NCBI GenBank assembly: GCA_963204795.1
Contig: CAUJHX010000182.1
Span: 56,903 to 120,902, forward strand
Direction of reading: 5' to 3'
DNA from: Pseudomonadota bacterium
GTDB taxonomy: Bacteria > Pseudomonadota > Gammaproteobacteria > Steroidobacterales > Steroidobacteraceae
DNA length: 64,000 nt
Part shown: piece by piece, positions 1-64,000 of the stretch
How positions within the stretch are numbered: position 1 is the first letter of the stretch
Layout of the letters: each line of letters opens with the position of its first letter
Notes under the pieces: generated by a model
What the model was told of the DNA's origin: nothing
Databases searched by the model: none
Seen by the model: only the letters and a program-made list of their open reading frames with translations
Program-made: the position numbers and the translations under genes

Positions 1-194
1 TCGACCGTGGTCTGCTGGGTCTCCGAGACGATGGTGCTGACGGCCTCGGTCAGCCGCGCCAGCACCCCGCGTTGGTACTCGGTCTTGGCGTGCGCCTGCA
101 GCCAGTTTGACGCCGCATAGAGGGCCCAGGACGCGATGGCGATGACCAACGGGATGAGCGCCTGAACGAGCTGCGGCAAGATTTCCTTCATCAT
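1..194 (-). CDS. holin-like small membrane protein (N-terminal part only; gene runs off the left edge)
   Basis: Not in the ORF track because it is truncated. ATG at 194-192 overlaps the TGA of the upstream lysin gene (ATGA). An AGGAGA RBS lies 9 nt upstream. Hand translation MMKEILPQLVQALIPLVIAIASWALYAASNWLQAHAKTEYQRGVLARLTEAVSTIVSETQQTTV shows one N-terminal hydrophobic helix. It sits directly after a lytic transglycosylase gene. Confidence 0.4.
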   Translation of the reverse strand, partial: MMKEILPQLVQALIPLVIAIASWALYAASNWLQAHAKTEYQRGVLARLTEAVSTIVSETQQTTV

Positions 195-1006
195 CTGGAC
201 TTTTCTCCTGGCTTCTGCTTGGCGGCTGCCCCGCCCGTGATGGATGCGCGCATGGCGGCGAGGGTCCTGACGCGCTCGGTCACCCAGCCCGACGAAACGG
301 CGCCACAGCGCCCGCCCGTCCCGTAGGCGGCAAACGTCCCTGCGTCGCCAGCGCACTGCGTGCGGGCGCGCGCCAAGGCGCGCATGCCGACCTCGAAGCA
401 TCGCCCGAGGGCCTCCGGGCTCGTGCCAAGGAGCTGGCGCGCGATCTGCTCTTGGTCAGCCTTGCTCTGAGCCTTCTTGCGCTCGTCCTCACTGATCCAG
501 GAAGCGTTCTGCGCGATCTGGTCGGGCATGATCTGCATCAGGCACGACTCATTGGCTGGCCCGCGCCCCATTGGCGGGGCGCCGATCTGCACGTCTTCCC
601 GGAGCCCGCTCTCGTGAAGCGCGACCGTCGCGGCGAAGAGAGAGAGCGACTGCACCTGTCCTTTGCCGCCGCCCCAGCGCAACGGAGTGCACTCGAAGTC
701 GACGTCGCCGCTCGGCAGCTTGCAGGTCACCATGCGGTTCGCCGTCGCGACCAGGGTCTTGGCGATTACAGCGATGCGCGCCTCGGCTGTCGCCCGCTGC
801 TCGTGGCGTACCCAGCCACCACGGAAGGCGTTCCAGCGCGGCGGAACGCAGAGCACGCCTGTGCCCTCGCACACGGGGGCCAGTGAGCACGTCGGGGTCT
901 TCGCGTCGGCGCCGCACGTGTCGAGCACCTCGAAGCTGTAGACGCTAGACCCCGCGGCCGAGTGAGCAGTCAAGAAGGCGGCGAGCGCCACGGAAAGAGC
1001 CGGCAT
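191..1006 (-). CDS. secreted SLT-type lytic transglycosylase (endolysin candidate)
   Basis: 271 aa. Signal-like N-terminus MPALSVALAAFLTAHSAAG. SLT-type motifs ALHESGLRE (catalytic Glu-Ser) and CLMQIMP (GLMQ-like). Confidence 0.75.
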   Translation of the reverse strand: MPALSVALAAFLTAHSAAGSSVYSFEVLDTCGADAKTPTCSLAPVCEGTGVLCVPPRWNAFRGGWVRHEQRATAEARIAVIAKTLVATANRMVTCKLPSGDVDFECTPLRWGGGKGQVQSLSLFAATVALHESGLREDVQIGAPPMGRGPANESCLMQIMPDQIAQNASWISEDERKKAQSKADQEQIARQLLGTSPEALGRCFEVGMRALARARTQCAGDAGTFAAYGTGGRCGAVSSGWVTERVRTLAAMRASITGGAAAKQKPGEKSR

Positions 1007-1039
1007 GGCGGCGGAGCCTAAGTCGCTTTCGTCATCCGG

Positions 1040-2059
1040 TCAAAATCGAGCCAGCCTGCCGAACCAGTAGCCCGCGCCGATTCCGACGATGAGTCCAGAC
1101 GTTGCGGCGGCTATGCCGGGCCACGGAGAATCCGTTTCGTACACGTCCACTGGAACGAGTTTCCTGTTGAGCGTGCACGTCGCCGCTTCATCGACGCCGA
1201 GTCCAGACACGGGAACAGATGTACCAGCGCACGTGAGCCCTTGGTTCAGACGCGGAGCCAGGAACGTCTTCCAGATCGCGCGCTGCGCATACCTTGAGAT
1301 GAAAACATGATCCGGCTCCGCGTTGCCGCCATAGCTCAGGTTCCAGGCGTTCCCGATTGCTGCGATGTCAGGCATCGGCATCGTATCCCACGTGCGCGTG
1401 ATTGGGACGGTGCCGCTGGCAGTTGGTCGGTTCACGGTGATCGTGACCGAGGGCGGCGGCGGCCCTGCGACCAGCTCGTTCAGATCGTACGATGGGACGG
1501 TGACTGCGCCAGACAAGTTGTCCTGCACATAGTCCATGATGGCCTCCGCGGCCTCCGCGGTGCTCGTGACCTGCTTCGAGTGTGACGAGATCCCGGTGAA
1601 CGCGTTGACGAACAGGCGCTGGTCGCGCGCGGCCTTGAGCGCGTACTTGCCCCAGATGTCGAGGTCCGGCTGATGCAGCGCGCCGCTGTAGACCTTCTGC
1701 ACTACGGCGCCGTCCAAAGAAATGACGCCGTCGATCCATGCGGCGTCCGGGCCGGCGAGTACGCGTTTCAGAAACTGGTTGCCCGCGCTGAAGCCGACCA
1801 GTGTGACGCTGCGGATCTTGTAGCCCTTCAGGCGGCGGAGCAGCGGGCGGAGGATCGAACCCTGCGGATCCTGGGCCTTGAGCGAGTCGGCAGTGCGGTT
1901 GAAGCCGGCCGACGCAAGGACTTCGCCTTCGGCCATCTGCGGCTCGACACCGATCACGACGGGCGGGTTGGCGAAAAGGGTCAGGTCTTGAGCGAGCGCC
2001 CGGAAGGACTCCTGGGGCGGGGTCGCGAACGCGGACACAACCACGTCGGTCTCTGACAT
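1040..2059 (-). CDS. alpha/beta-hydrolase-like protein with C-terminal membrane anchor (possible lysis-associated esterase)
   Basis: 339 aa. Nucleophile elbow VGFSAGN (GxSxG). C-terminal hydrophobic helix GIAAATSGLIVGIGAGYWFGRLARF. Adjacent to the lysin gene. The esterase role is inference. Confidence 0.5.
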   Translation of the reverse strand: MSETDVVVSAFATPPQESFRALAQDLTLFANPPVVIGVEPQMAEGEVLASAGFNRTADSLKAQDPQGSILRPLLRRLKGYKIRSVTLVGFSAGNQFLKRVLAGPDAAWIDGVISLDGAVVQKVYSGALHQPDLDIWGKYALKAARDQRLFVNAFTGISSHSKQVTSTAEAAEAIMDYVQDNLSGAVTVPSYDLNELVAGPPPPSVTITVNRPTASGTVPITRTWDTMPMPDIAAIGNAWNLSYGGNAEPDHVFISRYAQRAIWKTFLAPRLNQGLTCAGTSVPVSGLGVDEAATCTLNRKLVPVDVYETDSPWPGIAAATSGLIVGIGAGYWFGRLARF

Positions 2060-2120
2060 ATGCGGAGGCTACCACGAGCAAGAAGCTCGCGGCTATGGGG
2101 CGTCTCTCCAGCTCGCCCAA

Positions 2121-2804
2121 TCACCACTCCAACCACCGGACGACCGGCTCTGGCACCGGCAAGCCCCGACTCCGACGCTCGCAGGCGCGCCACACGATCA
2201 CACCGTACGCGGTCGCGTCGTTGCTGCTGGACACCATGAGCGGCTTCCCGGTGCGCTTGCTGAGCATGGGTGAGCCGGTCAACGGATCGAGCTTGGGCTT
2301 CTTGGTCTTCTTGAAGCTCGGGCGGCGGTTGAGCACGTAGATGACGCTCGGCGGGTGCTCGCGCCAGAGGCCCGCCGTGCGGTCTTTGCCTTCCAGAAAG
2401 TTCAGGCGAAGCAAGAACGCCAGCACGCCCGTGTCGGGGTCGAGCATGGTCAGCGCGTGGCGCACATGTTCCTCCGCATGCACGAATGGCGGGTTGCCGA
2501 TCACCGCGTCGAAAAACACGCTGGGCTCGTAGTCCAGGAAGTCGCCCTCAATGAACTCGTCCAATGGGACCGCGTCGAGAGCTTCTTGCCGACGCAGGTC
2601 TACGCCTACAAGGGTTTCTGGAGCAAGCCGTCGTCCGATGGCGTCGGCGAACGCCCCTTTGCCTACGCTCGGCTCCAGGATGGAGCTGCGCACCGACACG
2701 AGCTTGTCTGCTAGAAGCCGCTCGCAGATCGCCGCGGCACAGCCGAACGGCGTCCAGTAGCCGTCCAGCTCTTCGCGCTCACTGCCCCTGTTTGCGGCGC
2801 TCAT
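2121..2804 (-). CDS. orphan N6-adenine DNA methyltransferase
   Basis: 227 aa from ATG 2804 (the track ORF starts at an upstream GTG). Motif I EPSVGKGAF and motif IV GNPPF. No adjacent restriction-enzyme-like gene. Confidence 0.8.
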   Translation of the reverse strand: MSAANRGSEREELDGYWTPFGCAAAICERLLADKLVSVRSSILEPSVGKGAFADAIGRRLAPETLVGVDLRRQEALDAVPLDEFIEGDFLDYEPSVFFDAVIGNPPFVHAEEHVRHALTMLDPDTGVLAFLLRLNFLEGKDRTAGLWREHPPSVIYVLNRRPSFKKTKKPKLDPLTGSPMLSKRTGKPLMVSSSNDATAYGVIVWRACERRSRGLPVPEPVVRWLEW

Positions 2805-2953
2805 GCTGCCAACCACAAGGTGGCGTCGGCGCCCACCACGCTACGGCCGCAGCCAAGCTGCGTCGGCTTGCCCCAGCACTCACGGCAGTAGCCGCAGTGG
2901 CTGAGCCATCCGCACACCAGGGCGCGGCGCTTGGGATGCCAGATGCACTTCAT
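2801..2953 (-). CDS. small Cys-rich protein (50 aa)
   Basis: Below the track cutoff. ATGA overlaps at both ends (2950-2953 and 2801-2804). Hand translation MKCIWHPKRRALVCGWLSHCGYCRECWGKPTQLGCGRSVVGADATLWLAA. Confidence 0.4.
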   Translation of the reverse strand: MKCIWHPKRRALVCGWLSHCGYCRECWGKPTQLGCGRSVVGADATLWLAA

Positions 2954-3618
2954 TGCCCGACTCGCTTTCTGTCAAGTTCGCTCGGGGCCCGCTCGACGCG
3001 CGGGCCGCCCAGACAGGAACACTGCGCGAACCCGCACCTGCCGCAGGTCCCCTTGATGCACGAGTCGCAGCCGAGCAGCGTCGAGCCCCGGAACCGCAGG
3101 TTGGCGACCGATCCGCAGTGCGGGCACGGGATGCCGCGCACACGGCGACCGATCCGGCCCGCGCTCAGGCCTGACACCATCGCATTGAGCACGTCCTTGG
3201 CCCACTGCACCGCGTGGGAGCTGGACATTTCGGACTCGCCCACCCCCACATGGACGCGGCGCCGCGTTGGCCCGTCGTCGAGTTGCGAGCCGTACCACTC
3301 GACGTACCCATCTCTGGCCACCTCCTGCATGTCGCAGACCGCGTTGGCGAAGTTCAGCGCGTGTGGGTGCAGGTCGCTCATGGTCACCGCGAGCCCTTCT
3401 TCGCGAAGGCGCTCGACGATGCGGGACGACGTGTACCCGTCGGCAGCCACACACTCCGCGGCGACCTGCAGCGTGACCGCCGATGCCCGCGCTGCGTCTG
3501 CGACACAGAAGTGGTTCGCGAACATGGGGCACAGCAGCTCGAACAGAGCCTCGGGGTAGTCCATGCCCTCGCCCCAGTTCCGCAGCGTCTCGATGATGCG
3601 GTCCCTGAAGTCCGTCAT
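2950..3618 (-). CDS. hypothetical protein with C-terminal Cys cluster
   Basis: 222 aa from ATG 3618, which overlaps the tmk stop (ATGA). Starts MTDFRDRIIETL. C-terminus CPHCGSVANLRFRGSTLLGCDSCIKGTCGRCGFAQCSC. Confidence 0.6.
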   Translation of the reverse strand: MTDFRDRIIETLRNWGEGMDYPEALFELLCPMFANHFCVADAARASAVTLQVAAECVAADGYTSSRIVERLREEGLAVTMSDLHPHALNFANAVCDMQEVARDGYVEWYGSQLDDGPTRRRVHVGVGESEMSSSHAVQWAKDVLNAMVSGLSAGRIGRRVRGIPCPHCGSVANLRFRGSTLLGCDSCIKGTCGRCGFAQCSCLGGPRVERAPSELDRKRVGQ

Positions 3619-4277
3619 GGCAGCGCGGCTCCGCACGCTCGCAGGACTCGGGCAGCCACCTCGTCCTGCTCGCCGTTGGCGTTTATGTGCACGACCGCCT
3701 CGCCACCGAGCCAGTGCTCGGGGGTCTGGTAGAGCGAGGCCACGACAGCCTGCAGCCCCGAGTCGGAGTCGTAGGCGCTCTGAGCGCCGCGGGCCTTCAG
3801 GCGCTCGACCGCGTGCACGCTGTGCAAGATCAGGGTCAGGTCCGGCACCGGGCACCACTGGTTGATCTCCATGATCCACTCGCCGGCAACGCGGAAGAGA
3901 TCGAAGGCACTCGGCGCATCATTCGCGTTCGACTTCGTCGCCTCCACCCAGAGCCGCGCCGTCTGGTAGATCGCCGTGGACAGGTAGTAGCGGTCGCAGA
4001 CGACCGTCTGGCCAGTGTCGAGCGCGGGCTGAATGATGTTTTCGACGTGCCATGCGCGGTCTGCCGAAAACAGCATGCTCATCGCGCGCCAGTCGAGCCC
4101 GTGAACCATGGGCGTAGCGAGGAGCGACCGGATGAGCGGGCCAACAGGGCTCAGGTTCGTGGGTTCACGCGTCTCGACGACGTCGAGCCCCTTCTCGCGA
4201 AGCGAGATCGCGAGTCGCTTCGCCTGCACGGTTTTGCCGACGCCGTCGGGTCCTTCGAGCACGATGAACTTGTTCAT
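3615..4277 (-). CDS. tmk: thymidylate kinase
   Basis: 220 aa from ATG 4277 with a GGAGGA RBS. Begins MNKFIVLEGPDGVGKTVQAKRLA (P-loop), followed by ETREP and a DRY-type motif (CDRYYLS). Confidence 0.85.
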   Translation of the reverse strand: MNKFIVLEGPDGVGKTVQAKRLAISLREKGLDVVETREPTNLSPVGPLIRSLLATPMVHGLDWRAMSMLFSADRAWHVENIIQPALDTGQTVVCDRYYLSTAIYQTARLWVEATKSNANDAPSAFDLFRVAGEWIMEINQWCPVPDLTLILHSVHAVERLKARGAQSAYDSDSGLQAVVASLYQTPEHWLGGEAVVHINANGEQDEVAARVLRACGAALP

Positions 4278-4612
4278 GGTTCCTCCGGGCGCGCGTAGTA
4301 GAGCAGCGCCTCTCGTGTGCCGCAGCGCGCGCACTTGCACCAAACCTTGGGCGGCGCACTCGTCAAGACCTCGTTCGCGGTCAGCATGTCAAACACCCAT
4401 TCCGCGCCAGGCCCGCAAGCGCACAACCACAGAGGCTCGGGATCGCTCAGTCGGGCAAGGCGCAGCCCGTAGCGAGCCAGCTCCAGGTTGGCCTGCCTGA
4501 ACAGCTCGCGCTCGCTCGGATCTGCGAGCCGTTGCATCACCAGCCGCCCAGTCTCGCCCACTACCGCGCGAACGAACTCGGCCGCGCCCATCTCGCGCTT
4601 GTCGTCCGTCAT
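4274..4612 (-). CDS. hypothetical protein (112 aa) with CxC...CxxC
   Basis: ATG 4612 overlaps the thyX stop (ATGA) and its own stop overlaps the tmk ATG. Starts MTDDKREMGAAEFVRAV. Contains LCACGPG and CKCARCG. Confidence 0.6.
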   Translation of the reverse strand: MTDDKREMGAAEFVRAVVGETGRLVMQRLADPSERELFRQANLELARYGLRLARLSDPEPLWLCACGPGAEWVFDMLTANEVLTSAPPKVWCKCARCGTREALLYYARPEEP

Positions 4613-5622
4613 GTGCGCGCTCCCAGAATGTCCTCTTCGTGGGGAATCATCTTCCGCAAGGTGACCCAGCCCTGCACGTTCCCCAGGAAGTGGGTGTACT
4701 CGCCTGGCGCAACAAGAGTCCACACCGCCTTCCTGTTGCCCATCCAGCGCTCTTCCGCGTGAAGTCTGCCGTCGCTCCACTGTGCCCCGACCCAGTACCA
4801 GCCGTGCTCGTGATGCCAACGGAGCTTCTTCTGCTCGAACAGCTCCAGCTCATCCGGCGTCATGGGCCGAGCGACGTTCTCGTACGGGCTCATGTGCCCG
4901 CCCGCGTGCATCTTGTCGTGCAGACCGACGTCCGCCGACAGGTCGTACTTGCCATCGTGAGTGAGCGAGGAGACGCGGGCGCAGCGGCCGACGGAAACCT
5001 TGCAGAGCATGTTTTGTTTCTCATAGGCTGCATTCACGTCCGCAAGCACCTCGTCACCGCAGTCCTCGGGACCGATGTACGGCATGTGCCATTCATTGGA
5101 GCCAAGCTGCCTCGGCTCGCTCTTCCCATACAGCTCACGCATCGCGTGCGCGAGATCGCGGAAGTCCGGGTGCGCGGCCGTGTGATCGCGCAAGTTGAAG
5201 AAGTTCGACCACTCCGTCGCCGAGATCACAGTCGGGTGCCACATGAAGGGCTCGATCAGGCGGTTCGTGATCTGCTTGTGGACGCCAACCGCGAGCAGCG
5301 CCCTCGCACTCTCCACCGCCTTATCACGTGCGCCTAGCCACCATGAGGTGGCCACAGTTTGCTCACCTTCACTCAGCTCCTCCTCCGCTTGCATCCCCTT
5401 CTGATTCTTGCCCCAGTGCGTGGGCACGTACGGGTCTTCGAGCACGCGCCGGACCATCTTCTCGACCGGCACGGCGCGGCTGGAGGCGGACACGCGGGAC
5501 AAAAGCCTGTGCGTGTTCACCTCCGCCAGTACGATTCTCGGGTAGACCGCCTCGAAGGTCGTGAGGCGGTGCCCGGCGGGGCTGATGCTGTCGGCAATGA
5601 TCTTCGCTGAAGTCTCGGTCAT
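4609..5622 (-). CDS. thyX: flavin-dependent thymidylate synthase, unusually long
   Basis: 337 aa from ATG 5622. ThyX signature THRLLSRVSASSRA (HRxxSxxxxSxR). Longer than the roughly 220-260 aa I recall as typical. Confidence 0.85.
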   Translation of the reverse strand: MTETSAKIIADSISPAGHRLTTFEAVYPRIVLAEVNTHRLLSRVSASSRAVPVEKMVRRVLEDPYVPTHWGKNQKGMQAEEELSEGEQTVATSWWLGARDKAVESARALLAVGVHKQITNRLIEPFMWHPTVISATEWSNFFNLRDHTAAHPDFRDLAHAMRELYGKSEPRQLGSNEWHMPYIGPEDCGDEVLADVNAAYEKQNMLCKVSVGRCARVSSLTHDGKYDLSADVGLHDKMHAGGHMSPYENVARPMTPDELELFEQKKLRWHHEHGWYWVGAQWSDGRLHAEERWMGNRKAVWTLVAPGEYTHFLGNVQGWVTLRKMIPHEEDILGART

Positions 5623-5658
5623 CACTTCTTGTCCTTTCGGTCATCACTTCTTGTCCTT
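5615..5658. repeat. perfect 22-bp tandem duplication spanning the upstream-gene stop / thyX start junction
   Basis: Forward unit tcggtcatcacttcttgtcctt at 5615-5636 and again at 5637-5658. On the coding strand this is AAGGACAAGAAGTGATGACCGA x2. Confidence 0.9.
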
Positions 5659-5853
5659 GTAGAGCGCCGACTCGAAAGCTGACTCGGGGCGGAACACGCC
5701 GTTCGACGTGTTGGGCGCGGGCACCTCGTGCCTTCGCCCGCAGCGACACAGCCAGTAGAGGATCTCCGTGCCGTCGTCGTCGCAGACGGGCGTCTCAGGC
5801 TTGTGCGGGCAGCCCGTCAAGTCCTCCAGCATTAGATCGCTTCGTCGAGTCAT
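5644..5853 (-). CDS. small Cys-containing hypothetical protein (69 aa)
   Basis: ATG 5853 preceded by AGGAGAGCAAAGCT. Contains CPHKPETPVC and CRCGRRH. Confidence 0.6.
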   Translation of the reverse strand: MTRRSDLMLEDLTGCPHKPETPVCDDDGTEILYWLCRCGRRHEVPAPNTSNGVFRPESAFESALYKDKK

Positions 5854-5871
5854 AGCTTTGCTCTCCTGGCT

Positions 5872-6153
5872 TCAGTCGCGGCGCACCGTCACCGTGTAGC
5901 CAAGCTGCGCCATCGCTGTCCGCAGTGACTTGATGAACGCTGGTAGCGACTTCTCGGCAATCCCCACGCATTGCGTTACTCCATGCACAGATTGAGACAC
6001 CTGCAGCGTGTCGCTGTTCGGGCCGACGACTTCGACGAAAACCTTCTCGCTGCCGGTCGACACTTCCGTCAAGTAATCGAGATCGCTGGCGAGTCGATTT
6101 AGGGCCTCTTCTCCGAACCACTCCGTCACCTTCCTCTTGCCGATTCCGCTCAC
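5872..6153 (-). CDS. hypothetical protein (93 aa)
   Basis: I prefer GTG 6153, which makes a GTGA overlap with the upstream stop and has AGGAGG 5 nt upstream. The track start is 6195. Confidence 0.55.
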   Translation of the reverse strand: MSGIGKRKVTEWFGEEALNRLASDLDYLTEVSTGSEKVFVEVVGPNSDTLQVSQSVHGVTQCVGIAEKSLPAFIKSLRTAMAQLGYTVTVRRD

Positions 6154-6491
6154 TGTTTCCTCCTGGCTTCCGAACCCTTTGCGTCGCATATGCACAACCA
6201 GAGCGAGCCGTCTTCACGGCCGCGCTGGAGCACATGCTCTCGGTGCGAGCACTGGGCTTCTTCGAGCTTGCCGGCCGTCGTCCCGAGCTGCACCGCTTTG
6301 TCCACGCACTCCGGTCGAGGTCGATGTTCCCTCGACGTGTATCCGATGATGCCAACGAACGCCCCGGCCATGAATGCCACCCCGATGATGGTCTTCTCTC
6401 GTGCCAGGACGCGCACAGGTATGAGCCACCCAAAAGCGAGGACCGTGACGGCGCCAATCACGGTCCAGAGCGCGTCGCCCCAGGTGAACAT
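6150..6491 (-). CDS. small membrane protein (113 aa, two hydrophobic helices) with Cys-rich tail
   Basis: ATG 6491 overlaps the upstream TGA by 1 nt (TGATG). Starts MFTWGDALWTVIGAVTVLAFGWLIPV, then IIGVAFMAGAFVGIIGY. Confidence 0.6.
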   Translation of the reverse strand: MFTWGDALWTVIGAVTVLAFGWLIPVRVLAREKTIIGVAFMAGAFVGIIGYTSREHRPRPECVDKAVQLGTTAGKLEEAQCSHREHVLQRGREDGSLWLCICDAKGSEARRKQ

Positions 6492-7021
6492 CACGGCCCC
6501 CTTGCGTCGGCGCATGTGGCGCACTGATAGAATGACCCGGCGGGCAGCGAGAACCACGCCGGGGCGCGATCCCCGCAGTAGCGGCACCGCGCGCACACCT
6601 CGTCGAGCACCTCCTCCATCGAGGCGCAGATTGCGGTGTTCATCAGGTACATCAGCTCGGGCTCGCTGAGCGGATCGTCGAGTAGCACGACAGTCCGCTG
6701 ACCGTGGCCCGCTGCCCAGCCCAGCTCCAAGTGCGCGCTGCGCCCGCAGGGCAAGACCAACACGGTGACGTTGGCCGCAGCCAACGCGTTCATGTCCTTG
6801 TTGAAGCCAGCGCGCGCGACTGGGTGCGAGAGCACACGGTCTCGAAACAGCTTCGGATCCTTCAGGTGCTCGGGCGAGAGCGCGCACTGCGTCCAGCTGA
6901 ACCCGTCGTCTCCGGGCTCGGGATGCCTGAAGTCGTAGACCTCGTGGCCCGCTGCGCGCAGCTCCTGCACGACTGCTGGCTGCCTGGCGTTTTTCCAGCT
7001 GCTCGCGACATAGATCCTCAT
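6491..7021 (-). CDS. nucleoside 2-deoxyribosyltransferase-like protein with C-terminal Cys4 tail
   Basis: 176 aa. MRIYVASSWKNARQPAVVQELRAAGHEVYDFRHP and LPCGRSAHLELGWAAG match the pattern I recall for phage NDT-like proteins. C-terminus CARCRYCG...CATC. Confidence 0.55.
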   Translation of the reverse strand: MRIYVASSWKNARQPAVVQELRAAGHEVYDFRHPEPGDDGFSWTQCALSPEHLKDPKLFRDRVLSHPVARAGFNKDMNALAAANVTVLVLPCGRSAHLELGWAAGHGQRTVVLLDDPLSEPELMYLMNTAICASMEEVLDEVCARCRYCGDRAPAWFSLPAGSFYQCATCADARGP

Positions 7022-7191
7022 GGCTTGCTCTCCTCTGCGAGTCTCTTCAGCGCCTTGATGACGCGCTTCAGGTCGCTCACGTGTACGAATACGGCCTCGT
7101 CATTGGCGCTCGCCCAGACGTTCGCGCCCACCACGGTGCCCTCGGAGTACACCGCGGTCACAAGCTGTCGGTTGTCGGTCACGTGCGTCAT
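7018..7191 (-). CDS. small hypothetical protein (57 aa)
   Basis: Below the track cutoff. ATGA overlaps at both ends. Hand translation MTHVTDNRQLVTAVYSEGTVVGANVWASANDEAVFVHVSDLKRVIKALKRLAEESKP. Confidence 0.45.
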   Translation of the reverse strand: MTHVTDNRQLVTAVYSEGTVVGANVWASANDEAVFVHVSDLKRVIKALKRLAEESKP

Positions 7192-7394
7192 GGCCTGTGC
7201 TCCTTGTCGCCGACCAGTATGTTCAGGCGCTCTTCGATCTTCTTGACTGCGCTATCCGGCGAGCGAGCCCAGACGTGAATGCGCGGAGAGTCCAACGGGA
7301 AGCCCGCGAAGTCCTCGCTCGAAGCGAGACCCTCGGAGCCGTCCGCCCGGATCTCCAGCATGTGGCTGTGCAACACCAGGACGAAGTGTCTCAC
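7188..7394 (-). CDS. small hypothetical protein (68 aa)
   Basis: GTG 7394 makes a GTGA overlap with the upstream stop. Its stop overlaps the next ATG. Confidence 0.5.
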   Translation of the reverse strand: MRHFVLVLHSHMLEIRADGSEGLASSEDFAGFPLDSPRIHVWARSPDSAVKKIEERLNILVGDKEHRP

Positions 7395-7759
7395 CGCGCA
7401 TCCTCCGCTAGCTGCTTCAGCCGATTCTCGATGCGAATGTACTCATCGCGAGCAGCTGTACCGCGAGAGCACCCCAGGTTGGTTGCCAAGTCGCATGCGA
7501 CGGCAACGTAGACGTGCCGGGGTGGACCCGCGCGCTCCCCCGATCCCTTTTGCCTGGGACGGAACGGCGAGATCGCTTGCCCGCAAGCGCAGCACGCCAC
7601 CGTCACGGCAAGAGCTGCCTGGAGCAAGTCCTTGTCCATCAGTTGGCTGTTCAGCTCGATGCGTCGGCGCGGCTTCTGGTGGCCACCGTCGCGCGCGTAC
7701 ATTTCGATCTTGATGTACGGCGCGAGTCGCTCGAAAAGCGGGTGCACGGTGATGCTCAT
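7391..7759 (-). CDS. hypothetical protein (122 aa)
   Basis: ATGA overlap at 7756-7759. Contains a CCACG motif. Confidence 0.55.
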   Translation of the reverse strand: MSITVHPLFERLAPYIKIEMYARDGGHQKPRRRIELNSQLMDKDLLQAALAVTVACCACGQAISPFRPRQKGSGERAGPPRHVYVAVACDLATNLGCSRGTAARDEYIRIENRLKQLAEDAR

Positions 7760-8172
7760 TTCATCCTCCTGCCTTCTTCGATAGCCTTCGCCGCGCCGAC
7801 CAGAGCGTCCAGCGACGAGAACGCCGCGCCGACGGCGACGAGCGCCGCCTCCAGCTCATGTAGCCGTCGTTCATGCTGCGTCAGTGCCTGATCGCGCTCG
7901 GCAATCTTCAGTTGCAGCGGATCGCCTTGCGCCGCGGCGAGCCGATGGTAGGTCCGAGATGATTCGAGCTTTTCGCGCAGCTCGGACAACTCTCGCTCGT
8001 CTTTCGGCGCGAGCGCGATGCCGCTGCGTAGCGCGGCGTCTATCCGCTTGAGTAGCTCGTCCCCTTCGCGCAGCGATGGCCTAGTGTGCGCGGTCGGGCA
8101 GAGCGTCAGCTCTTCGAGCGCGGCCTGCATCCACTGGCGGCAGTCCAAAAGCAGCTCATCGCGGTTCGCCAC
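7756..8172 (-). CDS. coiled-coil hypothetical protein
   Basis: I prefer GTG 8172 (AGAAGGGGA RBS 6 nt upstream) over the track TTG 8202. Helical, heptad-like sequence. Confidence 0.5.
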   Translation of the reverse strand: MANRDELLLDCRQWMQAALEELTLCPTAHTRPSLREGDELLKRIDAALRSGIALAPKDERELSELREKLESSRTYHRLAAAQGDPLQLKIAERDQALTQHERRLHELEAALVAVGAAFSSLDALVGAAKAIEEGRRMK

Positions 8173-8515
8173 TGCTTGTCCCCTTCTTTTGTGCCGCCCC
8201 AAGGCGGCGCATGACCCGGCACGCCGCGTCCAGACGTGTGAGCTTGTCGTCGATCTCTGACTCCAGCAGAGCGTCGAAGGAATTGAGCAGCTCCATCGCG
8301 GCGCCCCATTTCTTCAAGGCCGCGTCCGTGAGCTTCTCGGCCCGTTTGCGCTCCGCGGCACTGGCGCGATCTGCTGCCCAGCGGATGGTTGACATGACCG
8401 TGCCGTCGTCGGCCTCGGTCGCTTTGTCGTAGGCGCGCTGGCAGGTTTGACAGAGAACCGCGCCGTAGCCGTCGCAGATGATGCAGACCCGCTGGGTCTT
8501 GGGCTTTGATCTCAC
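8156..8515 (-). CDS. hypothetical protein with N-terminal CxxC...CxxC
   Basis: GTG 8515 with GGAGG 5 nt upstream and a GTGA overlap. Contains CIICDGYGAVLCQTC. Confidence 0.55.
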   Translation of the reverse strand: MRSKPKTQRVCIICDGYGAVLCQTCQRAYDKATEADDGTVMSTIRWAADRASAAERKRAEKLTDAALKKWGAAMELLNSFDALLESEIDDKLTRLDAACRVMRRLGAAQKKGTSSGEPR

Positions 8516-8727
8516 GGAACCTCCATGAGCCTGTCGAGGCTAGTGATCGGCCCGCGACGCTGCTCTTGCAGCCGGGCGCTGCAGAGCGGGCACACCCAGC
8601 AGCCGCGCTCCTTCGTCCAGCCGTACGCGGCCCTGTGCTCGGGGGCACTGAACTTCCTGAGCTTCTTGCAGACGGGGCAGCGCTTCCTGAGCCCGTGCGT
8701 CCCCCGTTTCGCCGTCGCGCCGCGCAT
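8512..8727 (-). CDS. small zinc-ribbon-like protein (71 aa)
   Basis: ATG 8727 overlaps the upstream TGA (TGATG). Contains CPVCKK...CWVCPLC. Confidence 0.5.
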   Translation of the reverse strand: MRGATAKRGTHGLRKRCPVCKKLRKFSAPEHRAAYGWTKERGCWVCPLCSARLQEQRRGPITSLDRLMEVP

Positions 8728-10490
8728 CAGCATTTCCCTGCATTGAGCAACACGCGGCAAAAGTCGTCGCAGCATTCATGGTGACCAGACCACGGCACGT
8801 GCGCCGCGCACCATGCGCGAACGCGGTCATGGAAGTGCTCGGCGTGCGCAGCCCTGGCGCCGCAGCCCGGCCTCTCACAGGTCAGAGGCGCGACGTACTT
8901 CGCGCAGTCCGGGTGGTGGTAGTTGGGGTGCAGGTCCGGCCAGTAGGCGCTCGCGGGATGGCCAACCTGAGTCCAGTCCAGGCATTCGCAGTCGGGGCGA
9001 GCCGCAGCGGAAGCTCCAGCGGGCGCGGCGGGACCCCAGTCAGCAAGCCCTGTCACGGCACGGTTGACGGCTCCGCAATCGACGCACGCGTCATGGTCGT
9101 TCTCGCAGCGTCGGTGCTTGTGGTCACAGCCTCCGGCGGGCTTAGGTGGGTCCGCCGTGGCCACGGTCGGGCCTGGCATCAAACGGCCACCGTCATGCGC
9201 GGCACCTGAGCCGCCGGAGGTTTCTTCGGGGGATTCGAGGGCGCGGATGGCGGCGTGCCACGGCAGCAGCGGCCAGTCGCCGCCGTGCTCGTCGCAGAAC
9301 GTCGTGTAGCCGTCCGAGCGCGTGCTGCGCGCGGCGCAGCCGAATCTGTGTTCGCACCGAGGCAACGCCTCCACCACCGCCTCGTGTCGCGCAAGACGGG
9401 CGCGGAGGTCACGGATGCGAGTCGCCTCTGGTTGCCCGGTGAAGCCGGCTCCACACTCGTTCAGCGCGGCTTGCGCATCCTCGACCCGCCGCCCCAACGT
9501 GTCCCGCTCCGACCGCGCCGCGTCCCGCTCCTTGCTCATCCTTCGCATCTGCGCCGCGCTCACGATGTGCGCGACGTCGGCAGCGTCGAGGCCGCACGCT
9601 TCGGCCACCGTGGCGCCGAGCGCCTTCCACTCGTTGCGGACTTCGTCCCGCTCCGCGATGGCCTTGGCGTGGTCATGCGCTACGGACTCGATGCGCGCCG
9701 TGAGCACCACCTGCTCGCGGTCCCAGGCTTCGCGCTCGCGGTCGAGACAATTAAGCGCAGCATCCCGCTCGCCCACCACGCGAATGTTGTCCTGCTCAGA
9801 GCTGTGGAGTTGATCCGCAAGAAGACTTCTCTCCCCGAGGATGCGTTCGACCACCTCGGCGACGGTTGCTGCGCCCTTCGGGTGAAAGTCCTCGTCGCGA
9901 CCGACGAGCAGATCCTTAACCGCCTGCAGTTCGCGCTCGATCACGCTCGTTCGCTTGTTCTCGGCCACGATGCCTCCTTCAAGAGCAGCGATCCGAGCCC
10001 CGTAGACTTCCAGCTTCCGGTTTGCGTAGTCGAGAGCCTCGCGCGACGAGTTCATGCGGCTAGGCAGCGCGTCTCGCAAGATCGTGATGAACTCCTCCGC
10101 GGCCTCCGTCGGCGTGTAGCCCTCGCCCATCTCGATGGTGCCGTCGGGCTTGAAACACACCACCGGCTTGTTGTTCATCGCGAACCTGAGAGTGCCGGCC
10201 TCAAAAGCGTCCTTGAAGAAGTACACTCGCCCGACGGAGTCGGGCAGCGATGGGGCGGCTTCGGCTGACCCGGTGAGATGGATCACGTCCTCTGATGCGT
10301 AGATGACGCCCGCCTCCTCTCGATAGCCGCTAAGCCCGTCGCAAGCCGGGCTCCGCGACGTATCGTACTGCCACCCAGCGCATCCGTCTTCTCCGCAGTC
10401 GCAAGGCACCGCGTCGCCGTTCTCGAAAAAGAACTCGCGCGTGATGCCTGACTTCTTGCAGTAGCCGTCGATGAACTCGTCGCGCGTCAT
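8727..10490 (-). CDS. large coiled-coil protein with ERD-rich repeats and Cys/His-rich termini
   Basis: 587 aa from ATG 10490 (ATGA overlap; the track ORF extends upstream in a shadow region). Motifs GERDAAL, REREAWDRE, AERDEVR, KERDAARSERD. C-terminus rich in C/H (DHKHRRCENDHDACVDCG...HHECCDDFC). Confidence 0.65.
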   Translation of the reverse strand: MTRDEFIDGYCKKSGITREFFFENGDAVPCDCGEDGCAGWQYDTSRSPACDGLSGYREEAGVIYASEDVIHLTGSAEAAPSLPDSVGRVYFFKDAFEAGTLRFAMNNKPVVCFKPDGTIEMGEGYTPTEAAEEFITILRDALPSRMNSSREALDYANRKLEVYGARIAALEGGIVAENKRTSVIERELQAVKDLLVGRDEDFHPKGAATVAEVVERILGERSLLADQLHSSEQDNIRVVGERDAALNCLDREREAWDREQVVLTARIESVAHDHAKAIAERDEVRNEWKALGATVAEACGLDAADVAHIVSAAQMRRMSKERDAARSERDTLGRRVEDAQAALNECGAGFTGQPEATRIRDLRARLARHEAVVEALPRCEHRFGCAARSTRSDGYTTFCDEHGGDWPLLPWHAAIRALESPEETSGGSGAAHDGGRLMPGPTVATADPPKPAGGCDHKHRRCENDHDACVDCGAVNRAVTGLADWGPAAPAGASAAARPDCECLDWTQVGHPASAYWPDLHPNYHHPDCAKYVAPLTCERPGCGARAAHAEHFHDRVRAWCAAHVPWSGHHECCDDFCRVLLNAGKC

Positions 10491-11380
10491 AGCTTCACCT
10501 CGAAGTAGCGTGGCAAATGCTCCATTGTGCGCGCGAGCCGCGACACGAAGTGCTCCGGCACCGCGAGCCCCGCCAAGACCGGGACAGCGGCGCGCAGCGA
10601 CAGCAGCGCCGCCTCGGCTGGCCCATTCGCTTGCGGGTGAGCAATGTCCCAGCCGACCTCTTGGTAGGCATCCAGCATCACTAGCTTCGCCATCTCGGTG
10701 TCCGCGAGCGCCAGGACCAACGCGGTCGCCCAGAGGGCCTGCTGCTCCTGCGACCACGCCCACGTATCGCGGAAGTTACCGAAGCGCAATCGCTCGCGCA
10801 GCTCGGGCGCCATCACCTTTGGGCCGACGCGCGTCAGGAACCTGACCTGCGTGTCGTCGAACCGCTCGTCTCGCAGCATATGCGAGCAGCAGAGCACCCA
10901 GAGGCGCGCGCGCTCCTTGCCGTTCCTGATGATCGTTTCGGGGGACACTAAACCGAAGGACCATCCGCTCAGCGCTTCGGGGTCCGGGAGCGGATAGGAA
11001 GCTGACTCAATCAGCGCGGGCCCCATGCACTTGAGCCACGCGGCGGGGTGGGCCTCCAGGCACTCTCCTAGTAGTGCCTGCGCGAAGCCCGATGCGGCTG
11101 TCACGCCGAGCCCGCCAAGCGACAAGATGCCAGGGCCAATGGCGTGGACCCCGTCCACCGTGCCGTTCCCCACTGCGGCCGACAAGGCGTAGACCTTAGT
11201 CCAGAAGTTGCTGTTCTTGTCGGCCGTCGGCCGTCGCGTTCCCACGGCGTACCACCCAGCATATGAGCCGACGTTGGCCCAGCGCAGCCAGACGTCTCCG
11301 TGGTCCGTTCGTCCCGGAGCATCGTTCGGAAGGTCGAACGGATCGTCCACGAGACCAGCAACGCGGTACGGCGACGCCAT
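10487..11380 (-). CDS. hypothetical protein, first gene of the leftward operon (297 aa)
   Basis: ATG 11380 has no SD. It lies 8 nt downstream of the TAGCAG -10 element and 1 nt from the GCTAGC pair. Confidence 0.65.
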   Translation of the reverse strand: MASPYRVAGLVDDPFDLPNDAPGRTDHGDVWLRWANVGSYAGWYAVGTRRPTADKNSNFWTKVYALSAAVGNGTVDGVHAIGPGILSLGGLGVTAASGFAQALLGECLEAHPAAWLKCMGPALIESASYPLPDPEALSGWSFGLVSPETIIRNGKERARLWVLCCSHMLRDERFDDTQVRFLTRVGPKVMAPELRERLRFGNFRDTWAWSQEQQALWATALVLALADTEMAKLVMLDAYQEVGWDIAHPQANGPAEAALLSLRAAVPVLAGLAVPEHFVSRLARTMEHLPRYFEVKL

Positions 11381-11381
11381 T

Positions 11382-11396
11382 GCTAGCTCTGCTAGC
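11382..11396. repeat. tandem palindrome GCTAGC-N3-GCTAGC (site 1 of 4)
   Basis: GCTAGC at 11382-11387 and 11391-11396. The same architecture occurs at 24041-24055, 53299-53313 and 57026-57040. Confidence 0.9.
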
Positions 11397-11417
11397 TGGG
11401 ATAGCCTCGGAAGTCAA
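11389..11417 (-). promoter_or_regulatory. leftward promoter candidate, leaderless design
   Basis: On the minus strand: TTGACT (11417-11412), N17, TAGCAG (11394-11389), N8, ATG 11380. Confidence 0.55.
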
Positions 11418-11453
11418 GGGTTCCGCGGGTGACATTCCCTGTCCGTGCCGCCG

Positions 11454-11482
11454 TTGACGTGGCACTTCGCGCAGAGCATTGT
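11454..11482 (+). promoter_or_regulatory. rightward promoter candidate for the recombination/replication operon
   Basis: TTGACG (11454-11459), N17, CATTGT (11477-11482). The downstream gene has an AGGAGG RBS before ATG 11552. Confidence 0.45.
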
Positions 11483-11551
11483 CGCCCCAGCAGAAAAGCG
11501 AACGGGCGACATCGCTGCCGCCCGCTCTAGCCCAGAAAGGAGGACACCTTC

Positions 11552-12505
11552 ATGGAGCAAGCCGAGACTAGCCGAAAGGGTCGGCGCGTCAAGCTCGCGT
11601 GCAAGCGAGTCGTTTACAGTGGGAACCGCGAGGCGTGGCTCAAAGCGCGAGGGCTTGCTCTCGGGGCCTCGGAGTCGAGCACGGTGATGGGGCTCAATCC
11701 CTACGAGTCGGAGTTCACGCTCTTCCAGCGACGGACCGGCCGGATCCCTGGCATCGAAGACAACGAGAGCATGGAGTGGGGACGACGGCTGGAAGCCTTG
11801 GTGGCAGAGAAGTTCGCCGAGGACACTGGCAGGGGCGTGTGGTCCGACGGGTGGATGCTTCAGAGCATCAAGTATCCATGGCTCAGCGCGACACCGGACT
11901 TCCGACAGCGCGACAAGCAGTGGACAGAGGACGGCCTACTGGAGATCAAGACCGGCAGCGCGTTCGCGGCGGAGGACTGGAGGGACGAGCCGCCGGTCCA
12001 CTACCAGTGCCAGCTGCAGCATCAGATGCTCGTGACGGGGCTCAAGCTCGGCAGCCTTGCCGTCCTGCTGGGCGGGCAGGCCTTCTTATGGAAGGACATC
12101 GCCCGGCACGCCAGGTTCATCGCGACGCTGGCGGCCAAGACCAAACGCTTCTGGCAGCGCCTGCAGGACGATGAAGCGCCGGCGCCCGACGACAGCCCGA
12201 GCACGTCGGACACTCTGCTGCAGATGATTGAGCGAGGCGAGGCCATCCAGCTGCCCGACATCGTCCTGCAGTGGCACGTCGAGGCCAGGAAGGCGACTGA
12301 CGACGAGAAGGCGGCCAAGGAACGCAAGGATGAGTACCGCCGGAAGATCCTAGCCGTGCTGGGACAGTCCGCGTACGGAGTGCTTCCCGGCGAGCCTTTT
12401 GGCTGCAACGGCCTCTATAAGTGCGTCACCGAAACGCGAGAGGCTCATTCGGTTCCGGAAACGAGCAGCCGGGTCCTCCGCTTCAAGCGGAGGTTGGCGC
12501 TGTGA
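11552..12505 (+). CDS. YqaJ-type (lambda Exo-like) recombination exonuclease
   Basis: 317 aa. Motifs GASESSTVMGLNPYESEFTLFQRRTG, MEWGRRLEALVAEKF and DGLLEIKTG are typical of YqaJ/PD-(D/E)xK viral recombinases. Paired with recT. Confidence 0.85.
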   Translation: MEQAETSRKGRRVKLACKRVVYSGNREAWLKARGLALGASESSTVMGLNPYESEFTLFQRRTGRIPGIEDNESMEWGRRLEALVAEKFAEDTGRGVWSDGWMLQSIKYPWLSATPDFRQRDKQWTEDGLLEIKTGSAFAAEDWRDEPPVHYQCQLQHQMLVTGLKLGSLAVLLGGQAFLWKDIARHARFIATLAAKTKRFWQRLQDDEAPAPDDSPSTSDTLLQMIERGEAIQLPDIVLQWHVEARKATDDEKAAKERKDEYRRKILAVLGQSAYGVLPGEPFGCNGLYKCVTETREAHSVPETSSRVLRFKRRLAL

Positions 12506-13023
12506 TGAAGTGGATCTCTTTGCCCGCCGATGTCCAGGAGCTTGTTCGCCACCGCGCAGCATACCAGCGCAAGGCGGCGCCCCTGGAAGATCCGAAGCTG
12601 GTCGCCCGCGAGCGCGACGGGCATCTTGTGAGCCTTGAAGGAGAGATCGGTGAGTGGGTCATCGCTGACAGGCTCGGCCTCGCCCCCCATCGTCTGAACG
12701 CTCACGGCGGTGACCGCGGAGTCGACTTCGGTCTTCCAGAAGGAAGAACGCTCAGCGTGAAGAGCACCCGTCATGTCGGTGGGGTTCTGCTCTACCAGTC
12801 GCCGGGAGACTTCATCACCGACATCGCCGCGCTCGTATACGTCGATGCGGAGCGGATGCGCGGGGCCGTTCGCGGGTGGACAACACGTCGCGTGTTCATG
12901 CGCGACAAGCAACCGTTCGAGCGCGGCAGGCTCGGAACAGAAGTGTGCATGCGGCCAGGGGCGCTCGCGCCCGTCGAGCTGCTGGTGAGATGGATCGAGG
13001 ACAGAAAACGGAGGACAGCATGA
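12505..13023 (+). CDS. hypothetical protein (possible PD-(D/E)xK-like nuclease)
   Basis: 172 aa from ATG 12505 (TGATG overlap). GEIGEWVIADRLG...GGDRGVDF...LSVKST resembles an E...D...xK arrangement. This is weak. Confidence 0.45.
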   Translation: MKWISLPADVQELVRHRAAYQRKAAPLEDPKLVARERDGHLVSLEGEIGEWVIADRLGLAPHRLNAHGGDRGVDFGLPEGRTLSVKSTRHVGGVLLYQSPGDFITDIAALVYVDAERMRGAVRGWTTRRVFMRDKQPFERGRLGTEVCMRPGALAPVELLVRWIEDRKRRTA

Positions 13024-14045
13024 GCAACGAAATTCAGACGTACGTGCAGAAGCAAACTGCGGTGAAGGCAGCGCTGACGAAGGCGCAGGGCGCGATCCTA
13101 AGCGCGCTCCCGAAGCACCTCGACCCCGAGCGCATGTTCCGGGTGTACCTGACGGCGTGCAACACGTCGCCTGGGATCCTGGACTGCGAGCCCATCAGCA
13201 TCGTCGGTGCGGTCATGCGTGCCGCCGCGTTCGGGCTCTCCCTCGAAACGGTCACAGGCGAGGCTTTCATCATTCCGAGGCGCAACAAGAATCTGGGCGG
13301 GCGCCATGCTGCGAACTTCCAGATCGGCTACAAGGGCTTGCGCAAGTTGGCGCTCCAAGGCGACCCGGAGCTGCGCGACGTGTTCGCCTATGCCGTGTAC
13401 GACAACGACATGTTCGACTACGCGCTCGGCATCGAGCCGACCATCCGCGTGCACAAGCCGGCGCCCGGCGGGGCGCGCGGCAAGCTCGCCCAGGCGTACG
13501 CGGTCGCCGTCTGGAAGGACAGCTACCGGCGCTTCGAGGTGATCGATTCGTCGGTCATCGCGCTCGCGAAGCGCTATGCCGGCGGCACCGAGAAGCCCGA
13601 CTCGCCCTGGAACACCAACGAGGAAGCCATGTGGCGCAAGACCGCGCTGCGGAGGTTGTGCAACCAGTTGGCGCTCAGCAGCGACGTCGCCCGCGAGCTG
13701 GCTCGCGGCGACGGGGTCGACGGGCACGACGCTCTGCGCGAGCGCGCCCAGGAAGATCCGTCCGCTCGGGCGGTGCTGGTCGAGCTGGGGGGCGCCGGCA
13801 TGTTGGAGGCGCCGCCCATGCCCATCGAGACCGAGCAGAGCGCGCTCGACCGCGCGGCCGACGAGGCGGAGCAGGAGCTGGTCAGGCCCGGGGCACCGGC
13901 CGGCGGCGAGCCGCCCCGGCGCGCGCGGCGCGCGCGGGCGCCGGAGACACCGAAGCAGGGGACGGATGCGCTGACCCCGACTGTGACCTTCGCAGAGGAC
14001 TCCGCGGCGGCTCCGTCTCCAGGCAGGCAGCCCGGCGAAGACTGA
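13020..14045 (+). CDS. recT: RecT-family single-strand annealing protein
   Basis: 341 aa from ATG 13020 (ATGA overlap). Start MSNEIQTYVQKQTAVKAALTKAQGAILSALPKHLDPERMFRVYLTACNTSPGILDCEPISIVGAVMRAAAFGLSLE and later NFQIGYKGL are RecT-like. Acidic/Pro-rich C-terminal tail. Confidence 0.8.
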   Translation: MSNEIQTYVQKQTAVKAALTKAQGAILSALPKHLDPERMFRVYLTACNTSPGILDCEPISIVGAVMRAAAFGLSLETVTGEAFIIPRRNKNLGGRHAANFQIGYKGLRKLALQGDPELRDVFAYAVYDNDMFDYALGIEPTIRVHKPAPGGARGKLAQAYAVAVWKDSYRRFEVIDSSVIALAKRYAGGTEKPDSPWNTNEEAMWRKTALRRLCNQLALSSDVARELARGDGVDGHDALRERAQEDPSARAVLVELGGAGMLEAPPMPIETEQSALDRAADEAEQELVRPGAPAGGEPPRRARRARAPETPKQGTDALTPTVTFAEDSAAAPSPGRQPGED

Positions 14046-14072
14046 ACCTCCAGACGATTTTCAGGATCGGCA

Positions 14073-14113
14073 AGATAGGGCGGCGATCTCTCAAGGGATT
14101 TGCCGCCCTATCT
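14073..14113 (+). terminator. perfect 12-bp stem hairpin after recT (terminator or protein-binding inverted repeat)
   Basis: AGATAGGGCGGC (14073-14084) pairs with GCCGCCCTATCT (14102-14113) across a 17-nt loop. No U-run follows. Confidence 0.35.
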
Positions 14114-14136
14114 CTATCCGTAGTCCGTCCGAATGC

Positions 14137-14165
14137 TTGACTCTCCCGAGCGTTACATGTAACGC
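14137..14165 (+). promoter_or_regulatory. promoter candidate overlapped by a 14-bp perfect palindrome (operator candidate)
   Basis: TTGACT (14137-14142), N17, TAACGC (14160-14165). The palindrome CGTTACATGTAACG at 14151-14164 overlaps the -10 element. Confidence 0.4.
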
Positions 14166-14213
14166 CCTGACTCGGGCGTCATAGAGTCGGTCACTCTGCC
14201 ACGAGGGGAACCC

Positions 14214-15161
14214 TTGGCATCAAAATTCGTCAAGGTTTACGACGTTATACTTCACTCCAGCGTCTGGCTCGAAGAGCCCGAGACGCGCATCGTTTTCCTG
14301 ACGATGCTGATCATGGCCGACGAGAACGGGGACGTGGCCGCTTCGTTGGGCGGTCTGGCGCACGCAGCTCGGGTCAGCCGAGAGAAGTGCGAGCGCGCCA
14401 TACAAACTCTTACCTCTCCCGACCCGGATTCTCGGACGAAGGATCTGGACGGGCGACGGATCGTTGCGACCGACGGAGGATGGCATGTCGTCAACCATCG
14501 GAAATACCGCGACAAACGGACGCAGAAGCAAATCGGCACCGCCGAGCGCGTGCGCCGCCATCGTGAACGTAAGGCTACAGCGTTACCTGTAACGAATGTA
14601 ACGTCGGTAACCCCAGAGGCAGAGGCAGAGGCAGAGGCAGAAACAGAAAGGATCTCTGGTAAACAAAGATCTAAAGACCCGATCCCGAATGGGCGGCTGG
14701 CAGGTCTTCACGCGCGCGCAGACGCGCGCACGCGAGAGGCCGCCGCCGAAGCCCCACCAGCTCCAGATTCGGAGCCTACGCTCCGGCCAGTCGGCCTGGA
14801 GCGCGAGCGCCACCCGGACGAAGAGTTCGTTGACCGGGTGAGCCCGGTCGCGGTCGAGGCCTACGTCCCGTCGGACTGGTTGGTCGACGCCGCGATGGCC
14901 TCGGGGCTCGACGCGACGGCCCTGGGCGAAACGCTCGACCGCTACCGGAAACGGTCGAAGCTGGCGACGGCATCGCAGGCCGCCCACGACAAGGCCTTCA
15001 AGGGCTGGCTCAAGAACCAGAACTTCAGCGACAAGCCGCCGAGCGTAGCGCCCCCGCCGCCAGCCGAGAAACGCGCGACGCCGGTGCATCCCAATGACGC
15101 TGCTGGGTATGCGCTGAAGCCACCATGGCATCCCGACTTCAAGAAGCAGGAGGCGAAATGA
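14214..15161 (+). CDS. replication initiator / replisome-organizer-like protein
   Basis: 315 aa, TTG start with a GAGGGG RBS. The N-terminus VYDVILHSSVWLEEPETRIVFLTMLIMADENGDVAASLGGLAHAARVSREKCERAIQTL resembles phage replication-protein N-terminal winged-helix domains. It lies upstream of the loader and helicase genes and has internal iterons. Confidence 0.55.
   Translation: MASKFVKVYDVILHSSVWLEEPETRIVFLTMLIMADENGDVAASLGGLAHAARVSREKCERAIQTLTSPDPDSRTKDLDGRRIVATDGGWHVVNHRKYRDKRTQKQIGTAERVRRHRERKATALPVTNVTSVTPEAEAEAEAETERISGKQRSKDPIPNGRLAGLHARADARTREAAAEAPPAPDSEPTLRPVGLERERHPDEEFVDRVSPVAVEAYVPSDWLVDAAMASGLDATALGETLDRYRKRSKLATASQAAHDKAFKGWLKNQNFSDKPPSVAPPPPAEKRATPVHPNDAAGYALKPPWHPDFKKQEAK
14581..14680. 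other. candidate replication origin inside the initiator gene
   Basis: CGTTACCTGTAACG (14581-14594), TGTAACG (14597-14603), GGTAACC (14606-14612), (CAGAGG)x4 at 14614-14637, then a patch of about 35% GC at 14638-14677 with a GATCT/AGATC inverted repeat. Confidence 0.45.
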
Positions 15162-16108
15162 GCGAGAGCCAGGACGAGCGTGGCGCTGGTGGATTGGTGC
15201 CGCTCAGCGAGGTGATGATGGAACACCTGAAGCCGGCGCACGACGCGATGAGGGCTCGACGCCTGGAATGGTGGTCGCAGCGCGAGATCGCTGACGGCGC
15301 GAAGGAGAAGGGCTGGCGCTGGGTGCGAAAGCTGATCCTGCCGGCCGACGTCACGCGCGAAGAGATCGCAGCGCTTGAGCCGGTGCTGCAGTGGGCGCAA
15401 GAGCGGCTGGATCAGTGCAGCACATGTCCGAAGACCGGCGGCGCGTGCGACGTGGATTACTACATGGGCGCGGGTGAAGGCACCGCGCCGGTGTGGAACG
15501 CCGAGACGCGCGATGTCGAGTTCAAGCCGTGCGCACGGTTCTACGAGCACCGCATCCGCTTGCGACTCGCCGGCTTCGGAGTGCCAGAGGTTCTGCTTGG
15601 TGCGAACTTCGACAACTTCAGCGTCAGTGACGAGCTGCGCGCCGAGATGCAGGCGTATGTCGCTAGCTTCAAGGACGTAGGCGCGAAGGGCTACTACCTG
15701 AACGGCAGCGTCGGTACAGGCAAGAGCCATCTGGCCGCAGCGATAACGCGAGCGCTCGTCGAGAAGCGGATCATTGGCTCGGCCTACTTCGCGTACGTGC
15801 CGAAGTTCTTCGACGAGATCCGAAACAACTTCGACCGTCCCGTCGAAGAACGCGACGAGTTCATGCGGCGCGTGCTGCAGTGCGATCTGCTCGTGATGGA
15901 TGACCTGGGCGCGGAGCGAACGACCGAGTGGGTGCGCGACCAGCTCGGGATCATCATCCACATGCGCTGGGCGAACCAGAAGCCAGTGCTGGTCACAAGC
16001 AACCGGACTTTGGAAGAGTACCGAGAGCTGCTCGGTGAGCGCGCCTACTCGCGCTTGCGCTCGCTGACTCCGTATCGTCGCCTCGTCGGAGGCACGGACC
16101 AGCGATGA
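15158..16108 (+). CDS. DnaC/IstB-like AAA+ helicase loader
   Basis: 316 aa from ATG 15158 (ATGA overlap). Walker A GSVGTGKSHLAAAI and Walker B LLVMDDLGAE. Confidence 0.8.
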   Translation: MSESQDERGAGGLVPLSEVMMEHLKPAHDAMRARRLEWWSQREIADGAKEKGWRWVRKLILPADVTREEIAALEPVLQWAQERLDQCSTCPKTGGACDVDYYMGAGEGTAPVWNAETRDVEFKPCARFYEHRIRLRLAGFGVPEVLLGANFDNFSVSDELRAEMQAYVASFKDVGAKGYYLNGSVGTGKSHLAAAITRALVEKRIIGSAYFAYVPKFFDEIRNNFDRPVEERDEFMRRVLQCDLLVMDDLGAERTTEWVRDQLGIIIHMRWANQKPVLVTSNRTLEEYRELLGERAYSRLRSLTPYRRLVGGTDQR

Positions 16109-18825
16109 CGCAGTCGACGTCGAACGGCGGACGCATGCCGCCCCATAGCCTGGACGTGGAAGCAGCGGTGCTCTCCGCGGTCTTCCTCGATGCGACCGGA
16201 GCGAGGCTCGATGAAGTTCGCACCGTTGTGCGACCGGAGACGTTCTACAGCCGCGCGCACGGGATCATCTTCGAGGCGGTGTGCGCGCTCGCGGACCGCG
16301 GCGGACAGATCGACGTCGTCACTGTGTTGCAGATGCTGCGCGACCAAGGACGCGCCGAGCAGGTTGGCGGGGCCGCCTACTTGGCTCAACTGGTCGACGC
16401 GACGCCGGCAATCGCGAACGTCCAGGAGCATGCGCGCATCCTGCGAGAGCACCATCGGGTGCGGCAGACTGTGCACCTCGCGCAGCGTATCGCCGCAGAG
16501 GGCTACTCCACCATCGGCACCGACCCCGCTGGCGTGCAGAAGTGGCTTGAAGGCTGCGAGGCTTCGATAGCCGATCTGGTTCACGTTCACGAAGAGCGCA
16601 CGCTCGCTCCGATGCCCGTGGTCATGGACGAGACCGCGGCCATGTTGGACGCAATCAAGTCCGGCGGCGCAGCGGGCGTGCCCTCGGGGTTCACCGAGGT
16701 CGACGCGCAGACGAGCGGCCTACACGACGGCGACTTCTACATCATCGCGGCGCGACCAGGCATGGGGAAGAGCGCATACGCGCTGAGCATGGCCGCGCGC
16801 ATGGCCGCTGCAGGTTACGCCGTCCCGTTCTTCTCGATTGAGATGCCGCGTGTGCAGCTCGGCGCTCGCCTCGTCGCGATGGATGCTCGCGTGGACCTGA
16901 AGCGCATGCGCGAGCAGTCGTTCCCGCCATCGGAACGGCAAAAGGCAGACGCAAGCATGAAGCTGCTGCGCGACCTGCCACTCTTCATCGACGACTCCGC
17001 GGTGCTCACGCCACTCGACATCAAGGCGCGCGTGAAACGCATCCAGCGCGAGGTCGCTGGCGGTAAGCACCCGAACGTCACGACCGGTCGAATCGGCGCC
17101 GCCTTCATCGACTACTTGCAGCTCGTGCGGCCTACGCGCGATACGCACTCGCGCGAGCAAGACGTGGCAAGCATTGGTCGCGACCTGAAGATCCTGTCCA
17201 AGGTCTTGGGCATTCCAATCATCGCGCTCTGCCAGTTGAACCGTGAAGTCGAGAAGCGCGTCGAGAAGAGGCCGCAGCTCAGCGACCTTCGCGAGTGCGT
17301 TACAGGCGACACGCTTGTGGTCTTAGCAAATGGGTCACGAGTGCCAATTAGTGCGCTAGTGGGCACGCGCCCGAAGGTGTGGGCTTACGAGAGCGACAAA
17401 CTCCGTCTCGCGGAGACTGAAAAGGTGTGGTGCGTCGGCACTCGGCCAACACTGACGATCACCTTGGCAAGCGGGCGTGAGGTGCGATGCACAGCACAGC
17501 ACAGGCTTCTCACCGGAAGAGGCTGGCTGACGGCGCGACGAATGCAACCGGGTGATCGCGTGGCGCTGGCGCGCAAGATTCCCGCTCCCAAGCGGGCGAC
17601 GAAGACTAAGCGTTCGAGACTGGCGCTTCTGGCACATCTAATCGGAGACGGTAGTTGCCTGAAGAAGCAGAGCATCAGGTACACGACCGCAAGCGAGGAG
17701 AACTCGCGCATCGTGGCACGTGCAGCTCGGGAATTTGGAGCGACGGCCAAACGCTACCCGTATCACCAAGGCAAGTGGTGGCAGCTTACACTCTCGGACG
17801 CATCCAATCGGTGGCACTACGGGCCGCTGCGCGCCTGGCTGCGGGACCTTGGTGTTCTCGGCCAGCGCTCCAGCGACAAGCGCGTGCCCGACGTGGTCTT
17901 CAGAGGCAGCAACAAGGACATCGCGTTCTTCTTGGGCCACCTATGGGCGACAGATGGCACGATAGCGCTGCGACGCAGCGGGAGGGGGCCGATCAACATC
18001 TCGTTTTCCACGAGCAGCCGCGCTCTCGCCGCCGACGTGTCGGCACTGCTTCTGCGGTTGGGGATCGTGGCTCGGGTGAGTTGCGTCAAAAGCGACGGGT
18101 GCTTCATGGTCAGGGTCTCTGGGGCCGCCGCGCAGCTGGCGTTCCTGGGATCGGTTCCGGCTGTTGGCCCAAGACGAGCGCAGGCCCGTCGCGCCCTGAA
18201 GCTCCTGAGCGGCATGACTGCGAACACCAACGTAGACACTGTGCCGCGGGAAGTCTGGGAAAGGGTGCGCTCGCGAATGCGAGAGCAAGGAATTACCCAG
18301 CGCGGCATGACTGCGTTGCGTGGCACAGCTTACGGCGGCGACTCGCACTTCAGGTTTGCCCCGTCACGAGCGCTGCTCAGTGAGTACGCCGAACTGCTAG
18401 ACGACCAAGGGTTGCGCGACGAGGCGTCGAGTTGCCTGTTCTGGGATCGCGTGACCTCAATCAAGCCAGCCGGCAGGGAGAAAGTATACGACATCACGGT
18501 GCCGGGTCCGGCGTCCTGGCTCGCCGACGGGATTGTGTCGCACAACTCCGGCGCGCTCGAACAGGAAGCTGACGGGATCTATTTCATCTACCGGCCCTCG
18601 TACTACGACCGCGGCAAGAACCCGGACCCGGCGCTCAAGGGCTGGGCCGAGATCATCGTGGCGAAGCAGCGCAACGGGCCGACCGGGACGCGTCGAGTCG
18701 CGTTCCGCGAAGACTGCACGCGGTTCGACAACCTTCAGCCTGGGGACGTTGGCATCTACGACGACAAGGATGCCGAGGTCCGCCGCGACTGGCACAGTGA
18801 CAATGACTTTGAGGAGGACATGTGA
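16105..18825 (+). CDS. dnaB: replicative DNA helicase DnaB, intein-containing precursor
   Basis: 906 aa. N-terminal PPHSLDVEAAVLSAV. Walker A ARPGMGKSAYAL. The LSDLRE / SGALEQEADG motif is split by an insertion that starts CVTGD and ends VSHN. Confidence 0.9.
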   Translation: MTQSTSNGGRMPPHSLDVEAAVLSAVFLDATGARLDEVRTVVRPETFYSRAHGIIFEAVCALADRGGQIDVVTVLQMLRDQGRAEQVGGAAYLAQLVDATPAIANVQEHARILREHHRVRQTVHLAQRIAAEGYSTIGTDPAGVQKWLEGCEASIADLVHVHEERTLAPMPVVMDETAAMLDAIKSGGAAGVPSGFTEVDAQTSGLHDGDFYIIAARPGMGKSAYALSMAARMAAAGYAVPFFSIEMPRVQLGARLVAMDARVDLKRMREQSFPPSERQKADASMKLLRDLPLFIDDSAVLTPLDIKARVKRIQREVAGGKHPNVTTGRIGAAFIDYLQLVRPTRDTHSREQDVASIGRDLKILSKVLGIPIIALCQLNREVEKRVEKRPQLSDLRECVTGDTLVVLANGSRVPISALVGTRPKVWAYESDKLRLAETEKVWCVGTRPTLTITLASGREVRCTAQHRLLTGRGWLTARRMQPGDRVALARKIPAPKRATKTKRSRLALLAHLIGDGSCLKKQSIRYTTASEENSRIVARAAREFGATAKRYPYHQGKWWQLTLSDASNRWHYGPLRAWLRDLGVLGQRSSDKRVPDVVFRGSNKDIAFFLGHLWATDGTIALRRSGRGPINISFSTSSRALAADVSALLLRLGIVARVSCVKSDGCFMVRVSGAAAQLAFLGSVPAVGPRRAQARRALKLLSGMTANTNVDTVPREVWERVRSRMREQGITQRGMTALRGTAYGGDSHFRFAPSRALLSEYAELLDDQGLRDEASSCLFWDRVTSIKPAGREKVYDITVPGPASWLADGIVSHNSGALEQEADGIYFIYRPSYYDRGKNPDPALKGWAEIIVAKQRNGPTGTRRVAFREDCTRFDNLQPGDVGIYDDKDAEVRRDWHSDNDFEEDM
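17296..18546 (+). mobile_element. DnaB intein (417 aa) with LAGLIDADG homing-endonuclease domain
   Basis: Cys1 is precursor aa 398 (counted). The intein ends with His-Asn and is followed by a +1 Ser. LAGLIDADG-like blocks LLAHLIGDGSC and FFLGHLWATDGT. GC is visibly lower than the flanking exteins. Confidence 0.85.
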
Positions 18826-19409
18826 CGAACACCGACTTCATCTGGATGCGCCACGCGAAACACCTGACACTCGAAAGTACAACGCCACTGCCGAGCATCA
18901 GCGAGCTGGCCCACAGTCTGAGTCAGATCAACCGGTGGACAGGGTGGGCAGACTATCCGATCAGCGTTGCGCAACACTCGGTGTTCGTGTCGCTGCTGGT
19001 CCGCCCAGAGCTTGCTCTGCATGGGCTACTGCATGACGCGCACGAGTGCCTAACCGGAGACATCAACACGCCGGTCAAGCGTTGGCTCAAGAGCAGGCGA
19101 CTGGAACAGTTGGAGACACTTTTCGATACGGCCCGCATCGCGGCGTTCGGGGTTCGCGCCTTGGACGAGGGCGAGCAAGCGGAACTGAAGCTAGCCGACC
19201 TGTTCGCGGCCTACGAAGAGGCGCGCATCGCCGTAAGCGTGCCGGTCGAGGAGTTGAACGAACATTTCGGCGACCCTGCACACCCACCGGTGCAGGCGAT
19301 GCTAGCGCGGCTACCGGCGCCGGCGTCGGTGTTGTTGACTGAGCTTAGCTGGCGAGAGGCGCGAGAGGCGTTCGTGCGCCGGCACGAAGCGCTCACGGGG
19401 GCAGCATGA
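18822..19409 (+). CDS. HD-domain phosphohydrolase
   Basis: 195 aa, GTG start with a GTGA overlap. Contains VAQHSVFVSLL and LLHDAHECLTGDINTP (H...HD...D pattern). Confidence 0.65.
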   Translation: MTNTDFIWMRHAKHLTLESTTPLPSISELAHSLSQINRWTGWADYPISVAQHSVFVSLLVRPELALHGLLHDAHECLTGDINTPVKRWLKSRRLEQLETLFDTARIAAFGVRALDEGEQAELKLADLFAAYEEARIAVSVPVEELNEHFGDPAHPPVQAMLARLPAPASVLLTELSWREAREAFVRRHEALTGAA

Positions 19410-19783
19410 CCAAGCAATTGAGCTTCGACTTGCCGGACGACCCGGATGCGCGACTCGATCCGTACGCGACGCCTGCACTGAAGAACCACAAGCCAGAGAA
19501 GTACGAGGCGTACCCGAAGGGCAAGCTGCCAATCGCGGGCGATGTCGTGACGCTCATTCACCGGTTGGGGAACACGAAGCAGGTGAAGTTCACGCAGGTC
19601 GTCGGACCGCGTGCGTACGTCTGCTGGCCCATCGCGAACGAGACCCTCGCGGTCTCGCTGAAGACCGGTCGCGTCATCGTCCCCAAGGCCCTTGCCGAGT
19701 GGCGCCTGGAACCGAACGCGCTGGAAATGGCCCGGGTCGTTCACAAAATGCTCCTGCTGGAACAAAAGATCGCCATCGAGTAG
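19406..19783 (+). CDS. hypothetical protein (125 aa)
   Basis: ATGA overlap with the upstream gene. No motif recognised. Confidence 0.6.
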   Translation: MTKQLSFDLPDDPDARLDPYATPALKNHKPEKYEAYPKGKLPIAGDVVTLIHRLGNTKQVKFTQVVGPRAYVCWPIANETLAVSLKTGRVIVPKALAEWRLEPNALEMARVVHKMLLLEQKIAIE

Positions 19784-19786
19784 GCT
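19758..19786 (+). promoter_or_regulatory. promoter candidate, leaderless design
   Basis: TGGAAC (19758-19763), N17, TAGGCT (19781-19786), N9, ATG 19796. No SD. Confidence 0.35.
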
Positions 19787-19795
19787 CACTCACGC

Positions 19796-20923
19796 ATGGC
19801 CAGGTACAACCCGAACCCGAGCGCGCCGCAGACTGCGTACATCCAGCACAGCAATCCGGCGGACATGCAGGCGGCGGCGGCGGCGTACATGGCGGCCCTG
19901 GCGGGGCGACTGATCTCAGCGATCACGCTCACTGGTGGCGGAGCGGGGTCGCTGTTCATTCTGGCCATCGAGCACACGCCCGCGGCAGACGGCGTCGGGA
20001 TCGACCCCGTCGAGGCGGCTGCCAGCTTCCGCGTGTACAGCGCAGGAACCGCGGTCGCTGCGACCTCGGCCTACAACGCGGCGCTGGCCGACGCGATGGC
20101 AGCGAACCCGGGTGTCCCGTTGCGCGACGCCGAGATCGAGGGGTCGTCCAGTGCTGCCGTGTTCTTCGGCTTCCTGGTGCTCGCAACGCAGCAGGGCGGA
20201 GGATGCTGCACCGCTCTGTCCGTTCGGCACGAGATGATCGTTTCGTCGGTGCCGGGGCGCAACAACTACACCATCCCCGTCGGCAACTGGTTCTGGAACG
20301 CAGTCGGCGAGACGACGCTCGACATCAACACGGGCACCGGGTGGATCGCTCAGGCATATGGAGCCGACTACGCGCACCTGCAGCGCGTTACGCCCCCGCC
20401 GACCGTGGCAGACGCCGCCATCGGGTTCACTCTCGTCGGCGGCGCAGTCCCGACGGGGTGGCTGCTCCGCTTCCGCTGGTTCGAGCGCACGCTGCTCGTC
20501 AAACCGAGCGCCGTTGCGAAGGTACGTGTACCGACGACCTACACTGCCCCGTGGAACTCCAGTAGCGGGGTCGACTTCCCAAACGGCGTGCGCGTGCCCG
20601 AGTTCCCGAACGTGCAGGTCGAGTTCTGGCGACAGACTTGGCGGAACGGCGGACAGCGCGGGAACATGGGCGTGCTGCGGCGCGACGGGAAGCGATACCT
20701 GCCGTACTTCCGCGGCGCCCTGAACCAGTTCACGTTTGCACTGTCGGAGTTTCGCTCGAAGCAGCCGCTGAAGCGCAATCACTTTCGGGTTTGCTACTAC
20801 GACCCGGCGACCGGGGCGCGCTCGGCGCTATGCCCCGACGTCATCGTGGTGTGCAACGATCAGCAGGACGACCGCGTGAACGGGCGTTTCGCCCGCACGC
20901 GTGGCAGCGTTTGGATCGAGTGA
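19796..20923 (+). CDS. hypothetical protein (375 aa), N-terminal domain distantly like the MGN family
   Basis: Long ORF with good GC3. The N-terminal segment ADMQAAAAAYMAALAGRLISAITLTGGGAGSLFILAIEH resembles the QSSLASDxQ...GAGDGHSF block of the 47309-48509 paralogs. Confidence 0.6.
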   Translation: MARYNPNPSAPQTAYIQHSNPADMQAAAAAYMAALAGRLISAITLTGGGAGSLFILAIEHTPAADGVGIDPVEAAASFRVYSAGTAVAATSAYNAALADAMAANPGVPLRDAEIEGSSSAAVFFGFLVLATQQGGGCCTALSVRHEMIVSSVPGRNNYTIPVGNWFWNAVGETTLDINTGTGWIAQAYGADYAHLQRVTPPPTVADAAIGFTLVGGAVPTGWLLRFRWFERTLLVKPSAVAKVRVPTTYTAPWNSSSGVDFPNGVRVPEFPNVQVEFWRQTWRNGGQRGNMGVLRRDGKRYLPYFRGALNQFTFALSEFRSKQPLKRNHFRVCYYDPATGARSALCPDVIVVCNDQQDDRVNGRFARTRGSVWIE

Positions 20924-20940
20924 TGGCGGTGACGCGTTCT

Positions 20941-21010
20941 GGAGAGGCCCGTAAGGGCCCCCCCCAGGGGCCCGTAAGGGTCTCCCCCAGAGACCTGTAA
21001 GGGCCTCCCC
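20941..21010. repeat. three tandem 23-bp units, each an imperfect hairpin closed by a GTAA loop
   Basis: Units at 20941-20964, 20965-20987 and 20988-21010. GTAA at 20951, 20974 and 20997 (exact 23-nt phasing). Consensus CAGrGrCCyGTAAGGGyCyCCCC. Confidence 0.85.
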
Positions 21011-21032
21011 AGAGCGCGTCACATGCAAGCCT

Positions 21033-21061
21033 TTGCCGGGTGCCCGTTCGCGGAGTAGGGT
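21033..21061 (+). promoter_or_regulatory. promoter candidate, leaderless design
   Basis: TTGCCG (21033-21038), N17, TAGGGT (21056-21061), N6, ATG 21068. Confidence 0.4.
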
Positions 21062-21067
21062 GACCCC

Positions 21068-21520
21068 ATGCGCATCTCGACAATCGACACTTCCCTGGGT
21101 CTGACAGGCAGAAACGTCGAGACGGCGAACCCAGGCGAGATCGAGGCGCGGCTTGAAATGGCCCGCCTGGAAATGCTCACCGAGATCCCTGACGCGACGC
21201 TCGGCACCTTCGCCGTGGCATCTGCCGGCGACGGAGCGCACTACATCCTGAGCTTGGTGGCTGGCACGGCGGCGGGCACGCCCGGGGGCCTCCCCCTTGC
21301 CGATCTACGCTTCGTGGTTGGGTACGGCTCCAACATGCAAGCAATCGAGAGTTCGATCTTGCCGTCGTTCATGGCGGCGGTGGCCGCTGGCTACACGTTG
21401 TACGCGGGCGCCGAATCCGCCGGCGCTACCTCTGGGCTGCGATTTCTCGGAGTCACGATTCTCCAGAGGACAGGCGTACCTCCGGCGCCCCCGGAGGAGC
21501 CGGTGGTTGTGATCCGCTAG
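21068..21520 (+). CDS. hypothetical protein (150 aa), distant MGN-family relative
   Basis: EIEARLEMARLEMLTEIPDATLGTFAVASAGDGAHYILSLV parallels the helix plus GAGDGHSF block of the 47309-48509 paralogs. Confidence 0.55.
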   Translation: MRISTIDTSLGLTGRNVETANPGEIEARLEMARLEMLTEIPDATLGTFAVASAGDGAHYILSLVAGTAAGTPGGLPLADLRFVVGYGSNMQAIESSILPSFMAAVAAGYTLYAGAESAGATSGLRFLGVTILQRTGVPPAPPEEPVVVIR

Positions 21521-21547
21521 ACGAAGCGCGCGCCCTGGGGTTAGACT
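21518..21547 (+). promoter_or_regulatory. promoter candidate, leaderless design
   Basis: TAGACG (21518-21523), N18, TAGACT (21542-21547), N7, ATG 21555. Confidence 0.4.
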
Positions 21548-21554
21548 CCGGTCC

Positions 21555-21878
21555 ATGTCGAACCGAACCCTTGCGCTGCTGCTCGCGCTTGCTGCCGTTC
21601 CTGGCGCTGCCATGGCCTCCTGTTCATCGGTGAAGCCCGCCGCGCGGACGGTCAACGACGTCGCCCGCGACCTGTGCTCGATGTTCTTCTCGGAGAAGGA
21701 AGGGATCTCCTTCGAGGACGCCGCGCGAGGCGCCTGCAGCACGCGCGAGGTGCTCGACCCGTTCATCCGCGAAGTGCTCAAGGCCAAGCAGGCGGCGGCT
21801 GGCCAGGGCGACGGCTCGGCCCCGTGCAAGACCGAGACGGTCGTGACCGTGACGCAGGACGCGGGTCCAGCCAAGTGA
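21555..21878 (+). CDS. small lipoprotein (107 aa)
   Basis: Signal peptide MSNRTLALLLALAAVPGAAMASC with a lipobox-like AMAS-C. Confidence 0.65.
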   Translation: MSNRTLALLLALAAVPGAAMASCSSVKPAARTVNDVARDLCSMFFSEKEGISFEDAARGACSTREVLDPFIREVLKAKQAAAGQGDGSAPCKTETVVTVTQDAGPAK

Positions 21879-22336
21879 TCCAGCTCGTGACGGCCCGAAG
21901 CGGCATCGGCTGTCGGATCGATGCCCACCGACTGATCGAGCGGCTGTGGATCGGGTCAGCTCCGAGCCGCGACAAGGATCTCGGCGCATGCGGGTTCGAT
22001 GCGGTGGTTCTTTGCGCCGAGGAGTATCAGCCGCGAGGCGCCTTCGGATCGGCGACCGCGGTGCACGCCGGCTTCGACGACGGCGAAATGGATACGCGGA
22101 CTGCGCAGGTCGCGTCGGGAGCTGCCGAAGAGGTCGTTCGCCGGTGGCGGAGGGGTGAGCGCGTGCTAGTGACTTGCATGGCCGGCCGCAACCGCTCGGG
22201 TCTCGTGAGCGCGCTCGCGCTTCGCCGGATCGGCGGGGTAACCGGGCGTCAGGCGCTGCGACATGTGCAGATGATGCGGCCGACCGCCTTGACGAACCCC
22301 AACTTCGCCAACTTCCTCGCAACGCTCGGTGCGTGA
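21875..22336 (+). CDS. dual-specificity (Cys-based) protein phosphatase
   Basis: 153 aa from GTG 21875 (GTGA overlap). CX5R(S/T) active-site loop VLVTCMAGRNRSGLV. Upstream RLWIGSAP and DAVVLCAEE are typical DSP context. Confidence 0.7.
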   Translation: MIQLVTARSGIGCRIDAHRLIERLWIGSAPSRDKDLGACGFDAVVLCAEEYQPRGAFGSATAVHAGFDDGEMDTRTAQVASGAAEEVVRRWRRGERVLVTCMAGRNRSGLVSALALRRIGGVTGRQALRHVQMMRPTALTNPNFANFLATLGA

Positions 22337-23064
22337 TGTTCGGATACCTGCCTGACCCAGAAGACAAGCGCGATCTGCCGTTCGACTTTTTGTCCACGCA
22401 GCAGGTTCCGCCCGAAGTCGACCTTCAGGGCCGTTGTGTCGCGATCCCGAATCAGGGCGGCACCTCCAGCTGCGTCGGACAGGCGACCCGCCAGGGCTTC
22501 GGCGTCGAAGAGGCGCGCTACGGGATCATCGACCCCGCGTCGGCCATGGGCATCTACTTCAACGCCCGCGCCGAGCATGGCGTCGAGAAGTTCGACTCTG
22601 GCACGCATGTGCGAACCGCCATCAAGTCCGCGGTGAAGTTCGGCCCGCTCCGCGAGCGAGACTGGCCGTTCGACGCCTCGCTGATCAACAAGCGTCCACC
22701 ATGGCGCGCATACCGCAACGCCCACGACGGCAAGGGCCCGCAGGGCTACTACCGCATCGTCGAAATCGGAGACGCTCGACTCGACGCGATCCGTCGCGCG
22801 TTGGCGGCCGAGCACCCGGTCGTCTTCGGCACGAACGTCGCGGAGAGCTTCACGCAGGACGACGGGCCGTTCCGGATCGACCGCCCGGACTCGTCGGAGC
22901 GTATTGCGGGCGGCCACGCCATGTGTCTCGTCGGCTACAAGGACGACATGTTCCGTGTCGCCAACTCCTGGGGCACCGGCTGGCGCGACCAAGGCTTCGC
23001 TTGGATGACCGAGAGCTACCTGACCTGGGTCAGCACGCGCGATCTTTGGGTCATCGTGGTGTGA
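22336..23064 (+). CDS. papain-like cysteine peptidase (C1 family)
   Basis: 242 aa from ATG 22336 (TGATG overlap). QGGTSSCVGQA (Gln/Cys), GGHAMCLVGY (His) and NSWGTGWRDQGF (Asn-Ser-Trp). Confidence 0.85.
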   Translation: MFGYLPDPEDKRDLPFDFLSTQQVPPEVDLQGRCVAIPNQGGTSSCVGQATRQGFGVEEARYGIIDPASAMGIYFNARAEHGVEKFDSGTHVRTAIKSAVKFGPLRERDWPFDASLINKRPPWRAYRNAHDGKGPQGYYRIVEIGDARLDAIRRALAAEHPVVFGTNVAESFTQDDGPFRIDRPDSSERIAGGHAMCLVGYKDDMFRVANSWGTGWRDQGFAWMTESYLTWVSTRDLWVIVV

Positions 23065-23068
23065 CGCT

Positions 23069-23326
23069 ATGGGCACTTGGCGGCGGCGCTCAAGCGCGGG
23101 CCTCAAGCTGCGGCTGAGCAAGCCGCCGAAGGAACGCGAAACGCTCTCGCCCTGCCCGGCGTGCGGCGGGTCCGGCGTGTGCTTGCTGCAGCCTGCGACC
23201 GGGTCATATCGCCAGGTGCAGTGCCGCTGGTGCGAGGGCCGCGGGTACGTGGATTCCGCGATGCTGTCGGCACACGCCAGGTGGCTTCGCATCCTGCGGT
23301 GGAACCGAGCGGTGGGCGCGTGCTAG
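23069..23326 (+). CDS. DnaJ-type zinc-finger mini-protein (2 x CXXCXGXG)
   Basis: 85 aa. Contains CPACGGSG and CRWCEGRG. Confidence 0.6.
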   Translation: MGTWRRRSSAGLKLRLSKPPKERETLSPCPACGGSGVCLLQPATGSYRQVQCRWCEGRGYVDSAMLSAHARWLRILRWNRAVGAC

Positions 23327-23329
23327 CCT
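23300..23329 (+). promoter_or_regulatory. promoter candidate, leaderless design
   Basis: TGGAAC (23300-23305), N18, TAGCCT (23324-23329), N7, GTG 23337. Confidence 0.35.
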
Positions 23330-23336
23330 GAGCACC

Positions 23337-23546
23337 GTGGAGCCGGGATACGAAGCGCGGTCGGGCGATGAGTTCGACGCCACGACGCGGTGGCGTCACG
23401 TCTGCGCGCGGATGCAGCGGCCACGGGTGCGCGCGAGGATCAAGCGCCAGATGCGCCGTCGAGGACGCCGGTGGTGGAAGCGCGGTCGTGCGCTCGACGA
23501 GCAACGCACGACGCTTGACCTGCTGATCGAAGACTTGGGGTACTGA
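23337..23546 (+). CDS. small highly basic protein (69 aa)
   Basis: GTG start 7 nt after a TAGCCT -10 box. Contains RVRARIKRQMRRRGRRWWKRGR. Confidence 0.4.
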   Translation: MEPGYEARSGDEFDATTRWRHVCARMQRPRVRARIKRQMRRRGRRWWKRGRALDEQRTTLDLLIEDLGY

Positions 23547-23857
23547 TGGAGACGACCATGAAGACGTGGCGAGGGCTGTCGGTGTACATGTTGGCAGTGC
23601 TGGCGCTCGGGAGCCGGTGCGATGTTCCGGTGGAGCCGGTGCGCCCCAAGCCCGTGGACGCCGGCACGCCGGCGGACTGTGCTGCCGCATGTGCGCATAT
23701 GCGCAAGCTCGGATGCGAAGAGGGCAAGCCGACGCCCAAGGGCGCGACGTGCGAGGACGTATGCAACAACGTGGAGGCCTCGGGCACCATCACGTTGCAC
23801 CCGGCCTGCGTGGTCAAGATCGAGCGTTGCGACCAAGTCGAGTCCTGCGCATACTGA
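23546..23857 (+). CDS. secreted Cys-rich small protein (103 aa)
   Basis: TGATG overlap. Signal-like WRGLSVYMLAVLALGSRC. The mature part has 8 or more Cys. Confidence 0.6.
   Translation: METTMKTWRGLSVYMLAVLALGSRCDVPVEPVRPKPVDAGTPADCAAACAHMRKLGCEEGKPTPKGATCEDVCNNVEASGTITLHPACVVKIERCDQVESCAY
23827..23855 (+). promoter_or_regulatory. promoter candidate, leaderless design
   Basis: TTGCGA (23827-23832), N17, CATACT (23850-23855), N7, ATG 23863. Confidence 0.35.
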
Positions 23858-23862
23858 CCACG

Positions 23863-24045
23863 ATGCGTCATCGCGCCCCCAGGTGCCCTCACGGTCTATA
23901 CTCGGGGCTCTGCCCGCTCAGGGACTGCCCACACTGGGACGGGGTCACGGACCAGCACGCGGCTGCTCGCACGATCAAGCACGACGCATGGGGGAAGAGC
24001 CAGCGGCGCCGTGGGTCGAAGAAAACTGAGCCGCGAGCTAGCTAG
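23863..24045 (+). CDS. small Cys/His protein (60 aa)
   Basis: C-terminal part of track ORF 23566-24045. Starts MRHRAPRCPHGLYSGLCPLRDCPHW. Its TAG stop lies inside the GCTAGCTAGC motif. Confidence 0.35.
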   Translation: MRHRAPRCPHGLYSGLCPLRDCPHWDGVTDQHAAARTIKHDAWGKSQRRRGSKKTEPRAS

Positions 24046-24055
24046 CTGTGCTAGC
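24037..24055. repeat. GCTAGC cluster incl. GCTAGC-N3-GCTAGC (site 2 of 4)
   Basis: GCTAGC at 24037, 24041 and 24050. ATG 24067 lies 11 nt downstream with no SD. Confidence 0.9.
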
Positions 24056-24066
24056 TTCGCGGGGCG

Positions 24067-24282
24067 ATGAAGTACGTTTTTAGCCAGCAGGAGGCTGGCG
24101 AGCTGGTGCTCGCGGAGCTTTACAGACGGGGAGTTCGCGGGACCGCGCGGTTGACGTGGAATGTCGGCCACAATCCTGTCACCGGCGAAGCAACCCTGGA
24201 GATCGCCGTTGAGATGGTTGAACCGCCGCCGCCGCCGCCGCCGCCGGCGGAAGGCGGCAACATGGACGGAGGAACGAGATGA
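24067..24282 (+). CDS. hypothetical protein (71 aa) with poly-Pro tract
   Basis: MKYVFSQQEAGELVLAELYRRG...EPPPPPPPPAEGG. Confidence 0.5.
   Translation: MKYVFSQQEAGELVLAELYRRGVRGTARLTWNVGHNPVTGEATLEIAVEMVEPPPPPPPPAEGGNMDGGTR
24223..24246 (+). repeat. (CCG)8 microsatellite encoding Pro8
   Basis: Eight perfect in-frame CCG codons in the 24067-24282 gene. Confidence 0.95.
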
Positions 24283-24473
24283 AGATCGAAGACGTTACCG
24301 GAACGCCGCGCCCGCACGAAGACGTGATGGCGGCGCTGAAGTGCATCGAGCAGGAAATGGTCTACAGCCCGACGGCGATGTCCGCCAAGAGCGGCCCGCT
24401 GTTGCTTCACTACACGGTGATCCGCGACTGCCTACGTGAGCTGCTGGTGCGCAGAGAGATGGAGCGAAAGTGA
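24279..24473 (+). CDS. small hypothetical protein (64 aa)
   Basis: ATGA overlap. Confidence 0.5.
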   Translation: MKIEDVTGTPRPHEDVMAALKCIEQEMVYSPTAMSAKSGPLLLHYTVIRDCLRELLVRREMERK

Positions 24474-24688
24474 AGCGAACCATCTACAAGTCGCGAGAGG
24501 AGCTATACCGAGCCGCGATGAGTATTGGCGGCGCTCTGCACGTAGTTGTGCTCCACGACGACGACTGCACCCCGGCGCGCTGCGTCTGCGAGCCGGAGTA
24601 TGTATTGGAGGAACTGACGACGGAGAATTACCTGAAGGGGCAGGCGGCGCAGGAAGAGTGGAAGAAGAAGAAGGGAGGCGCTGTATGA
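24470..24688 (+). CDS. small hypothetical protein (72 aa)
   Basis: GTGA overlap. Contains CTPARCVC. Confidence 0.5.
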   Translation: MKRTIYKSREELYRAAMSIGGALHVVVLHDDDCTPARCVCEPEYVLEELTTENYLKGQAAQEEWKKKKGGAV

Positions 24689-24930
24689 GACTGAACGAAC
24701 TGCGAGACACGAGCTACGAGATCGCCAAGAGCAAGGGCTGGCACGACGACGACATGAAGCGCTCGTTCGCCGACCTGATGGCGCTGGTGATCAGCGAGCT
24801 TGCCGAGGCGCTGGAAGAGCACCGGAAGGGATGCCCGCCAACGCGGGTGTACTTCGAGAAACCGGCGGTCGCTTTCGCGCGTGACGCGCTCGAAGCGCGC
24901 GCGGTCGAGCTGCTGTGGGGGCCGCGATGA
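24685..24930 (+). CDS. short MazG-like all-alpha NTP pyrophosphohydrolase-like protein
   Basis: 81 aa from ATG 24685 (ATGA overlap). LNELRDTSYEIAKSKGWH...LMALVISELAEALEEHRKG matches the N-terminal EExxE-type helix pattern of phage MazG-like proteins. It is shorter than I would expect. Confidence 0.45.
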   Translation: MRLNELRDTSYEIAKSKGWHDDDMKRSFADLMALVISELAEALEEHRKGCPPTRVYFEKPAVAFARDALEARAVELLWGPR

Positions 24931-25292
24931 GTGATCCCATCGAGAGCGCGGAGGACTTCGTGCGGCTGGTGTTCGCTGACGATGGTATCCCCGAGTACGA
25001 AGTCGAACATTCTAACCTCGGGCGCAATCTCGCCGATGGCATCCGGTCCCGCGACCGCGCGGTGAGGCGGGAGGCGCTCGCGGAGGCGGCGCGTTGGCTC
25101 GCTCAGAAGGTCGCCGACGTTCGCGAGGTAACGCGCGACTGCCGCCGCGAAGCCATCGCGCTCAAGGCTGCCGGGAAGGACTGGCAAGACGCTTTCCAGC
25201 GCGAGTGCCTTTCGGCGTCGCGATGCGGCGGGTTTGCCGACGCTGAGGCGCACTTCCGCGCCCTCGCCACCGGAGGCTCCGATGTCCGCTGA
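24927..25292 (+). CDS. hypothetical protein (121 aa)
   Basis: ATGA overlap. Starts MSDPIESAEDFVRLVF. Confidence 0.55.
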   Translation: MSDPIESAEDFVRLVFADDGIPEYEVEHSNLGRNLADGIRSRDRAVRREALAEAARWLAQKVADVREVTRDCRREAIALKAAGKDWQDAFQRECLSASRCGGFADAEAHFRALATGGSDVR

Positions 25293-25792
25293 CCTCTCCA
25301 CCGTCACCGTCTCCGACGTGATCGCCCGCCGCCCGTGCGGCGACTGGGCCGAGCGCATCCCGGCGCTGGTCGCACCGTACCGCCGCGAGCGGTGGAGCGC
25401 GCTGGAAATCCTGTCGCTCGATGGGGTGTCGGCCGAAGATCGCCTCTGGGTCTGCCTCCACGACTCGCTTGTGCCCAAAGCTAGAGATCGATCTCGGGCT
25501 CGGAAGGTTGGCCAGCCTGGTTCGCGCAACGGAGCCCGCCGAGTTCGGGCTCGGAATGATCCGGGTAACCCGGGCGCTGTGCTTTGCGGGCGATCCCGGG
25601 CATCCAGCCTCTCTTGTCAGTGGCACATCGACCACGCAGCAGACGGCAGGCTGGCTTCGGAGGTCGCTGGTCGAGTTGTGCTGGTGGGCCGGCAGCCTTG
25701 GCATATGCGGCGAAGAGCTGGAGCGCGCCATCGAGATCAAGCACGCCTACAACCGGACGCGAGAGCATCGGCATGGGGGCAAGAAACTATGA
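25282..25792 (+). CDS. hypothetical protein needing a +1 frame change near 25474-25480 (programmed shift, indel or pseudogene)
   Basis: ATG 25282 with a GGAGG RBS. By GC3, the coding signal follows the 25234 frame up to about 25479. It then continues in the 25421 frame to TGA 25792. The first frame has no stop there. Confidence 0.4.
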
Positions 25793-26166
25793 AGCGGAAG
25801 CTCGACCCGGAGAAGATCCGAGCCGGCGTAGCGGCTTGCGCTGCCGGGCTTGGTGTCCCCGTGGTTTCCGTTCGCAACCAGGCCAGCGTTGGAGAGCTAA
25901 GGGCGGCATGCGCGCCGTACATGGCTCTTGCGGCGTTGACACTAGAGGCAGGGGCCTTCGGGTACGCGCGCCTAGACAATGCGAGCGACGACGATGTCCT
26001 CGAAGTGATGATCGAGTTCTTGCGGGCGACCGAGGAGGTCTCGCCGGAGGAAGCAGCGCGCATGCGCTGCGCACTCGTGCCGCGCAAGGTGGTGCTGCAA
26101 GTTCTCGATGAGGTGCTTTCTGACTCCGAGACCTACGCCTTCGACGGGCTGTTCCAGAAGCGATGA
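25789..26166 (+). CDS. hypothetical protein (125 aa)
   Basis: ATG 25789 makes an ATGA overlap with the stop at 25792. Starts MKRKLDPEKIRAGVAACAAGLG. Confidence 0.55.
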   Translation: MKRKLDPEKIRAGVAACAAGLGVPVVSVRNQASVGELRAACAPYMALAALTLEAGAFGYARLDNASDDDVLEVMIEFLRATEEVSPEEAARMRCALVPRKVVLQVLDEVLSDSETYAFDGLFQKR

Positions 26167-26489
26167 GCCGCTGGTCCTTCCGCGTCGTGGTGCGGAGCAT
26201 GCTGTTCGCTCCCGCCTTGAGCAACGGGCACAGCGCGGAGTGCATCTGCTTTCTGTGCTGCAAGCCCGTAGAGATCGAGGTCACGGCGCCGCTGTGGTTC
26301 TCGGCGCGCACGAAGGCCTGTATCGAGGCGCGCCAGCGGCACGGCGAGGTCATCCGGATCTTGGAATGGAAGAGCCTGGCCCCCGAGGCCCCGGACGTGC
26401 TACCAGATGCGGGGAGGACACATGAGCAAACTGACCGAGCTGCTCGCCGAGCTGGCCGAGGAAGAGGGCCTCGACGCCGACGAGCTTGA
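26163..26489 (+). CDS. hypothetical Cys-containing protein (108 aa)
   Basis: ATGA overlap. Contains CICFLCC. The 3-prime end overlaps the next gene by 68 nt. Confidence 0.45.
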   Translation: MSRWSFRVVVRSMLFAPALSNGHSAECICFLCCKPVEIEVTAPLWFSARTKACIEARQRHGEVIRILEWKSLAPEAPDVLPDAGRTHEQTDRAARRAGRGRGPRRRRA

Positions 26490-26991
26490 AGCTCTGCTGG
26501 AGGTCGTGAAGCGCCGCAAGAAGGCGGCGACCAGCGATGAGCGCCCCGCGGCGCCCCTGGCTCGCGCCTCGCGCGAGGAACCGCCGGTGGAGTTCCCGGC
26601 CGGACCCAACCACGCTCGCGCCATCGAGCGCCGGGCCTCGGGACGCCTTGCCGTTGGTGACGCCCACCTGCGCGGCGTGCAGATGTATGGGCGCGAGACC
26701 TCTGCCCAGGCCTATGAGCGCTGGCTGGACCAGGAGCACGACGATCCCGAGGGCGTCTACGGCGCCGGCGGCGGGACCGCAGGCGGGATCTTCGGGGACG
26801 CGCCGGTGACCATGCCGGACTACGATCCGAGCGCCAGGCGCCGCACAGAGGCGGCGCAGGGCGGCGTGGCCATGGCGCGCCTGGGTGTGGTGCTGGAGCG
26901 GCTCTTGGACCGCGTGGACTCCCTGGAGGGGCGCCAGCGCTCCCCGGAGCTGCGCGGCCCAGATCCACGGCGGTTGCGAGGCAAACGGTGA
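26422..26991 (+). CDS. hypothetical protein (189 aa), acidic N-terminus
   Basis: ATG 26422 with a GGGGAGGA RBS. Starts MSKLTELLAELAEEEGLDADELEALLE. Confidence 0.55.
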   Translation: MSKLTELLAELAEEEGLDADELEALLEVVKRRKKAATSDERPAAPLARASREEPPVEFPAGPNHARAIERRASGRLAVGDAHLRGVQMYGRETSAQAYERWLDQEHDDPEGVYGAGGGTAGGIFGDAPVTMPDYDPSARRRTEAAQGGVAMARLGVVLERLLDRVDSLEGRQRSPELRGPDPRRLRGKR

Positions 26992-27182
26992 AGCCTGGGC
27001 TAGTAAACCTATTGAAGTCCCTGGGTTTTGTTGGATGCGAAGCCTGCGACGGCACGGGTGTTCGCGACGAGCGCGGCGCTGCGCCGTCGGAGTGCTCGGC
27101 CTGCGAGGGCTCCGGGGTGATTCGGCGCCCGAGCGAGACCTCACCCTCGCTGCACGACGATTTTCGGCCGGAAGCGCCTTGA
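26988..27182 (+). CDS. DnaJ-type zinc-finger mini-protein (2 x CXXCXGXG)
   Basis: 64 aa, GTGA overlap. Contains CEACDGTG and CSACEGSG. Confidence 0.55.
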   Translation: MKPGLVNLLKSLGFVGCEACDGTGVRDERGAAPSECSACEGSGVIRRPSETSPSLHDDFRPEAP

Positions 27183-27219
27183 CGGCGGTTCCACGTGAAA
27201 CAACGACGTAGGTAACCCA

Positions 27220-27765
27220 ATGAATTTGCAGACGTTAGCGGTCTTGCTCGCCATCGCCGGATGGATCACTGCCATCCTGCAGACCAGGAAAGTTGCCCGC
27301 GTCGCCGAGGACGGCAGGCTGGCCGAGTTCAGGGCCAAAGAAGAGGCCAAGGCGCTCAGGGCCAAGCTGGACTCCTTGGGGCCGCTGACCGAGGCAGCCA
27401 GCATCGCCGTCGCCGAAATCGAGCGCGAGCGCGACGCCCAGGCGAAGCTGGCCCAGGAGCGGTTCGACCTGATCGAGGGTGTCATCGAAGAAAAGCAGGT
27501 CATCTGGCGCATCTACCGCGACAGCACGCGCCAGGCTGGGGTCGCCCAGAACTGGCTGCTTCGCGAGTACAGCTCTGCGCTGCAGGCCTTGAACCACTAC
27601 CGCAAGAAAGCGGGGCAACCAGAGGTGTCCGCGCCGGCGCAGCTCACTGCGCTCGTGGCGGAGTTCGCGGCCGACGCAGCGAAGATCCCCGACCAGCCCC
27701 CCGCCACGCCGGGCACCCCGGGGCCAGAGACGGGGCCCAAAACGGCCGAGGCGCCGCCGGGTTGA
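27220..27765 (+). CDS. N-terminally anchored coiled-coil protein (181 aa)
   Basis: TM LQTLAVLLAIAGWITAILQT, followed by a heptad-rich region and a Pro-rich tail. Confidence 0.6.
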   Translation: MNLQTLAVLLAIAGWITAILQTRKVARVAEDGRLAEFRAKEEAKALRAKLDSLGPLTEAASIAVAEIERERDAQAKLAQERFDLIEGVIEEKQVIWRIYRDSTRQAGVAQNWLLREYSSALQALNHYRKKAGQPEVSAPAQLTALVAEFAADAAKIPDQPPATPGTPGPETGPKTAEAPPG

Positions 27766-27772
27766 TCAAGAC

Positions 27773-27801
27773 ATGACATATGAGCGCGCAGTGGTTACTG
27801 T
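27773..27801 (+). promoter_or_regulatory. promoter candidate, leaderless design, overlapping a hairpin
   Basis: ATGACA (27773-27778), N17, TACTGT (27796-27801), N9, ATG 27811. A GCGCGCA/TGCGCGC stem lies at 27784-27790 and 27801-27807. Confidence 0.45.
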
Positions 27802-27810
27802 GCGCGCCAC

Positions 27811-28602
27811 ATGTCCGACGATGAAGTGGAGCGCGACAGCGCGCCGGTGGGCGACGTTGTCGTCGAAGCCGAGGCCGAAGGCGACGAGGACTGGAGCCCG
27901 TTCGACGAGATCCAGGAGGACTTCAAGCCGGGGCCGGTGGTCAAGGTCACCGCGGCTGATGGCCTGCCGACATATGCGCCGCCGCTGCACGACGAGAGCG
28001 ACATCCCCGTGCTGTCGCCGGACACGCTGACTTGCATGGGCGACTTCTCGAAGTTCGTCTTGCGCGGGATCTTCGGCGACGTTGTTGCCGAGTTCGATCC
28101 GGCAGACGTCGAGCGCTCGCCGAGCGGCCGATGGCGAGCATCAAAGCGAGCGGTCATGGAAAAGATGAGCTTGGAGCTGCAGCGCGTGCGTCAGTACGGC
28201 GAAGCGCACGAGCTGCCCGTGCACCCCGACGACGAGCAGCTGCTCACTCAGCTTCTCGGAGGCGTCAACCCGGGCATGGCGGTCAATCATGCGTGGATCG
28301 AAGTGTTCCCGGTGCGCCCGCCGTGCAGGCACTACGCGCGACAGCTGACCCAATTCGAGCTGAACGCTCAGGCGAAGGTGATGCTGCGAGTGTGCGCGGC
28401 GCGGCGGACCACCGAGGGGGCATTCATGTCGCTCCGCGACCGAGCCATGTGGGCGTGCGAGCTTCGGGAGCCCCACGCGGAATCCAGCGCTCTGCTGGAC
28501 GACTTCGATACAGCGAAAATGCAGGAGGGTGCGCGCCGCGAGCACGTGCCCATCTTTTCTCAGGAACCAGGAATCTTTGGAGGCGAACATGGCGGAAAAT
28601 GA
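27811..28602 (+). CDS. hypothetical protein (263 aa), acidic N-terminus
   Basis: Starts MSDDEVERDSAPVGDVVVEAEAEGDEDW. No motif recognised. Confidence 0.6.
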   Translation: MSDDEVERDSAPVGDVVVEAEAEGDEDWSPFDEIQEDFKPGPVVKVTAADGLPTYAPPLHDESDIPVLSPDTLTCMGDFSKFVLRGIFGDVVAEFDPADVERSPSGRWRASKRAVMEKMSLELQRVRQYGEAHELPVHPDDEQLLTQLLGGVNPGMAVNHAWIEVFPVRPPCRHYARQLTQFELNAQAKVMLRVCAARRTTEGAFMSLRDRAMWACELREPHAESSALLDDFDTAKMQEGARREHVPIFSQEPGIFGGEHGGK

Positions 28603-29074
28603 GAGCAGCGAGATCGTCGAGACCGAGGGCGAGGAACAGCTGGAGGAAGAGGACGAGGAGGAAGAAGACGAGTTTCGGGTGCTCTTCGCGGAGGCCGAAG
28701 GCGAATCGAAGAGACTCAAGTCTCTCGCGATGAAGGCCGAGCAGGCCGGCGACGCTTCCGCGGCGGCGGTCTTGCGCGAGGTCGCCGGCGGCGTCGTGCA
28801 GCTGATCCAGGATCTCATCGCGACGACCGGTGGAACGATTCAGGACTTGCAGGCCGATGAAGAGGGCTCGCGGTTGGACGACGAGGACGCGGAGAAGCTC
28901 CACGGTCTCTTGGTCGCCTGTCGCAAGCTCGCACGAGAGGTCATGGCGGCCGGCGCCGTGGGCGACAGCAAGCAAGGGCTCGAAACCCTGGTCAAGCTCA
29001 TCGAGGACCAGATGGAGTTCGTGCTGGAGATCAGCGAGTACGAACCGAAGTCAGAGCAACCCGGAGCGAACTGA
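28589..29074 (+). CDS. very acidic helical protein (161 aa; scaffold-like or DNA-mimic-like)
   Basis: ATG 28589 with a GGAGG RBS. Starts MAENESSEIVETEGEEQLEEEDEEEEDEF. Confidence 0.6.
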   Translation: MAENESSEIVETEGEEQLEEEDEEEEDEFRVLFAEAEGESKRLKSLAMKAEQAGDASAAAVLREVAGGVVQLIQDLIATTGGTIQDLQADEEGSRLDDEDAEKLHGLLVACRKLAREVMAAGAVGDSKQGLETLVKLIEDQMEFVLEISEYEPKSEQPGAN

Positions 29075-29077
29075 TCC

Positions 29078-31516
29078 GTGGAACCAGACACCACTCAGGT
29101 CTTGGAGCAAGAGGCGGCCCTTCTCGGGCTGGGCGCGTCGGAATACGTCCAGATGACGCCGCGCGAGCGGACCTTCTACAAGATCCAGAGGACGAAGCGC
29201 TTGAAGGCCGAGGCGAAGCGACTCGGGGTGAACGCGGAGCGGTGGATGGAGCTGTCCGAAGAAGAGCGTGACGTAGAACGGAAGGAGGCGAGGCTTGCCG
29301 ACATCGCAAAGCGGCATGCCCCTCCTCCCGAGCCGGAGACTCCGCCAGAGCCGGCCGAGCCAGAAGTGGAGCCCGGTGACCGCGTGTACGCAGCTGACCC
29401 GGAAGTTCCTCCGGGCGAAGCAGATCCGTACCTGCGGTCCGGCGTGACCGTCGGGCGCATCACCGAAATCGATCCGCCGCCAGACATTCTCGGGACGGAG
29501 CGTGAGCGCCATCCGCGCACGTTGATGGATCTCTACAGCCGTTGGCCTGTTGGCGACGGCGAGCACTATGTCCGGGTCGAGCGCACGCAGCCGAAGCAGT
29601 GGCAACAGATCCCGTGCGCGGGCTACCTGGGCGATCTGCGCGAACCCATTTCAGAGAAGAAGTTTCAGCAGTGCTTCGGCGGGCGCGAGTACGAGCTGAC
29701 TTTGTATGGTCCCGATCCCAAGGGACGCACCGACCACACCACCGGGCTCACCCGGATCAAGGCGCTCACCAATCCCATCAAGCTCATCGTGCCGCTGCTC
29801 CCGCCCAACCTGGCGGTACTGCCGGCCATGCTCACGAACGAAGAAGCCAAGCAGGAGTCGCAAATGACGCAGCCGTGGAATCCATTCGCCCCCGCAGCCA
29901 TGCCCGCCGGGCCGCCGACGACCTCCGCCGACGCTCAGGTGCACAAGTCCAACGTCGACTTGGTGACGAACGTCCTCAAGATGACGCAGGAGGAGAACCG
30001 TGAGCTGCGCAAGGCTCGCGAGTCGGAAGGTAACGGCTCAAGCAAGCACATGCTCGACTGGCAGAAGGAGGTGCTGGAGGGCGTGCGCAAGGACGCCGAG
30101 TCGCGCGAGCGCATCCTGCGCGAAGAGCTTGCCGAGTCGCGGCGCATCGCGGAGAAGAAAGAGGAAGAGATCGAAAAGATCCGCCTGCAGATCCAGCAAG
30201 CGACAGGTCGCACCGACGGCACGGCCCTGGAGCTGGTGAAGACGCTGGGGACGAACGGCGCCGAGCGCGAAGCGCAGCGCGCCGAGTTCTACCGGCAGCA
30301 GCTGGAACAGGTGCGCGCCGCCCATCAGGATCTGATTCGCACGATGGAGGAACGTCAGAAGAGCGAGATCAACCGCGCCGACTCGCGGCTCAAGGAAGCC
30401 GACGACTACTACAAGAAGCTGCTCGACGAAGAGCGCCGCAAGGGCGAAGAGCGTGAGAAGCACCTGAAGGAAGAGCTGGAGCGGATCCGGCGTGACGAGC
30501 GCGACGCCGCCGAGGCTCGCGTGCGCGAAACGAAGGAGCGCTACGAAGAGCGTCTTCGCGATCAGGAGAAGTCCTTCGAGCGCGAGATCCGGACCGTCAA
30601 GGAGAACTGGGACACCAAGCTCAGCACGACGGTGTCGACGAAAGACTTCGAGCTGGCAGCTCTGCGCGAGCGGCTGGAAGAGGCCAAGGAAGAGGCGCAC
30701 GAGGCGCGCGCGAAGGCCGAAGAGAGCAATGACCCCATCACGGTCATGGAGAAGGCCAAGAAAAACGCCGAGGCCCTCGGCTACCAGAAGAGCGAGGACG
30801 CTCCGAAGACGCCGTGGGAGCGCTTCGCTGCGACGGCCGGCGCCGGGCTCGGCCAGGCGCTCCAAAACATCGACCAGTGGCTGCCCCAGGCAGCCGCGGC
30901 GCTCAGCGGCGGGCGCAACGCTCCCCAGCAGGCCCATATGCAGGGACTGGCCGCCGCGCCGACGCCGCCCCAACTCGCTGCCGCCGCTGCCGCCGCCAGG
31001 GCGACGCAGGCGCGCCGGCCGCGCGCAGTCGCTTGGGCTTCCGCTGGCCAGCCGCCCATCCCGGCGGAGGCGCCGGCGCAGCCGATGGGCTTCCAGCCGG
31101 AGCAACCGCAGCAGCCAGAGGCGGCAGCTGCACCCCCGGCGCAGCCGGTTCAACCCCACCAGCCCCAGCCGCAGGCAGGACCGCCTCCGGGACAGGTCCA
31201 GGTCGAGAACAAGCTCGGTCAGGTCTTCGGCGACGAGGCCGTGATGACCTTCCTGGGGCAGATGGAGATGGCGATCAACATGGGCATGGAGCCCGCCGAC
31301 TTCGCCCAGCGCTTCATCGCGGGCTATCGCGACGCCGCGATCCGCATGATTCAGCTGTACAAACCGGCCGACGTCACGAGCTTCGTGAAGACCTTGCCAG
31401 GGGCAGACATGAGCGCCATCTTGCGGCGCGATGGCGCGAAATTCGTCACGGGGCTCTGGTCGGCCATCGAAAAGCAAACCCAAGGCCCAGCGCAAGCCGC
31501 GCAGCCGTCCGCGTAA
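29078..31516 (+). CDS. large coiled-coil assembly/structural protein (812 aa), function unknown
   Basis: GTG start. Domain order: a globular N-terminal region (HYVRVERTQPKQWQQIPCAGYLGDL...GGREYELTLYGPDPKG), then a coiled coil of roughly 250 aa, then a Q/P/A-rich linker, then a C-terminal globular domain. Confidence 0.65.
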   Translation: MEPDTTQVLEQEAALLGLGASEYVQMTPRERTFYKIQRTKRLKAEAKRLGVNAERWMELSEEERDVERKEARLADIAKRHAPPPEPETPPEPAEPEVEPGDRVYAADPEVPPGEADPYLRSGVTVGRITEIDPPPDILGTERERHPRTLMDLYSRWPVGDGEHYVRVERTQPKQWQQIPCAGYLGDLREPISEKKFQQCFGGREYELTLYGPDPKGRTDHTTGLTRIKALTNPIKLIVPLLPPNLAVLPAMLTNEEAKQESQMTQPWNPFAPAAMPAGPPTTSADAQVHKSNVDLVTNVLKMTQEENRELRKARESEGNGSSKHMLDWQKEVLEGVRKDAESRERILREELAESRRIAEKKEEEIEKIRLQIQQATGRTDGTALELVKTLGTNGAEREAQRAEFYRQQLEQVRAAHQDLIRTMEERQKSEINRADSRLKEADDYYKKLLDEERRKGEEREKHLKEELERIRRDERDAAEARVRETKERYEERLRDQEKSFEREIRTVKENWDTKLSTTVSTKDFELAALRERLEEAKEEAHEARAKAEESNDPITVMEKAKKNAEALGYQKSEDAPKTPWERFAATAGAGLGQALQNIDQWLPQAAAALSGGRNAPQQAHMQGLAAAPTPPQLAAAAAAARATQARRPRAVAWASAGQPPIPAEAPAQPMGFQPEQPQQPEAAAAPPAQPVQPHQPQPQAGPPPGQVQVENKLGQVFGDEAVMTFLGQMEMAINMGMEPADFAQRFIAGYRDAAIRMIQLYKPADVTSFVKTLPGADMSAILRRDGAKFVTGLWSAIEKQTQGPAQAAQPSA

Positions 31517-31526
31517 CCGAAAGGAC

Positions 31527-31766
31527 GTGCTCCTGGAGCTACTTCGGCTCGCCGAGCGCGATCCGGAGAAGTTCATGGCGGCAGCGCGCGAGACCTGGGA
31601 CAGCCTGGGTCTTCCGGACCGGGAGCCCTTCAATCCGGGTCACCGTTGCGGACCGAAGTGCTGGCACAAGCAGGTTCCGTCGTGGGATCCGAAGAAGTCA
31701 GCCGAGGGCGCGCTCATGGACGTGGTGCGCGCGGCGGCCAAGTTCGCGAGGGAAAAGCTCTTGTAG
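31527..31766 (+). CDS. small hypothetical protein (start uncertain)
   Basis: In-frame GTG 31527 lies just after the upstream stop. Contains LLELLRLAERDPEKFMAAARETW. Confidence 0.35.
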   Translation: MLLELLRLAERDPEKFMAAARETWDSLGLPDREPFNPGHRCGPKCWHKQVPSWDPKKSAEGALMDVVRAAAKFAREKLL

Positions 31767-31776
31767 GCATATGCGC

Positions 31777-31805
31777 TTGAGCGGCTGCCGGGGACCAGAT
31801 AGAGT
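31777..31805 (+). promoter_or_regulatory. promoter candidate
   Basis: TTGAGC (31777-31782), N17, TAGAGT (31800-31805). GTG 31823 lies 17 nt downstream. Confidence 0.45.
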
Positions 31806-31822
31806 TCCCGGGCAAGCCTGGC

Positions 31823-32398
31823 GTGTCTGACGCTCATGCGACGGACACGTGTATGCAGTTCCCCGGTCTCACCCCCCAGCCGCCCGCGACTTTGTCGGGA
31901 TTCAACGGCGCCCCGGACACCGTCCGGGCGATGGTCCGGCAGGCGCAGGGGCTCCGCGGGGAGAAGTCCATGCTGGTCCGCTCCGTGGTCGAGCGGATCA
32001 CGGCCGGGCTCCAGCCGAAGGACTACCTCGGCGAGATGATCGCTGTGCGCAACTGGGTCGCGGAGAACGTGCGCTACCTGAACGACCCGCTGCACGTCGA
32101 GCTGGTGAAGGACCCGCAGCGCCTGATTGAAGAGGTCATGGCGTGGGGTAAGGCGTCGGCCGATTGCGACGAGATCGCGTGCCTCATCGGCACCATGTGC
32201 TTGCAGCTCGGGCGCGTCGTCGAGTTCGTGATCGTCGGCTTCGGCGAGCGCGGCAGCTACTCGCACGTGTTCTGCCGCGTGCTGGAGCCCAAGTCCAACA
32301 AGTGGGTGGTTCTCGACACGGTAGCGGGAACAGGTGAGCGCGGCATGCTCCAGCGCGTGACCACCTACAAGACCTGGAGCCTGGACGAGGCAGCATGA
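31823..32398 (+). CDS. transglutaminase-like (papain-fold) cysteine protease-domain protein
   Basis: 191 aa. SADCDEIACLIGTMCLQLG (Cys), SYSHVFCRV (His) and WVVLDTV (Asp) occur in the order and spacing typical of the transglutaminase-like core. Confidence 0.6.
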   Translation: MSDAHATDTCMQFPGLTPQPPATLSGFNGAPDTVRAMVRQAQGLRGEKSMLVRSVVERITAGLQPKDYLGEMIAVRNWVAENVRYLNDPLHVELVKDPQRLIEEVMAWGKASADCDEIACLIGTMCLQLGRVVEFVIVGFGERGSYSHVFCRVLEPKSNKWVVLDTVAGTGERGMLQRVTTYKTWSLDEAA

Positions 32399-32736
32399 CC
32401 TATCACAGTGGAATGGGCGCACTGCCAACCTGCGTGAGCCAAGCGGAGCATGACGCGGCTGTCATCGCCTGCAAGAAGACCCAAGTCAGAGGCATTGGCG
32501 CAGTCGCAGGGATCGATCCGTGCCAGCTCAAGCTGCTTCCGATCTGCACGTACGTGCGCTCGAACATCAGCACGACCTACGCGCCGCCCCCGCCGCCGGT
32601 GGACATCAGCACGCCTCCTGGTCCGCAGCCGGAAGACGCCGGCGACGAACCCAACTACGCGCTCTGGGGCGGACTCGGCTTGCTGCTGGTGGCCGCAGGC
32701 GGCTACGTCGTCTACAAGGCCACCAAGAAGAAATGA
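32395..32736 (+). CDS. tail-anchored membrane protein (113 aa), paralog of 46168-46842
   Basis: Starts MTYHSGMGA. Pro-rich linker. EPNYALWGGLGLLLVAAGGYVVYKATKKK at the C-terminus. ATGA overlap. Confidence 0.7.
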   Translation: MTYHSGMGALPTCVSQAEHDAAVIACKKTQVRGIGAVAGIDPCQLKLLPICTYVRSNISTTYAPPPPPVDISTPPGPQPEDAGDEPNYALWGGLGLLLVAAGGYVVYKATKKK

Positions 32737-32743
32737 GAACCGG

Positions 32744-33418
32744 ATGAACCGCTACCGCAACATTCGTCCGCGCTATCCCGTCTACTCGCAGACGCGTTTC
32801 GACGGAGACCTTCCACCGCCGGGCTCGTTCGGCCCACCGGACATGCGCCCGAGCGGTTCCAACCCTGCGTACTCGGTGTATGCAGGCGCCTACGGCCGCC
32901 ACCTGGCAGGACTGAACGGAGTGCAGATGAACAGCGCAGACGAAGGCATCAAGGACTACCCGAACGAGCTGGACGCGCTGCAGGTCGCGGACGACGTCAA
33001 CGGCAACGGCATGTTCGACCCGGCGGGGAGCCATGGAAACGTGCACCCCGACTACGGCGTGTTCGCCGATCACGAGTCGCTCCCCGGCTACATCGCCCGC
33101 GACAAGTTCTACACTCCCTCGGAGGTCACTGACGCGACGACGGGTCAGCAGATCATGTACGTGCCTGCCGGAGCCGTCTCCATCGACCACGCGCAGATGC
33201 AGGCGTTCAACAACCGGCTGCTCTGGGATCTGCCGCCTGGCGTGAACCCCTACGCGACCACCGACGTGCCCGACATGTCGATGGTGACGCCGTGGGAAGC
33301 GGCGACCCCCATCGGTCAGACCCCGCCGGAGCCGGCATCGCCCACGAAGATGTTCCTGGTTGCCGGCATCGCTGGCTTGAGCATCGGGCTCTTCGCGGCC
33401 CTGATGATGAAGAAGTGA
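32744..33418 (+). CDS. tail-anchored membrane protein (224 aa)
   Basis: Starts MNRYRNIRPRYPVYSQ. C-terminus MFLVAGIAGLSIGLFAALMMKK. Confidence 0.65.
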   Translation: MNRYRNIRPRYPVYSQTRFDGDLPPPGSFGPPDMRPSGSNPAYSVYAGAYGRHLAGLNGVQMNSADEGIKDYPNELDALQVADDVNGNGMFDPAGSHGNVHPDYGVFADHESLPGYIARDKFYTPSEVTDATTGQQIMYVPAGAVSIDHAQMQAFNNRLLWDLPPGVNPYATTDVPDMSMVTPWEAATPIGQTPPEPASPTKMFLVAGIAGLSIGLFAALMMKK

Positions 33419-33424
33419 GGAAGC

Positions 33425-33829
33425 ATGTACGTCCCGATGCAAAACACCGTCGCCGACTACTACCCCGCGCACTACACGCTGCCGGCTGCGCGCGAGCGAG
33501 TCGAGTCGTTGGGCGCGCTGGATCTGACTGCCCCGGGCCTCGCAGCGATCAAGTTCGCGAAGATGCGAGCGAACGCCGTCGGCGCATACGACGACGAGAC
33601 CCAGGTCTTCGCAGACACCAACGTGCCCACATGGATGATGGGCGCGACGGGGCTGCTGATCCTCGGCGCGGTCGCCGTCGTGGCCGGCGCGCTGAACTAC
33701 CAGATGGGCAAGGCGATGGCGCCGAGCGCCGACAAGAGGAAGACGTGGGGCTGGATCGGAGTGCCGCTCGGCTTCGTGCCGCTCGGGCTGCCGATCATGG
33801 CCATCGTGTCCAACTCGAAGAAGGGGTGA
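33425..33829 (+). CDS. membrane protein (134 aa, 2-3 TM)
   Basis: Starts MYVPMQNTVADYYPAHY. TMs WMMGATGLLILGAVAVVAGAL and WGWIGVPLGFVPLGLPIMAIV. Confidence 0.65.
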   Translation: MYVPMQNTVADYYPAHYTLPAARERVESLGALDLTAPGLAAIKFAKMRANAVGAYDDETQVFADTNVPTWMMGATGLLILGAVAVVAGALNYQMGKAMAPSADKRKTWGWIGVPLGFVPLGLPIMAIVSNSKKG

Positions 33830-33833
33830 GACG

Positions 33834-34247
33834 ATGCCCAGCATCTACGATCCCTCGACGTACCCGCAAGGCGTGCCTAATCCGCTCGGACCGAGGGTGC
33901 ATGCCTGGACGGGCGGTCCGTTCAATGAAGGGCAGCGTTTTCACGGCCCGGTCTACACAAGGCCCCAGGCAACCTTGCCGTGGCAAGAGCGTCCGCTGTG
34001 GGGCGTCGGAAGTGAGCCCATTGTGGGCTCCGCTTCTCGCCAGTGGTGGGATGATCCTGCGTACCAGGCGATCCGCGTCGTCGGCTACGTCGGCAGCCTG
34101 GCTGGCACGGCCGCTGGTGCCTATCACGGGTACAAGCGCAACGGAGGTTCCGTGGGCTGGGGGATCGGGTGGGCGCTCTTGGGTGGAATGTTCTGGCCCA
34201 TCGCGCTGCCGATCATGTTCGTGCAAGGATTCGGAGAGAGAAAATGA
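33834..34247 (+). CDS. membrane protein (137 aa)
   Basis: Starts MPSIYDPSTYPQG. C-terminal GWGIGWALLGGMFWPIALPIMFVQGF. Confidence 0.65.
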   Translation: MPSIYDPSTYPQGVPNPLGPRVHAWTGGPFNEGQRFHGPVYTRPQATLPWQERPLWGVGSEPIVGSASRQWWDDPAYQAIRVVGYVGSLAGTAAGAYHGYKRNGGSVGWGIGWALLGGMFWPIALPIMFVQGFGERK

Positions 34248-34777
34248 GCTACCACGCACCACGTCGCCGCGCTTCGCGACCGGACATGTTCCGAGGCGGG
34301 ATCGACCGCCCTGATGCTTTCCGGTTCGGCGGCGGGATCGACCGGCCGGACTTCATGTTCGCGCCGGCCTTCCATGGCCTCGGCCAGCTCACCATGGATC
34401 CGCAGACCGTCGCGCTGCTCAAGGGCTGCTCAGACAACTGCGAGAAGCAGTTCGGTGTGGCAAGCGGGCACCCGGACGTGTTCTCGCTGAGCATGTGCTT
34501 CGCCAACTGCAACGTGCAGTACCCGCCGACCGTGACGGTCCCGGGCGGTGGAGCGATCACGCCACCGGCGCTCCCGCCCGTTCCGGGCACGCCTCCAGTC
34601 GAGCCGGTCCCGCCGGTCGTTCCCGGCGTCACCGAGCCCGGATTGCCGCCGCCCGGGACCAAGCCACCGACGCCGCAGCCGCCGGTCGTGAAGGCTGGTG
34701 GAGACATGAAGCTGTGGGTCATCGGCGGAGCGGTCGCTGTTGCCGCTGTCGGGGCATTCTTCTACTTCCGAAAGTGA
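34244..34777 (+). CDS. tail-anchored membrane protein (177 aa)
   Basis: ATG 34244 (ATGA overlap). Starts MSYHAPRRR. Pro-rich linker. C-terminus LWVIGGAVAVAAVGAFFYFRK. Confidence 0.65.
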   Translation: MSYHAPRRRASRPDMFRGGIDRPDAFRFGGGIDRPDFMFAPAFHGLGQLTMDPQTVALLKGCSDNCEKQFGVASGHPDVFSLSMCFANCNVQYPPTVTVPGGGAITPPALPPVPGTPPVEPVPPVVPGVTEPGLPPPGTKPPTPQPPVVKAGGDMKLWVIGGAVAVAAVGAFFYFRK

Positions 34778-34788
34778 AAGGCTGAACG

Positions 34789-35520
34789 ATGCGACAAGTG
34801 CGAACGCGAGGTGGAGTCTTCGGCAGCGGAGGCTACGGCGGCGGACTCTTCGACGGATCCCAATCTGGCTTTGGCGGCGTTGGCGGTCTCGGTGCGACGT
34901 ACGAGCAAGCTGCGGCCGGTCTGGGGGCCATCCAGGACCCGACGGGTCAATCCTGGAACAACACCACGTACCAGGCCTGCATGGGACATCAGGTCCAGAA
35001 GTGCGGGGCCGAAGGCTACGCCTACAAGTGGAGCGCAGCGGAAACGAATGCGTGCATCGAGGCGGCACAGAAGGGCTGCATCGCCGCCGCGAAAGCTGCT
35101 GCCACTTCGCTGTCGAAGGCCCAGGTGATCGCTTTGCAGCAAGCGATCAACGCGAAGCTGCAGCAATACAACTACTGCCCCATCGGGGTAGACGGAAATC
35201 TGGGACCGACGACGTGCGGGGCGGCAGCATGGGCCGCCGGCGTGGGCGCTGCAGGCGTCACGGTCCCTGGTGCTTGCGGCACCACCATCAAAGTGGGCAG
35301 CGGGTTCCTGAAGGACTGCGCTCCGGGGACTCCGCCCCCAGAGCCGGCGCCGGTGACTCCGCCTGCGCCCCCTCCCGTCGCGCCGCCGCCTGTCACTCCG
35401 CCCATCCCGCCGCCGCCCATCAAGAAGGGTGGCGTCTCCACCGCCTGGATCGTCGGAGGCCTCCTGGCCGCAGGCCTCGTCGCCGGCGTCGCGGTCGCGG
35501 CCTCGAAGAAGAAGCACTGA
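34789..35520 (+). CDS. tail-anchored membrane protein with PG-binding-like domain (243 aa)
   Basis: VIALQQAINAKLQQYNYCPIGVDGNLGPTTCGAAAW resembles a peptidoglycan-binding (PG_binding_1-type) repeat. C-terminus AWIVGGLLAAGLVAGVAVAASKKKH. Confidence 0.6.
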   Translation: MRQVRTRGGVFGSGGYGGGLFDGSQSGFGGVGGLGATYEQAAAGLGAIQDPTGQSWNNTTYQACMGHQVQKCGAEGYAYKWSAAETNACIEAAQKGCIAAAKAAATSLSKAQVIALQQAINAKLQQYNYCPIGVDGNLGPTTCGAAAWAAGVGAAGVTVPGACGTTIKVGSGFLKDCAPGTPPPEPAPVTPPAPPPVAPPPVTPPIPPPPIKKGGVSTAWIVGGLLAAGLVAGVAVAASKKKH

Positions 35521-35534
35521 TCACGGAGTGCAGG

Positions 35535-36110
35535 ATGAACCACCGATATTTCGACGTCGCGCACCTGAACGCCCCCTACAAGACGCGGGCGCTGCAAGGT
35601 CTGTCCGGTGACAGGGCGTATCGCAGTCAGGCTGATCTGAACGCGCAGTACGACCCATTGCCGATGCGCGGGCTCGGCGCCGGCGTCCTGTCCGCCGGAC
35701 CGACGGGTTCGCTCGGAGCCGTCACCGCGAACTATCCGTGGAAGCAGTACAGCGCCGACACGGTGGCGCTGCAGAAGGCCATGAACGAAGCGCTCAAGGC
35801 GAACGGGTACTGCCAGATCGAACCAGATGGCAAACTGGGCGCAGCGACCTGTGGCGCGATCAAGAAGATGCTGGAGATCAGTGGCCAGACGGATCAGTCC
35901 CCGCCGTCTACCTGCCAGAGCTTCACCGCGCCCACGAAGGGCCCGTGCGGCGGTGGAACTCCTGCTCCGCCACCCGGGACACCGACGAAGGTCACCCCGT
36001 TGGTCAAGGCATCGGGCTTCGACAGCGGGACCCTTTGGATCGTCGCCGGCGGCGTCGTCGCCGTCGCCGCCATCGGGGGCGCCTTCTACTTCACGCGAAA
36101 GGGTCGCTGA
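35535..36110 (+). CDS. tail-anchored membrane protein with PG-binding-like domain (191 aa)
   Basis: Starts MNHRYFD. Contains TVALQKAMNEALKANGYCQIEPDGKLGAATCGAIKKML. C-terminus LWIVAGGVVAVAAIGGAFYFTRKGR. Confidence 0.6.
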   Translation: MNHRYFDVAHLNAPYKTRALQGLSGDRAYRSQADLNAQYDPLPMRGLGAGVLSAGPTGSLGAVTANYPWKQYSADTVALQKAMNEALKANGYCQIEPDGKLGAATCGAIKKMLEISGQTDQSPPSTCQSFTAPTKGPCGGGTPAPPPGTPTKVTPLVKASGFDSGTLWIVAGGVVAVAAIGGAFYFTRKGR

Positions 36111-36457
36111 TGCCTGGTCCCGTCGAAATGATCCAGAAGAAGCTCGGTGTGCCCGCGAGCGGGCACTGGGATCCGATCACGCTCGGCGCACTCGCGGCCT
36201 TCCAGGCCGGCCAGCCCGCGCTCGTGCCGAGCGGCCACCCTGACGTGCCCACGCTCGCGCTGCTCGGCTACTACGACCCGCTCCAGGCGGTGGATCCGAA
36301 GTGGGCGGGATACGTCAAGGGCGGCAAGCGACCGAGCACGTTCGGACGCGATCTCGCGTCGGCGTCGAACCAGGCTCCGCAATGGGCGTGGCTGGGCGTC
36401 GGCGTGCTGCTGCTCGGCGTCGGGTTCTGGACGTGGAAGAAGTCGAGGAAGGCATGA
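36110..36457 (+). CDS. tail-anchored membrane protein with PG-binding-like N-terminus (115 aa)
   Basis: TGATG overlap. Contains VEMIQKKLGVPASGHWDPITLGALAAFQ. C-terminus WAWLGVGVLLLGVGFWTWKKSRKA. Confidence 0.55.
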   Translation: MPGPVEMIQKKLGVPASGHWDPITLGALAAFQAGQPALVPSGHPDVPTLALLGYYDPLQAVDPKWAGYVKGGKRPSTFGRDLASASNQAPQWAWLGVGVLLLGVGFWTWKKSRKA

Positions 36458-36726
36458 AGCTCATCGGGATCGGAGCGCTGGACCCGAAGAACCAGCCCTG
36501 GAACACTCCAGACTACCAGGAGTGCGTCGGCAAAAAGATCCAGGCGTGCGGCGTCGCCCACCAGGGAGCAGAGCCGACCGTGGTGCAGTCTTGCATCGAC
36601 GCGGCTCAGTCCAGTTGCCTGGGCGAGGCCGCTGACAAGGCGCGTCTGCGCTGGATGCTCATTGGGGTCGGGTTCGGGACGGTCGCTGTCGCGCTGATCT
36701 GGAGACACAAGCGGAGGAGTGCCTGA
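36454..36726 (+). CDS. tail-anchored membrane protein (90 aa), Cys-containing ectodomain
   Basis: ATGA overlap. C-terminus WMLIGVGFGTVAVALIWRHKRRSA. Confidence 0.6.
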   Translation: MKLIGIGALDPKNQPWNTPDYQECVGKKIQACGVAHQGAEPTVVQSCIDAAQSSCLGEAADKARLRWMLIGVGFGTVAVALIWRHKRRSA

Positions 36727-37538
36727 TGGCCAGCCTGGAAGACCTTGCTGCGAAGTTCTCGGTGGAGTCCCTGCCTGCAGGCGCCAGCGACTACGACCGA
36801 TTGGAGTTCCTGTTCTACTGGGCCAAGAACGCCGAGCAGGTCATCGCCGCGTTGCCGGAGCCAACCGTCGTCGGCGACACCGTCTTCGGCGACATGGAGG
36901 ACGTGAAGAAGGCCGTGGAGGTCGTGGCCGAGGCCGCGAACCCGGTTCAGGTTGCAGCGTCTTCCATGCGGAACTTCTTGCTCTTGTCGTTCGTCGCGGC
37001 GACCTGGGGGATCAAGGCGCATCATCCGAACGCGCGGCAGATGCTCGTCAAAACGGGTCAAGTGACTGCGGCCGAGCTGGACGCCGACTACCGCCGGCGA
37101 CTCGGAGTGCTGCAGGCCATCACGAAGCTCGGGACCTCGGGCTTCCTGGACCCGTTGTTCGCCCTGAAGGGCAAGGCCCTCGGGCTCGCGCCGCTGGTCA
37201 TCGGCGGGTTGAGCATTCCCGGGTACATCGTGATCGGAACGATTGCGCTCGTCGTGTTCGCGATTGCGCTCGTTGCCATTTCGCTGACGGCACTCTTTCT
37301 GTTCAACCGCTTCGTCCAGAAGTGGTGCTTCGATGACCAGGGGAACCCACGCGAGCAGACCAAGGAGAAGTGTCCGGAGCTGTTCGACGAGGCTGCCGGC
37401 CTCGCTCGCGGTCCCAGCGATCTCTTGTCCAAGGTCGTCACCTATGCGGCGGTGGGGCTCGGCGTCTACGCTCTCATCGTTCTCGGTCCAGACATCATCC
37501 AGGGCATCAAGGGCTTCTCCAAAGCGGCGCGAGCATGA
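36726..37538 (+). CDS. polytopic membrane protein (270 aa)
   Basis: TGATG overlap. Hydrophobic segments FLLLSFVAATWGI, LAPLVIGGLSIPGYIVIGTIALVVFAIALVAISLTALFLF and YAAVGLGVYALIVLG. Confidence 0.65.
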   Translation: MASLEDLAAKFSVESLPAGASDYDRLEFLFYWAKNAEQVIAALPEPTVVGDTVFGDMEDVKKAVEVVAEAANPVQVAASSMRNFLLLSFVAATWGIKAHHPNARQMLVKTGQVTAAELDADYRRRLGVLQAITKLGTSGFLDPLFALKGKALGLAPLVIGGLSIPGYIVIGTIALVVFAIALVAISLTALFLFNRFVQKWCFDDQGNPREQTKEKCPELFDEAAGLARGPSDLLSKVVTYAAVGLGVYALIVLGPDIIQGIKGFSKAARA

Positions 37539-37541
37539 ACC

Positions 37542-37877
37542 ATGCTGGTGTACTCACAATGGCGCCCTGACGGAGGGTACGACTACTACGAAGCGACGTC
37601 GCAGGTCGCGCCCCTGGGAGACGACCTCGGGGTCCCGAAGCTGGAAGTCATCAACGGCATCGGCGCGCCATCGGTCGAAGCTGGAAGGGCGATCCCTCGT
37701 GGCGCGCGGCACGTCGGCACAGGCGAGCTTCCTCTCGGCGTTGTTGCTCCCATGGAGCGCGGCAGGATTGGCGCCGTGTCATCCTTCATAGGCGACATGC
37801 CGCCGTGGCTGGCCTTCATGGCCGGCGCTGCGGCCATCGGGTTCGTGTGGCTCGTGTGGGGACAGGACAAGAAATGA
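37542..37877 (+). CDS. tail-anchored membrane protein (111 aa)
   Basis: Starts MLVYSQWRPDGGYDYYEA. C-terminus WLAFMAGAAAIGFVWLVWGQDKK. Confidence 0.65.
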   Translation: MLVYSQWRPDGGYDYYEATSQVAPLGDDLGVPKLEVINGIGAPSVEAGRAIPRGARHVGTGELPLGVVAPMERGRIGAVSSFIGDMPPWLAFMAGAAAIGFVWLVWGQDKK

Positions 37878-38419
37878 CGCGCGTCGTAGATACCAGCGAG
37901 CAGGCCGAGAAGACGTTCCGCACGTTCATGGCGAAGGAGCACAAGCGTCACGTGCCCATGAACTTCTCGTGGCCAAAGACGATGCAAGAGATCGGCGTCG
38001 GCAAGGCGGTGATGTACCGCTCCAACAAGTGGAAGAGCAACCCGAAGGAGTTCGAGGACTACAAGCACATTGCCGAGTCCGAGCAGGCCGTCTACGTGAC
38101 CCCGGGCTTCCTGCGTGAGTGGAGCAACCCACGGCAGAAGATCGAGGTCCATGGGCCGATGGTGAAGCTGCAGGAGCCGATGCCGAGCCACTTCGCCGTC
38201 CTGGCGCCGCTGCTCGGTGTGCAGCTCCGCCTGTCCGGGCCGGGCTCAAACGATGAAAGCGACCTGTTCGAGGTCGTGGTCAAGCACGGAATGCTGGGGG
38301 CTGCGGTGCATCCGGAGACGAAGGAGCCGTTCATCTTCGTCTACACGACGGCCGGCGGAGTGCACATGCTGCTGACTGGCAAGGAGCTGGACGTCGAGAA
38401 AGATGGAATCGTCGGATGA
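37874..38419 (+). CDS. soluble hypothetical protein (181 aa)
   Basis: ATG 37874 (ATGA overlap). Starts MTRVVDTSEQAEKTFRTFMAKEHKRH. Confidence 0.6.
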   Translation: MTRVVDTSEQAEKTFRTFMAKEHKRHVPMNFSWPKTMQEIGVGKAVMYRSNKWKSNPKEFEDYKHIAESEQAVYVTPGFLREWSNPRQKIEVHGPMVKLQEPMPSHFAVLAPLLGVQLRLSGPGSNDESDLFEVVVKHGMLGAAVHPETKEPFIFVYTTAGGVHMLLTGKELDVEKDGIVG

Positions 38420-38622
38420 ACACGGTCACTCAGGTCGTCGAACTGCTGAAGACGCTGCAGCAGCAGCTCACGCAGTTCCAAGAGAAGGAAGAGGCTCATC
38501 ACCGTGAGATCAACGGCACGCTGGCGCTCCTGATCGAGGACAAGCGCGAACAGGGGCAGAGGCTCACCCTGCTGGAGAGTCGCGTCGGCAAGCTCGAAGA
38601 GAAGCTGCAGAAGGTGGGCTGA
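38416..38622 (+). CDS. small coiled-coil protein (68 aa)
   Basis: ATGA overlap. The sequence is heptad-like throughout. Confidence 0.55.
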   Translation: MNTVTQVVELLKTLQQQLTQFQEKEEAHHREINGTLALLIEDKREQGQRLTLLESRVGKLEEKLQKVG

Positions 38623-38626
38623 CGAC

Positions 38627-39802
38627 ATGACCTACCATTTCATAGGCGCCCCCGGAATCGGCGAATACACCGGCTACAACACGGGTCCAGTCGGAGCAGA
38701 AATCGTGCGGCGCGGAGGCGCCACGGATAGCTCCAGTCTGAAGGCCTACGCTGCGGCTGGCGCTGGCGCCGGAGGCGCAGCGTTGTGTACGGCGTACGGA
38801 GCGGCGGCTGCGGCGCCGTTGTGTGCCAGCATCGCCTCAACGGTTGTCGGTACGCTGCTCAGCGTCGGCAAAGCCACCGCCGGCCCCGGCTGCTACAGCA
38901 TTGCCCATTATTGGAACAACAACGCGCTCCCGCGCGTAAGAGCAGCTGCCGAGGGGCAGCTGGCGATTCGCAGCTACCTGGCAATGCGCGATCAGGCTAT
39001 CGACGAAGCGGCGAAGGCTGGGGCGGACAAGAAGTGGGCGGACAAGTGGCTATCGGAGCACGGCATCCCTGGCGCACCGATCATTCCGGAGTGGTCGCCG
39101 CGACAAGACCTGTACGAGACGTACAAGGCGATGGCGATCTGGTCGGAGCACCCCGTGGGCGCGGATCCTGTTGCAAAAGCGCAGGGGTATACGCACGGAA
39201 GCGGCATCAACCGCTGCGCGACCAACTACTTGTCCGGTCAGAGCTGTGGCCCAAGCGCTCAAAGCGTCGCAGACCAGCTCGGTCGCAAATGCCCCGAGTT
39301 CCTGCTGACCGCCTATCACTACCCGTTTGGATCACCTGCCGCCCCCGGAGAGCCGATCAACTGGGCAATGGTTGGCGCATACCAGGCCGTCCAGACGCTT
39401 CCTGGTCAGGCCAAGTCGGGACAGTGGTGGCCTGACGTCTGTCTGCCTATGCCCAACATGTTCGCCGGACAAGGATCGAGGCCGATCAATTCGACAACGC
39501 CGGGGTACTCCGCTCCGCAGGGCGAGGACGTCTGCAAAGCTCAGCCCAAGGTCAATGCCGCCAAGTGGACAACTTTCGCCAAAGTCATCCCCACGCAGCT
39601 CGCCGCAGAGCTGAGATTCAAGCTGCAGGATTCCAAGCCGCAGTTGCTCGCTGACGCAAAAAAACTCGGCGTCTTGAGCAGTCGTCTCGTACTCGTCCGG
39701 GCGGAGCCCAGGAAAGGCAAAAGCTCCGCTCTCGCAATCGCAGCCGTTGGCATCGCGGGACTTGGTGCCGGCGGGTGGTGGTGGTGGAAGCGCCGGCGCT
39801 AG
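38627..39802 (+). CDS. large tail-anchored membrane protein (391 aa)
   Basis: Starts MTYHFIGAPGIGEYTGY. Cys-containing ectodomain. C-terminus ALAIAAVGIAGLGAGGWWWWKRRR. Confidence 0.7.
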   Translation: MTYHFIGAPGIGEYTGYNTGPVGAEIVRRGGATDSSSLKAYAAAGAGAGGAALCTAYGAAAAAPLCASIASTVVGTLLSVGKATAGPGCYSIAHYWNNNALPRVRAAAEGQLAIRSYLAMRDQAIDEAAKAGADKKWADKWLSEHGIPGAPIIPEWSPRQDLYETYKAMAIWSEHPVGADPVAKAQGYTHGSGINRCATNYLSGQSCGPSAQSVADQLGRKCPEFLLTAYHYPFGSPAAPGEPINWAMVGAYQAVQTLPGQAKSGQWWPDVCLPMPNMFAGQGSRPINSTTPGYSAPQGEDVCKAQPKVNAAKWTTFAKVIPTQLAAELRFKLQDSKPQLLADAKKLGVLSSRLVLVRAEPRKGKSSALAIAAVGIAGLGAGGWWWWKRRR

Positions 39803-39967
39803 TTCGGTTGCCCCGCCCCGGACTGTTCGCTGCGGCCTACTGTGGCATCTGCACGCTCCCGACCGGCTCGGACCTGCGGATCCGACTCGTGCGCCGCCGT
39901 GCAGACGCGCAGCTGGACTACATCGTCCGGGTCCGCGGCCTTTTTTGTGGCCCGCTCAGTTAAGTGC

Positions 39968-39996
39968 TTGACCGACGCATATGGGCCCGGTAGGCT
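39968..39996 (+). promoter_or_regulatory. promoter candidate for the polybasic-protein / capsid gene block
   Basis: TTGACC (39968-39973), N17, TAGGCT (39991-39996) in a 260-bp intergenic region. The leader is about 70 nt. Confidence 0.5.
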
Positions 39997-40075
39997 CCAC
40001 CCGTTAGCGACAACGTGGGTCGTGGCGTCTGACCGCCTCCACTGTTCTGCCGCGTAGGCAGAGGTGTATGTGGGC

Positions 40076-42388
40076 ATGAGTCAGAAAGCCGTCGGACGAG
40101 CCTTCAGGATCACGGACAAGGACGCGAGGTCATATGACCGGACGACCAAGCCGCGCTCCAAGATGCGCCCGAACCCGATGGGGGTGACCACGCTCGCGAT
40201 GGTCAACGGCCGCGGCGCATATGCGTCAGCGAAGGCTGGCGCTCAGGGCCAAACCAGGGCGCAGCGCCTCGCGCGGGCCCGCAAGCTGATCGGAGGCAAG
40301 GGCATGCAGTCCAACGCTCGCGGCCATCGCGCCGCGTTCATTTCCGCCATGCGGTCCAACAAGGGCTCCGCGAAGAGCAAGGGCTCGGGCGCCAAGAGCA
40401 CGGATCTCCGCCGCCGCGGCAAGCGGCTGGCCGCCTACAAGTCCGCCCTGAAGCGCAACGGGACCAAGGCCGGCGCGGCTCGGGCGGCGCTTCGCGCGGT
40501 GCCGTTCACCGCGAACGAGCGCAAGCGCAAGACGAGCTTCGCGGGCGTGAAGGCTCGCAAGAAGTACCGCCGCAACGACTTCGTCGGTGTCGGCAAGTCG
40601 GCCTGGGGCGAAGCGGGCGCAAGCAAGCCGGCAGCGAAAGCGAAGAACAAGCAGCCTCGCACGCAGCGTCGCCCGACGCGCGCGCAGTACCAGGCTCCTC
40701 CTCCAGAGAAAAAGAAGACCTCGCGAAAGGGAAAGCAAGTGGCGAAAGCGAAGCGAAAGACCAAGGCAAAGAAGCGTCGCGCGGCCGGTTCCCAGTACCG
40801 GACCGTGAAGCAGACCGTGAAGCGCAAGACTCGCGTCGCGTTCGGCAAGTACAAGCGTGCCCGGCTCTACAACCCGCGCACCGGGAAGACCGAGTACAGC
40901 TACATGTACCGCTCCGGCGGCAAGCTGCGCCGGATCCCGACCGCAGCCGTCTCGGGCTGGGGAGAGCGGGGCAAGAAGTCCGGCGAGCGCGCCACGAAGA
41001 TGGCGGCTCGCATGCAGGCGGCGCGCAAGCGCGCTGCCGACCGAATCCTCAAGGAGGGCGACGTGTTCATCCCGAACAAGAAGCGCAAGACCAAGAAGAA
41101 GCGCAAGGGCTCCAGCAAGCGCAAGAGCGCGAAGCGCGTGGCGGCCGGCAAGAAGGCAGCTCGCACGCGCAAGCGCCGGGCGAAGGCATCGGGCGCGAAG
41201 CGGCGCAAGTCGAAGGGCGGCGCGAAGCGCAAGCGCAAGAGCGCGAAGGCATCGGGCGCGAAGCGGCGCAAGTCGAAGGGCGGCGCGAAGCGCAAGCGCA
41301 AGAGCGCGAAGCGCGTGGCGGCCGGCAAGAAGGCAGCTCGCACGCGCAAGCGCAAGGGCGGCGGCAAGAAGCGCAAGGCGAGCGCGAAGCGCGGCGGCAA
41401 GCGCGGCGGCAAGCGCCGGAGCGGCGCAAAGCGTCTGCGGAAGGGCACGTACTACGTGGCCAACCGTCGGCGTCGGCGGAGCAAGGGTCGTCGGATGCGC
41501 AAGAACGCGTTCATGGCGAACCTGAAGAACGTGCTCATCACCGGCACGCTCGTCGCCGTCGGCTACATGGGTCACCGCGTGCTCACCTCGCTCGCCTGCG
41601 AGTACATCTTCACGCCGTACGTCACGGCGCCCGAAGGCAAGGAGCCGAACCTCGCGCTCAAGACCTGGGAGAAGCCCATCTGCGGCGCCGTCGTCGGCCT
41701 CGTGGGTGTCGGCGCGCTCTCGGTCATGGCCGACAAGCGGATCATGTCGGGTGAAACCGCCATGAAGATCGGTGGCGGCATGGTGGCCTCGCTCGTTCAG
41801 TACGTCGTCGTGAGCGCTCTCGCTCAGTTCGACCAGCCGAAGGCAGCGAGCTACCTGAGCGGCTACTCCAACTCGGCGGCCTACGGCCTGCGCGGCAACC
41901 GCCGCGGCATGTCCGGGATGTCGAGCATCATGCCCCACTACCAGCAGCTGGGAGCCTTCCAGCAGGCGGCGGCGGGCATGGGCGAGTACTTCACCGGCAC
42001 CGGCGCCTTCGAGCAGGCGGCGGCGGGCGTCGGCGAGTACTTCGTGCCGGGTGGCACCAAGGGCGTCGGTCAGTACGAGGCCGCGGGCCCGCTCGCCATG
42101 CAGGCGGCGGCCAACGGCATCGGCGAGATCGAGGACGGCATCCGTCCGGACTCGAACCTCGACCACGTGCTCGATCTGGCGGAGTCGGCGGCCGGCCTCG
42201 GTGAGTACTACACCGCGACCCCGGGCGCCGGCGGCTATGCCGAGGGCACCGTCCCCCAGCAGAGCCAGTGGATCCCCAACGGTCCGCTGTGGGCCGGCAC
42301 CATGGCGGCCAAGGACACGATGGCCACGAGCGAGCTGCCTGCAGGCGTGCTCGCGACCGTCGGAGGCAACGGCGTCCTGAGCGGCTGA
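40076..42388 (+). CDS. polybasic (Lys/Arg/Ala) repeat protein fused to a membrane domain and a GxGEY-repeat tail
   Basis: 770 aa from ATG 40076 (track GTG 40064). The first roughly 470 aa are K/R/A/G-rich with perfect internal repeats. Hydrophobic helices follow: VLITGTLVAVGYMG, ICGAVVGLVGVGALSVMA and IGGGMVASLVQYVVVSALA. The tail carries GMGEYF, GVGEYF, GVGQYE, GIGEIE and GLGEYY. Confidence 0.7.
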   Translation: MSQKAVGRAFRITDKDARSYDRTTKPRSKMRPNPMGVTTLAMVNGRGAYASAKAGAQGQTRAQRLARARKLIGGKGMQSNARGHRAAFISAMRSNKGSAKSKGSGAKSTDLRRRGKRLAAYKSALKRNGTKAGAARAALRAVPFTANERKRKTSFAGVKARKKYRRNDFVGVGKSAWGEAGASKPAAKAKNKQPRTQRRPTRAQYQAPPPEKKKTSRKGKQVAKAKRKTKAKKRRAAGSQYRTVKQTVKRKTRVAFGKYKRARLYNPRTGKTEYSYMYRSGGKLRRIPTAAVSGWGERGKKSGERATKMAARMQAARKRAADRILKEGDVFIPNKKRKTKKKRKGSSKRKSAKRVAAGKKAARTRKRRAKASGAKRRKSKGGAKRKRKSAKASGAKRRKSKGGAKRKRKSAKRVAAGKKAARTRKRKGGGKKRKASAKRGGKRGGKRRSGAKRLRKGTYYVANRRRRRSKGRRMRKNAFMANLKNVLITGTLVAVGYMGHRVLTSLACEYIFTPYVTAPEGKEPNLALKTWEKPICGAVVGLVGVGALSVMADKRIMSGETAMKIGGGMVASLVQYVVVSALAQFDQPKAASYLSGYSNSAAYGLRGNRRGMSGMSSIMPHYQQLGAFQQAAAGMGEYFTGTGAFEQAAAGVGEYFVPGGTKGVGQYEAAGPLAMQAAANGIGEIEDGIRPDSNLDHVLDLAESAAGLGEYYTATPGAGGYAEGTVPQQSQWIPNGPLWAGTMAAKDTMATSELPAGVLATVGGNGVLSG
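41117..41353 (+). repeat. nested perfect direct repeats inside the polybasic gene
   Basis: A 63-bp unit occurs twice in tandem at 41180-41242 and 41243-41305 (AKASGAKRRKSKGGAKRKRKS). It is flanked by a 60-bp direct repeat at 41117-41176 and 41294-41353 (KRKSAKRVAAGKKAARTRKR). Confidence 0.9.
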
Positions 42389-42407
42389 TCGCACACCGCG
42401 CGCTCCA

Positions 42408-42442
42408 GCCCCGGCTCCTGCGGCAAACCGCAGGCCCGGGGC
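42408..42442 (+). terminator. strong GC hairpin after the polybasic gene
   Basis: GCCCCGG-CT-CCTGCGG, loop CAAA, CCGCAGG-C-CCGGGGC. No U-run follows. Confidence 0.4.
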
Positions 42443-42540
42443 TCGGGGCGTTGAACCGGCCCGAGGCTTCAGAGGAACGTGCCCTCTCAAAATAACCGTC
42501 AGCCAGAGGCCATCAGCATCTCCAAAGGAGAATTACAGCC

Positions 42541-43323
42541 ATGTCGAAATTGACCAACGTGAGGGAGCGCGTCCACCAGCCGTTCTACGACACCCTGATC
42601 CGGACTTCCGGTCTCGGTGGCACCATCCAGCCGGTCGGCAGCCCCACCAACCTCTTCACCAACCGCGCTCGCGCGGACGAGATCGTCGCGCTGACGAACC
42701 TGGACAACGGCAGCACCCTGCCGTCCGACCAGTCGCACGTGACGCTCGCGCTCCGCTGCTTCACGTGGTTCCGCAACCCGCAGATCCGCTCGGCGGCCCC
42801 GGGCGCGAACGTGCAGGTCAACAACAACGGCGACTACTCGCAGGCCGGCGCGGCGGCCTTCTGGGCGCTGGGCGGCGGCCTTCCGGGCGACGGATCGTCC
42901 ATCGGTTCGATCCAGGACGTCTACCGGCTGCACTGGCAGTCGATGGAGCAGCTCCACTGGTCGTACGGCACTGGTGAGAAGTTCAGTATCACCAACATGG
43001 CGACCAAGTACTTCCCCGACGGGGGTGGCCTCTCGGGCGACATGGGCGGGACCTCGGACCTGATCCACTGGCAGAACGGTACGCCGGACCACACCGCGAT
43101 CCTCCGGCTCGCGCGTGCGATCCTGCTTCCGCCTCGCCAGAACGTGAAGTGCGTCGCCAACATCAGCGCCCTCCCGGCTGGTGGCCAGGCGGCGGCCGTG
43201 GGCGCAGTGACGGCCATCGGCCGGAACATGCTCTCGCTGGTCGACAACCTGAACGCGGTGGACGGGATCGCCAAGGTGATCCAGTTCTGCTTCGACGGCT
43301 TGTTCGCACGCGATGTCCAGTGA
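42541..43323 (+). CDS. major capsid protein candidate (260 aa, beta-rich)
   Basis: Best RBS in the window (AAAGGAGAATTACAGCC-ATG). Own 150-bp upstream spacer. An intrinsic terminator follows immediately. The function is inferred from expression signals and position only. Confidence 0.45.
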   Translation: MSKLTNVRERVHQPFYDTLIRTSGLGGTIQPVGSPTNLFTNRARADEIVALTNLDNGSTLPSDQSHVTLALRCFTWFRNPQIRSAAPGANVQVNNNGDYSQAGAAAFWALGGGLPGDGSSIGSIQDVYRLHWQSMEQLHWSYGTGEKFSITNMATKYFPDGGGLSGDMGGTSDLIHWQNGTPDHTAILRLARAILLPPRQNVKCVANISALPAGGQAAAVGAVTAIGRNMLSLVDNLNAVDGIAKVIQFCFDGLFARDVQ

Positions 43324-43332
43324 TGTCGCGTA

Positions 43333-43356
43333 GTTACGTGGGCTAGCTCACGTAAC
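43333..43356. repeat. 24-bp near-perfect palindrome centred on GCTAGC
   Basis: GTTACGTG-G-GCTAGC-T-CACGTAAC. The two off-centre mismatches form a G:T pair. Confidence 0.85.
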
Positions 43357-43373
43357 ACACGAAGGCGCAAAAG

Positions 43374-43406
43374 GCTGCCCTTGGCCCCGTGCTGGGGGCA
43401 GCTTTT
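43374..43406 (+). terminator. intrinsic terminator after the capsid-candidate gene
   Basis: GCTGCCC (43374-43380) pairs with GGGCAGC (43396-43402) and is followed by TTTT (43403-43406). An A-run lies upstream. Confidence 0.6.
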
Positions 43407-43457
43407 CGCCACTTATGGCACCGGGACCAATCCCGGGTACTCCAATCGGAGGCACAT

Positions 43458-44423
43458 ATGGCAAATCTCGATCAGATCCTTCGTCAGATGCAGCAGCAGA
43501 TCGGGTTCGCGGCGGCGACGGCGCGCGAGACCCAGACTGGCATGCAGAACGTGAGCGGCGACCAGGCGCTCATCCGTCAAGAGCTTCAGCGCCAGCAGCG
43601 CGACCTGCAGAACGTGGCCGACGCCCTCATGCGCGTCAAGGCCAGCGGCGGCCAGGGGGGCGCGAGCATCAGCGACCACGTCCGCTACATCGAGTCGATC
43701 CCGGGGCGACGCGTTCCGTTCGACATGCTGGTGGACATCCCCATCGGGGCCAACCAGACCGCTCAGACGCAGGGCACGATCACGGTGTCGCAGGACGGAC
43801 CGTTCGTGGCCGTCGCTCGCTTCGCGATCTTTCAGAGCGCGTTCCAGTTCCAGTTCCGCGATCCGCAGGACAACAGCCTGGCTGCGTTCCAGGGACGCTC
43901 CTTCGGTCGCTACCGGCCGATCCACTCGGTGAACGACTGGAATGACGCGGGCGCGGGCTACAACCCGGTCATCGCACTGGGCGCAGGCGCGCCGATCTTC
44001 GCGAGCCCGAGCAACCACTCGTCGTTCCGCACGATGGAGTGGGATGGCGTCGTCGAGTTCTTCAACCAGGGCGCGGCCTATCCGCGGTCCAACATCCAGG
44101 TGCCGAGCGCCTTCTGGGTGAGCGAGAACAACGCTCCGTTCCAGCTCGGTGCGCTCGACTTCTTCGAGCGCGGCGAGACGATGCAGTGGCGAGTCACGCC
44201 GACGCACAGCAACAACCCAGCAGCGGGCAACGTGAGCGGCTTCGCCGCCGGCGGGTTCTACCCGTTCCTGGACAGCCAGTACGACGTGCAAGAGGGCGTG
44301 TCCGATCCGTTCCTGGCAGGTGTGGAAACCGATCCGATCACGCGGCTGCCGGACGGCATCCTGACCATCGGCTTCCACGGGTTCAGGATCATCCAGCCGC
44401 CGGGGCCCGTGAGCATGACCTGA
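43458..44423 (+). CDS. capsid-associated protein candidate (321 aa; N-terminal coiled coil plus beta-rich domain)
   Basis: ATG 43458 with a GGAGG RBS. Starts MANLDQILRQMQQQIGF. Beta-like segments TITVSQDGPFVAVARFAIFQS and ILTIGFHGFRIIQ. Confidence 0.45.
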   Translation: MANLDQILRQMQQQIGFAAATARETQTGMQNVSGDQALIRQELQRQQRDLQNVADALMRVKASGGQGGASISDHVRYIESIPGRRVPFDMLVDIPIGANQTAQTQGTITVSQDGPFVAVARFAIFQSAFQFQFRDPQDNSLAAFQGRSFGRYRPIHSVNDWNDAGAGYNPVIALGAGAPIFASPSNHSSFRTMEWDGVVEFFNQGAAYPRSNIQVPSAFWVSENNAPFQLGALDFFERGETMQWRVTPTHSNNPAAGNVSGFAAGGFYPFLDSQYDVQEGVSDPFLAGVETDPITRLPDGILTIGFHGFRIIQPPGPVSMT

Positions 44424-44436
44424 GAGGGGGAGCAGC

Positions 44437-45300
44437 ATGGCGAACGACAGCTTCATCGACGGTTCGCGGGCGAGAGAGCTGAGATTGGCTCCCCCACCCG
44501 CGCCAGCCTATGCGCCGGTGCTTCGCCCCGGCGCCAGCGCGATGCCGTATCCGCCGGAGCCGGGGTCGGCGACGACGGGCGGCTCGTGCGCGGCTCAGCG
44601 CGTGCAGCTCGCCGGTGGGGCTCTCAGCAGCCTGATGGTCCACCCGTTCGTGACCCCCTTCGAGCAGCTGTACCGACGGCTGCCCGAGGAGGGCATGTTC
44701 AGCCCGGACGTCTCGCCCCAGCGGCCGTTCGCCTTCGAGCTTGGCGCGTTCCAGGTTCCGGATCGGTTCGCGCTCTGCCTGTTCGACCTGCGCCCGGACG
44801 TGTACCGGCTCAGCGGGCTCGACGCGGGCGACTTCGTTCCTGTCGAGGCCCGCAGGTTCAGCTCCATCATGGGCTTCGAGATCACGGTGGATCAGCGTCA
44901 CCCTGGGAACCTGCAGTACCAGCTCGATCCGGTCGCCATCCAGGCGACGGCACAGGCGTTCACGCGCGCAGTCAGTGGGCCGGCCGGCGCCGGCGGGCTG
45001 ATCCCGCAGCCGCCACCGGCATCGGTGTTCAACATCGGCGCGGCCAACAGCTTCGCCAACGCCGCCGGCGCAGGGACCGCGCTGATGCCCCAGCGCCCGA
45101 CACGCTACGGTCCGCTGTCGGTCCCGTTCATGCTCGTGGCGCGCTCGAAGCAGACCGTTCAGGTCCGCTGCGTCATCTTCCGCCCGGTGTCGGCGGCCCT
45201 CGCCTTCATCGAGTACGACATCGCCGGCATGCTCTTTCCGACGGAGTGGCTCGATGCGATGATGGAGTGCCTCAAGCCCATCAACAACCAGCCCCGATGA
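44437..45300 (+). CDS. capsid-associated protein candidate (287 aa, beta-rich)
   Basis: GGGGGAG RBS. Contains FAFELGAFQVPDRFALCLFDLRP and VPFMLVARSKQTVQVRCVIFRPV. Confidence 0.45.
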   Translation: MANDSFIDGSRARELRLAPPPAPAYAPVLRPGASAMPYPPEPGSATTGGSCAAQRVQLAGGALSSLMVHPFVTPFEQLYRRLPEEGMFSPDVSPQRPFAFELGAFQVPDRFALCLFDLRPDVYRLSGLDAGDFVPVEARRFSSIMGFEITVDQRHPGNLQYQLDPVAIQATAQAFTRAVSGPAGAGGLIPQPPPASVFNIGAANSFANAAGAGTALMPQRPTRYGPLSVPFMLVARSKQTVQVRCVIFRPVSAALAFIEYDIAGMLFPTEWLDAMMECLKPINNQPR

Positions 45301-45305
45301 ACATT

Positions 45306-45414
45306 CACGTCTACAACACGGTTCGGCGGCGGGTTGCGACAAGCCGTTCTCGCGTCGGACATGCGAGCAATCGCCTCGTACTCAGACACGTCGCTGGGCC
45401 GTGTTGTGGACGTG
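45306..45414 (+). repeat. 16-bp long-range inverted repeat bracketing a 77-nt intergenic core
   Basis: CACGTCTACAACACGG (45306-45321) pairs with CCGTGTTGTGGACGTG (45399-45414), with one G:U. It ends 13 nt before ATG 45428. Confidence 0.8.
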
Positions 45415-45427
45415 AAATGGGGGCGCG

Positions 45428-46171
45428 ATGAACTACGAGCCCTACGCCCCGCTGGGCGAGCTACCTCTGCCGCCAGGCGTCGTGCTGCCGACTGGGTTTC
45501 CCCAGATCGGCGACATCGCCAAGCAGCTCGGGCTGAAGACCTTCGGCATCTACACGCCGTGGGCAGCGCGCACGAGCGGCGTGAGCTGGGAGCCCGTGTC
45601 TCAGCCGCCCGACACGAACGTCGCCGTCTTCGCGATCAACGACAGTGCGCTCGCGGCGGCGCAGGCGCTGGCGTGGGGACAGCCCATTCCGTTCGTGGCC
45701 GTGCTGACCGAGAAGTCGGTCTCCCCCGAGGTGCTGACGAAGGCCTTCGGTGGCACGCCCTACAAGTTCTACGAGACGCAGGCGGTCTACAAGCAGTCGG
45801 ACGCGTCGCCGACCCCTCGCGTCTACTTCCTGCACTGGGCCGAGAACCGCCAGCCGGGCGATGCGGGCTCCGGGAAGACGAGCTTGGCTCAGGCCGCGGC
45901 CCAGGTCGGTGGCGCGCTGACCTACTCGATCCAGGTGAACTACAACACGACGGCCACGCGCAAGCCGCCAGGCGTTTCGTTCCAGAGCGCATTGGAGAGT
46001 CAGATGGCCAACGAAGGTCCGATCCCACCCCCTCCTCCGCCGCCGACCCCGCCGCCGCCTACGGAGCCTCCGCCGACGAAGGCGTCGATGGCCGGACCTC
46101 TCCTCGTCGGGACGGGCGTGGCGGTTGCGACGTTCTTCGTCGTGCGTGAACTGCGAAAGGGCAAGCGATGA
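45428..46171 (+). CDS. tail-anchored membrane protein (247 aa)
   Basis: Starts MNYEPYAPLGELPLPPG. Poly-Pro linker. C-terminus MAGPLLVGTGVAVATFFVVRELRKGKR. Confidence 0.65.
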   Translation: MNYEPYAPLGELPLPPGVVLPTGFPQIGDIAKQLGLKTFGIYTPWAARTSGVSWEPVSQPPDTNVAVFAINDSALAAAQALAWGQPIPFVAVLTEKSVSPEVLTKAFGGTPYKFYETQAVYKQSDASPTPRVYFLHWAENRQPGDAGSGKTSLAQAAAQVGGALTYSIQVNYNTTATRKPPGVSFQSALESQMANEGPIPPPPPPPTPPPPTEPPPTKASMAGPLLVGTGVAVATFFVVRELRKGKR

Positions 46172-46842
46172 CGTACCACTCCAGCATGGGCGCGGATCTG
46201 ATCCCGGGGACGTTCCCGAGCAGCGTTTCAGCTGCCGCACGCAGCGAACTCGTGCCTGCGTTCAACATGTCGCCGAGCGCGAACCTGATGGCGTCGCCAC
46301 CGCCCGCTTCGCCGGTCCGGCCGAGCGGGAATCTCGCGCCCGCACCGACGCTGCCGGCGATTCCGGCCTGCTTGGACGCGACATGGCTGGCCGCTCGCAG
46401 CTACTGCGAGACGTACCCAGCGGGCAACGGTCCGGACGCGACCGCGAACACCATCTGCTCCATCGGGCGATCTCAGCCGGCCTGGTACTCCCAGGTGCAG
46501 TCCACGCCGGCCTGCGGCGGCGGCGGGACGGTTCCGGCATATGTTCCGCCTCCCGCCTACGTCCCGCCGGTCCAGACGCCACCCGTGCCCGAGCCCGAAG
46601 CGAAGGACGCGGCGGAGCCGAACTACATGCTGTGGGGCGGCTTGGCTCTACTGCTCGCTGTCGCCGGCGGCGGCGTCTACTACTACTCGCGTGGCGGGAA
46701 GAGGTATGCCGCCAACCAGAAGCGTTCATCGGCCGGGGTGCGCAAACTGATCCGTCAACTGGATGCGGCGGCCAAGGAGCCAGATCCGAACCCCGCGGAA
46801 ATCAACGCGCTGTTGCGCAAGATCCGGGACAGAACGAAGTGA
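46168..46842 (+). CDS. membrane protein (224 aa), paralog of 32395-32736
   Basis: Starts MTYHSSMGA. Contains EPNYMLWGGLALLLAVAGGGVYYYSRGGKR, followed by a basic helical tail. ATGA overlap. Confidence 0.7.
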   Translation: MTYHSSMGADLIPGTFPSSVSAAARSELVPAFNMSPSANLMASPPPASPVRPSGNLAPAPTLPAIPACLDATWLAARSYCETYPAGNGPDATANTICSIGRSQPAWYSQVQSTPACGGGGTVPAYVPPPAYVPPVQTPPVPEPEAKDAAEPNYMLWGGLALLLAVAGGGVYYYSRGGKRYAANQKRSSAGVRKLIRQLDAAAKEPDPNPAEINALLRKIRDRTK

Positions 46843-47063
46843 ACCTCATCGCCGTTCAGGGACTTGGATCGCTCGGGCAGACGCCCGTCGTGGGCGAAGC
46901 TGCGACCTGTATGGCGAACGAGCAGTACAAGGCCCTGGTCGGCGCCAAGGATGACGCGATCCGCATGTGGAACGACGCCAAGGCGCAACGGTGGACGTTC
47001 CTGATCGGGGGGCTTGCCGTGGGCGCCGCGGTTGGGTTCGTGCTCTGGAGGAAGCGATGGTGA
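46839..47063 (+). CDS. tail-anchored membrane protein (74 aa)
   Basis: GTG 46839 (GTGA overlap). C-terminus WTFLIGGLAVGAAVGFVLWRKRW. Confidence 0.55.
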   Translation: MNLIAVQGLGSLGQTPVVGEAATCMANEQYKALVGAKDDAIRMWNDAKAQRWTFLIGGLAVGAAVGFVLWRKRW

Positions 47064-47284
47064 GACAGGGACAGATGGACCAGGCCTTTGCCGCCGCCAA
47101 CGCTGCGCAGTCCGTGGTGACTGACCTCGGGGGCCCGCTCGGGATGGTTGGGCGGCTCACCGGCCTGGGCGCCGACGAGCTGGACGCCGGGATCCCTGGC
47201 TGGGCGTGGCTCGGGATCGGTGTCGTGGTGGGCGGCGGCCTCGCATACACGCTGCGCGACAGGATTCAGAAGGTCATCGGCTGA
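47057..47284 (+). CDS. small membrane protein (75 aa)
   Basis: ATG 47057. Contains GIPGWAWLGIGVVVGGGLAYTL. Confidence 0.55.
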   Translation: MVRQGQMDQAFAAANAAQSVVTDLGGPLGMVGRLTGLGADELDAGIPGWAWLGIGVVVGGGLAYTLRDRIQKVIG

Positions 47285-47308
47285 ACAGCCGTCGAGAAGG
47301 GAAAGCCA

Positions 47309-47695
47309 ATGGGCAACATCGGACCACTCAGCAGCTTCCAGACCGCGAGCACTTTGCGATCTGGGCACGTGCAGTCATCGCTTGCTTCCGATCTGCAGAC
47401 TCGGTTGCAGGCCCTGATCGACTCCGAAGCGGCGGCCGGTCGCGGGGTCGTCGACCTGAACCTCGCCGGTTCCGGAGAAGGCCACTCGTTCGTGGCGCAT
47501 CTGGTGACCGGCTCCAACGCGGTGCCCGCTGGCGATCAGGTTGCGTGCTACAGCGCCGCGTCCTTGCCCGAGCTGACCGTGGCCAGCAACGCCACGCTGG
47601 CGAGCATCTCGCCGCTTCGCCGGATGCGCGGGCTACTCGAAGACGGTTCGGCCGATGGCCACCGCTGGATGGGGATCATCCTTCACGCGCCCTGA
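47309..47695 (+). CDS. MGN-family protein, paralog 1 (128 aa)
   Basis: Starts MGNIGPLSS. Contains QSSLASDLQ, GSGEGHSF and DGHRWMGII. Confidence 0.7.
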   Translation: MGNIGPLSSFQTASTLRSGHVQSSLASDLQTRLQALIDSEAAAGRGVVDLNLAGSGEGHSFVAHLVTGSNAVPAGDQVACYSAASLPELTVASNATLASISPLRRMRGLLEDGSADGHRWMGIILHAP

Positions 47696-47706
47696 GAGGA
47701 GTCATC

Positions 47707-48084
47707 ATGGGAAACGCATTGTCACTGACAGGATCTCCTGCCCCCATCACGGGGCTTCAGATCCTTCGCACTCAGTCGTCGCTCGCTTCGGACATCCAAG
47801 CGTGGCTCAGCGCGCTGATCGGCGAAGGGGTAGCGTTCTTCGACTTCGATCTGAGCGGCGCTGGGGACGGCCACTCCTTCGTGGCCACCGCGGTCATCGG
47901 GAGCGGAACTTCGCGCACGGGGGCACGGGTCGTGTCCGCAAGCGACGAGCTGTCGCTTCAGGCAGCGCGAGACGCTGTGCTCGCTGAGCTTACCCTGCTC
48001 AACGCGTACTTCTATGTCGCCGAGGCTGGAACGAACGATGGCTCGCGCTGGATGTGCGCGATCCTGTACACGGAGCAAGACTGA
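47707..48084 (+). CDS. MGN-family protein, paralog 2 (125 aa)
   Basis: ATG 47707 with a GAGAGGAG RBS. Starts MGNALSLTG. Contains QSSLASDIQ, GAGDGHSF and DGSRWMCAI. Confidence 0.7.
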   Translation: MGNALSLTGSPAPITGLQILRTQSSLASDIQAWLSALIGEGVAFFDFDLSGAGDGHSFVATAVIGSGTSRTGARVVSASDELSLQAARDAVLAELTLLNAYFYVAEAGTNDGSRWMCAILYTEQD

Positions 48085-48509
48085 TGGGCAACGCCAACGA
48101 AATCCCCCTCGCAGGAGTGAGCTTCGCACCGAACACGCGTTCCTTCTCCATCCAGTCGTCTCTGGCGTCCGACATGCAGGCGCGCGCACAGGCGATCCTG
48201 ACGGCGGAGATCGCAGCCGGACGAAATCTGGTCGACGCAGCGCTGTCAGGCGCTGGCGACGGCCACTCGTTCATGCTGACCTTGTTCACGAGTTCGACGC
48301 GCACCGTCTACCCGAACGTGGACGGGGTTCTCTGCTACGTCGCCCCGAACGGCGATGCTCTCAGCGCCGTCGCACAGGCAGCTCTGGATTCGCTCACCGA
48401 CGGTGGCGGCAACAGCCGCTCAGTGGTCGGCCTGGCCGAGGCCGGGTCGTGTGATGGTCACCGCTGGATGGGAGTCATCTTCCATTCAGCAGTCTACACC
48501 CCGCCATGA
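48084..48509 (+). CDS. MGN-family protein, paralog 3 (141 aa)
   Basis: TGATG overlap. Starts MGNANEIPL. Contains QSSLASDMQ, GAGDGHSF and DGHRWMGVI. Confidence 0.7.
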   Translation: MGNANEIPLAGVSFAPNTRSFSIQSSLASDMQARAQAILTAEIAAGRNLVDAALSGAGDGHSFMLTLFTSSTRTVYPNVDGVLCYVAPNGDALSAVAQAALDSLTDGGGNSRSVVGLAEAGSCDGHRWMGVIFHSAVYTPP

Positions 48510-48724
48510 CGGACCTCGGAAGGCTCTACACCATCAAGACGAACGTCCCTCTCCTGCAGACGTTCGAGGCGGACATCCCTGTCGACCAGATGACGGCTGA
48601 CGCCATCGAGGCGGTGAAAGCGGACGCCAAGAAGGTGTTGCCGTGGGTGGTCGCCGGGGGCGCGGTGGTCGTGAGCTTGAGCGTGATCGCTGCGGCGGCG
48701 CTGTTCGTGCGAAAGAAGTGGTGA
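48506..48724 (+). CDS. tail-anchored membrane protein (72 aa)
   Basis: ATGA overlap. C-terminus LPWVVAGGAVVVSLSVIAAAALFVRKKW. Confidence 0.6.
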   Translation: MTDLGRLYTIKTNVPLLQTFEADIPVDQMTADAIEAVKADAKKVLPWVVAGGAVVVSLSVIAAAALFVRKKW

Positions 48725-48771
48725 CGCTCGCGGTGGCGGGATAGTCTTTGACGGAAAGGTTGATCGAAAAG

Positions 48772-49752
48772 ATGGCGTACTACAGCGGTTCTGGGGCGAC
48801 GATTCGGTCGGGCGCGGCTGGCCTTGGCGAGTACTTCGACGCGGCCCAGGGCGCCCGTCCTCCGGCGCCGGTTCAGGCGTTTCAGGACGGCGTCTTCAGC
48901 GGCGGCGGCGCGGACGTGTGGATGAGCGACGTCGGTGACGATCCGGGGCCGCTCCGCTCGTACCACGACGGCTCGCTCGGCGCTTGCCACGGGTGCGGCA
49001 TGGGAGCCTACGACCAGGCAGCTGCCGGGCTCGGCATGCCGCTGTGGATCGATGGCAAGCCGGTGGACCGGCCCGTCTCCATCATGCACGGGCCGGCGGT
49101 CGATCCGACGTCAGCCTTCCGTGATGGCAGCTTGGGCGAGTACTTCGGCGGAGGCGGAGTGCCGTGGGCGGGCTCGTTCCGCGATGGCAGTCTGGGCACC
49201 GTCGCTGCGCCGCCGAAGACGGTGGACCTGACCGATCCCCAGGCGCTCAAGGAGACGAAGATGGCCATTGCCATGATCGTCGCCGACATCGCCATGGGCA
49301 GCGGCTCCGCTCCGAACGTCGGGGCCAAGTACTACGACGAGGCCTTCTACGCCGACCCGATCTGGAGCGCGAAGGCGTCGGAGCTGTGGGATGCCGCGGC
49401 GAAGAAGCTCGCTGGCGTGACGAAGTCTCAGGTCGACGAGCTGTCGCAGTCCTCGAAGGGCAACACCTTCCCGACCGCGAACGGCTTGGCCGCGGTGCTC
49501 GCATACGGCGTCGGCGCGCCTGTCGGCGACCCGAAGTCCTTCGCGACGAACTTCCCCGTGCTGAGCGCCTGGTACGGCCAGGTGGCGGCGGCGAAGGGCA
49601 ACCTGACTGGGTTCAAGGTCTCCGCGCCGTTCTTCACCGTGCAGGAGAAGGTCTCGGGCAAGAGCATGTTCGCCGGCATGAGCAAGACGAGCCTCGTTCT
49701 CGGCGTCGGCGCCGTCGCGGCTCTCACCTTCTTCTTGATCCGGAAGAAGTGA
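48772..49752 (+). CDS. tail-anchored membrane protein with GLGEYF repeats (326 aa)
   Basis: I prefer ATG 48772 (MAYYSGSG); the track start is TTG 48748. Contains AGLGEYF, AAGLGMPL, GSLGEYF and GSLGTVA. C-terminus SLVLGVGAVAALTFFLIRKK. Confidence 0.65.
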   Translation: MAYYSGSGATIRSGAAGLGEYFDAAQGARPPAPVQAFQDGVFSGGGADVWMSDVGDDPGPLRSYHDGSLGACHGCGMGAYDQAAAGLGMPLWIDGKPVDRPVSIMHGPAVDPTSAFRDGSLGEYFGGGGVPWAGSFRDGSLGTVAAPPKTVDLTDPQALKETKMAIAMIVADIAMGSGSAPNVGAKYYDEAFYADPIWSAKASELWDAAAKKLAGVTKSQVDELSQSSKGNTFPTANGLAAVLAYGVGAPVGDPKSFATNFPVLSAWYGQVAAAKGNLTGFKVSAPFFTVQEKVSGKSMFAGMSKTSLVLGVGAVAALTFFLIRKK

Positions 49753-49764
49753 GATGAAGGCAGC

Positions 49765-50331
49765 ATGGGGCTGTTCGATGACCTTCTGGAAGACACCGGC
49801 GCTGCGCCCCCTTGGGGCCGCATCGCGGCGACCTTCCTGAGCGGTCTGCAGACCGCCCAAGCCGGCGGCGGCAAGGTCGTCGATCAGCTCTTGCAGTGGG
49901 GCTCATTGCTCGCCCGGAACGCTCCGGCGCGTTGGGGCGAGCAGGCGCTCAAGCCTGTCTTCTGCGCGGCGCACAAGTGCCAGGCACAGGCGCTTGTGCC
50001 TTGCGCGGCCTGCGGCAAGGCGTACTGCCTCGCGCATGTGCTGGTGAGCTACCACGCCGAGGGGATTTGCGAGCCTTGCGCGCTGGAGTTCGTGACCATG
50101 AAGCGCAAGCGGGCGACCAACGAGGATTCGGTGGCGGAGGCCTACAAGACCTTGCGCCTGCCCAAGACGTCCGATTGGGACGACGTGCGGGCCGCCTATC
50201 GCGCGCTGGCGGCCAAGCACCATCCCGACAAGCAGAAGACCGAGGCCGCTCGGGCCAAGGCCGAGAAGCGCATGAAGGAGATCAACGCCGCCTACGCGGT
50301 ACTGAAGCTCCACTTGCAGGAGGCAGCCTGA
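49765..50331 (+). CDS. J-domain (DnaJ-like) protein with central Cys-rich region
   Basis: 188 aa. C-terminal AYKTLRLPKTSDWDDVRAAYRALAAKHHPDKQ...MKEINAAYAVL (HPD motif). Central CAAHKCQAQALVPCAACGKAYCLAH...CEPC. Confidence 0.8.
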   Translation: MGLFDDLLEDTGAAPPWGRIAATFLSGLQTAQAGGGKVVDQLLQWGSLLARNAPARWGEQALKPVFCAAHKCQAQALVPCAACGKAYCLAHVLVSYHAEGICEPCALEFVTMKRKRATNEDSVAEAYKTLRLPKTSDWDDVRAAYRALAAKHHPDKQKTEAARAKAEKRMKEINAAYAVLKLHLQEAA

Positions 50332-50780
50332 TGTATCGCACCGCTCCAGCCGTTGCTCTTGGCGCCGTGAGGCCCACTTGGTGCCCCGGCACGTCCCTGG
50401 CCGCGGGCCAGCGTGACCCGTGCGAGGTCGAATACGCGTTCGATCTGCCGCTTGTCGGCAAGACGTCGTTCGGGCTGCCCATCCCGGCGATGACCAACGA
50501 CGCGATCAACACCGTGCAGGCGCGGTTGCCGCAGCTCTTGGATCAGACCCTGCCAGTCATCTACCAGAAGCTGCAGCCCTACATCGACGACATGACGGAC
50601 TTCGTGATTCCGTCCGTCGTGTCCGACCTGATGAAGAAGCAGGTCACGCCCATGGTGGACAACCAGAAGGAAGAGATCGTCGCGCAGGCGAACTTGCTGA
50701 TCCAGAAGACACTGCTCGGCGTGGCCATGATCACGGCTGCGGGCCTGGGCGCGTACTGGTATATTCGGCGGAGGGCATGA
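50331..50780 (+). CDS. tail-anchored membrane protein (149 aa)
   Basis: TGATG overlap. Starts MYRTAPAVALG. C-terminus LLGVAMITAAGLGAYWYIRRRA. Confidence 0.6.
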   Translation: MYRTAPAVALGAVRPTWCPGTSLAAGQRDPCEVEYAFDLPLVGKTSFGLPIPAMTNDAINTVQARLPQLLDQTLPVIYQKLQPYIDDMTDFVIPSVVSDLMKKQVTPMVDNQKEEIVAQANLLIQKTLLGVAMITAAGLGAYWYIRRRA

Positions 50781-51226
50781 TGGCTAGAATCTCATTTGAC
50801 ACGACCAACGGAAGCGTCGGCATCGCTAGCGATTTGTCTGCGGGGGCCAAACGGAAACTCGCGAGGTTTCTGTCAGACATGGACCCGGAAGTGCGCAGGT
50901 CGTTCACTCACGACACCGAGGTTCTGATGGATCGCATTGCTGCAGCCGTAGCGAAAAGCGAAAAGACCCTCTTGGCCCTGGACGACGCACTCGCGAATTA
51001 CTGGTTTGACACGGAATCAAAAGCAGAAGCTAACGAGCTACTCCAGGTCGTCGAGGTTGAGCGGGTGAGGGTTTTGGAGGAGGCGTTGCGGCCGTTTGCG
51101 GAGATTCGTGCGGCTGGCGCGACGGGCGGAGAGTGGATCCGCATCGACCACGCCGAACCGTACATGCGATTGACGAATTGGTGCGACGCCGCCCGCGCGG
51201 CGCTGGAAGGGATTGAGGTGGAGTGA
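50777..51226 (+). CDS. hypothetical protein (149 aa) in a low-GC patch
   Basis: ATGA overlap. Starts MMARISFDTTNGSVGIASD. GC is about 54% in the first 100 nt by hand count. Codon usage is atypical. Confidence 0.55.
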   Translation: MMARISFDTTNGSVGIASDLSAGAKRKLARFLSDMDPEVRRSFTHDTEVLMDRIAAAVAKSEKTLLALDDALANYWFDTESKAEANELLQVVEVERVRVLEEALRPFAEIRAAGATGGEWIRIDHAEPYMRLTNWCDAARAALEGIEVE

Positions 51227-51513
51227 TGCACGGTGCATGGAACGACGCATGGCTCGACCGCGTCGCGTCACTCACTGAACGGGTGCTCACGCGAACTGAG
51301 GAAGTTGACGACCTCCGCTCCCGCCTGTCGCTGTTCCGCGACTACGTGTGCGAGGGGTGCGGGTGCGCGACGAGCTACGACGTGAGCCGGGAGTACTGCC
51401 TCGACTGCTGGGAGGTCCGGCACGGCGTCACGAGCGGCGATTACCACGCCGCCGCATGCGTTTCGGTCGGCCTCCGCGCACTCTGCGGAAGACGGATTCT
51501 GGAGGGATGCTGA
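51223..51513 (+). CDS. small Cys-rich protein (96 aa)
   Basis: Contains CEGCGC...CLDC. GTGA/TGATG overlap. Confidence 0.5.
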   Translation: MMHGAWNDAWLDRVASLTERVLTRTEEVDDLRSRLSLFRDYVCEGCGCATSYDVSREYCLDCWEVRHGVTSGDYHAAACVSVGLRALCGRRILEGC

Positions 51514-51514
51514 G

Positions 51515-52600
51515 ATGAAGTACACCGTTACCGTGGGCGGCGAGAGCCACCGTTGCCAGTTGTTCGTGGGCTTCGTCGGCAAGCCCGAGGATGACGCCAC
51601 CCCCGCCGACCTAATCGCGGCGCTGAAAGCGAACGCCGCTGCGTGTGGCGAGGTCACGGCCGCGATGGGCTGGGTGACCGACCAGGCGCTAGCCGTGACC
51701 GGAGAACGCGCCGAGCAAGCGGAGCGCTCGCTAGCCACCGTGACGGCAGAGCGGGATGCGGCGAAGTACTGGCTGGCCGCACACAAGGCGGCGTCGGAAG
51801 CGCTTGTGGATCCGGTCACGGGTCATGGGTTCTTCATGCTCATCGGCAAGGGCGACGATGGTGCGGACGGGTGGTTCTACACGTTCGGCGGTCCGCTCGA
51901 CAGCTACACCCTGTGCGAACGCAGCGACGACCAAGACCCGCATTTCGTGTACTTCCAACGCGAGCGGTACGACCACGACCAGGGATGCTGGATCGACGGG
52001 TGCGAAGTCGTGGAGCCGGTTCTTGCTCCAGACGAATGCAGCGTGGCGCCGTATTGCCTAGAGGCTGTCACCGAAGAGCGCGACGCGCTGAAGCGCGAGC
52101 GGGATGAGGCGAGGGCAGAACGTGACGCGGCTGTGGCTCGCGCCACGCAAGCCGAGCGCGACCGCGACGCCTGGCGCGAGAAGTGGGAGGCGCTGGAGAC
52201 TACGCGAGCGGTGTGCTGCGCCCAGATAGAGCGGGAGCGGGATGAGGCGAGGGCGACCAACCGCGACAACCTGGCGATGTGGGAGGTCGAACGCGACGCC
52301 CTGAAGGCCAAGCTCGCGGAGGCGGAGAGGGAGAATCTGACCCTGCGCAATCGCATCGGCATCGACCGCACGTCCTGGCACGAGGCCGAAGCGGAGGTGA
52401 AAGTCCTCCGCGCCCAGCTCGCCAAGACCGCGCGTGAGCGGGATGACGCGATGACACTGGCTGAAGAACGCCGGGACTATGCCCGCGCGCAAAACGCTAA
52501 GCTGTCGGTGGAGTGCGACGACCTCCGCGCCCAGCTTACCGCGGTCGAGCGGGAGCGGGATGAGGCGCACGCCGCACTGCGGAAGAGAAGCAGGAGATGA
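51515..52600 (+). CDS. coiled-coil protein with ERD-type repeats (361 aa)
   Basis: GGAGGG RBS. Repeated (V/I)xxERDxA motifs: TAERDAAKYW, TEERDALKRERDEARAERDAAV, IERERDEARA, VERDALKAKL, ARERDDAM, VERERDEAHA. Confidence 0.65.
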   Translation: MKYTVTVGGESHRCQLFVGFVGKPEDDATPADLIAALKANAAACGEVTAAMGWVTDQALAVTGERAEQAERSLATVTAERDAAKYWLAAHKAASEALVDPVTGHGFFMLIGKGDDGADGWFYTFGGPLDSYTLCERSDDQDPHFVYFQRERYDHDQGCWIDGCEVVEPVLAPDECSVAPYCLEAVTEERDALKRERDEARAERDAAVARATQAERDRDAWREKWEALETTRAVCCAQIERERDEARATNRDNLAMWEVERDALKAKLAEAERENLTLRNRIGIDRTSWHEAEAEVKVLRAQLAKTARERDDAMTLAEERRDYARAQNAKLSVECDDLRAQLTAVERERDEAHAALRKRSRR

Positions 52601-52601
52601 C

Positions 52602-52964
52602 ATGAGCTACTACCAGATGCCCAACAACGGACTCTCGGCCGGCTACTACCAGCAGCTGCCGGTGGCCACTCCGCTCTGGCAGGAAGCGCCGGTGCCAGGC
52701 TGGGGCGTGAACCCGCTTCGCGCCGGCCCGCGGCGCGTCGGCGTCGGCGCATATGCGACGCCGGTTCCAGGTTGCGGGTCCTGCGGGTCCTACAGCGACG
52801 ACGTGCCCTTGAACAGCGCCGTGCTGCCGCGCTACGCGCCCATCGGTGCGGCGGGCTCAGAGGAGACGACCTACGGCGTGGTCGCCATGGCCGCCGCTGG
52901 CGGCATCGTGCTCGGGCTGGCCTTCGGGTGGCTCTGGTTCGCGAACAAGCCCATGAAGGCATGA
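52602..52964 (+). CDS. tail-anchored membrane protein (120 aa)
   Basis: ATG 52602 with an AGGAG RBS. Starts MSYYQMPNNG. C-terminus YGVVAMAAAGGIVLGLAFGWLWFANKPMKA. Confidence 0.65.
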   Translation: MSYYQMPNNGLSAGYYQQLPVATPLWQEAPVPGWGVNPLRAGPRRVGVGAYATPVPGCGSCGSYSDDVPLNSAVLPRYAPIGAAGSEETTYGVVAMAAAGGIVLGLAFGWLWFANKPMKA

Positions 52965-53221
52965 TGTACCGTTCCCTCGGCTCCACCTCCGTTCCTGCGC
53001 AGGCCACCTGTCCGCAGTGCTCGTACCTCTGGGAGGGCAGCTGCAAGGTCTGTGTGGACGGCGACCCGCATCCGGGCTGCGAGAGCTGCGTCGGCGGAAG
53101 GCTGCCGACGCCTCCATGGTACAAGAGCCACCTCGTGCTCCAGATCGGCAGCCTCGTGGTGGCGTCGCTGGCGGTCGCCCTGCTCGTGCCTCGCATCGAG
53201 GGAGCGCTCAGGAAGCGCTAG
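52961..53221 (+). CDS. tail-anchored Cys-rich membrane protein (86 aa)
   Basis: ATGA overlap. Starts MMYRSLGS. Contains CPQCSYLWEGSCKVCVDGDPHPGCESC. C-terminus HLVLQIGSLVVASLAVALLV. Confidence 0.6.
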   Translation: MMYRSLGSTSVPAQATCPQCSYLWEGSCKVCVDGDPHPGCESCVGGRLPTPPWYKSHLVLQIGSLVVASLAVALLVPRIEGALRKR

Positions 53222-53277
53222 TTTAGCTGCGGGCGCGGAGCTGAATTAGCGCCCTCGGTAGTTCAGTCGACTATGGC

Positions 53278-53306
53278 TTGCAGCAAGCCGAGCAAGCGGC
53301 TAGCTT
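53278..53306 (+). promoter_or_regulatory. promoter candidate, leaderless design, -10 embedded in the GCTAGC pair
   Basis: TTGCAG (53278-53283), N17, TAGCTT (53301-53306), N10, ATG 53317. The 15-bp palindrome GGCTTGCAGCAAGCC (53275-53289) overlaps the -35. Confidence 0.5.
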
Positions 53307-53313
53307 GGCTAGC
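53299..53313. repeat. tandem palindrome GCTAGC-N3-GCTAGC (site 3 of 4)
   Basis: GCTAGC at 53299-53304 and 53308-53313. ATG 53317 lies 3 nt downstream with no SD. Confidence 0.9.
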
Positions 53314-53316
53314 GCA

Positions 53317-53910
53317 ATGTCCGACGATACCAAGTACGATTTCGGTGTCCCCACCGTCATCGTGAAGGGCGGAACCACCTCGGCCTCCTACGACAAGGAG
53401 CAGGCTCGCCGTCGCGCCGACGCGGAGCAGAGACGGGGCATCCAGGACGCGCAGAGGGCCATGGGGCAGCAGGGCACAAGCCGGGATGGCGGGTTTTCAC
53501 TCGCCCGCCTCGGCAGCGCGCGCATGATCACGGAGAACTCGCCTCGGCTGGTCCTCTACTACATGAACAAGGACCACTCCGTTCGCCAGGAGTGCAAGAG
53601 CGAGATCACGTTCTACGAGCACCCGACGAAGGCGGGCGAGATGGACATGATGTTCGCCATGGTCTGCCCGCGCTGCCTGGAGCGCGGCATCGCCCAGGGC
53701 GAGAGCCAGATGCTGATCAAGGCCTCGCATCGGTCGTTCTGGATCGACGAGAGACTCAAAGGGACCGTCGTGGCGCTTCGCGATCCGTGGGGCAACCTCG
53801 ACCCGGTCATCATCTGCGGCACGGTGACTGCACAGGACACGATCAAGTGCAGCAACTACAACTGCACGTACGCGGTCCGCATCAACGACAGCAAGGTCTA
53901 CGAGGTATGA
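53317..53910 (+). CDS. hypothetical protein (197 aa)
   Basis: I prefer ATG 53317 (MSDDTKYDF) over the track TTG 53278. Contains CPRC...C...CSNYNC. Confidence 0.6.
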   Translation: MSDDTKYDFGVPTVIVKGGTTSASYDKEQARRRADAEQRRGIQDAQRAMGQQGTSRDGGFSLARLGSARMITENSPRLVLYYMNKDHSVRQECKSEITFYEHPTKAGEMDMMFAMVCPRCLERGIAQGESQMLIKASHRSFWIDERLKGTVVALRDPWGNLDPVIICGTVTAQDTIKCSNYNCTYAVRINDSKVYEV

Positions 53911-54131
53911 AGTCAGTTTCGAGCAGGCAGCAGGCTCGCTACGGGACCGTCACCGTGGCGGTGAGGCTGGGGTGCTACGAGGTTCTGGAGTACGGCCTTG
54001 GCGGGGTCGAGCAGATGGCGGTGGTGTTGCCGGTGAAGCCGGAGCGCCCTCGGAAGCTGGCCAAGGAGCTGCGCGCCATCGCGCGCCAGCTCGATGGCGG
54101 CCAGGAAGAAGAGCGCGATGACGCTGGTTGA
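53907..54131 (+). CDS. small hypothetical protein (74 aa)
   Basis: ATGA overlap. Starts MKSVSSRQQARYGTVTVAV. Confidence 0.5.
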   Translation: MKSVSSRQQARYGTVTVAVRLGCYEVLEYGLGGVEQMAVVLPVKPERPRKLAKELRAIARQLDGGQEEERDDAG

Positions 54132-55485
54132 TCAGCTCGCTTGCCATGCCGACACGGGAGGCCAGCACTCGCTGTTGGACGGCGATGGCCGAGGCACGCC
54201 GCCCACCGAGGCAGAACTCGACATCCCGTACGCGTCGCCGTCCGAGCCACCGCTTCTGGAGTGCGGCGTAGTCTACTCGGCTGACTGGAAGAAGTTCGCC
54301 GACGGGATGGCTCGCCACGCTCGCGCGCAGGCGCTCGCCCTGGCCGCGGCCGGCATTGGGGTCCGCCTGCAGTCGATCAGCAGCGAGGGCATGTTTCTGG
54401 ACAGCGACGTCCGCTCCGAGGTGCGAGACGAGGTTGCCCACCTGACGAACGTCACCATGAAGAGCGTGATGATCGCAGTGCGGCAGGCGGTGTTTCACAG
54501 CGCCGACTTCGTGCGCAACCTTGTTGTGCCTGCCGGCGGTCGCTTGGTGGACTTCGAGCTGGAGCAGCGCATCTACCAGAACACCATCATCTACACGTCG
54601 CTGGAGCGAGATCGCGTCTCGCCCGTGCTCATCGACATCTTCAAGCGCTGCGCCGAGCTATGGGTGCCGTGTCATCAGAACGCTCAGGCGCTCGTCAGCA
54701 GCGGCATGCCCGAGGACAAGGTGCACGTCATCCCGTACCCATATGACCCGGCAGGACCGGTCTGCAAGATCCCGGCGCCTCGCGGCCATGAGCGCGTCCC
54801 GGAGGGCAAGCGGTTCTACAGCATAGGCAAGTGGGAGCCTCGGAAGAACCACGCCGGCCTGCTGATGGCGTTCCTTCGGGCCTTCACGCCCAAGGACAAG
54901 GCGTCTCTCGTGCTCAAGGTGCACGGCTGGGGCGCCTGGGAGGGCTACCCGGACATCCAGCAGGCGCTCACGCTGTGCGGGGAAGACCCGGTCGTGCGCG
55001 CGAACGGCTGGACGGACATCAACCTGCGCAAGCGCGTGAAGATCATCACGGACAAGATCAGCGACGCGGAGATCGTGGCCTTGCATGCGCAGAACAACAT
55101 CTACGTGTCGGCCTCGCACGGCGAGGCGTGGGATCTACCAGCCTTCGACGCCAAGTGCGCCGGGAACCGGCTCGTGCACGTTGGATTCGGCGGAAGCGCG
55201 GACTATGCCGACGACGCCGACGTCTGGTTGGGGTACAGGCTGAAGCCCGTGAACAAGGTCTACGGCTGGGAGGAGTGCAACTGGGCCGAGTACGACATGG
55301 AAGAAATGGTTGCTTCCTTGCGCATCGCCCAGCCGCCGACGAAGCGCGTGCACCCGAAGGGCTTCAACGCGCGCTTCAGCGCACATGCGGTAGGCGAGAA
55401 GATGAAGGATCGCATCTTGCGCGTGGCTGCCAGGAGCCATGTCGAGCTGCCAGCGATGCTGGAGCGAGCTGGGTCGTTCGGATGA
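54118..55485 (+). CDS. GT-B fold glycosyltransferase (GT4-like)
   Basis: About 455 aa (alternative ATG at 54094). Contains FYSIGKWEPRKNHAGLLMAF, VSASHGEAWDLPAFDAKCAGNRLV (E-x7-E-type region), and spacing typical of retaining GT4 enzymes. Confidence 0.65.
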   Translation: MTLVDQLACHADTGGQHSLLDGDGRGTPPTEAELDIPYASPSEPPLLECGVVYSADWKKFADGMARHARAQALALAAAGIGVRLQSISSEGMFLDSDVRSEVRDEVAHLTNVTMKSVMIAVRQAVFHSADFVRNLVVPAGGRLVDFELEQRIYQNTIIYTSLERDRVSPVLIDIFKRCAELWVPCHQNAQALVSSGMPEDKVHVIPYPYDPAGPVCKIPAPRGHERVPEGKRFYSIGKWEPRKNHAGLLMAFLRAFTPKDKASLVLKVHGWGAWEGYPDIQQALTLCGEDPVVRANGWTDINLRKRVKIITDKISDAEIVALHAQNNIYVSASHGEAWDLPAFDAKCAGNRLVHVGFGGSADYADDADVWLGYRLKPVNKVYGWEECNWAEYDMEEMVASLRIAQPPTKRVHPKGFNARFSAHAVGEKMKDRILRVAARSHVELPAMLERAGSFG

Positions 55486-55796
55486 GGCTCGACGAGGTCA
55501 TCGAGGCCATTCGTCCCTTCGCGGACGAGCGTTACCCGTACGCTCTTCCCGTTATGGTCGCCACGCGCGTAATCTCGCGCATCGTGCATGAGTACGACAA
55601 CCTGCCAAAAAAACCTGAGCCCTCGTCGGCGCAGCCCGCCGTGATAACGGTTGGGATCAAGGATAGGCACGTCGTCCTCGTTTCCAGCGGCACCGCGGAG
55701 GTCGAACCCAGCTTCTTAGTGTGGACGGCTGCACAGGCTCGCGAGGTCGCCGCAAAGCTACTTGAGCTGGCACGCTCACTGGACGGCAAGGGATGA
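55482..55796 (+). CDS. hypothetical protein (104 aa)
   Basis: ATGA overlap. Confidence 0.5.
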   Translation: MRLDEVIEAIRPFADERYPYALPVMVATRVISRIVHEYDNLPKKPEPSSAQPAVITVGIKDRHVVLVSSGTAEVEPSFLVWTAAQAREVAAKLLELARSLDGKG

Positions 55797-55987
55797 GCGA
55801 CAAGGGTCTCTGTAGGTGCGGCAAGCCGGCGCCGCTGGACGTCTCGATCAGCGCAACGCCGCCGTTCGACCCGAGCCGCACACCACGCAGCGAGTTGCAT
55901 TTTTCGGCAATCGCATGCCGGGCATGCGCCTTCGAGGCAGCGAAGCTCCTGCTGTCGTTCTTGGAGTCACGGGGGAACCCGTCGTGA
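55793..55987 (+). CDS. small Cys protein (64 aa)
   Basis: ATGA overlap. Contains CRCG...CRAC. Confidence 0.45.
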   Translation: MSDKGLCRCGKPAPLDVSISATPPFDPSRTPRSELHFSAIACRACAFEAAKLLLSFLESRGNPS

Positions 55988-57030
55988 TCCGCCTCTACGG
56001 TCACCACAAGGGCGAGAGTTCATTCGTCCAGGTCACCCGTGGCCTGCGAGCGGCGGCCAAGTCGGCCGAGCTGCTCGCAGGCGAGGTCGCCGTGGACATG
56101 CTGGAGCAGGAACGCGTGCAGCCGGGAGCAGACGCTCTCGTTGGGCTCTTCTGTGGCGCCCCGCTCAGCATCGCTCTGGGGCCGCGTATGGGGCTGCACA
56201 AGGAACACTGGTTGCTGCTCGCCCCGAACAGCGAAGGGATCCCACCGTTCCTGAGAGAGCCGCTGTCCGCGGCGACAGGGTTCCTGGCCCCCAGCTCGTG
56301 GGCCGCCGACGTCTTGCGGCGTGAGTTTCCGTCACACCGGGTGCTGGTCGCTCCGCACGGCGTGCACCCGGATGTGCATATGCCCTCGGAAGAGGACCGC
56401 GAAGCGCGAACCAAGGAATACTCGGCCGGCACGTTTCGCGTTGCGCACTTCACGAGCACGCTGGGCCAGCGCAAAGGGACACTGCAGCTCCTGAGCGCAT
56501 GGAGGAACTGGTCCGAGAAGCCAGCGGGAGCACAGTTGCTCATCGTGGCCAACCCGCTCGCGGTCAACGAGTACCTGTGGCGAGCGAAGGAAATGGGGGT
56601 AGATCCAAAGACGGTGGGCGTCGTCGCGAATCCGGAGGCGCCAGTCTCCGCGCTGGCGGCAGCGCTGCGTCACGCTCACGTCGTCTGCCAGCCATCGCGC
56701 GCAGAGGGCTTTGGGATCGTGCCGCTCGAAGCTCGGGCTTGCGGCGTTCCGGTCGTGATGACGAAGTGCACCGGACACCGTGAATTTTGGAGCCCGCAAG
56801 GCACCGTCACGGTCGCACACGGCGACCTGGAGCCGCTCGACGACTACCCGGGGGCCGTGGCGCCGTCTGTGTCATCTGAAGCCATCCGGCTGGCGCTTTC
56901 CGAAGCCTTTGAGACCTGGCTCGCGCTGTCCGATGAAGCGGCGCGCGACGCCGACTCTGTGCGCTGGGAATGGTCGTGGCAGAAGCAGAATGCACCGGTG
57001 CTCCAAGAGCTGGTTGACGGGGCGCGCTAG
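55984..57030 (+). CDS. GT4-family glycosyltransferase
   Basis: 348 aa from GTG 55984 (GTGA overlap). Contains SRAEGFGIVPLEARACGVPVVMT (the classic GT4 EX7E region) and FTSTLGQRKG. Confidence 0.75.
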   Translation: MIRLYGHHKGESSFVQVTRGLRAAAKSAELLAGEVAVDMLEQERVQPGADALVGLFCGAPLSIALGPRMGLHKEHWLLLAPNSEGIPPFLREPLSAATGFLAPSSWAADVLRREFPSHRVLVAPHGVHPDVHMPSEEDREARTKEYSAGTFRVAHFTSTLGQRKGTLQLLSAWRNWSEKPAGAQLLIVANPLAVNEYLWRAKEMGVDPKTVGVVANPEAPVSALAAALRHAHVVCQPSRAEGFGIVPLEARACGVPVVMTKCTGHREFWSPQGTVTVAHGDLEPLDDYPGAVAPSVSSEAIRLALSEAFETWLALSDEAARDADSVRWEWSWQKQNAPVLQELVDGAR

Positions 57031-57042
57031 CCGAGCTAGCAG
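57014..57042 (+). promoter_or_regulatory. promoter candidate, leaderless design, -10 embedded in the GCTAGC pair
   Basis: TTGACG (57014-57019), N17, TAGCAG (57037-57042), N7, ATG 57050. Confidence 0.5.
57026..57040. repeat. tandem palindrome GCTAGC-N3-GCTAGC (site 4 of 4)
   Basis: GCTAGC at 57026-57031 and 57035-57040. The first copy contains the TAG stop of the GT gene. Confidence 0.9.
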
Positions 57043-57049
57043 AGCAGCG

Positions 57050-57385
57050 ATGTCCGACAAAGAGGATCTGGTCAGCAAGAACTACTGGTATTGGTTCGAC
57101 GGCAAGCCTGTCTTGGTGCAGCTACACGAGCCGTGGGTGGGCGTGACCTACCCGAACGATCCGGTGCTGCAGAAGGACGAGAGCGGCAAGCCCGTCGGAG
57201 TTGTGACGGTCCCTTTTCTCAAGGGGATCTGCCACGTGCACCCCGACGGTGACGACGTGATGTTCGTGCTGGAGACGACAGACCCCAACCCGAACGCCCG
57301 CGCCATGGCGTTCATTGCGATTCGTCGCGAGCTGGTCGCCTTCATCACGCATATCGAAAGGCGCCTCGTAGAGCCGTCAGCGTGA
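57050..57385 (+). CDS. hypothetical protein (111 aa)
   Basis: Starts MSDKEDLVSKNYWYWFDGKPV. No SD; leaderless-type context. Confidence 0.55.
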   Translation: MSDKEDLVSKNYWYWFDGKPVLVQLHEPWVGVTYPNDPVLQKDESGKPVGVVTVPFLKGICHVHPDGDDVMFVLETTDPNPNARAMAFIAIRRELVAFITHIERRLVEPSA

Positions 57386-57990
57386 AGAAGTTCCGCCTCT
57401 GGTTGATCGCCCGGGTGGCAGAGACGAAGTACGCGCGCGATCCGGTGGCCGACGATGCTGCGCTGGAAGCCCTAGCGCAGAAGATGGGTTTGCAGCCGGA
57501 CTTGCTGGCAGAGGCCAGAGTGCGCGCTCGCACGCTGGGTCGCGCGCCGACCGGGCAGAACCAGGGGGACCGAAGGCTGGTGGCGGTGTCCTGTGCCGAG
57601 GCTCCGTACCGGGCCTGGGAGAAACATGTGGACACGTGGGGAGGCATCAGCCAGTCGGACCTATTGCGCTCCCTGATCTATGCCTACCTCTGCGGCACGT
57701 ACGAGCCTCCGTGTGAGCGACTGACGCGGCTCTGGGTCTGGGACGGGAGGCACGTGACGGTCACCAGGATCAAGGGGCGCCCGGCGTACTCGATTCACAG
57801 CTTCATCAAGCGCGGCGCGTACGTGGCCTTGGTGGAACGCGCGCGGCGCCTGAACCACACGGTGACAGCGCTCCTGCGCGCGCTTATCCTGGAGAACATG
57901 GATGGCCGGTTCGGTCAGCGCGGCGCCTTGACGATTCTGGATCTGCGCAGCATGCCGGGAGACCCGGAGTTCTACCTGAAGGGGCAGTGA
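57382..57990 (+). CDS. possible tandem ribbon-helix-helix DNA-binding protein (202 aa)
   Basis: GTGA overlap. Two segments show a strand-helix-helix pattern: RRLVAVSCAEAPYRAWEKHVDTWGGISQSDLLRSLIYAYL and KRGAYVALVERARRLNHTVTALLRALILE. Confidence 0.35.
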   Translation: MKKFRLWLIARVAETKYARDPVADDAALEALAQKMGLQPDLLAEARVRARTLGRAPTGQNQGDRRLVAVSCAEAPYRAWEKHVDTWGGISQSDLLRSLIYAYLCGTYEPPCERLTRLWVWDGRHVTVTRIKGRPAYSIHSFIKRGAYVALVERARRLNHTVTALLRALILENMDGRFGQRGALTILDLRSMPGDPEFYLKGQ

Positions 57991-58412
57991 TGGTTGGATA
58001 CGCGCACAGCCTGACGAGCTACACGACGAACGAGCTGTGGTACTCGGCGACGGCGACGGCCACCGCGACCACCACGGCGTTCGACTACTACCAGGGCGGC
58101 TTCAGTATGCCGGCGACGGCCACCTGGGACAACGGCGTGAACCCGGCGGCGGAGCTGGCCGCCCTGGCCCTTCGGAAGCTCGGGCGTCACCTGGTCGCCG
58201 ACGATCTGCGCGACCGCTGGCGCGAGTGGACCAAGTCCGCCAAGTGGCTAGAGGCCTACCTGCTGCGGCTTGACGTGCGCGACGAGGCCCTTCGCAGCCT
58301 GGCGAGGCATATGCGCCAAAGAGAGCCCAGGCGCCGGCCGCCACGAGCGCGAGCGCGCACCTGCAGCTTCAGCTCGGCGCGGGCGGCTCGCCCGCCAGAG
58401 GCCGTCTCGTGA
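57987..58412 (+). CDS. hypothetical protein (141 aa)
   Basis: Overlap-coupled to the upstream gene. Thr/Ala-rich N-terminus and Arg-rich C-terminus. Confidence 0.45.
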   Translation: MMVGYAHSLTSYTTNELWYSATATATATTTAFDYYQGGFSMPATATWDNGVNPAAELAALALRKLGRHLVADDLRDRWREWTKSAKWLEAYLLRLDVRDEALRSLARHMRQREPRRRPPRARARTCSFSSARAARPPEAVS

Positions 58413-58690
58413 CCGAAGAGAGGCGCTTCCCGGTCCTCCGGGGCACGCAGCGCGAGCGCGACGAGCTGGAGCGACTGGGCTGCCCCAGGAGCGTCCCGTG
58501 GGCCTTTGTGGCGCCTCACGAGGCCCAGGCGCTCGTGAACCACGACCAGACCCTGGAGCGCCTCGCGCAGCGCGGCGGGCTCAGCCCGAGCGAGCTGGTG
58601 GCCGTGGTGCGTGGTGAAGGGCTCCGGGTCGTCCTGGCCCGCCGGGACGAGGACGCGGTGCCGATACTGTTGGAGCTTCTGGCCCCATGA
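58409..58690 (+). CDS. hypothetical protein (93 aa)
   Basis: GTGA overlap. Confidence 0.5.
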   Translation: MTEERRFPVLRGTQRERDELERLGCPRSVPWAFVAPHEAQALVNHDQTLERLAQRGGLSPSELVAVVRGEGLRVVLARRDEDAVPILLELLAP

Positions 58691-58911
58691 AGCTCACGCC
58701 GGAGCAGTGCCGCCTGCTGGTGCTGGCAGTCGCGTCGTCCGCCGCCGCCTCCTTCAAAGGCGCTCTGGACCACGACGTTTTCGAGCCGCCCCCAAGGCCA
58801 CCGGCGCCAGATGTTCCCGAGGTGCTCGCCTGGTATCGCCGCCGCGAAGCCGAGGAGAAGGGTGCTGGGCGCGAGCGCCGAAGGGCTCGGAAGCGTGGCC
58901 AGCGCAGATGA
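58687..58911 (+). CDS. small hypothetical protein (74 aa), basic C-terminus
   Basis: ATGA overlap. Confidence 0.45.
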   Translation: MKLTPEQCRLLVLAVASSAAASFKGALDHDVFEPPPRPPAPDVPEVLAWYRRREAEEKGAGRERRRARKRGQRR

Positions 58912-58925
58912 GTCGATGTTAGTGT
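58896..58925 (+). promoter_or_regulatory. promoter candidate, leaderless design, for the recombinase gene
   Basis: TGGCCA (58896-58901), N18, TAGTGT (58920-58925), N7, GTG 58933. A TGTAACG half-site at 58923-58929 overlaps it. Confidence 0.3.
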
Positions 58926-58932
58926 AACGGGC

Positions 58933-61900
58933 GTGGAGCTGACCAAGAACCGCGCCGAGCTGGCCGTGCTGCGTGGCAAGCGCGCCCCAGAGCATATGGC
59001 CCTGTGGGTCCAGGCCTTCGCCGACGGCGACGAGGCACTGGCCCAGCGCTATGCCATCGCCGTCGCGACGTTCCTCGGTGACAGCACGGCCTCGGGCGAG
59101 GAGTGGGCGAGCTACGTCGGCAAGCTCTCGCCCCGCACGCGCGAGGCATATGCGTTCGCGGTCACGGAGTTCTTCGAGTGGGCAGCGCGCCAGCACGGTC
59201 AGATCGTTCCACCACACAAGGTGCTGCGCAAGGACGCCGAGGACTACGCGAACTGGCTCTCCAACCGACCGTTCTCGCTCACCGAAGAGAAGCTGAACGA
59301 CTTCGATCAGGAGCGACGCCGCACGATCTATGAGACCGTGGTGAAGATCGGGCCGGCGGACCGCCGCAGCATCTACGGAGCGCTGCCGGCGGCGATGAAG
59401 CCCGGCTACACGTTGGAGCTGCTGACGAGCACGCTGGGGCGCATGGTGCTGCACGACCTGCTCGACCGAAGCCCGACGCTCTCACAGGTACGCGTCGAGC
59501 ATCCGCGAGCAGGAATCGACCAGAACACCATCATGGTCCCCGGTCCCGATCCAGAGGGACCGTGGGTGCCCATGGAGCTGGCAGACGTCTTCCAGTATGC
59601 GATCCCGCGCCCGCGCGGCGTGTCTCGCTCCACCATCGCGCTCAGGCTCTCTGCGCTGAGCACCTTCTGGGACGTGCTCGCCCAGGGCGAGAACGTGCCC
59701 GGTGGCCACGCGATCATCCAGCACAACATCTTCAAGGGCATGAAGAAGCGCGTGACGCGCGGACTGAGCCGCGAACGCAAAGCGTCGGCGGCGTCGCGGC
59801 GCATGGACCCATCGCTCGTGCCGCGACTGCTCAACGCTGCGAACCTGGCCAAGACGCTCCCCGAGAAGCGCGACAAGGCGCTGTTGTACTTCCTGGTATT
59901 CACGGGATCTCGGCTTTCCGAGGCGGTCAACCTCCGAAGGGGGGAGCCTCCGGCGTCCGAGATCAACCGCTGGCCGGGGTGGTTCGTCGGCAACACGGAG
60001 CCGCCCGTCGTGCGCGTTCGGCGCAAAGGAGGCAAGCTCCAGTCGCTCCCGTTTCCCCCTGTCGCGCTGCGCGCGCTGGCAGACTTCCAGGCCGATCTGG
60101 ACAGGCGCTCCGCGCCGCTCAGCGCGCAGAGCAGCGACCCAAAGGCGCCGCACTACCTGCATCCCAACAGCCCGCGGTGGCGCTACCGCGAGCTGGCTCG
60201 CGCCTCCGACGCGCCGCTGTTTCCGCCGGTGCACTTCTGGGGCGCCAACAGCACGTACAACTACCAGGAGTTCAAGCCCAACGCCCCGAACACATATGGG
60301 CCTCCGACGTACCGCCGCTCCATGAGCAAGGCTGGCGTGTATCAGCTACTCGTGCGTCTCGCGCGCAGGGCCGGCCTGGTCGAGTCCGAGATCGAGCAGG
60401 TGCATCCACACGCGCTCCGACACTTCGCGGCAACCGCCATGGCGAAGGGCGGGAAAGACCTGCGCGAGATCCAGGCCATCCTCGGGCACGAGTCCGTCAC
60501 GACGACCGAGGGCTACCTGGCCGACATCGAGAACGTGGTGGCGCTCTCGGGCCAGGCCGAGATCCTGGAGTATCTGTCGCAGTTCGAGGGGGCGGCCGAG
60601 GCAGTGCCCCCGCCGCCCCCGCACGCGCCCAAGGCGCCTCCGAAGCGGGAGGTCATCGAGACCTACGGCATCCCGGCCCCGGAAGCCCCCAGGAGGCCGC
60701 CCAGAGAGCAGGAGCCGCAGGTTCCGGGGCAACCGCCACTGCGCCCGCCGAAGCCGCCGAAGCCGCCGAAGCCCGCCAAGGCCCCGCCGCCGGCCGTCGT
60801 CGCGGCAGCCCAGGCTGCGTCTCGCGTGCCGCCGGCGGAGACCGCAGCCGTCCAGGCGCTCGCTCCAGCATATGTGGCGCCAGAGGAGCTTCCGCCGCAC
60901 ACCCTGGCGGTCGTGCCGCACGTCACCTGGCCGGAGGCGGCGTCCATCCCGACGGCCGCCGGGCGCGTCACGGTCTACCAGGAGCCACCGGAGCCACGCG
61001 CGGCGCCCGAGCGCAAGATCGTGGCGGTCGAAGGCGATCCCATCCCGGAAGAGGTGAAGGCCGACATCGCGCTCAACCAGATCCGCGACAAGCAGAGCCC
61101 CGGCTCACCGGACGATGTCTACGAAGCGATGGAGCGCGGTGATCAGTGGGAGAGCATCGAGTTCACGCTGTTGCGACCCCGGAAGCGCCCGCGGGACGAC
61201 GACCTTGTGACCCTGAGCGGGAGCAAGGAGCGCAAGGACGAGCAGGTCCAGACGCGCTCACCCCGCCACGAGTTCCTGGCGACGTTCTACGATCCGTGGC
61301 CGCCGAACTACGGCATCGGGACCGTGAGCTTGCTTCCGTGGTTCACCAGAGGAAGGCCAGACGCGAAAGGGCGCGTCAAGGCTCCGAATGACGAGGGCGA
61401 ATGGGTTGAGATCCCACCGCTGCCGGTGCTTTCTCCGGAGCAGGTATTAGCTGAGACTACCGGTACGCATGTGCTCGACGGGCTAGAGGCGCTGTACGCA
61501 CTCTGGCTCACCGGAGATCCTGCGCAAGGAATTGCTCCGTCGCCGTCGAGAACCTTCGGCCTTGTGCGCTGGTACGGATTCTTTGCGCACACGACGGGAG
61601 CGTTGCAGGCGTATCTCCGCGACAAAAAGAAGGAGTACGACCGCATCGGCAGTTCTTCCATGGGAACACCCGTGGCCAATGTTCCGACATGGGTCGCATG
61701 GGACGTACTTGCAACCGTCGGCAAGAACGTGCGCGCCCACAAGGACGAATGGGTGCTGGCCTGGTTCCGAGAGAACGCCCACACCTACACCACTACGCTC
61801 AAGGCATATGAGCGCATGAAGGGCAAGGAAGCTAAGCCCGGAGAACAGGTCTTCACGCGCGCTTTTGAGGTGGCAACAGTCGAGGCTGAGTCTATGGCTC

Positions 61901-63597
61901 TGCGCACGACCTTGCCGGGGTGGTTTGCCGACAACGATCCAGTGCACGCCATCTACGAGCGAGATCCCAAGGAATGGGAGACGTTCGCGTCCTGGCTGGC
62001 CAACATCACGGGACAGAAGCTCGGCGCCGCTCGTCGCGAGGCTCGCGCTGACGCTGCCGAATATGCTGAGAAGTCGTGGGAGGAGAAGCGCGAGGAGGCG
62101 CGAGACCTCTTGCGGCAGCACACCGAGGTCATGGAGAAGTTGCGATTCATCCAGCTCATGCTGGCTGGCCAGCGTCCCGTGCTACCCGAGAGAGTCGACC
62201 GAAGCGTCATCCCCAGAACCGGGCAGGTGGACGATCTGCAAGCCGAAAAGTTGCTGGTAGAGTGGGAGCGGCAGGAAGTTGCGCGCGCGCTGCAGGCGCT
62301 CGGGATGCCGGATCCATTGGAGCTGCGAGAAGTGCGTAGCGCCGAAGAGTCGAGCGACGTCCAGGCCGCAAGCGACGCTAAGGCTGCCGAAGCGGAAGCC
62401 AAGGCTGCTGGCATCGACGTCTCAGAGCTACATCCGAAGCCCGAGAAGCATCCGCTCACCCCAGAGCGGGTCAACGAGCTACTGAAGAAGTACTTTCCGG
62501 CTCCGCCCGAAGAAGAGGACGCCAACCTGCTTCGTGGTAGCTCACTCTTCGACGCGCGGCTCCTCAACATCGACTACCGCAGCCACACGATCTCGCACAC
62601 GCCAGAGTACCGGGAGACGTTTGCGGAGCAGTACGACGGGCGCGATTCGGAGCTGGTCATGCGACGCGCGGCGCGCGCCATGTGGGAGTACGCCAAAAGA
62701 AACACCTTCCTGCTGCAGCCGCCGGAGAAGCGTACGAAGCGGAAGGAAGAGGGCTACGGCCCTCTGTATGCGGTGATGCTTTGCCACATTGCGTGGGTGG
62801 TCCCGGCCCCCGAGGAGATGGAGCGTCAAGCTGTCGCCTCCGGGCGCGTGAGCAAGCTCGGCCCCGAAGCGAGAAAGGACTACCTCGCTGCCCAGGCACA
62901 GCTGCTCTATGAGCTTGCATATGGGCGACGACCGGAGCCGAAGCTCAAGCTGACAGAGTCAGAGACTCAGGAAGAGCGAGTGGCCTACGTGATGCGCATG
63001 ATGGCCGAGAAGGGATCTCCGCGCACGGAAGCAGAGGTCAGGGCCGCCTGGGAGAGCTTCGACGTCGCGAACGTGATCTTCGGCGAGTCCGAGCTGGCCC
63101 CAGAAGCCGAATTGCGCGAGATCGCGCAGTACCTTGGGGCCGAGGGTTTTATGACAGCGCTCCCCACGCGAGAAACAGCCGAGGCCGGTCGCGCCGAAGA
63201 GCGCAAAGCCAGGCGAAAGGCGAAGCCCAAGGTTGCGGAAGCGGCCCCCGAGGTCGAGTGGGCCCCCAAGCTCAAAGAGGGCGAGCGCGTCATAGTCCCC
63301 GGCGTCCTCAAGCGAGCCCCCAAGCAGACCGGCAAGCCCGGCAAGCTCACGGCGAACGTGGGCGCAGCGATCACGTTCGAGTACATGACCAACGAGAGCG
63401 TGGGCGCCTGGTATCAGACGCGCTGCGAGTTCCTGCCGCCCGACGGCAAGAGGTACATGGCCAACAAGGGCACCGTGACCTACGTGAGCCCGGGCGCGAT
63501 GGCGCACAAGCGCAGGTTCCTGGTCAACGCGCGCGGCGTGCTGCCGTCGCCGTTGGCCATGATCGCTGCGATGAACCTAGCGGCGGTAGAGGCGTAG
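58933..63597 (+). CDS. giant tyrosine recombinase fusion protein (1554 aa)
   Basis: N-terminal SAM-like core-binding region (SPRTREAYAFAVTEFFEWAARQHG). Catalytic motifs FTGSRLSEAVNLR (Arg), RKGGKLQSLPF (Lys), HPHALRHFAAT (HxxR) and ILGHESVTTTEGYL (His and Tyr), all within about the first 530 aa. A Pro-rich linker follows (PPKPPKPPKPAKAPPP). The remaining roughly 900 aa show no motif I recognise. Confidence 0.8.
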   Translation: MELTKNRAELAVLRGKRAPEHMALWVQAFADGDEALAQRYAIAVATFLGDSTASGEEWASYVGKLSPRTREAYAFAVTEFFEWAARQHGQIVPPHKVLRKDAEDYANWLSNRPFSLTEEKLNDFDQERRRTIYETVVKIGPADRRSIYGALPAAMKPGYTLELLTSTLGRMVLHDLLDRSPTLSQVRVEHPRAGIDQNTIMVPGPDPEGPWVPMELADVFQYAIPRPRGVSRSTIALRLSALSTFWDVLAQGENVPGGHAIIQHNIFKGMKKRVTRGLSRERKASAASRRMDPSLVPRLLNAANLAKTLPEKRDKALLYFLVFTGSRLSEAVNLRRGEPPASEINRWPGWFVGNTEPPVVRVRRKGGKLQSLPFPPVALRALADFQADLDRRSAPLSAQSSDPKAPHYLHPNSPRWRYRELARASDAPLFPPVHFWGANSTYNYQEFKPNAPNTYGPPTYRRSMSKAGVYQLLVRLARRAGLVESEIEQVHPHALRHFAATAMAKGGKDLREIQAILGHESVTTTEGYLADIENVVALSGQAEILEYLSQFEGAAEAVPPPPPHAPKAPPKREVIETYGIPAPEAPRRPPREQEPQVPGQPPLRPPKPPKPPKPAKAPPPAVVAAAQAASRVPPAETAAVQALAPAYVAPEELPPHTLAVVPHVTWPEAASIPTAAGRVTVYQEPPEPRAAPERKIVAVEGDPIPEEVKADIALNQIRDKQSPGSPDDVYEAMERGDQWESIEFTLLRPRKRPRDDDLVTLSGSKERKDEQVQTRSPRHEFLATFYDPWPPNYGIGTVSLLPWFTRGRPDAKGRVKAPNDEGEWVEIPPLPVLSPEQVLAETTGTHVLDGLEALYALWLTGDPAQGIAPSPSRTFGLVRWYGFFAHTTGALQAYLRDKKKEYDRIGSSSMGTPVANVPTWVAWDVLATVGKNVRAHKDEWVLAWFRENAHTYTTTLKAYERMKGKEAKPGEQVFTRAFEVATVEAESMALRTTLPGWFADNDPVHAIYERDPKEWETFASWLANITGQKLGAARREARADAAEYAEKSWEEKREEARDLLRQHTEVMEKLRFIQLMLAGQRPVLPERVDRSVIPRTGQVDDLQAEKLLVEWERQEVARALQALGMPDPLELREVRSAEESSDVQAASDAKAAEAEAKAAGIDVSELHPKPEKHPLTPERVNELLKKYFPAPPEEEDANLLRGSSLFDARLLNIDYRSHTISHTPEYRETFAEQYDGRDSELVMRRAARAMWEYAKRNTFLLQPPEKRTKRKEEGYGPLYAVMLCHIAWVVPAPEEMERQAVASGRVSKLGPEARKDYLAAQAQLLYELAYGRRPEPKLKLTESETQEERVAYVMRMMAEKGSPRTEAEVRAAWESFDVANVIFGESELAPEAELREIAQYLGAEGFMTALPTRETAEAGRAEERKARRKAKPKVAEAAPEVEWAPKLKEGERVIVPGVLKRAPKQTGKPGKLTANVGAAITFEYMTNESVGAWYQTRCEFLPPDGKRYMANKGTVTYVSPGAMAHKRRFLVNARGVLPSPLAMIAAMNLAAVEA

Positions 63598-63599
63598 GG

Positions 63600-64000
63600 C
63601 TACTTGTACTGGCACACGTGGAAGCCTGACCCCAGTCGAGGCTCCGGTTTGCATATGCGGTCAGCGGGACAGTCGGGAGCTGACGGGTCGCAAAGCGCCC
63701 CGCGCCCCGCGGTGTCACACTTGTCGCCGCAGCGCACCTCGTCGATCTTTTTGTACGAGAAGATGACGCAGCACTTGCCGCCGCCAGGGCACAAAGTGGC
63801 CGTGTCGCAGCTCACGTGAACCCCGCCGGTGTATCCCATGGGAGAGCCGCACGGGTCGTACTTGCCTTGGAACTTTTCGTCCACGCAGAAGTTCTTGACG
63901 GTCGTGTCGCCAAGAGCGTGCTGTCCCGCGCAGCAGTTGTACTGGTTGTCGATGAAGGGGTTGTAGACGTCGACCACTTTGCAGCTCAGGCCAGTGCCAC
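63600..64000 (-). CDS. Cys-rich secreted-type protein, C-terminal part (5-prime end off-window)
   Basis: The frame stays open to the window edge. There are 20 or more Cys in about 130 aa (NCCAGQ, CPGGGKCC, CGDKC, CPADRIC). It converges on the recombinase gene with a 2-nt gap. Confidence 0.6.
   Translation of the reverse strand, partial: GTGLSCKVVDVYNPFIDNQYNCCAGQHALGDTTVKNFCVDEKFQGKYDPCGSPMGYTGGVHVSCDTATLCPGGGKCCVIFSYKKIDEVRCGDKCDTAGRGALCDPSAPDCPADRICKPEPRLGSGFHVCQYK

What the first reader, a model, noticed from the sequence alone, without database searches (positions are those of the whole stretch)
1..64000. CATATG, and especially GCATATGC, is many-fold over-represented across the element
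By eye I count about 27 CATATG sites (e.g. 2057, 6187, 23696, 27777, 31768, 39978, 43455, 58993, 59147). Eleven of them are the 8-bp palindrome GCATATGC, and 23693-23704 is the 12-bp palindrome GCGCATATGCGC.

With roughly two-thirds G+C, a simple base-composition model predicts about 5 CATATG and fewer than 1 GCATATGC in 64 kb. Iso-compositional palindromes are rare here: GTATAC about 3, CAATTG about 1, GATATC and GAATTC not seen.

Sites lie in coding DNA (often Ala-Tyr written GCA-TAT-G, or His-Met) and in intergenic DNA. Selection therefore seems to act on the DNA word itself. Enrichment rather than avoidance suggests a functional site. Candidates are the target of the orphan N6-A methyltransferase at 2121-2804, a condensation/packaging-protein site, or a host-wide word.
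Basis: partly seen in the sequence, partly recalled or inferred. Interest (0 to 1): 0.6.

Follow-up and report, generated by a model that had tools for sequence, protein, structure and literature searches.

The report
Virus clade saturated with CATATG palindrome
A 122-kb virus-like element, which has lost most other 6-letter palindromes, keeps the palindrome CATATG (often GCATATGC) about ten times too often by writing it with rare codons; only the sub-group of related viruses carrying one particular orphan DNA methylase shares this, so it resembles the unexplained "highly iterated palindromes" of cyanobacteria.

Summary

The window lies in a circularly assembled 122.6-kb virus-like contig with 63 CATATG (about 6 expected) and 26 GCATATGC (about 0.8 expected). 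These are its most over-represented 6-mer and 8-mer.

Codon-aware nulls give 11 for the window and 24-27 for the element. Tyr is TAT in 88% of xCA-Tyr-Gxx contexts against 14% overall. His is CAT in 60% of His-Met against 20% otherwise.

The word is not host-wide. The rest of the MAG has 0.03 sites/kb, which is a depletion, and eleven same-genus genomes have 2-5 GCATATGC per Mb against 212 here.

The trait is specific to one clade. Five relatives whose methylase is at least 61% identical hold 33 sites where 3.3 are expected. Relatives without that methylase hold 0-5 sites per 60-138 kb.

Sites are dispersed, unrelated to gene starts, and conserved in position (11 of 12, against 3.5 expected).

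My best reading is a HIP-like selected DNA word, probably the target of the conserved orphan N6-adenine methylase at 2121-2804.

The parts
2057..2062 (.). CATATG over the start codon (minus strand) of the 339-aa alpha/beta-hydrolase gene 1040-2059, 62 bp downstream of the methylase gene
   Evidence: The same position carries the site in relatives L102 and L105.
2121..2804 (-). Orphan gamma-class N6-adenine-type DNA methyltransferase, 227 aa, with motifs EPSVGKGAF and GNPPF and no separate recognition domain. It is the candidate writer on CATATG.
   Evidence: phrog_799, E 8e-35. M.TaqI catalytic domain by sequence and by fold; model pLDDT 87.8. It is the only (D/N/S)PP(Y/F) protein of methylase size in the element. 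Orthologs of at least 61% identity mark the CATATG-rich clade.
6186..6193 (.). GCATATGC, intergenic
   Evidence: Conserved in L102.
10876..10883 (.). GCATATGC in CDS 10487-11380 (minus), read as His-Met
   Evidence: Conserved in L106 and L107 at about 73% nt identity.
11260..11265 (.). CATATG in CDS 10487-11380 (minus), xCA-TAT-G phase
   Evidence: Conserved in L106 and L107.
20355..20360 (.). CATATG in CDS 19796-20923, xCA-TAT-G phase
23693..23704 (.). GCGCATATGCGC, a 12-bp palindrome, in CDS 23558-23857, read as His-Met
25701..25708 (.). GCATATGC, intergenic
27777..27782 (.). CATATG between genes 27220-27765 and 27811-28602
27971..27976 (.). CATATG in CDS 27811-28602, xCA-TAT-G phase
30935..30940 (.). 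CATATG in CDS 29078-31516, read as His-Met
31767..31774 (.). GCATATGC, intergenic
39978..39983 (.). CATATG, intergenic, upstream of the 770-aa gene. First of a group of three sites (39978, 40131, 40218).
40131..40136 (.). CATATG in CDS 40076-42388, xCA-TAT-G phase
40217..40224 (.). GCATATGC in CDS 40076-42388, xCA-TAT-G phase
43455..43460 (.). CATATG over the start codon of the capsid-like gene 43458-44423
   Evidence: Conserved in relative L098.
46538..46543 (.). CATATG in CDS 46168-46842, xCA-TAT-G phase
52749..52756 (.). GCATATGC in CDS 52602-52964, xCA-TAT-G phase
54740..54745 (.). CATATG in CDS 54094-55485, xCA-TAT-G phase
56376..56383 (.). GCATATGC in CDS 55984-57030, read as His-Met
58307..58314 (.). 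GCATATGC in CDS 57990-58412, read as His-Met
58993..58998 (.). CATATG in the 1554-aa tyrosine-recombinase gene 58933-63597, read as His-Met. First of six sites in this gene.
59146..59153 (.). GCATATGC in CDS 58933-63597, xCA-TAT-G phase
60293..60298 (.). CATATG in CDS 58933-63597, xCA-TAT-G phase
60869..60874 (.). CATATG in CDS 58933-63597, xCA-TAT-G phase
61805..61810 (.). CATATG in CDS 58933-63597, xCA-TAT-G phase
62918..62923 (.). CATATG in CDS 58933-63597, xCA-TAT-G phase
63651..63658 (.). GCATATGC in the minus-strand CDS that starts beyond the window end (63600-64334), xxC-ATA-TGx phase

Best explanation
CATATG, preferably as GCATATGC, is a highly iterated palindrome of a virus clade. It is a double-stranded DNA word held at about 0.5 copies per kb across the whole 122.6-kb genome, and it is kept there by selection on the DNA itself.

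**Shown**
- The word is written mainly by synonymous recoding with otherwise avoided codons (NCA-TAT-G and CAT-ATG). It is about twice as dense in non-coding DNA as in coding DNA.
- It is scattered without relation to gene starts or ends.
- Individual sites persist between relatives far better than neighbouring hexamers do.
- The flank preference is the same on both sides (G before, C after), which fits a reader with two-fold symmetry.

**Inferred**
Methylating CATATG would exempt this one palindrome from the sweeping loss of 6-bp restriction sites seen in the element.
- Methylation would also turn the word into a dense epigenetic label that is 17 times denser on viral DNA than on host DNA. 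Some viral or host machinery for replication, repair, recombination (the element encodes RecE/RecT) or genome packaging would then read that label.

This is the same logic proposed for HIP1 and the alternate HIPs of cyanobacteria.
For: **Enrichment and rank.** CATATG 63 against about 6 expected, and GCATATGC 26 against about 0.8 expected. These are the top 6-mer and top 8-mer.

**DNA-level cause.**
- Codon-aware nulls give 24-27 against 63 observed.
- Tyr is TAT in 28 of 32 xCA-Tyr-Gxx contexts, against 14% overall. His is CAT in 15 of 25 His-Met, against 20% otherwise. GCA-TAT is joint 16 times against about 0.9 expected.
- The peptide contexts themselves are not enriched: [SPTA]Y[VADEG] occurs 112 times against 110 expected.

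**Site properties.**
- Flanks are symmetric: G at -1 in 77 of 126 half-sites.
- No link to gene starts or ends.

**Conservation.** 11 of 12 aligned sites are kept in relatives at 73-83% nt identity, against 3.5 expected from phase-matched hexamers.

**Turnover.** Elsewhere, turnover happens by double synonymous change: CATATG in relatives corresponds to CCTACG, CGTACG or TCTACG in the element.

**Association with the methylase across the family.**
- Relatives with the methylase at 61% identity or more: 7/0.7, 5/0.5, 4/0.3, 10/0.7 and 7/1.1 (observed/expected). CATATG is the top palindrome in each.
- Complete or large relatives without this ortholog (two carry only 32-39% identical homologues): 1 site in 138 kb, 0 in 62 kb, 5 in 112 kb, 2 in 138 kb and 0 in 125 kb.

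**Nature of the methylase.** Sequence and fold are closest to M.TaqI, type I M subunits, PacII and CamA, all N6-adenine DNA methylases.

**Precedent.** In cyanobacteria, HIPs co-occur with cognate methylases and are positionally conserved (PMC4390886, PMC5861425).
Against: - The methylase's specificity is not known. It has 227 aa and no separate target-recognition domain, so it may have a short or relaxed target, or need a partner.
- Homologues at 38-55% identity sit at the same syntenic position in relatives that are not enriched (L108 1/0.2, L109 2/1.3, L111 0/0.9). Their alignment shows no obvious domain swap.
- The word-methylase association rests on what is probably a single evolutionary origin. 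It is therefore confounded with phylogeny.
- Methylation explains why the word is tolerated. It does not by itself explain why it is multiplied, and no reader was identified.
- Spacing is random rather than regular (CV 1.16). This differs from the quasi-periodicity reported for HIP1.
- The link to the host rests on metagenomic binning alone. No spacer or shared DNA connects the contig to the rest of the MAG.
Confidence: 0.45

Rival explanations
1. The word is the binding site of a virus-encoded DNA-binding protein with two-fold symmetry and has nothing to do with the methylase. Examples would be a genome-condensing, packaging or segregation protein, or a 'self' marker that spares viral DNA from a viral nuclease. 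The methylase would be an ordinary anti-restriction gene with another target.
For: - Symmetric flanks, dispersed sites and positional conservation fit any dimeric reader.
- The word is 17 times denser on the element than on the host, which makes it usable as a self label.
- No terminase or portal was recognised among the proteins scanned, so genome recognition might be unconventional.
- Methylase homologues exist in relatives that are not enriched.
Against: - No candidate reader was found.
- The two small gene modules next to the methylase are each missing from some members of the enriched clade.
- The only gene found here to track the trait across the region held is the methylase ortholog.
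Confidence: 0.28
2. The excess is a neutral by-product of a sequence-directed repair or conversion bias, either a very-short-patch-like drive or the methyl-directed ratchet proposed by Elhai. Such a bias turns near-cognate words into CATATG and restores mutated sites. The word itself would have no function.
For: - The synonymous neighbour CATACG/CGTATG is depleted: 14 against 24-37 expected.
- 25-60% of all positions that could encode the word synonymously do so.
- A repair bias would also mimic site conservation.
- Elhai proposed such a ratchet for HIPs (PMC4390886, section 3.4).
Against: - Neither the element nor the MAG has a Vsr or MutH homologue.
- No C5-methylase motifs occur in the element.
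- TATATG/CATATA is too rare in expectation (0 observed against 2.6) to be informative.
- The trait has lasted across divergence down to about 70% nt identity, with specific sites conserved. Xu et al. took this pattern as evidence for selection in HIP1 (PMC5861425).
Confidence: 0.12
3. The signal acts in RNA. CAUAUG, which appears in transcripts from either strand, would be a binding or cleavage word for an RNA-binding protein or nuclease.
For: - A DNA palindrome appears in mRNA whichever strand is transcribed.
- 46 of the 63 sites lie in coding regions, and five more overlap start codons.
Against: - Density is higher in non-coding DNA than in coding DNA.
- The 8-bp consensus is symmetric. An RNA reader does not need that symmetry.
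- Sites show no positional bias within genes or relative to gene ends.
Confidence: 0.05
4. The excess is an artefact of composition, codon usage, amino-acid content, a repeated element, or a host-wide word.
For: None remains after testing.
Against: - Markov and codon-aware nulls all fail to reproduce the counts.
- Flanks beyond 8 bp are unrelated, so this is not a dispersed repeat.
- The host and its genus are depleted in the word.
- Related viruses with the same G+C content have almost none.
Confidence: 0.02

Closest known systems
HIP1 (GCGATCGC) and the alternate highly iterated palindromes of cyanobacteria (Elhai 2015, PMC4390886; Xu, Lawrence & Durand 2018, PMC5861425; Rodriguez-Cruz et al. 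2026, PMC13756078)
   Same: - Short palindrome with GC flanks that is the most over-represented k-mer of the genome.
- Density of the same order: HIPs 500-2500 per Mb; here CATATG 513 per Mb and GCATATGC 212 per Mb.
- Present in coding DNA in several frames and in non-coding DNA.
- Created by nucleotide substitution.
- Positionally conserved beyond background.
- Co-occurs with an orphan DNA methylase.
- Function unresolved.
   Different: - The carrier is a virus-like element, not a cellular chromosome. Its presumed host is depleted in the word.
- The core is A/T (ATAT) in a 66% G+C genome.
- The candidate methylase is of the N6-adenine type and lacks a recognition domain, whereas HIP1 involves CGATCG and GATC methylases.
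- No periodic spacing.
- The rest of the genome has lost most other 6-bp palindromes.
Restriction-site (palindrome) avoidance in phage genomes, and protection by phage-encoded orphan methylases (Rusinov et al. 2018, PMC6286503; Murphy et al. 2014, PMC4190342)
   Same: - The element shows extreme avoidance: CGATCG, CTCGAG, GAGCTC, TTCGAA, AAGCTT, TCATGA, ATGCAT, AACGTT, GATATC, GAATTC and TACGTA all occur 0 times.
- It carries an orphan methylase, which would explain why one palindrome is exempt.
   Different: Avoidance and protection predict absence or neutrality of a site. They do not predict a ten-fold excess built with rare codons and conserved in position.
Word excess driven by very-short-patch repair (CCWGG in E. 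coli; from my own knowledge: Bhagwat & McClelland 1992; Merkl et al. 1992)
   Same: A methylase-linked word rises above expectation while a one-step neighbour falls.
   Different: - No Vsr homologue and no C5 methylase were found.
- The size of the excess is far larger than for CCWGG.
Dispersed functional oligomers such as Chi, FtsK KOPS and the Neisseria/Haemophilus uptake sequences (from my own knowledge)
   Same: A genome-wide selected word at roughly 0.5-1 per kb, read by DNA-processing machinery and able to distinguish own DNA from foreign DNA.
   Different: Those words are asymmetric and often strand-biased. This one is a perfect palindrome, so it carries no direction.

Membership tests
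Highly iterated palindrome (HIP) in the sense of Elhai and Xu | A short palindrome is the most over-represented k-mer, many-fold above Markov expectation, at hundreds per Mb | tested here: met
   CATATG is 11x over the trinucleotide model and GCATATGC is 30-37x. Both rank first. Densities are 513 and 212 per Mb.
Highly iterated palindrome (HIP) in the sense of Elhai and Xu | Occurs in coding DNA (several frames) and in non-coding DNA, and is not explained by peptide or codon usage | tested here: met
   Phases 1/0/2 hold 28/15/3 sites, with 12 intergenic and 5 at start codons. Codon-aware nulls give 24-27 against 63 observed. Peptide contexts are not enriched.
Highly iterated palindrome (HIP) in the sense of Elhai and Xu | Sites are conserved between related genomes more than background | tested here: met
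   11 of 12 aligned sites are conserved, against 3.5 expected from phase-matched hexamers. The relatives are not independent of one another.
Highly iterated palindrome (HIP) in the sense of Elhai and Xu | A methylase specific for the word is present whenever the word is abundant | tested here: inconclusive
   An orphan N6A-type methylase ortholog (at least 61% identity) is present in all six enriched genomes or fragments. It is absent from seven of the nine IMG/VR relatives searched, none of which is enriched. Its specificity is unknown, and 38-55% identical homologues occur without enrichment.
Highly iterated palindrome (HIP) in the sense of Elhai and Xu | The word is methylated in vivo | not testable with these tools
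Highly iterated palindrome (HIP) in the sense of Elhai and Xu | Quasi-periodic distribution along the chromosome (Xu et al. 2018) | tested here: not met
   Inter-site distances look random to slightly clustered: CV 1.16 against a null of 0.98, P = 0.07. With 63 sites the power is low.
Repair-driven word of the VSP/Vsr type | A Vsr-like mismatch endonuclease and a C5 methylase are encoded | tested here: not met
   PF03852 finds nothing in the MAG or the element. No PCQ/ENV motif protein occurs in the element. MutH is also absent.
Type II restriction-modification system of NdeI specificity carried by the element | A restriction endonuclease gene lies next to the methylase | tested here: not met
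   The conserved neighbouring 339-aa gene has a GFSAG serine-hydrolase motif. It is a core gene of the virus family and is more conserved than the methylase. The upstream small modules are dispensable within the clade.
Promoter or operator motif | Sites concentrate at fixed distances from gene starts | tested here: not met
   Distances to the nearest gene start or end do not differ from random placement (P = 0.1-0.9). Sites are spread uniformly within genes.

The most novel reading that the evidence does not exclude
A clade of large membrane-protein-rich viruses of high-G+C Gammaproteobacteria carries a sequence-encoded identity system. Nearly all 6-bp palindromes are erased from the viral chromosome. 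One palindrome, which is rare in the host, is multiplied about ten-fold and marked with m6A by a minimal orphan methylase. The result is a dense 'self' label that lets viral machinery (packaging, recombination-dependent replication or a host-DNA-destroying nuclease) tell viral DNA from host DNA. Similar single-palindrome saturations noted elsewhere in this scan (AGTACT, CGTWACG, unchecked) would make this a general and undescribed strategy of viruses.
Probability: 0.2. Interest if true: 0.85.

Novelty: new variant of a known kind. Interest (0 to 1): 0.62.

Why it matters
Highly iterated palindromes have been an open problem in cyanobacteria for thirty years. Part of the difficulty is that the word, its methylases and the cellular background are hard to separate there.

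This case offers a cleaner system:
- The same kind of word sits in a small, self-contained genome with a single candidate methylase.
- There is a sharp phylogenetic on/off contrast. Sister viruses have 0-5 sites per 100 kb, against 63 here.
- Competing palindromes have been removed from the background.

That makes the link between methylase and iterated palindrome directly testable. One would express one gene, read one methylome, and recode a few sites.

It also shows that a phage genome's word usage can carry a strong positive signal as well as the well-known negative one, restriction avoidance.

Tried and rejected
1. **Host-wide word.** Rejected. The rest of the MAG and eleven same-genus genomes are poor in the word.
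2. **Codon or amino-acid artefact.** Rejected.
3. **Dispersed repeat or longer motif.** The flanks show nothing beyond G/C at +/-1.
4. **Promoter, operator or terminator role.** No positional bias. The non-coding sites share no common context.
5. **Regular spacing.** Not seen.
6. **Full restriction-modification system.** The neighbouring 339-aa gene is an alpha/beta-hydrolase core gene.
7. **Second methylase in the element.** None found by motif. A 129-aa DPPY protein has no Pfam hit.
8. **Clade-specific partner gene.** The ORF at 2950-3618 is a fusion of two modules, and each is missing from some enriched relatives.
9. **Vsr or MutH homologues.** None.
10. **Close relatives in the phage GenBank collection.** None for the 20-kb query, window 20000-40000. 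A direct methylase search of IMG/VR also found none.
11. **CRISPR spacer or shared DNA linking the element to the MAG.** None.
12. **Read-level tests** (molecule ends at sites, miscalls at modified bases).
13. **Whole-record counts for the Logan, ENA and JGI relatives.** Not possible, because those records are not held.
14. **Literature search for CATATG over-representation in phages.** Nothing relevant.

Full report
**1. The observation**

The window has 27 CATATG at the listed positions and 11 GCATATGC. It has one GCGCATATGCGC at 23693-23704, 3 GTATAC, 1 CAATTG, and no GATATC or GAATTC. G+C is 65.9%.

The window is C182:56903-120902 of a 287-contig metagenome-assembled genome. C182 is 122,730 bp and its two ends repeat 141 bp, so it assembles as a circle of about 122.6 kb.

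Over the whole contig, CATATG occurs 63 times. Expectations are 11.1 from base composition, 6.0 from dinucleotides and 5.6 from trinucleotides. GCATATGC occurs 26 times against 0.7-0.85 expected. They are the most over-represented 6-mer and 8-mer of the contig. ATAT occurs 93 times; 63 of these lie in CATATG and 91 in CATAT or ATATG.

**2. Codon-aware tests**

I called 184 genes with a codon-usage model. Of the 63 sites:
- 28 are in phase xCA-TAT-Gxx;
- 15 are CAT-ATG (His-Met);
- 3 are xxC-ATA-TGx;
- 5 overlap start codons;
- 12 are intergenic.

Shuffling synonymous codons within genes gives 27.1 +/- 2.7 sites for the element and 11.2 +/- 1.8 for the window. Redrawing codons from the element's global usage gives 24.1 and 10.6. 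In both nulls the 17 non-coding and start-codon sites cannot move, so the coding excess is about 46 against 10.

The direct tests are clearer:
- Tyr is TAT in 14% of cases overall but in 28 of 32 xCA-Tyr-Gxx contexts.
- His is CAT in 20% of cases but in 15 of 25 His-Met.
- In Ala-Tyr-G, GCA and TAT occur together 16 times where about 0.9 is expected.

The peptide contexts themselves are not in excess. [SPTA]Y[VADEG] occurs 112 times against 110 expected, and His-Met 25 against 16. The word is therefore written mainly by synonymous choice, against the general codon preference.

**3. Not a host word**

The other 286 contigs (3.04 Mb, 67% G+C) hold 90 CATATG where 227-271 are expected. That is 0.03/kb against 0.51/kb on C182. 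No other contig is an outlier.

RpoB places the MAG among uncultured Gammaproteobacteria near the Chromatiales and Competibacteraceae. Eleven same-genus genomes hold 4-15 GCATATGC each, or 2-5 per Mb, which is fewer than the reversed control word. C182 holds 212 per Mb. The second refutation criterion is therefore not met either.

One caveat applies. The host link rests on binning only, because no spacer or shared DNA connects C182 to the rest of the MAG.

**4. What the element is**

The element encodes:
- a DnaB helicase with an intein, a DnaC-like loader, RecE- and RecT-like proteins, Ku, thymidylate synthase and thymidylate kinase;
- a tail-fibre-like domain, an M15 peptidase and a 1554-aa tyrosine recombinase;
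- many proteins with no family match.

Relatives in IMG/VR are 110-138 kb. Several have direct terminal repeats and are rated complete. I treat the element as a complete genome of an undescribed virus family.

It is also stripped of 6-bp palindromes. The following all occur 0 times: CGATCG (61-129 expected), CTCGAG and GAGCTC (49-81 expected each), TTCGAA, AAGCTT, TCATGA, ATGCAT, AACGTT, GATATC, GAATTC and TACGTA. GGTACC and AGATCT occur once each. The 4-bp palindromes are at expectation. This is the signature of restriction avoidance at 6-cutter sites, and CATATG is the single large exception.

**5. Distribution across the virus family**

The methylase at 2121-2804 has syntenic orthologs (ThyX, Tmk, small ORFs, methylase, 339-aa gene) on metagenomic contigs.

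In the five distinct relatives whose methylase is 61-86% identical (L102, L103, L105, L106, L107), CATATG is the top palindrome every time. Observed/expected values are 7/0.7, 5/0.5, 4/0.3, 10/0.7 and 7/1.1. Together that is 33 sites in 73 kb against 3.3 expected, and 13 of the 33 are GCATATGC. A 2.3-kb fragment of another close relative has 3 sites.

Relatives with a 38-55% identical homologue are not enriched (1/0.2, 2/1.3, 0/0.9).

Nine IMG/VR relatives were counted over the whole record (for the first two, for the rest):

| Record | Record length | CATATG sites |
|---|---|---|
| G001 | 138 kb | 1 |
| G002 | 62 kb | 0 |
| G023 | 112 kb | 5 |
| G024 | 43 kb | 0 |
| G025 | 95 kb | 2 |
| G026 | 138 kb | 2 |
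| G027 | 27 kb | 0 |
| G028 | 125 kb | 0 |
| G029 | 52 kb | 2 |

Seven of the nine have no methylase match at all, and G023 and G024 have only 32-39% identical homologues. The trait is therefore heritable and confined to one clade. It coincides with one methylase ortholog group, but it probably arose only once, so the association is confounded with phylogeny.

L110 is a useful intermediate. Its hydrolase is as close as L107's (75% identity), a TnpB gene sits where the methylase normally is, no methylase lies within the 21 kb held, and CATATG is only 5 against 2.5 expected.

**6. Behaviour of individual sites**

- Sites are scattered. Distances to gene starts and ends match random placement, and positions within genes are uniform.
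- Spacing is random to slightly clustered, with CV 1.16.
- The flanks are symmetric, with G at -1 in 77 of 126 half-sites and nothing further out. This fits a reader with two-fold symmetry acting on duplex DNA.
- Of the 12 cases where an element site falls in a stretch aligned to a relative at 73-83% nt identity, 11 are identical there. Phase-matched neighbouring hexamers predict 3.5. The relatives are not independent, so this is an indication rather than a P-value.
- A group of three sites just left of the window (C182 56453, 56494, 56610) is kept in L102 and L103, and two of the three in L105.
- Sites at window 10877 and 11260 are kept in L106 and L107.
- The two start-codon sites, at window 2057 and 43455, are also kept.
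- Where sites differ, the counterpart is typically CCTACG, CGTACG or TCTACG. Both rare codons have switched together.
- The synonymous neighbour CATACG is about two-fold depleted.

**7. The methylase**

It is 227 aa with motifs EPSVGKGAF and GNPPF. It matches phrog_799 'DNA methyltransferase'. By sequence it matches the catalytic domain of M.TaqI. By predicted fold (pLDDT 87.8) it matches M.TaqI, type I M subunits, PacII and CamA, all N6-adenine DNA methylases.

It has no separate recognition domain. It is the only methylase-like protein I could find in the element. The next gene downstream is a conserved alpha/beta-hydrolase (GFSAG motif), not an endonuclease. The upstream ORF at 2950-3618 is a fusion of two modules, each of which is absent from some enriched relatives. 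The methylase is thus an orphan. Its specificity cannot be read from sequence.

**8. Interpretation**

What is shown: a clade-specific, DNA-level, positionally conserved, dyad-symmetric iterated palindrome in a genome otherwise cleared of palindromes.

What is inferred: the orphan methylase targets the word. Methylation would exempt it from restriction pressure and make it a dense virus-specific mark that some machinery reads.

The closest known phenomenon is HIP1 and the alternate HIPs of cyanobacteria. There, word abundance tracks cognate orphan methylases (PMC4390886), sites are conserved by selection (PMC5861425), and recent work points to roles in DNA uptake and recombination (PMC13756078).

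The differences here are the viral carrier, the A/T core, a host that is depleted in the word, an adenine-type minimal methylase, and no periodicity.

A pure repair-driven ratchet remains possible. It lacks its known enzymes here, since neither Vsr nor MutH is present. A reader unrelated to the methylase is the main rival.

**9. Earlier notes of this scan**

Earlier notes (unchecked AI notes) describe similar single-palindrome saturations in other phages: AGTACT in Rak2-like jumbo phages, CGTWACG, and GGATCC. I did not test them. They suggest the phenomenon may recur.

One of them warned that such an excess can be a side effect of purging the core word in other contexts. I checked this, and it does not apply. 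The absolute density here exceeds base-composition expectation, the host and the sister viruses by 6- to 50-fold.

**10. Limits**

- Whole records of the Logan, ENA and JGI relatives are not held.
- Gene calls are my own.
- Host assignment is by binning.

Noticed in passing
whole window and whole contig C182: Thirteen or more 6-bp palindromes are absent or nearly so. CGATCG occurs 0 times against 61-129 expected, and CTCGAG and GAGCTC 0 times against 49-81. TTCGAA, AAGCTT, TCATGA, ATGCAT, AACGTT, GATATC, GAATTC and TACGTA are all at 0, and GGTACC and AGATCT at 1. The 4-bp palindromes are at expectation. The set that is purged differs between relatives: CTCGAG is missing from about two-thirds of the relatives sampled and GAGCTC from over half, while CGATCG is purged only in the CATATG-rich clade.
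   Followed up: partly
C182 56453, 56494, 56610 (window -449 to -287, just left of the window): Three CATATG sites lie within 160 bp at the 5' end and upstream of a 161-aa minus-strand gene. All three are conserved in L102 and L103, and the two at 56494 and 56610 in L105. L106 and L107 probably have sites at equivalent places. The site at 56610 lies inside a 10-bp inverted repeat (cctgctccag ... ctggagcagg).
   Followed up: partly
window 2950-3618 (minus strand): This 222-aa ORF joins two modules that occur separately in relatives. An N-terminal module of about 100 aa occurs in L102, L103 and L105. A C-terminal Cys-rich zinc-ribbon module (CPHCG...CDSCIKGTCGRCGF.C.C) occurs in L106 and L107. 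L102 is 92-97% identical in DNA and lacks about 284 bp here. A further ORF of about 50 aa probably fills 2805-2949 and overlaps the methylase start.
   Followed up: partly
window 1040-2059 (minus strand): The 339-aa protein next to the methylase has a GFSAG serine-hydrolase motif with invariant Asp and His residues and a Gly-rich hydrophobic C-terminus. It is a core gene of the virus family: 25 homologues down to 41% identity, and it is more conserved than the methylase.
   Followed up: partly
window 16105-18825: The DnaB-like replicative helicase is interrupted by an intein with a LAGLIDADG homing-endonuclease domain. The DnaB of relatives L110 and L112 is 479-486 aa and has no intein.
   Followed up: no
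L110:8255-9283: In one relative, a Cas12f1-like TnpB gene lies immediately upstream of the hydrolase gene, where the methylase sits in the other relatives. That relative has a lower G+C content (59%) and only weak CATATG enrichment.
   Followed up: no
whole contig C182: After CATATG, the most over-represented 6-mers are non-palindromic and contain TAG or TAC: CTACTA, TACTAC, TTGTAG, TGTAGA and GTCTAC, each 2.3-4.6x over the trinucleotide model. They may belong to the leaderless-promoter motif noted by another first-stage finding.
   Followed up: no
rest of the MAG (286 contigs): The presumed host strongly avoids palindromes containing CTAG: GCTAGC 51 against 325 expected, CCTAGG 11, TCTAGA 9 and ACTAGT 12. 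The element keeps GCTAGC at expectation (35 against 29-34). GCTAGC is therefore also 17 times denser on the element than on the host.
   Followed up: partly
C182 43950-56453 (mostly left of the window): The longest stretch free of CATATG is 12.5 kb. It covers a minus-strand block that includes the 1211-aa protein and the 542-aa tail-fibre-like protein. The homologous block in L103 is also free of sites. The gap is not significant on its own (P = 0.075).
   Followed up: partly

What the first reader, a model, noticed from the sequence alone, without database searches (positions are those of the whole stretch)
11382..11396. GCTAGC-N3-GCTAGC tandem palindrome recurs at four operon starts, 1-11 nt from SD-less start codons
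Exact GCTAGC pairs with 9-nt phasing occur at four sites. They are 11382/11391 (1 nt from ATG 11380 on the minus strand), 24041/24050 (plus a third copy at 24037; ATG 24067), 53299/53308 (ATG 53317) and 57026/57035 (ATG 57050).

All four lie at module boundaries and none of the downstream genes has a Shine-Dalgarno. Because GCTAGC is self-complementary, each pair is both a direct and an inverted repeat. It could form a 6-bp stem with a 3-nt loop in RNA or ssDNA. In three sites it also contains the -10 hexamer.

Single GCTAGC copies elsewhere lie mostly inside genes. This looks like a dedicated operator or RNA element for a phage regulator.
Basis: seen in the sequence. Interest (0 to 1): 0.7.

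Follow-up and report, generated by a model that had tools for sequence, protein, structure and literature searches.

The report
GCTAGC repeat arrays inside phage promoters
Two to three copies of the 6-bp palindrome GCTAGC, exactly 9 bp apart, sit over the -10/start-site region of a few promoters in this uncharacterised soil virus and at matching places in its distant relatives, which points to a conserved transcription switch whose binding protein is not yet known.

Summary
There are four exact GCTAGC-N3-GCTAGC sites in the window, against none in 100 shuffles.

The motif is conserved. In 535 kb of related metagenomic DNA, 155 GCTAGC copies form 30 pairs at a spacing of exactly 9 nt, 7 at 13 nt, and almost none at other spacings (about 0.07 expected per spacing).

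The arrays are tied to promoters, not to start codons. In 19 of 26 unique arrays a TTGNNN hexamer (12 of them TTGAC) ends exactly 15 nt before one unit. That unit's TAGC therefore lies 17 bp from the -35-like hexamer. The layout is -35, N6, U1, N3, U2, N3, U3, N0-3, ATG.

In some relatives the same array keeps this register while the start codon lies 37-46 nt further on, behind a Shine-Dalgarno. In one relative a pair fills the spacer of a promoter that has its own TACCAT -10.

The best reading is a family-wide operator array built into host-type promoters, many of them for leaderless or near-leaderless transcripts.

Window gene 57382-57990 encodes a confidently modelled protein with two ribbon-helix-helix (RHH) modules in one chain and an N-terminal three-helix domain. 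It is a candidate binder. However, its beta-ribbons vary across the family while GCTAGC does not. An RNA hairpin and a translation element are unlikely.

The parts
11382..11405 (-). S1 array, read on the minus strand: U1 GCTATC (11405-11400), cca, U2 GCTAGC (11396-11391), aga, U3 GCTAGC (11387-11382). One nt later comes ATG 11380 of the 297-aa gene that heads the leftward arm.
   Evidence: The same three-unit array is present in relatives L064, L065, L067, L068, L079 and L103.
11412..11417 (-). -35-like hexamer TTGACT of S1. It ends 6 nt before U1 and 15 nt before U2.
   Evidence: register statistics.
24037..24055 (+). S2 array: GCTAGC at 24037 overlapping 24041 (U1), tgt, GCTAGC 24050 (U2, which reads TAGCTT with the next two bases). 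Then 11 nt to ATG 24067. There is no TTG hexamer in register.
   Evidence: An equivalent lies upstream of the homologous operon in L131: TTGACG-t-GCTAGC-N7-GCTATC-atg-GCTAGC-cg-ATG.
53278..53313 (+). S3 promoter cassette: TTGCAG (53278-53283), N15, U2 GCTAGC (53299-53304; TAGCTT), ttg, U3 GCTAGC (53308-53313), gca, ATG 53317 (197-aa Cys-rich protein). The U1 position is degenerate (GAGCAA).
   Evidence: Conserved upstream of the orthologous gene in L001, L002, L062 and L025/L049.
57014..57040 (+). S4 promoter cassette: TTGACG (57014-57019), N6, U1 GCTAGC (57026-57031, which holds the TAG stop of glycosyltransferase gene 55984-57030), cga, U2 GCTAGC (57035-57040; TAGCAG). The U3 position is degenerate (GCAGCG) and ATG 57050 follows it directly.
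   Evidence: Conserved in L001 and L003, and with one mismatch in L002. Absent in L014, L049 and L062.
23322..23327 (+). Single GCTAGC in a promoter-like, leaderless setting: tGCTAGCCT, 7 nt, GTG 23337. No flanking units.
   Evidence: read by eye.
57382..57990 (+). Candidate binding protein, 202 aa, second gene of the S4 operon. It has an N-terminal three-helix (HTH-like) domain and two RHH modules in one chain.
   Evidence: AlphaFold2 model with mean pLDDT 93.6: E64-71/H73-84/H91-104 and E136-143/H144-156/H161-173. Foldseek against viral models: archaeal-virus RHH-annotated proteins and transcriptional regulators including AvtR, probability 0.69-1.0, TM 0.5-0.7 on the target. Foldseek against PDB: TraY chains, probability 0.57-0.75, E-values not significant. 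Conserved beside the recombinase gene across the family. Binding to GCTAGC has not been shown.

Best explanation
The GCTAGC units are binding units for a sequence-specific DNA-binding protein that is conserved across this virus family. They are arrayed two to four times at a 9-bp phase directly over the core of sigma-70/sigma-A-type promoters.

The layout is -35 (TTGACN), N6, U1, N3, U2, N3, U3, N0-3, start codon. The middle unit U2 also sits where the -10 belongs: G at -14, then TAGC at -12 to -9, followed by A or T. U1 lies in the spacer. U3 covers the predicted start site.

Host RNA polymerase would start at or just after U3. In the window this gives leaderless transcripts or leaders of 1-4 nt, which explains the missing Shine-Dalgarno.

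Occupancy of the array by the factor would block the -10 and start site and shut off a small regulon together. In the window that regulon is the leftward arm (S1), a small-gene operon (S2), the operon of the 197-aa protein and glycosyltransferases (S3), and the operon that holds the 202-aa twin-RHH protein and leads to the 1554-aa recombinase-like gene (S4).

What is shown: the arrays, their phase, their fixed register to the TTGNNN hexamer, and their conservation at orthologous positions. What is inferred: that these are promoters, where transcription starts, that a protein binds, and that binding represses. The identity of the binder is open; the 202-aa protein is a candidate at about 0.25-0.3.
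For: (1) Non-randomness. There are 4 exact pairs in the window against 0 in 100 shuffles. Across 535 kb of non-redundant family DNA there are 30 pairs at spacing 9, 7 at 13, 4 at 18, one each at 8 and 17, and none at any other spacing from 6 to 20, against about 0.07 expected per spacing. 56 of 155 copies belong to 9-nt pairs. No other 6-bp palindrome behaves this way.

(2) Conservation at orthologous positions.
- S1: relatives whose 297-aa protein is 82% down to about 39% identical all carry the array in the divergent region between the RecE gene and the 297-aa gene.
- S3: present in L001, L002, L062 and L025.
- S4: present in L001-L003, although the residues before the stop codon differ (GAR* versus EAG*).

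(3) Fixed promoter register. 19 of 26 unique arrays have a TTGNNN hexamer ending exactly 15 nt before a unit (12 are TTGAC). Offsets unrelated to the 9-nt periodic images give 0-4. Of 23 unique TTG-N18-GCTAGC sites, 21 have a flanking unit within one mismatch, and the base after U2 is A or T in 21 of 23.

(4) The arrays follow the promoter, not the start codon. L067, L068 and L097 have the same register with 37-46-nt leaders that carry a Shine-Dalgarno.

(5) Operator-like placement. In L014 at 19299 a pair fills the 17-bp spacer of TTGACA...TACCAT, a promoter with its own -10.

(6) Local promoter style. Other starts in the window have TAGNNT 6-9 nt upstream of the start codon, and one has TTGACC-17-TAGGCT (by eye). 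This is the leaderless style known from Actinobacteria (my own knowledge).

(7) Precedent. RHH repressors bind tandem short palindromes or 4-bp boxes at a fixed phase over promoters, for example the MetJ 8-bp met-box and ParG ACTC boxes (PMC3413123). AvtR, which has two RHH motifs in one chain, binds several conserved sites in its virus genome and oligomerises along DNA (PMC5569661).

(8) The window encodes such a twin-RHH protein inside the S4 operon.
Against: There is no experimental start site and no binding data.

An E. coli-type consensus scan finds no promoter at any of the four sites. The implied -10 hexamers often lack the T at -7 (TAGCAG, TAGCAA, TAGCGA).

The very strict register and the invariance of GCTAGC across proteins only 30-50% identical are more typical of a core promoter element than of an immunity operator, which usually diverges quickly.

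The candidate protein's two beta-ribbons differ from each other and are its least conserved segments (entropy 2.8-2.9 bits against 1.6-2.0 for the B helices). That fits poorly with reading an invariant, perfectly symmetric hexamer.

No Pfam DNA-binding domain reaches threshold in any window protein.

The 13-nt spacing variant is hard to reconcile with rigid cooperative binding.
Confidence: 0.55

Rival explanations
1. The arrays are a positive promoter element. GCTAGC in the -10 position is the recognition sequence of a virus-encoded activator, sigma-like factor or sigma-appropriating factor that defines a temporal class of promoters, in the manner of T4 middle and late promoters. The extra units serve for cooperative loading rather than repression.
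For: The register to the -35-like hexamer is fixed. U2 is nearly invariant while U1 and U3 come and go. The -10 is non-canonical, with no T at -7 in about three quarters of sites, and the consensus scan finds nothing. The motif is conserved across very divergent relatives, as is typical of phage class-specific promoters (my own knowledge).
Against: No sigma or RNA polymerase domain was found in any window ORF by Pfam, although about half of the roughly 120-kb genome lies outside the window. Units also occur away from the -10: L014 at 19299 fills the spacer of a promoter that has its own TACCAT, and the first unit of L131 at 3558 abuts the -35. Self-complementary units in tandem are typical of repressor operators. 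Binding over -14 to +1 normally blocks the polymerase.
Confidence: 0.25
2. The motif works as an RNA or extruded ssDNA hairpin (6-bp stem, 3-nt loop) that acts on mRNA stability, processing or translation, or serves as an N4-type hairpin promoter.
For: The hairpin can form: -6.9 kcal/mol as RNA and -4.2 as DNA for the bare 15-mer. Its geometry matches the 5-7-bp stem and 3-nt loop of N4 virion-polymerase promoters (my own knowledge).
Against: Five units with one mismatch (GCTATC, GATAGC, GCTTGC, GCTAGG, GCTGGC) are not compensated in the partner unit; four break a base pair and one leaves a G-U wobble. Spacings of 4, 8 and 13 nt and arrays of three or four units do not fit one hairpin. The loop sequence, including its central base, is not conserved. 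If U2 is the -10, only the last unit would be transcribed from that promoter. The distance to the ATG ranges from 0 to 46 nt. Rfam has no match. No giant virion polymerase was recognised.
Confidence: 0.05
3. The motif is a translation-start element that replaces the Shine-Dalgarno, like the start-associated sequences of Cluster K mycobacteriophages.
For: In the window the arrays end 1-11 nt before start codons that lack a Shine-Dalgarno. Many downstream genes begin ATGTCCGAC.
Against: In relatives the array stays with the -35 hexamer while the start codon moves 37-46 nt away and gains a Shine-Dalgarno. The motif is symmetric and contains no anti-Shine-Dalgarno complement. There are only four sites in 64 kb.
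Confidence: 0.05
4. The pairs are chance or a by-product of coding (for example Leu-Ala-Glu-Leu-Ala codons) or of restriction-site biology (GCTAGC is the NheI site).
For: One pair in relative L139 (6255) is indeed inside a coding region that reads LLAELA. An unrelated tailed phage (the L087 group) carries one TTGACA-N6-pair that is within chance expectation for a scan of the whole collection.
Against: The statistics. The hexamer is neither depleted nor enriched overall. The four window sites lie between genes, apart from the first S4 unit, which overlaps only the stop codon of the upstream gene.
Confidence: 0.02

Closest known systems
MetJ met-box arrays, and more generally operators of RHH repressors (ParG, omega, Arc/Mnt, CopG)
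   Same: A short self-complementary unit (met-box AGACGTCT, 8 bp) is repeated head to tail at a fixed phase, two to five times, over a promoter. One protein unit binds per repeat, and cooperativity is set by the protein scaffold (PMC3413123).
   Different: Here the unit is 6 bp at a 9-bp phase, with a 13-bp variant. One unit is locked to the -10 position of the promoter. The binder is unknown. The only RHH protein recognised here is a single-chain twin-RHH whose two ribbons are unlike each other.
AvtR of Acidianus filamentous virus 6 (twin-RHH viral regulator) and TraY of the F plasmid
   Same: Both have two RHH motifs in one polypeptide. AvtR binds DNA as a monomer, binds several conserved sites in the virus genome, represses its own gene and oligomerises along DNA (PMC5569661). 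The model of the 202-aa protein matches an AvtR-annotated and other RHH-annotated archaeal-virus proteins and TraY chains.
   Different: This is structural similarity only; the PDB matches are not significant by E-value. The 202-aa protein has an extra N-terminal three-helix domain and a C-terminal tail. The AvtR site is a 16-bp imperfect inverted repeat, not a tandem hexamer. Binding has not been tested here.
Stoperators of Cluster A mycobacteriophages (L5 gp71)
   Same: One short motif is dispersed through a phage genome in short intergenic gaps near gene starts as well as at an early promoter, giving genome-wide control of transcription by one protein (my own knowledge; contrasted with SAS in PMC3203893).
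   Different: Stoperators are 13-bp asymmetric single sites, orientation-dependent, and number 20-30 per genome. The GCTAGC arrays are symmetric, multi-unit, few, and in fixed register with a -35 hexamer.
Start-associated sequences (SAS) of Cluster K mycobacteriophages
   Same: A conserved short repeat lies within a few nt of start codons of non-structural genes, is conserved across subclusters, and has no known function (PMC3203893).
   Different: SAS is asymmetric, contains the Shine-Dalgarno core AGGAG, occurs at many sites per genome and stays with the start codon. The GCTAGC array has no Shine-Dalgarno, is symmetric and stays with the promoter.
Leaderless promoters of Actinobacteria (TANNNT 6-8 nt before the start codon)
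   Same: Start codons without a Shine-Dalgarno lie 7-10 nt after a TA-containing hexamer that is 17 bp from a TTGACN. Other TAGNNT-plus-start pairs occur in the window.
   Different: The T at -7 is often missing, and the hexamer is embedded in a repeated palindrome. The host is unknown.

Membership tests
Tandem-repeat operator of the RHH type (MetJ, ParG, omega-like) | A short core (4-8 bp) repeated at a fixed phase, two or more copies | tested here: met
   30 pairs at exactly 9 nt, 7 at 13 nt, about 0 at other spacings in 535 kb. Arrays of three and four units occur.
Tandem-repeat operator of the RHH type (MetJ, ParG, omega-like) | The array overlaps the core promoter of the regulated operon | tested here: inconclusive
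   The register to a TTGNNN hexamer is fixed in 19 of 26 arrays, but no start site is known and the consensus scan is negative.
Tandem-repeat operator of the RHH type (MetJ, ParG, omega-like) | A cognate RHH protein is encoded by the element and binds the repeats | not testable with these tools
   A twin-RHH protein is encoded. Binding needs EMSA or footprinting.
Tandem-repeat operator of the RHH type (MetJ, ParG, omega-like) | The base-reading beta-ribbon is conserved wherever the repeat sequence is conserved | tested here: not met
   For the 202-aa candidate, the beta-1 and beta-2 segments have the highest entropy (2.8-2.9 bits) of all segments in a 62-sequence alignment, while GCTAGC is invariant.
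Sigma-70/sigma-A housekeeping promoter | A -35 hexamer like TTGACA, 17 +/- 1 bp from the -10 | tested here: met
   TTGACT (S1), TTGCAG (S3) and TTGACG (S4) lie 17 bp from TAGC. S2 has none. 12 of 26 family arrays have TTGAC in register.
Sigma-70/sigma-A housekeeping promoter | A -10 hexamer TANNNT (A at -11, T at -7) | tested here: inconclusive
   S2 and S3 read TAGCTT, which fits. S1 and S4 read TAGCAG, which does not. T at -7 occurs in only 6 of 23 family sites. The E. coli-type scan finds 0 at all four sites.
Sigma-70/sigma-A housekeeping promoter | Transcription starts 6-8 nt after the -10 | not testable with these tools
   Needs start-site mapping.
Cluster K start-associated sequence (SAS) | Asymmetric 13-mer containing the AGGAG Shine-Dalgarno core, 3-7 bp from the start codon, and staying with the start codon in relatives | tested here: not met
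   The unit is symmetric and has no Shine-Dalgarno core. In L067, L068 and L097 the array is 37-46 nt from the start codon. The definition comes from PMC3203893.
Cluster A stoperator | Single asymmetric 13-bp site, one orientation relative to transcription, dozens per genome | tested here: not met
   The units are symmetric, multi-unit, and form four sites in 64 kb.
N4-type hairpin promoter | 5-7-bp stem, 3-nt loop with a conserved central purine, fixed distance to the start site, giant virion RNA polymerase | tested here: not met
   The stem and loop sizes fit. The loop centre varies among G, T, C and A. Spacings of 8 and 13 nt exist. No polymerase domain was found in the window. The family definition is from my own knowledge.
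Any described RNA family (Rfam 15) | A match at the gathering score | tested here: not met
   There were 0 matches in the whole window.

The most novel reading that the evidence does not exclude
The arrays are the cis-signature of a transcription switch shared by a whole, so far undescribed lineage of soil and sediment viruses of about 90-140 kb. That lineage has no recognisable capsid, portal or terminase genes in this window and carries giant 1300-1600-aa recombinase-like proteins. In this reading one 6-bp palindrome serves both as the -10 element of leaderless promoters and as the docking unit of a single-chain twin-RHH regulator (AvtR/TraY-like, with an added HTH domain). That type of regulator is so far characterised in archaeal viruses and conjugative plasmids, not in bacterial viruses.
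Probability: 0.2. Interest if true: 0.7.

Novelty: new variant of a known kind. Interest (0 to 1): 0.55.

Why it matters
The arrays give a ready-made, testable handle on gene regulation in a virus lineage about which nothing is known.

- They mark the starts of transcription units.
- They define a small co-regulated gene set.
- They provide a 15-27-bp probe for fishing out the regulator.

The motif survives across relatives whose proteins are only 30-50% identical. It can therefore also be used as a sequence signature to recognise members of this lineage in metagenomes. One pattern scan of IMG/VR pulled out nine family contigs.

If one unit really acts both as the -10 and as an operator unit for leaderless promoters, that is a compact design of interest for synthetic promoters in high-GC hosts.

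Tried and rejected
Searches that found nothing useful:
- Known phages: megablast of 10 kb and tblastn of the 812-aa protein against INPHARED gave no match.
- IMG/VR with the single S1 and S3 proteins: no relatives.
- Host identity: the genome-contig scan returned only two MAG contigs, labelled Pirellulales and Elusimicrobia. The window has no tRNA genes. The host stays unresolved.
- Rfam: no match.

Leads that did not hold:
- Relatives L067 and L068 encode small RHH_1-like proteins (68-71 aa) next to RecT, which looked like the obvious repressor. They have no tblastn homologue in the window or in closer relatives.
- The 297-aa product of the first S1 gene was modelled (pLDDT 75). It has no meaningful PDB fold match and no DNA-binding hint.
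- Pfam over every predicted window protein, with small ones concatenated, found no HTH, sigma or polymerase domain above threshold.
- A PDB sequence-profile search with the 202-aa family gave only weak hits (YiiF RHH at E = 0.17).
- The pattern scan 'pair + N0-12 + ATGTC' in IMG/VR returned mostly random coding hits.
- An unrelated tailed phage (the L087 group) carries TTGACA-N6-pair. I judged this to be chance.

Ideas rejected:
- N4-like hairpin promoter (see rivals).
- Recombination site for the giant recombinase-like protein: 6-3-6 is too short, and the sites track promoters.
- Methylation or restriction target: the hexamer is neither enriched nor depleted.

Full report
**Observation.** The pattern GCTAGC-N3-GCTAGC occurs exactly four times in the window, at 11382, 24041, 53299 and 57026. 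None of 100 dinucleotide-preserving shuffles has any match. The hexamer alone is not enriched, with 18 copies against 15 expected. What is special is the pairing: 9 of the 18 copies sit in the four sites. The stated distances to start codons are correct. S1 carries a third unit with one mismatch. The four downstream genes lack a GGAG-like box, while many other genes in the window have one.

**Context.** The window is 66% G+C. A codon-model gene map shows a leftward arm (1-11380) and a rightward arm (11552-63597) that diverge from a 171-nt control region holding S1. Recognisable genes are:
- RecE/YqaJ, RecT, DnaC and an intein-bearing DnaB
- a ThyX-like protein and dTMP kinase
- DnaJ and a dual-specificity phosphatase
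- two glycosyltransferases
- a 1554-aa protein with a tyrosine-recombinase domain

No capsid, portal, terminase, sigma factor, RNA polymerase or classical repressor was recognised. Nothing similar exists among deposited phage genomes. Relatives are found only in metagenome assemblies and IMG/VR, on contigs up to about 138 kb. The host is unknown.

**Conservation.**
- Using the recombinase-like protein as an anchor, I fetched relatives at 84%, 80% and 62% identity. S3 is present in the 84% and 62% relatives; the 80% locus does not reach that far upstream. S4 is present in all three, with one mismatch in the 62% relative. The flanks and even the amino acids before the stop codon that overlaps U1 have changed.
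- Using the first S1 gene as an anchor, relatives from 82% down to 39% identity all carry the array in the same divergent region. In L065 the gene caller had placed the start too far upstream. The protein alignment shows that the real start follows the array directly.
- More distant relatives (recombinase-like protein 28-52% identical over the best-matching segment) also have arrays. These include the S3 equivalent in L062 and L025/L049 and an S2 equivalent in L131.
- S4 is missing in L014, L049 and L062, where the gene junction has a Shine-Dalgarno or an overlap instead. Sites are therefore gained and lost.

Over 535 kb of non-redundant family DNA, 155 copies make 30 pairs at 9 nt, 7 at 13 nt and 4 at 18 nt. 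There is one pair each at 8 and 17 nt, and none at any other spacing from 6 to 20 (expected about 0.07 each). No other 6-bp palindrome shows this behaviour.

**Architecture.** Aligning the sites shows one layout: TTGACN, N6, U1, N3, U2, N3, U3, N0-3, start codon.
- In 19 of 26 unique arrays a TTGNNN hexamer ends exactly 15 nt before a unit (12 are TTGAC). Offsets unrelated to the 9-nt periodic images give 0-4.
- That unit's TAGC therefore lies 17 bp from the -35-like hexamer, where a -10 belongs.
- Its G lies at -14, and the base after it is A or T in 21 of 23 sites.
- U2 is almost never alone: a flanking unit within one mismatch is present in 21 of 23 sites.

The window sites are variants of this layout:
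- S1 has U1 (one mismatch), U2 and U3.
- S3 has U2 and U3.
- S4 has U1 and U2.
- S2 has U1 and U2 but no -35.

With U2 as the -10, the predicted start falls at the last base of U3. The start codons 0-3 nt later would then give leaderless transcripts or leaders of 1-4 nt. That explains the missing Shine-Dalgarno. It also fits other starts in the window that have TAGNNT 6-9 nt upstream (by eye).

**Promoter, not start codon.** In L067, L068 and L097 the array keeps its register to the -35 hexamer while the start codon is 37-46 nt further on, behind a Shine-Dalgarno. This separates the motif from translation initiation. In L014 (19299) a pair fills the 17-bp spacer of TTGACA...TACCAT, a promoter with its own -10. 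That is the classical position of a repressor operator, and it shows that the units have a role beyond supplying a -10.

**Caveats on the promoter reading.** An E. coli-type consensus scan calls no promoter at any of the four sites. The hexamers TAGCAG, TAGCAA and TAGCGA lack the T at -7. The strict register and the invariance of the motif over large evolutionary distances would also suit a class-specific promoter element read by a virus-encoded activator or sigma-like factor. I keep that as the main rival.

**Hairpin reading.** The 15-mer can fold (-6.9 kcal/mol as RNA). Against it:
- Single-base departures in one unit are not compensated in its partner; four break a pair and one leaves a G-U wobble.
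- Loops are not conserved.
- Spacings of 4, 8 and 13 nt and arrays of three or four units exist.
- Most of the array would not be transcribed from its own promoter.
- Rfam has no match.

**Candidate binder.** Pfam gives only sub-threshold RHH_1 hits. An exhaustive search finds 128 family clusters. A 62-sequence alignment gives a confident AlphaFold2 model (pLDDT 93.6), with an N-terminal three-helix domain followed by two strand-helix-helix modules.

Foldseek matches the tandem module to RHH-annotated proteins and regulators of archaeal viruses, including one annotated AvtR (probability 0.69-1.0, TM 0.5-0.7 on the target). It also matches TraY of the F relaxosome, although those PDB E-values are not significant. 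AvtR is a single-chain twin-RHH protein that binds several conserved sites in its virus genome, represses its own gene and spreads along DNA (PMC5569661). RHH repressors such as MetJ and ParG bind tandem short units at a fixed phase over promoters (PMC3413123).

The gene is conserved next to the recombinase-like gene across the family. However, its two ribbons are unlike each other and are the least conserved parts of the protein. That is hard to square with an invariant, perfectly symmetric hexamer. The best-conserved stretches are the N-terminal FRxWL and LGVxPDxLxEAR segments and the B helices. I therefore rate it only a candidate, at about 0.25-0.3. A small RHH protein seen in two distant relatives has no homologue here.

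**Verdict.** It is most likely an operator array built into host-type promoters of leaderless or near-leaderless operons, shared by a whole uncharacterised virus lineage. The kind of element is known: tandem-unit operators over promoters. The sequence, the dual use of one unit as the -10, the strict architecture and the lineage are new.

Noticed in passing
window 20926-21022 (+): A very stable structured element lies in the 144-nt gap before gene 21068. The sequence contains three GTAA-centred repeats of the GGCCC-GTAA-GGGCC type, closed by outer arms GTGACGCG...CGCGTCAC. The predicted minimum-free-energy fold is a long outer stem enclosing two inner hairpins with 5-nt loops. Folded as RNA it gives -68.8 kcal/mol, z = -8.8 against shuffles. 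Rfam has no match. Its function is unknown.
   Followed up: partly
window 58933-63597 (+); homologues P0001-P0093: A 1554-aa protein has a tyrosine-recombinase domain within its first ~530 aa (Pfam catalytic-domain match at aa 462-530, PHROG integrase match at aa 223-530) and a conserved extension of about 1000 aa. At least 93 homologues of 978-1618 aa occur on metagenomic contigs up to 138 kb. This is an unusual giant recombinase-like family and a hallmark of this lineage.
   Followed up: partly
window, whole; especially 32744-36457 and 45428-47284: No capsid, portal, terminase or tail gene was recognised by Pfam (all ORFs) or PHROGs (20 ORFs, including the largest) in 64 kb. Instead there are runs of proline-rich proteins with C-terminal hydrophobic stretches that look like membrane anchors (read by eye), and weak peptidoglycan-binding hits. 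The nature of the particle is open.
   Followed up: no
window 11428-11444 (read on the minus strand: GGACAgggaaTGTCACC): A second conserved palindrome, GACA-N5-TGTC, lies about 10 bp upstream of the S1 -35 hexamer. It is perfect in relative L067 (GTGACAggaaaTGTCAC) and recognisable in L064, more weakly in L065. It may be the operator of another regulator of the divergent control region.
   Followed up: partly
window 14150-14165: A perfect 16-bp palindrome, GCGTTACATGTAACGC, lies shortly after a TTGACT hexamer in the 168-nt gap between RecT and gene 14214. Distant relatives encode a small RHH_1-like protein at this position.
   Followed up: no
window 43333-43356: A 24-bp near-palindrome, GTTACGTGgGCTAGCtCACGTAAC, is centred on a single GCTAGC. 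It is followed by a GC-rich hairpin flanked by A and T runs that looks like a terminator.
   Followed up: no
window 16105-18825 (+): The DnaB-like helicase is 906 aa because it carries an intein with a LAGLIDADG endonuclease (Pfam on the L064 orthologue). Distant relatives have intein-free DnaB of 478-482 aa.
   Followed up: partly
window starts at 1006(-), 2059(-), 19796, 21068, 21555, 23337, 58933; also 39990-40063: Many genes without a Shine-Dalgarno have TAGNNT 6-9 nt before the start codon. One long-leader promoter reads TTGACC-17-TAGGCT (by eye). This is the promoter and leaderless style known from Actinobacteria and hints at the host group.
   Followed up: no
starts at window 27811, 53317, 57050; L011, L014, L062, L025: A striking number of genes that follow arrays or hairpins begin with ATGTCCGAC (Met-Ser-Asp). 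I did not test whether this is a composition effect or a feature of leaderless translation.
   Followed up: no
L071 (NCBI GCA_963169065.1, contig CAUJGG010000040.1) and Logan contigs L070, L072, L073: Several public assemblies encode a 202-aa protein identical to the window's, with the same gene order around it. The longest contig on record is 122.7 kb. A near-complete genome of this virus probably exists in public data.
   Followed up: partly
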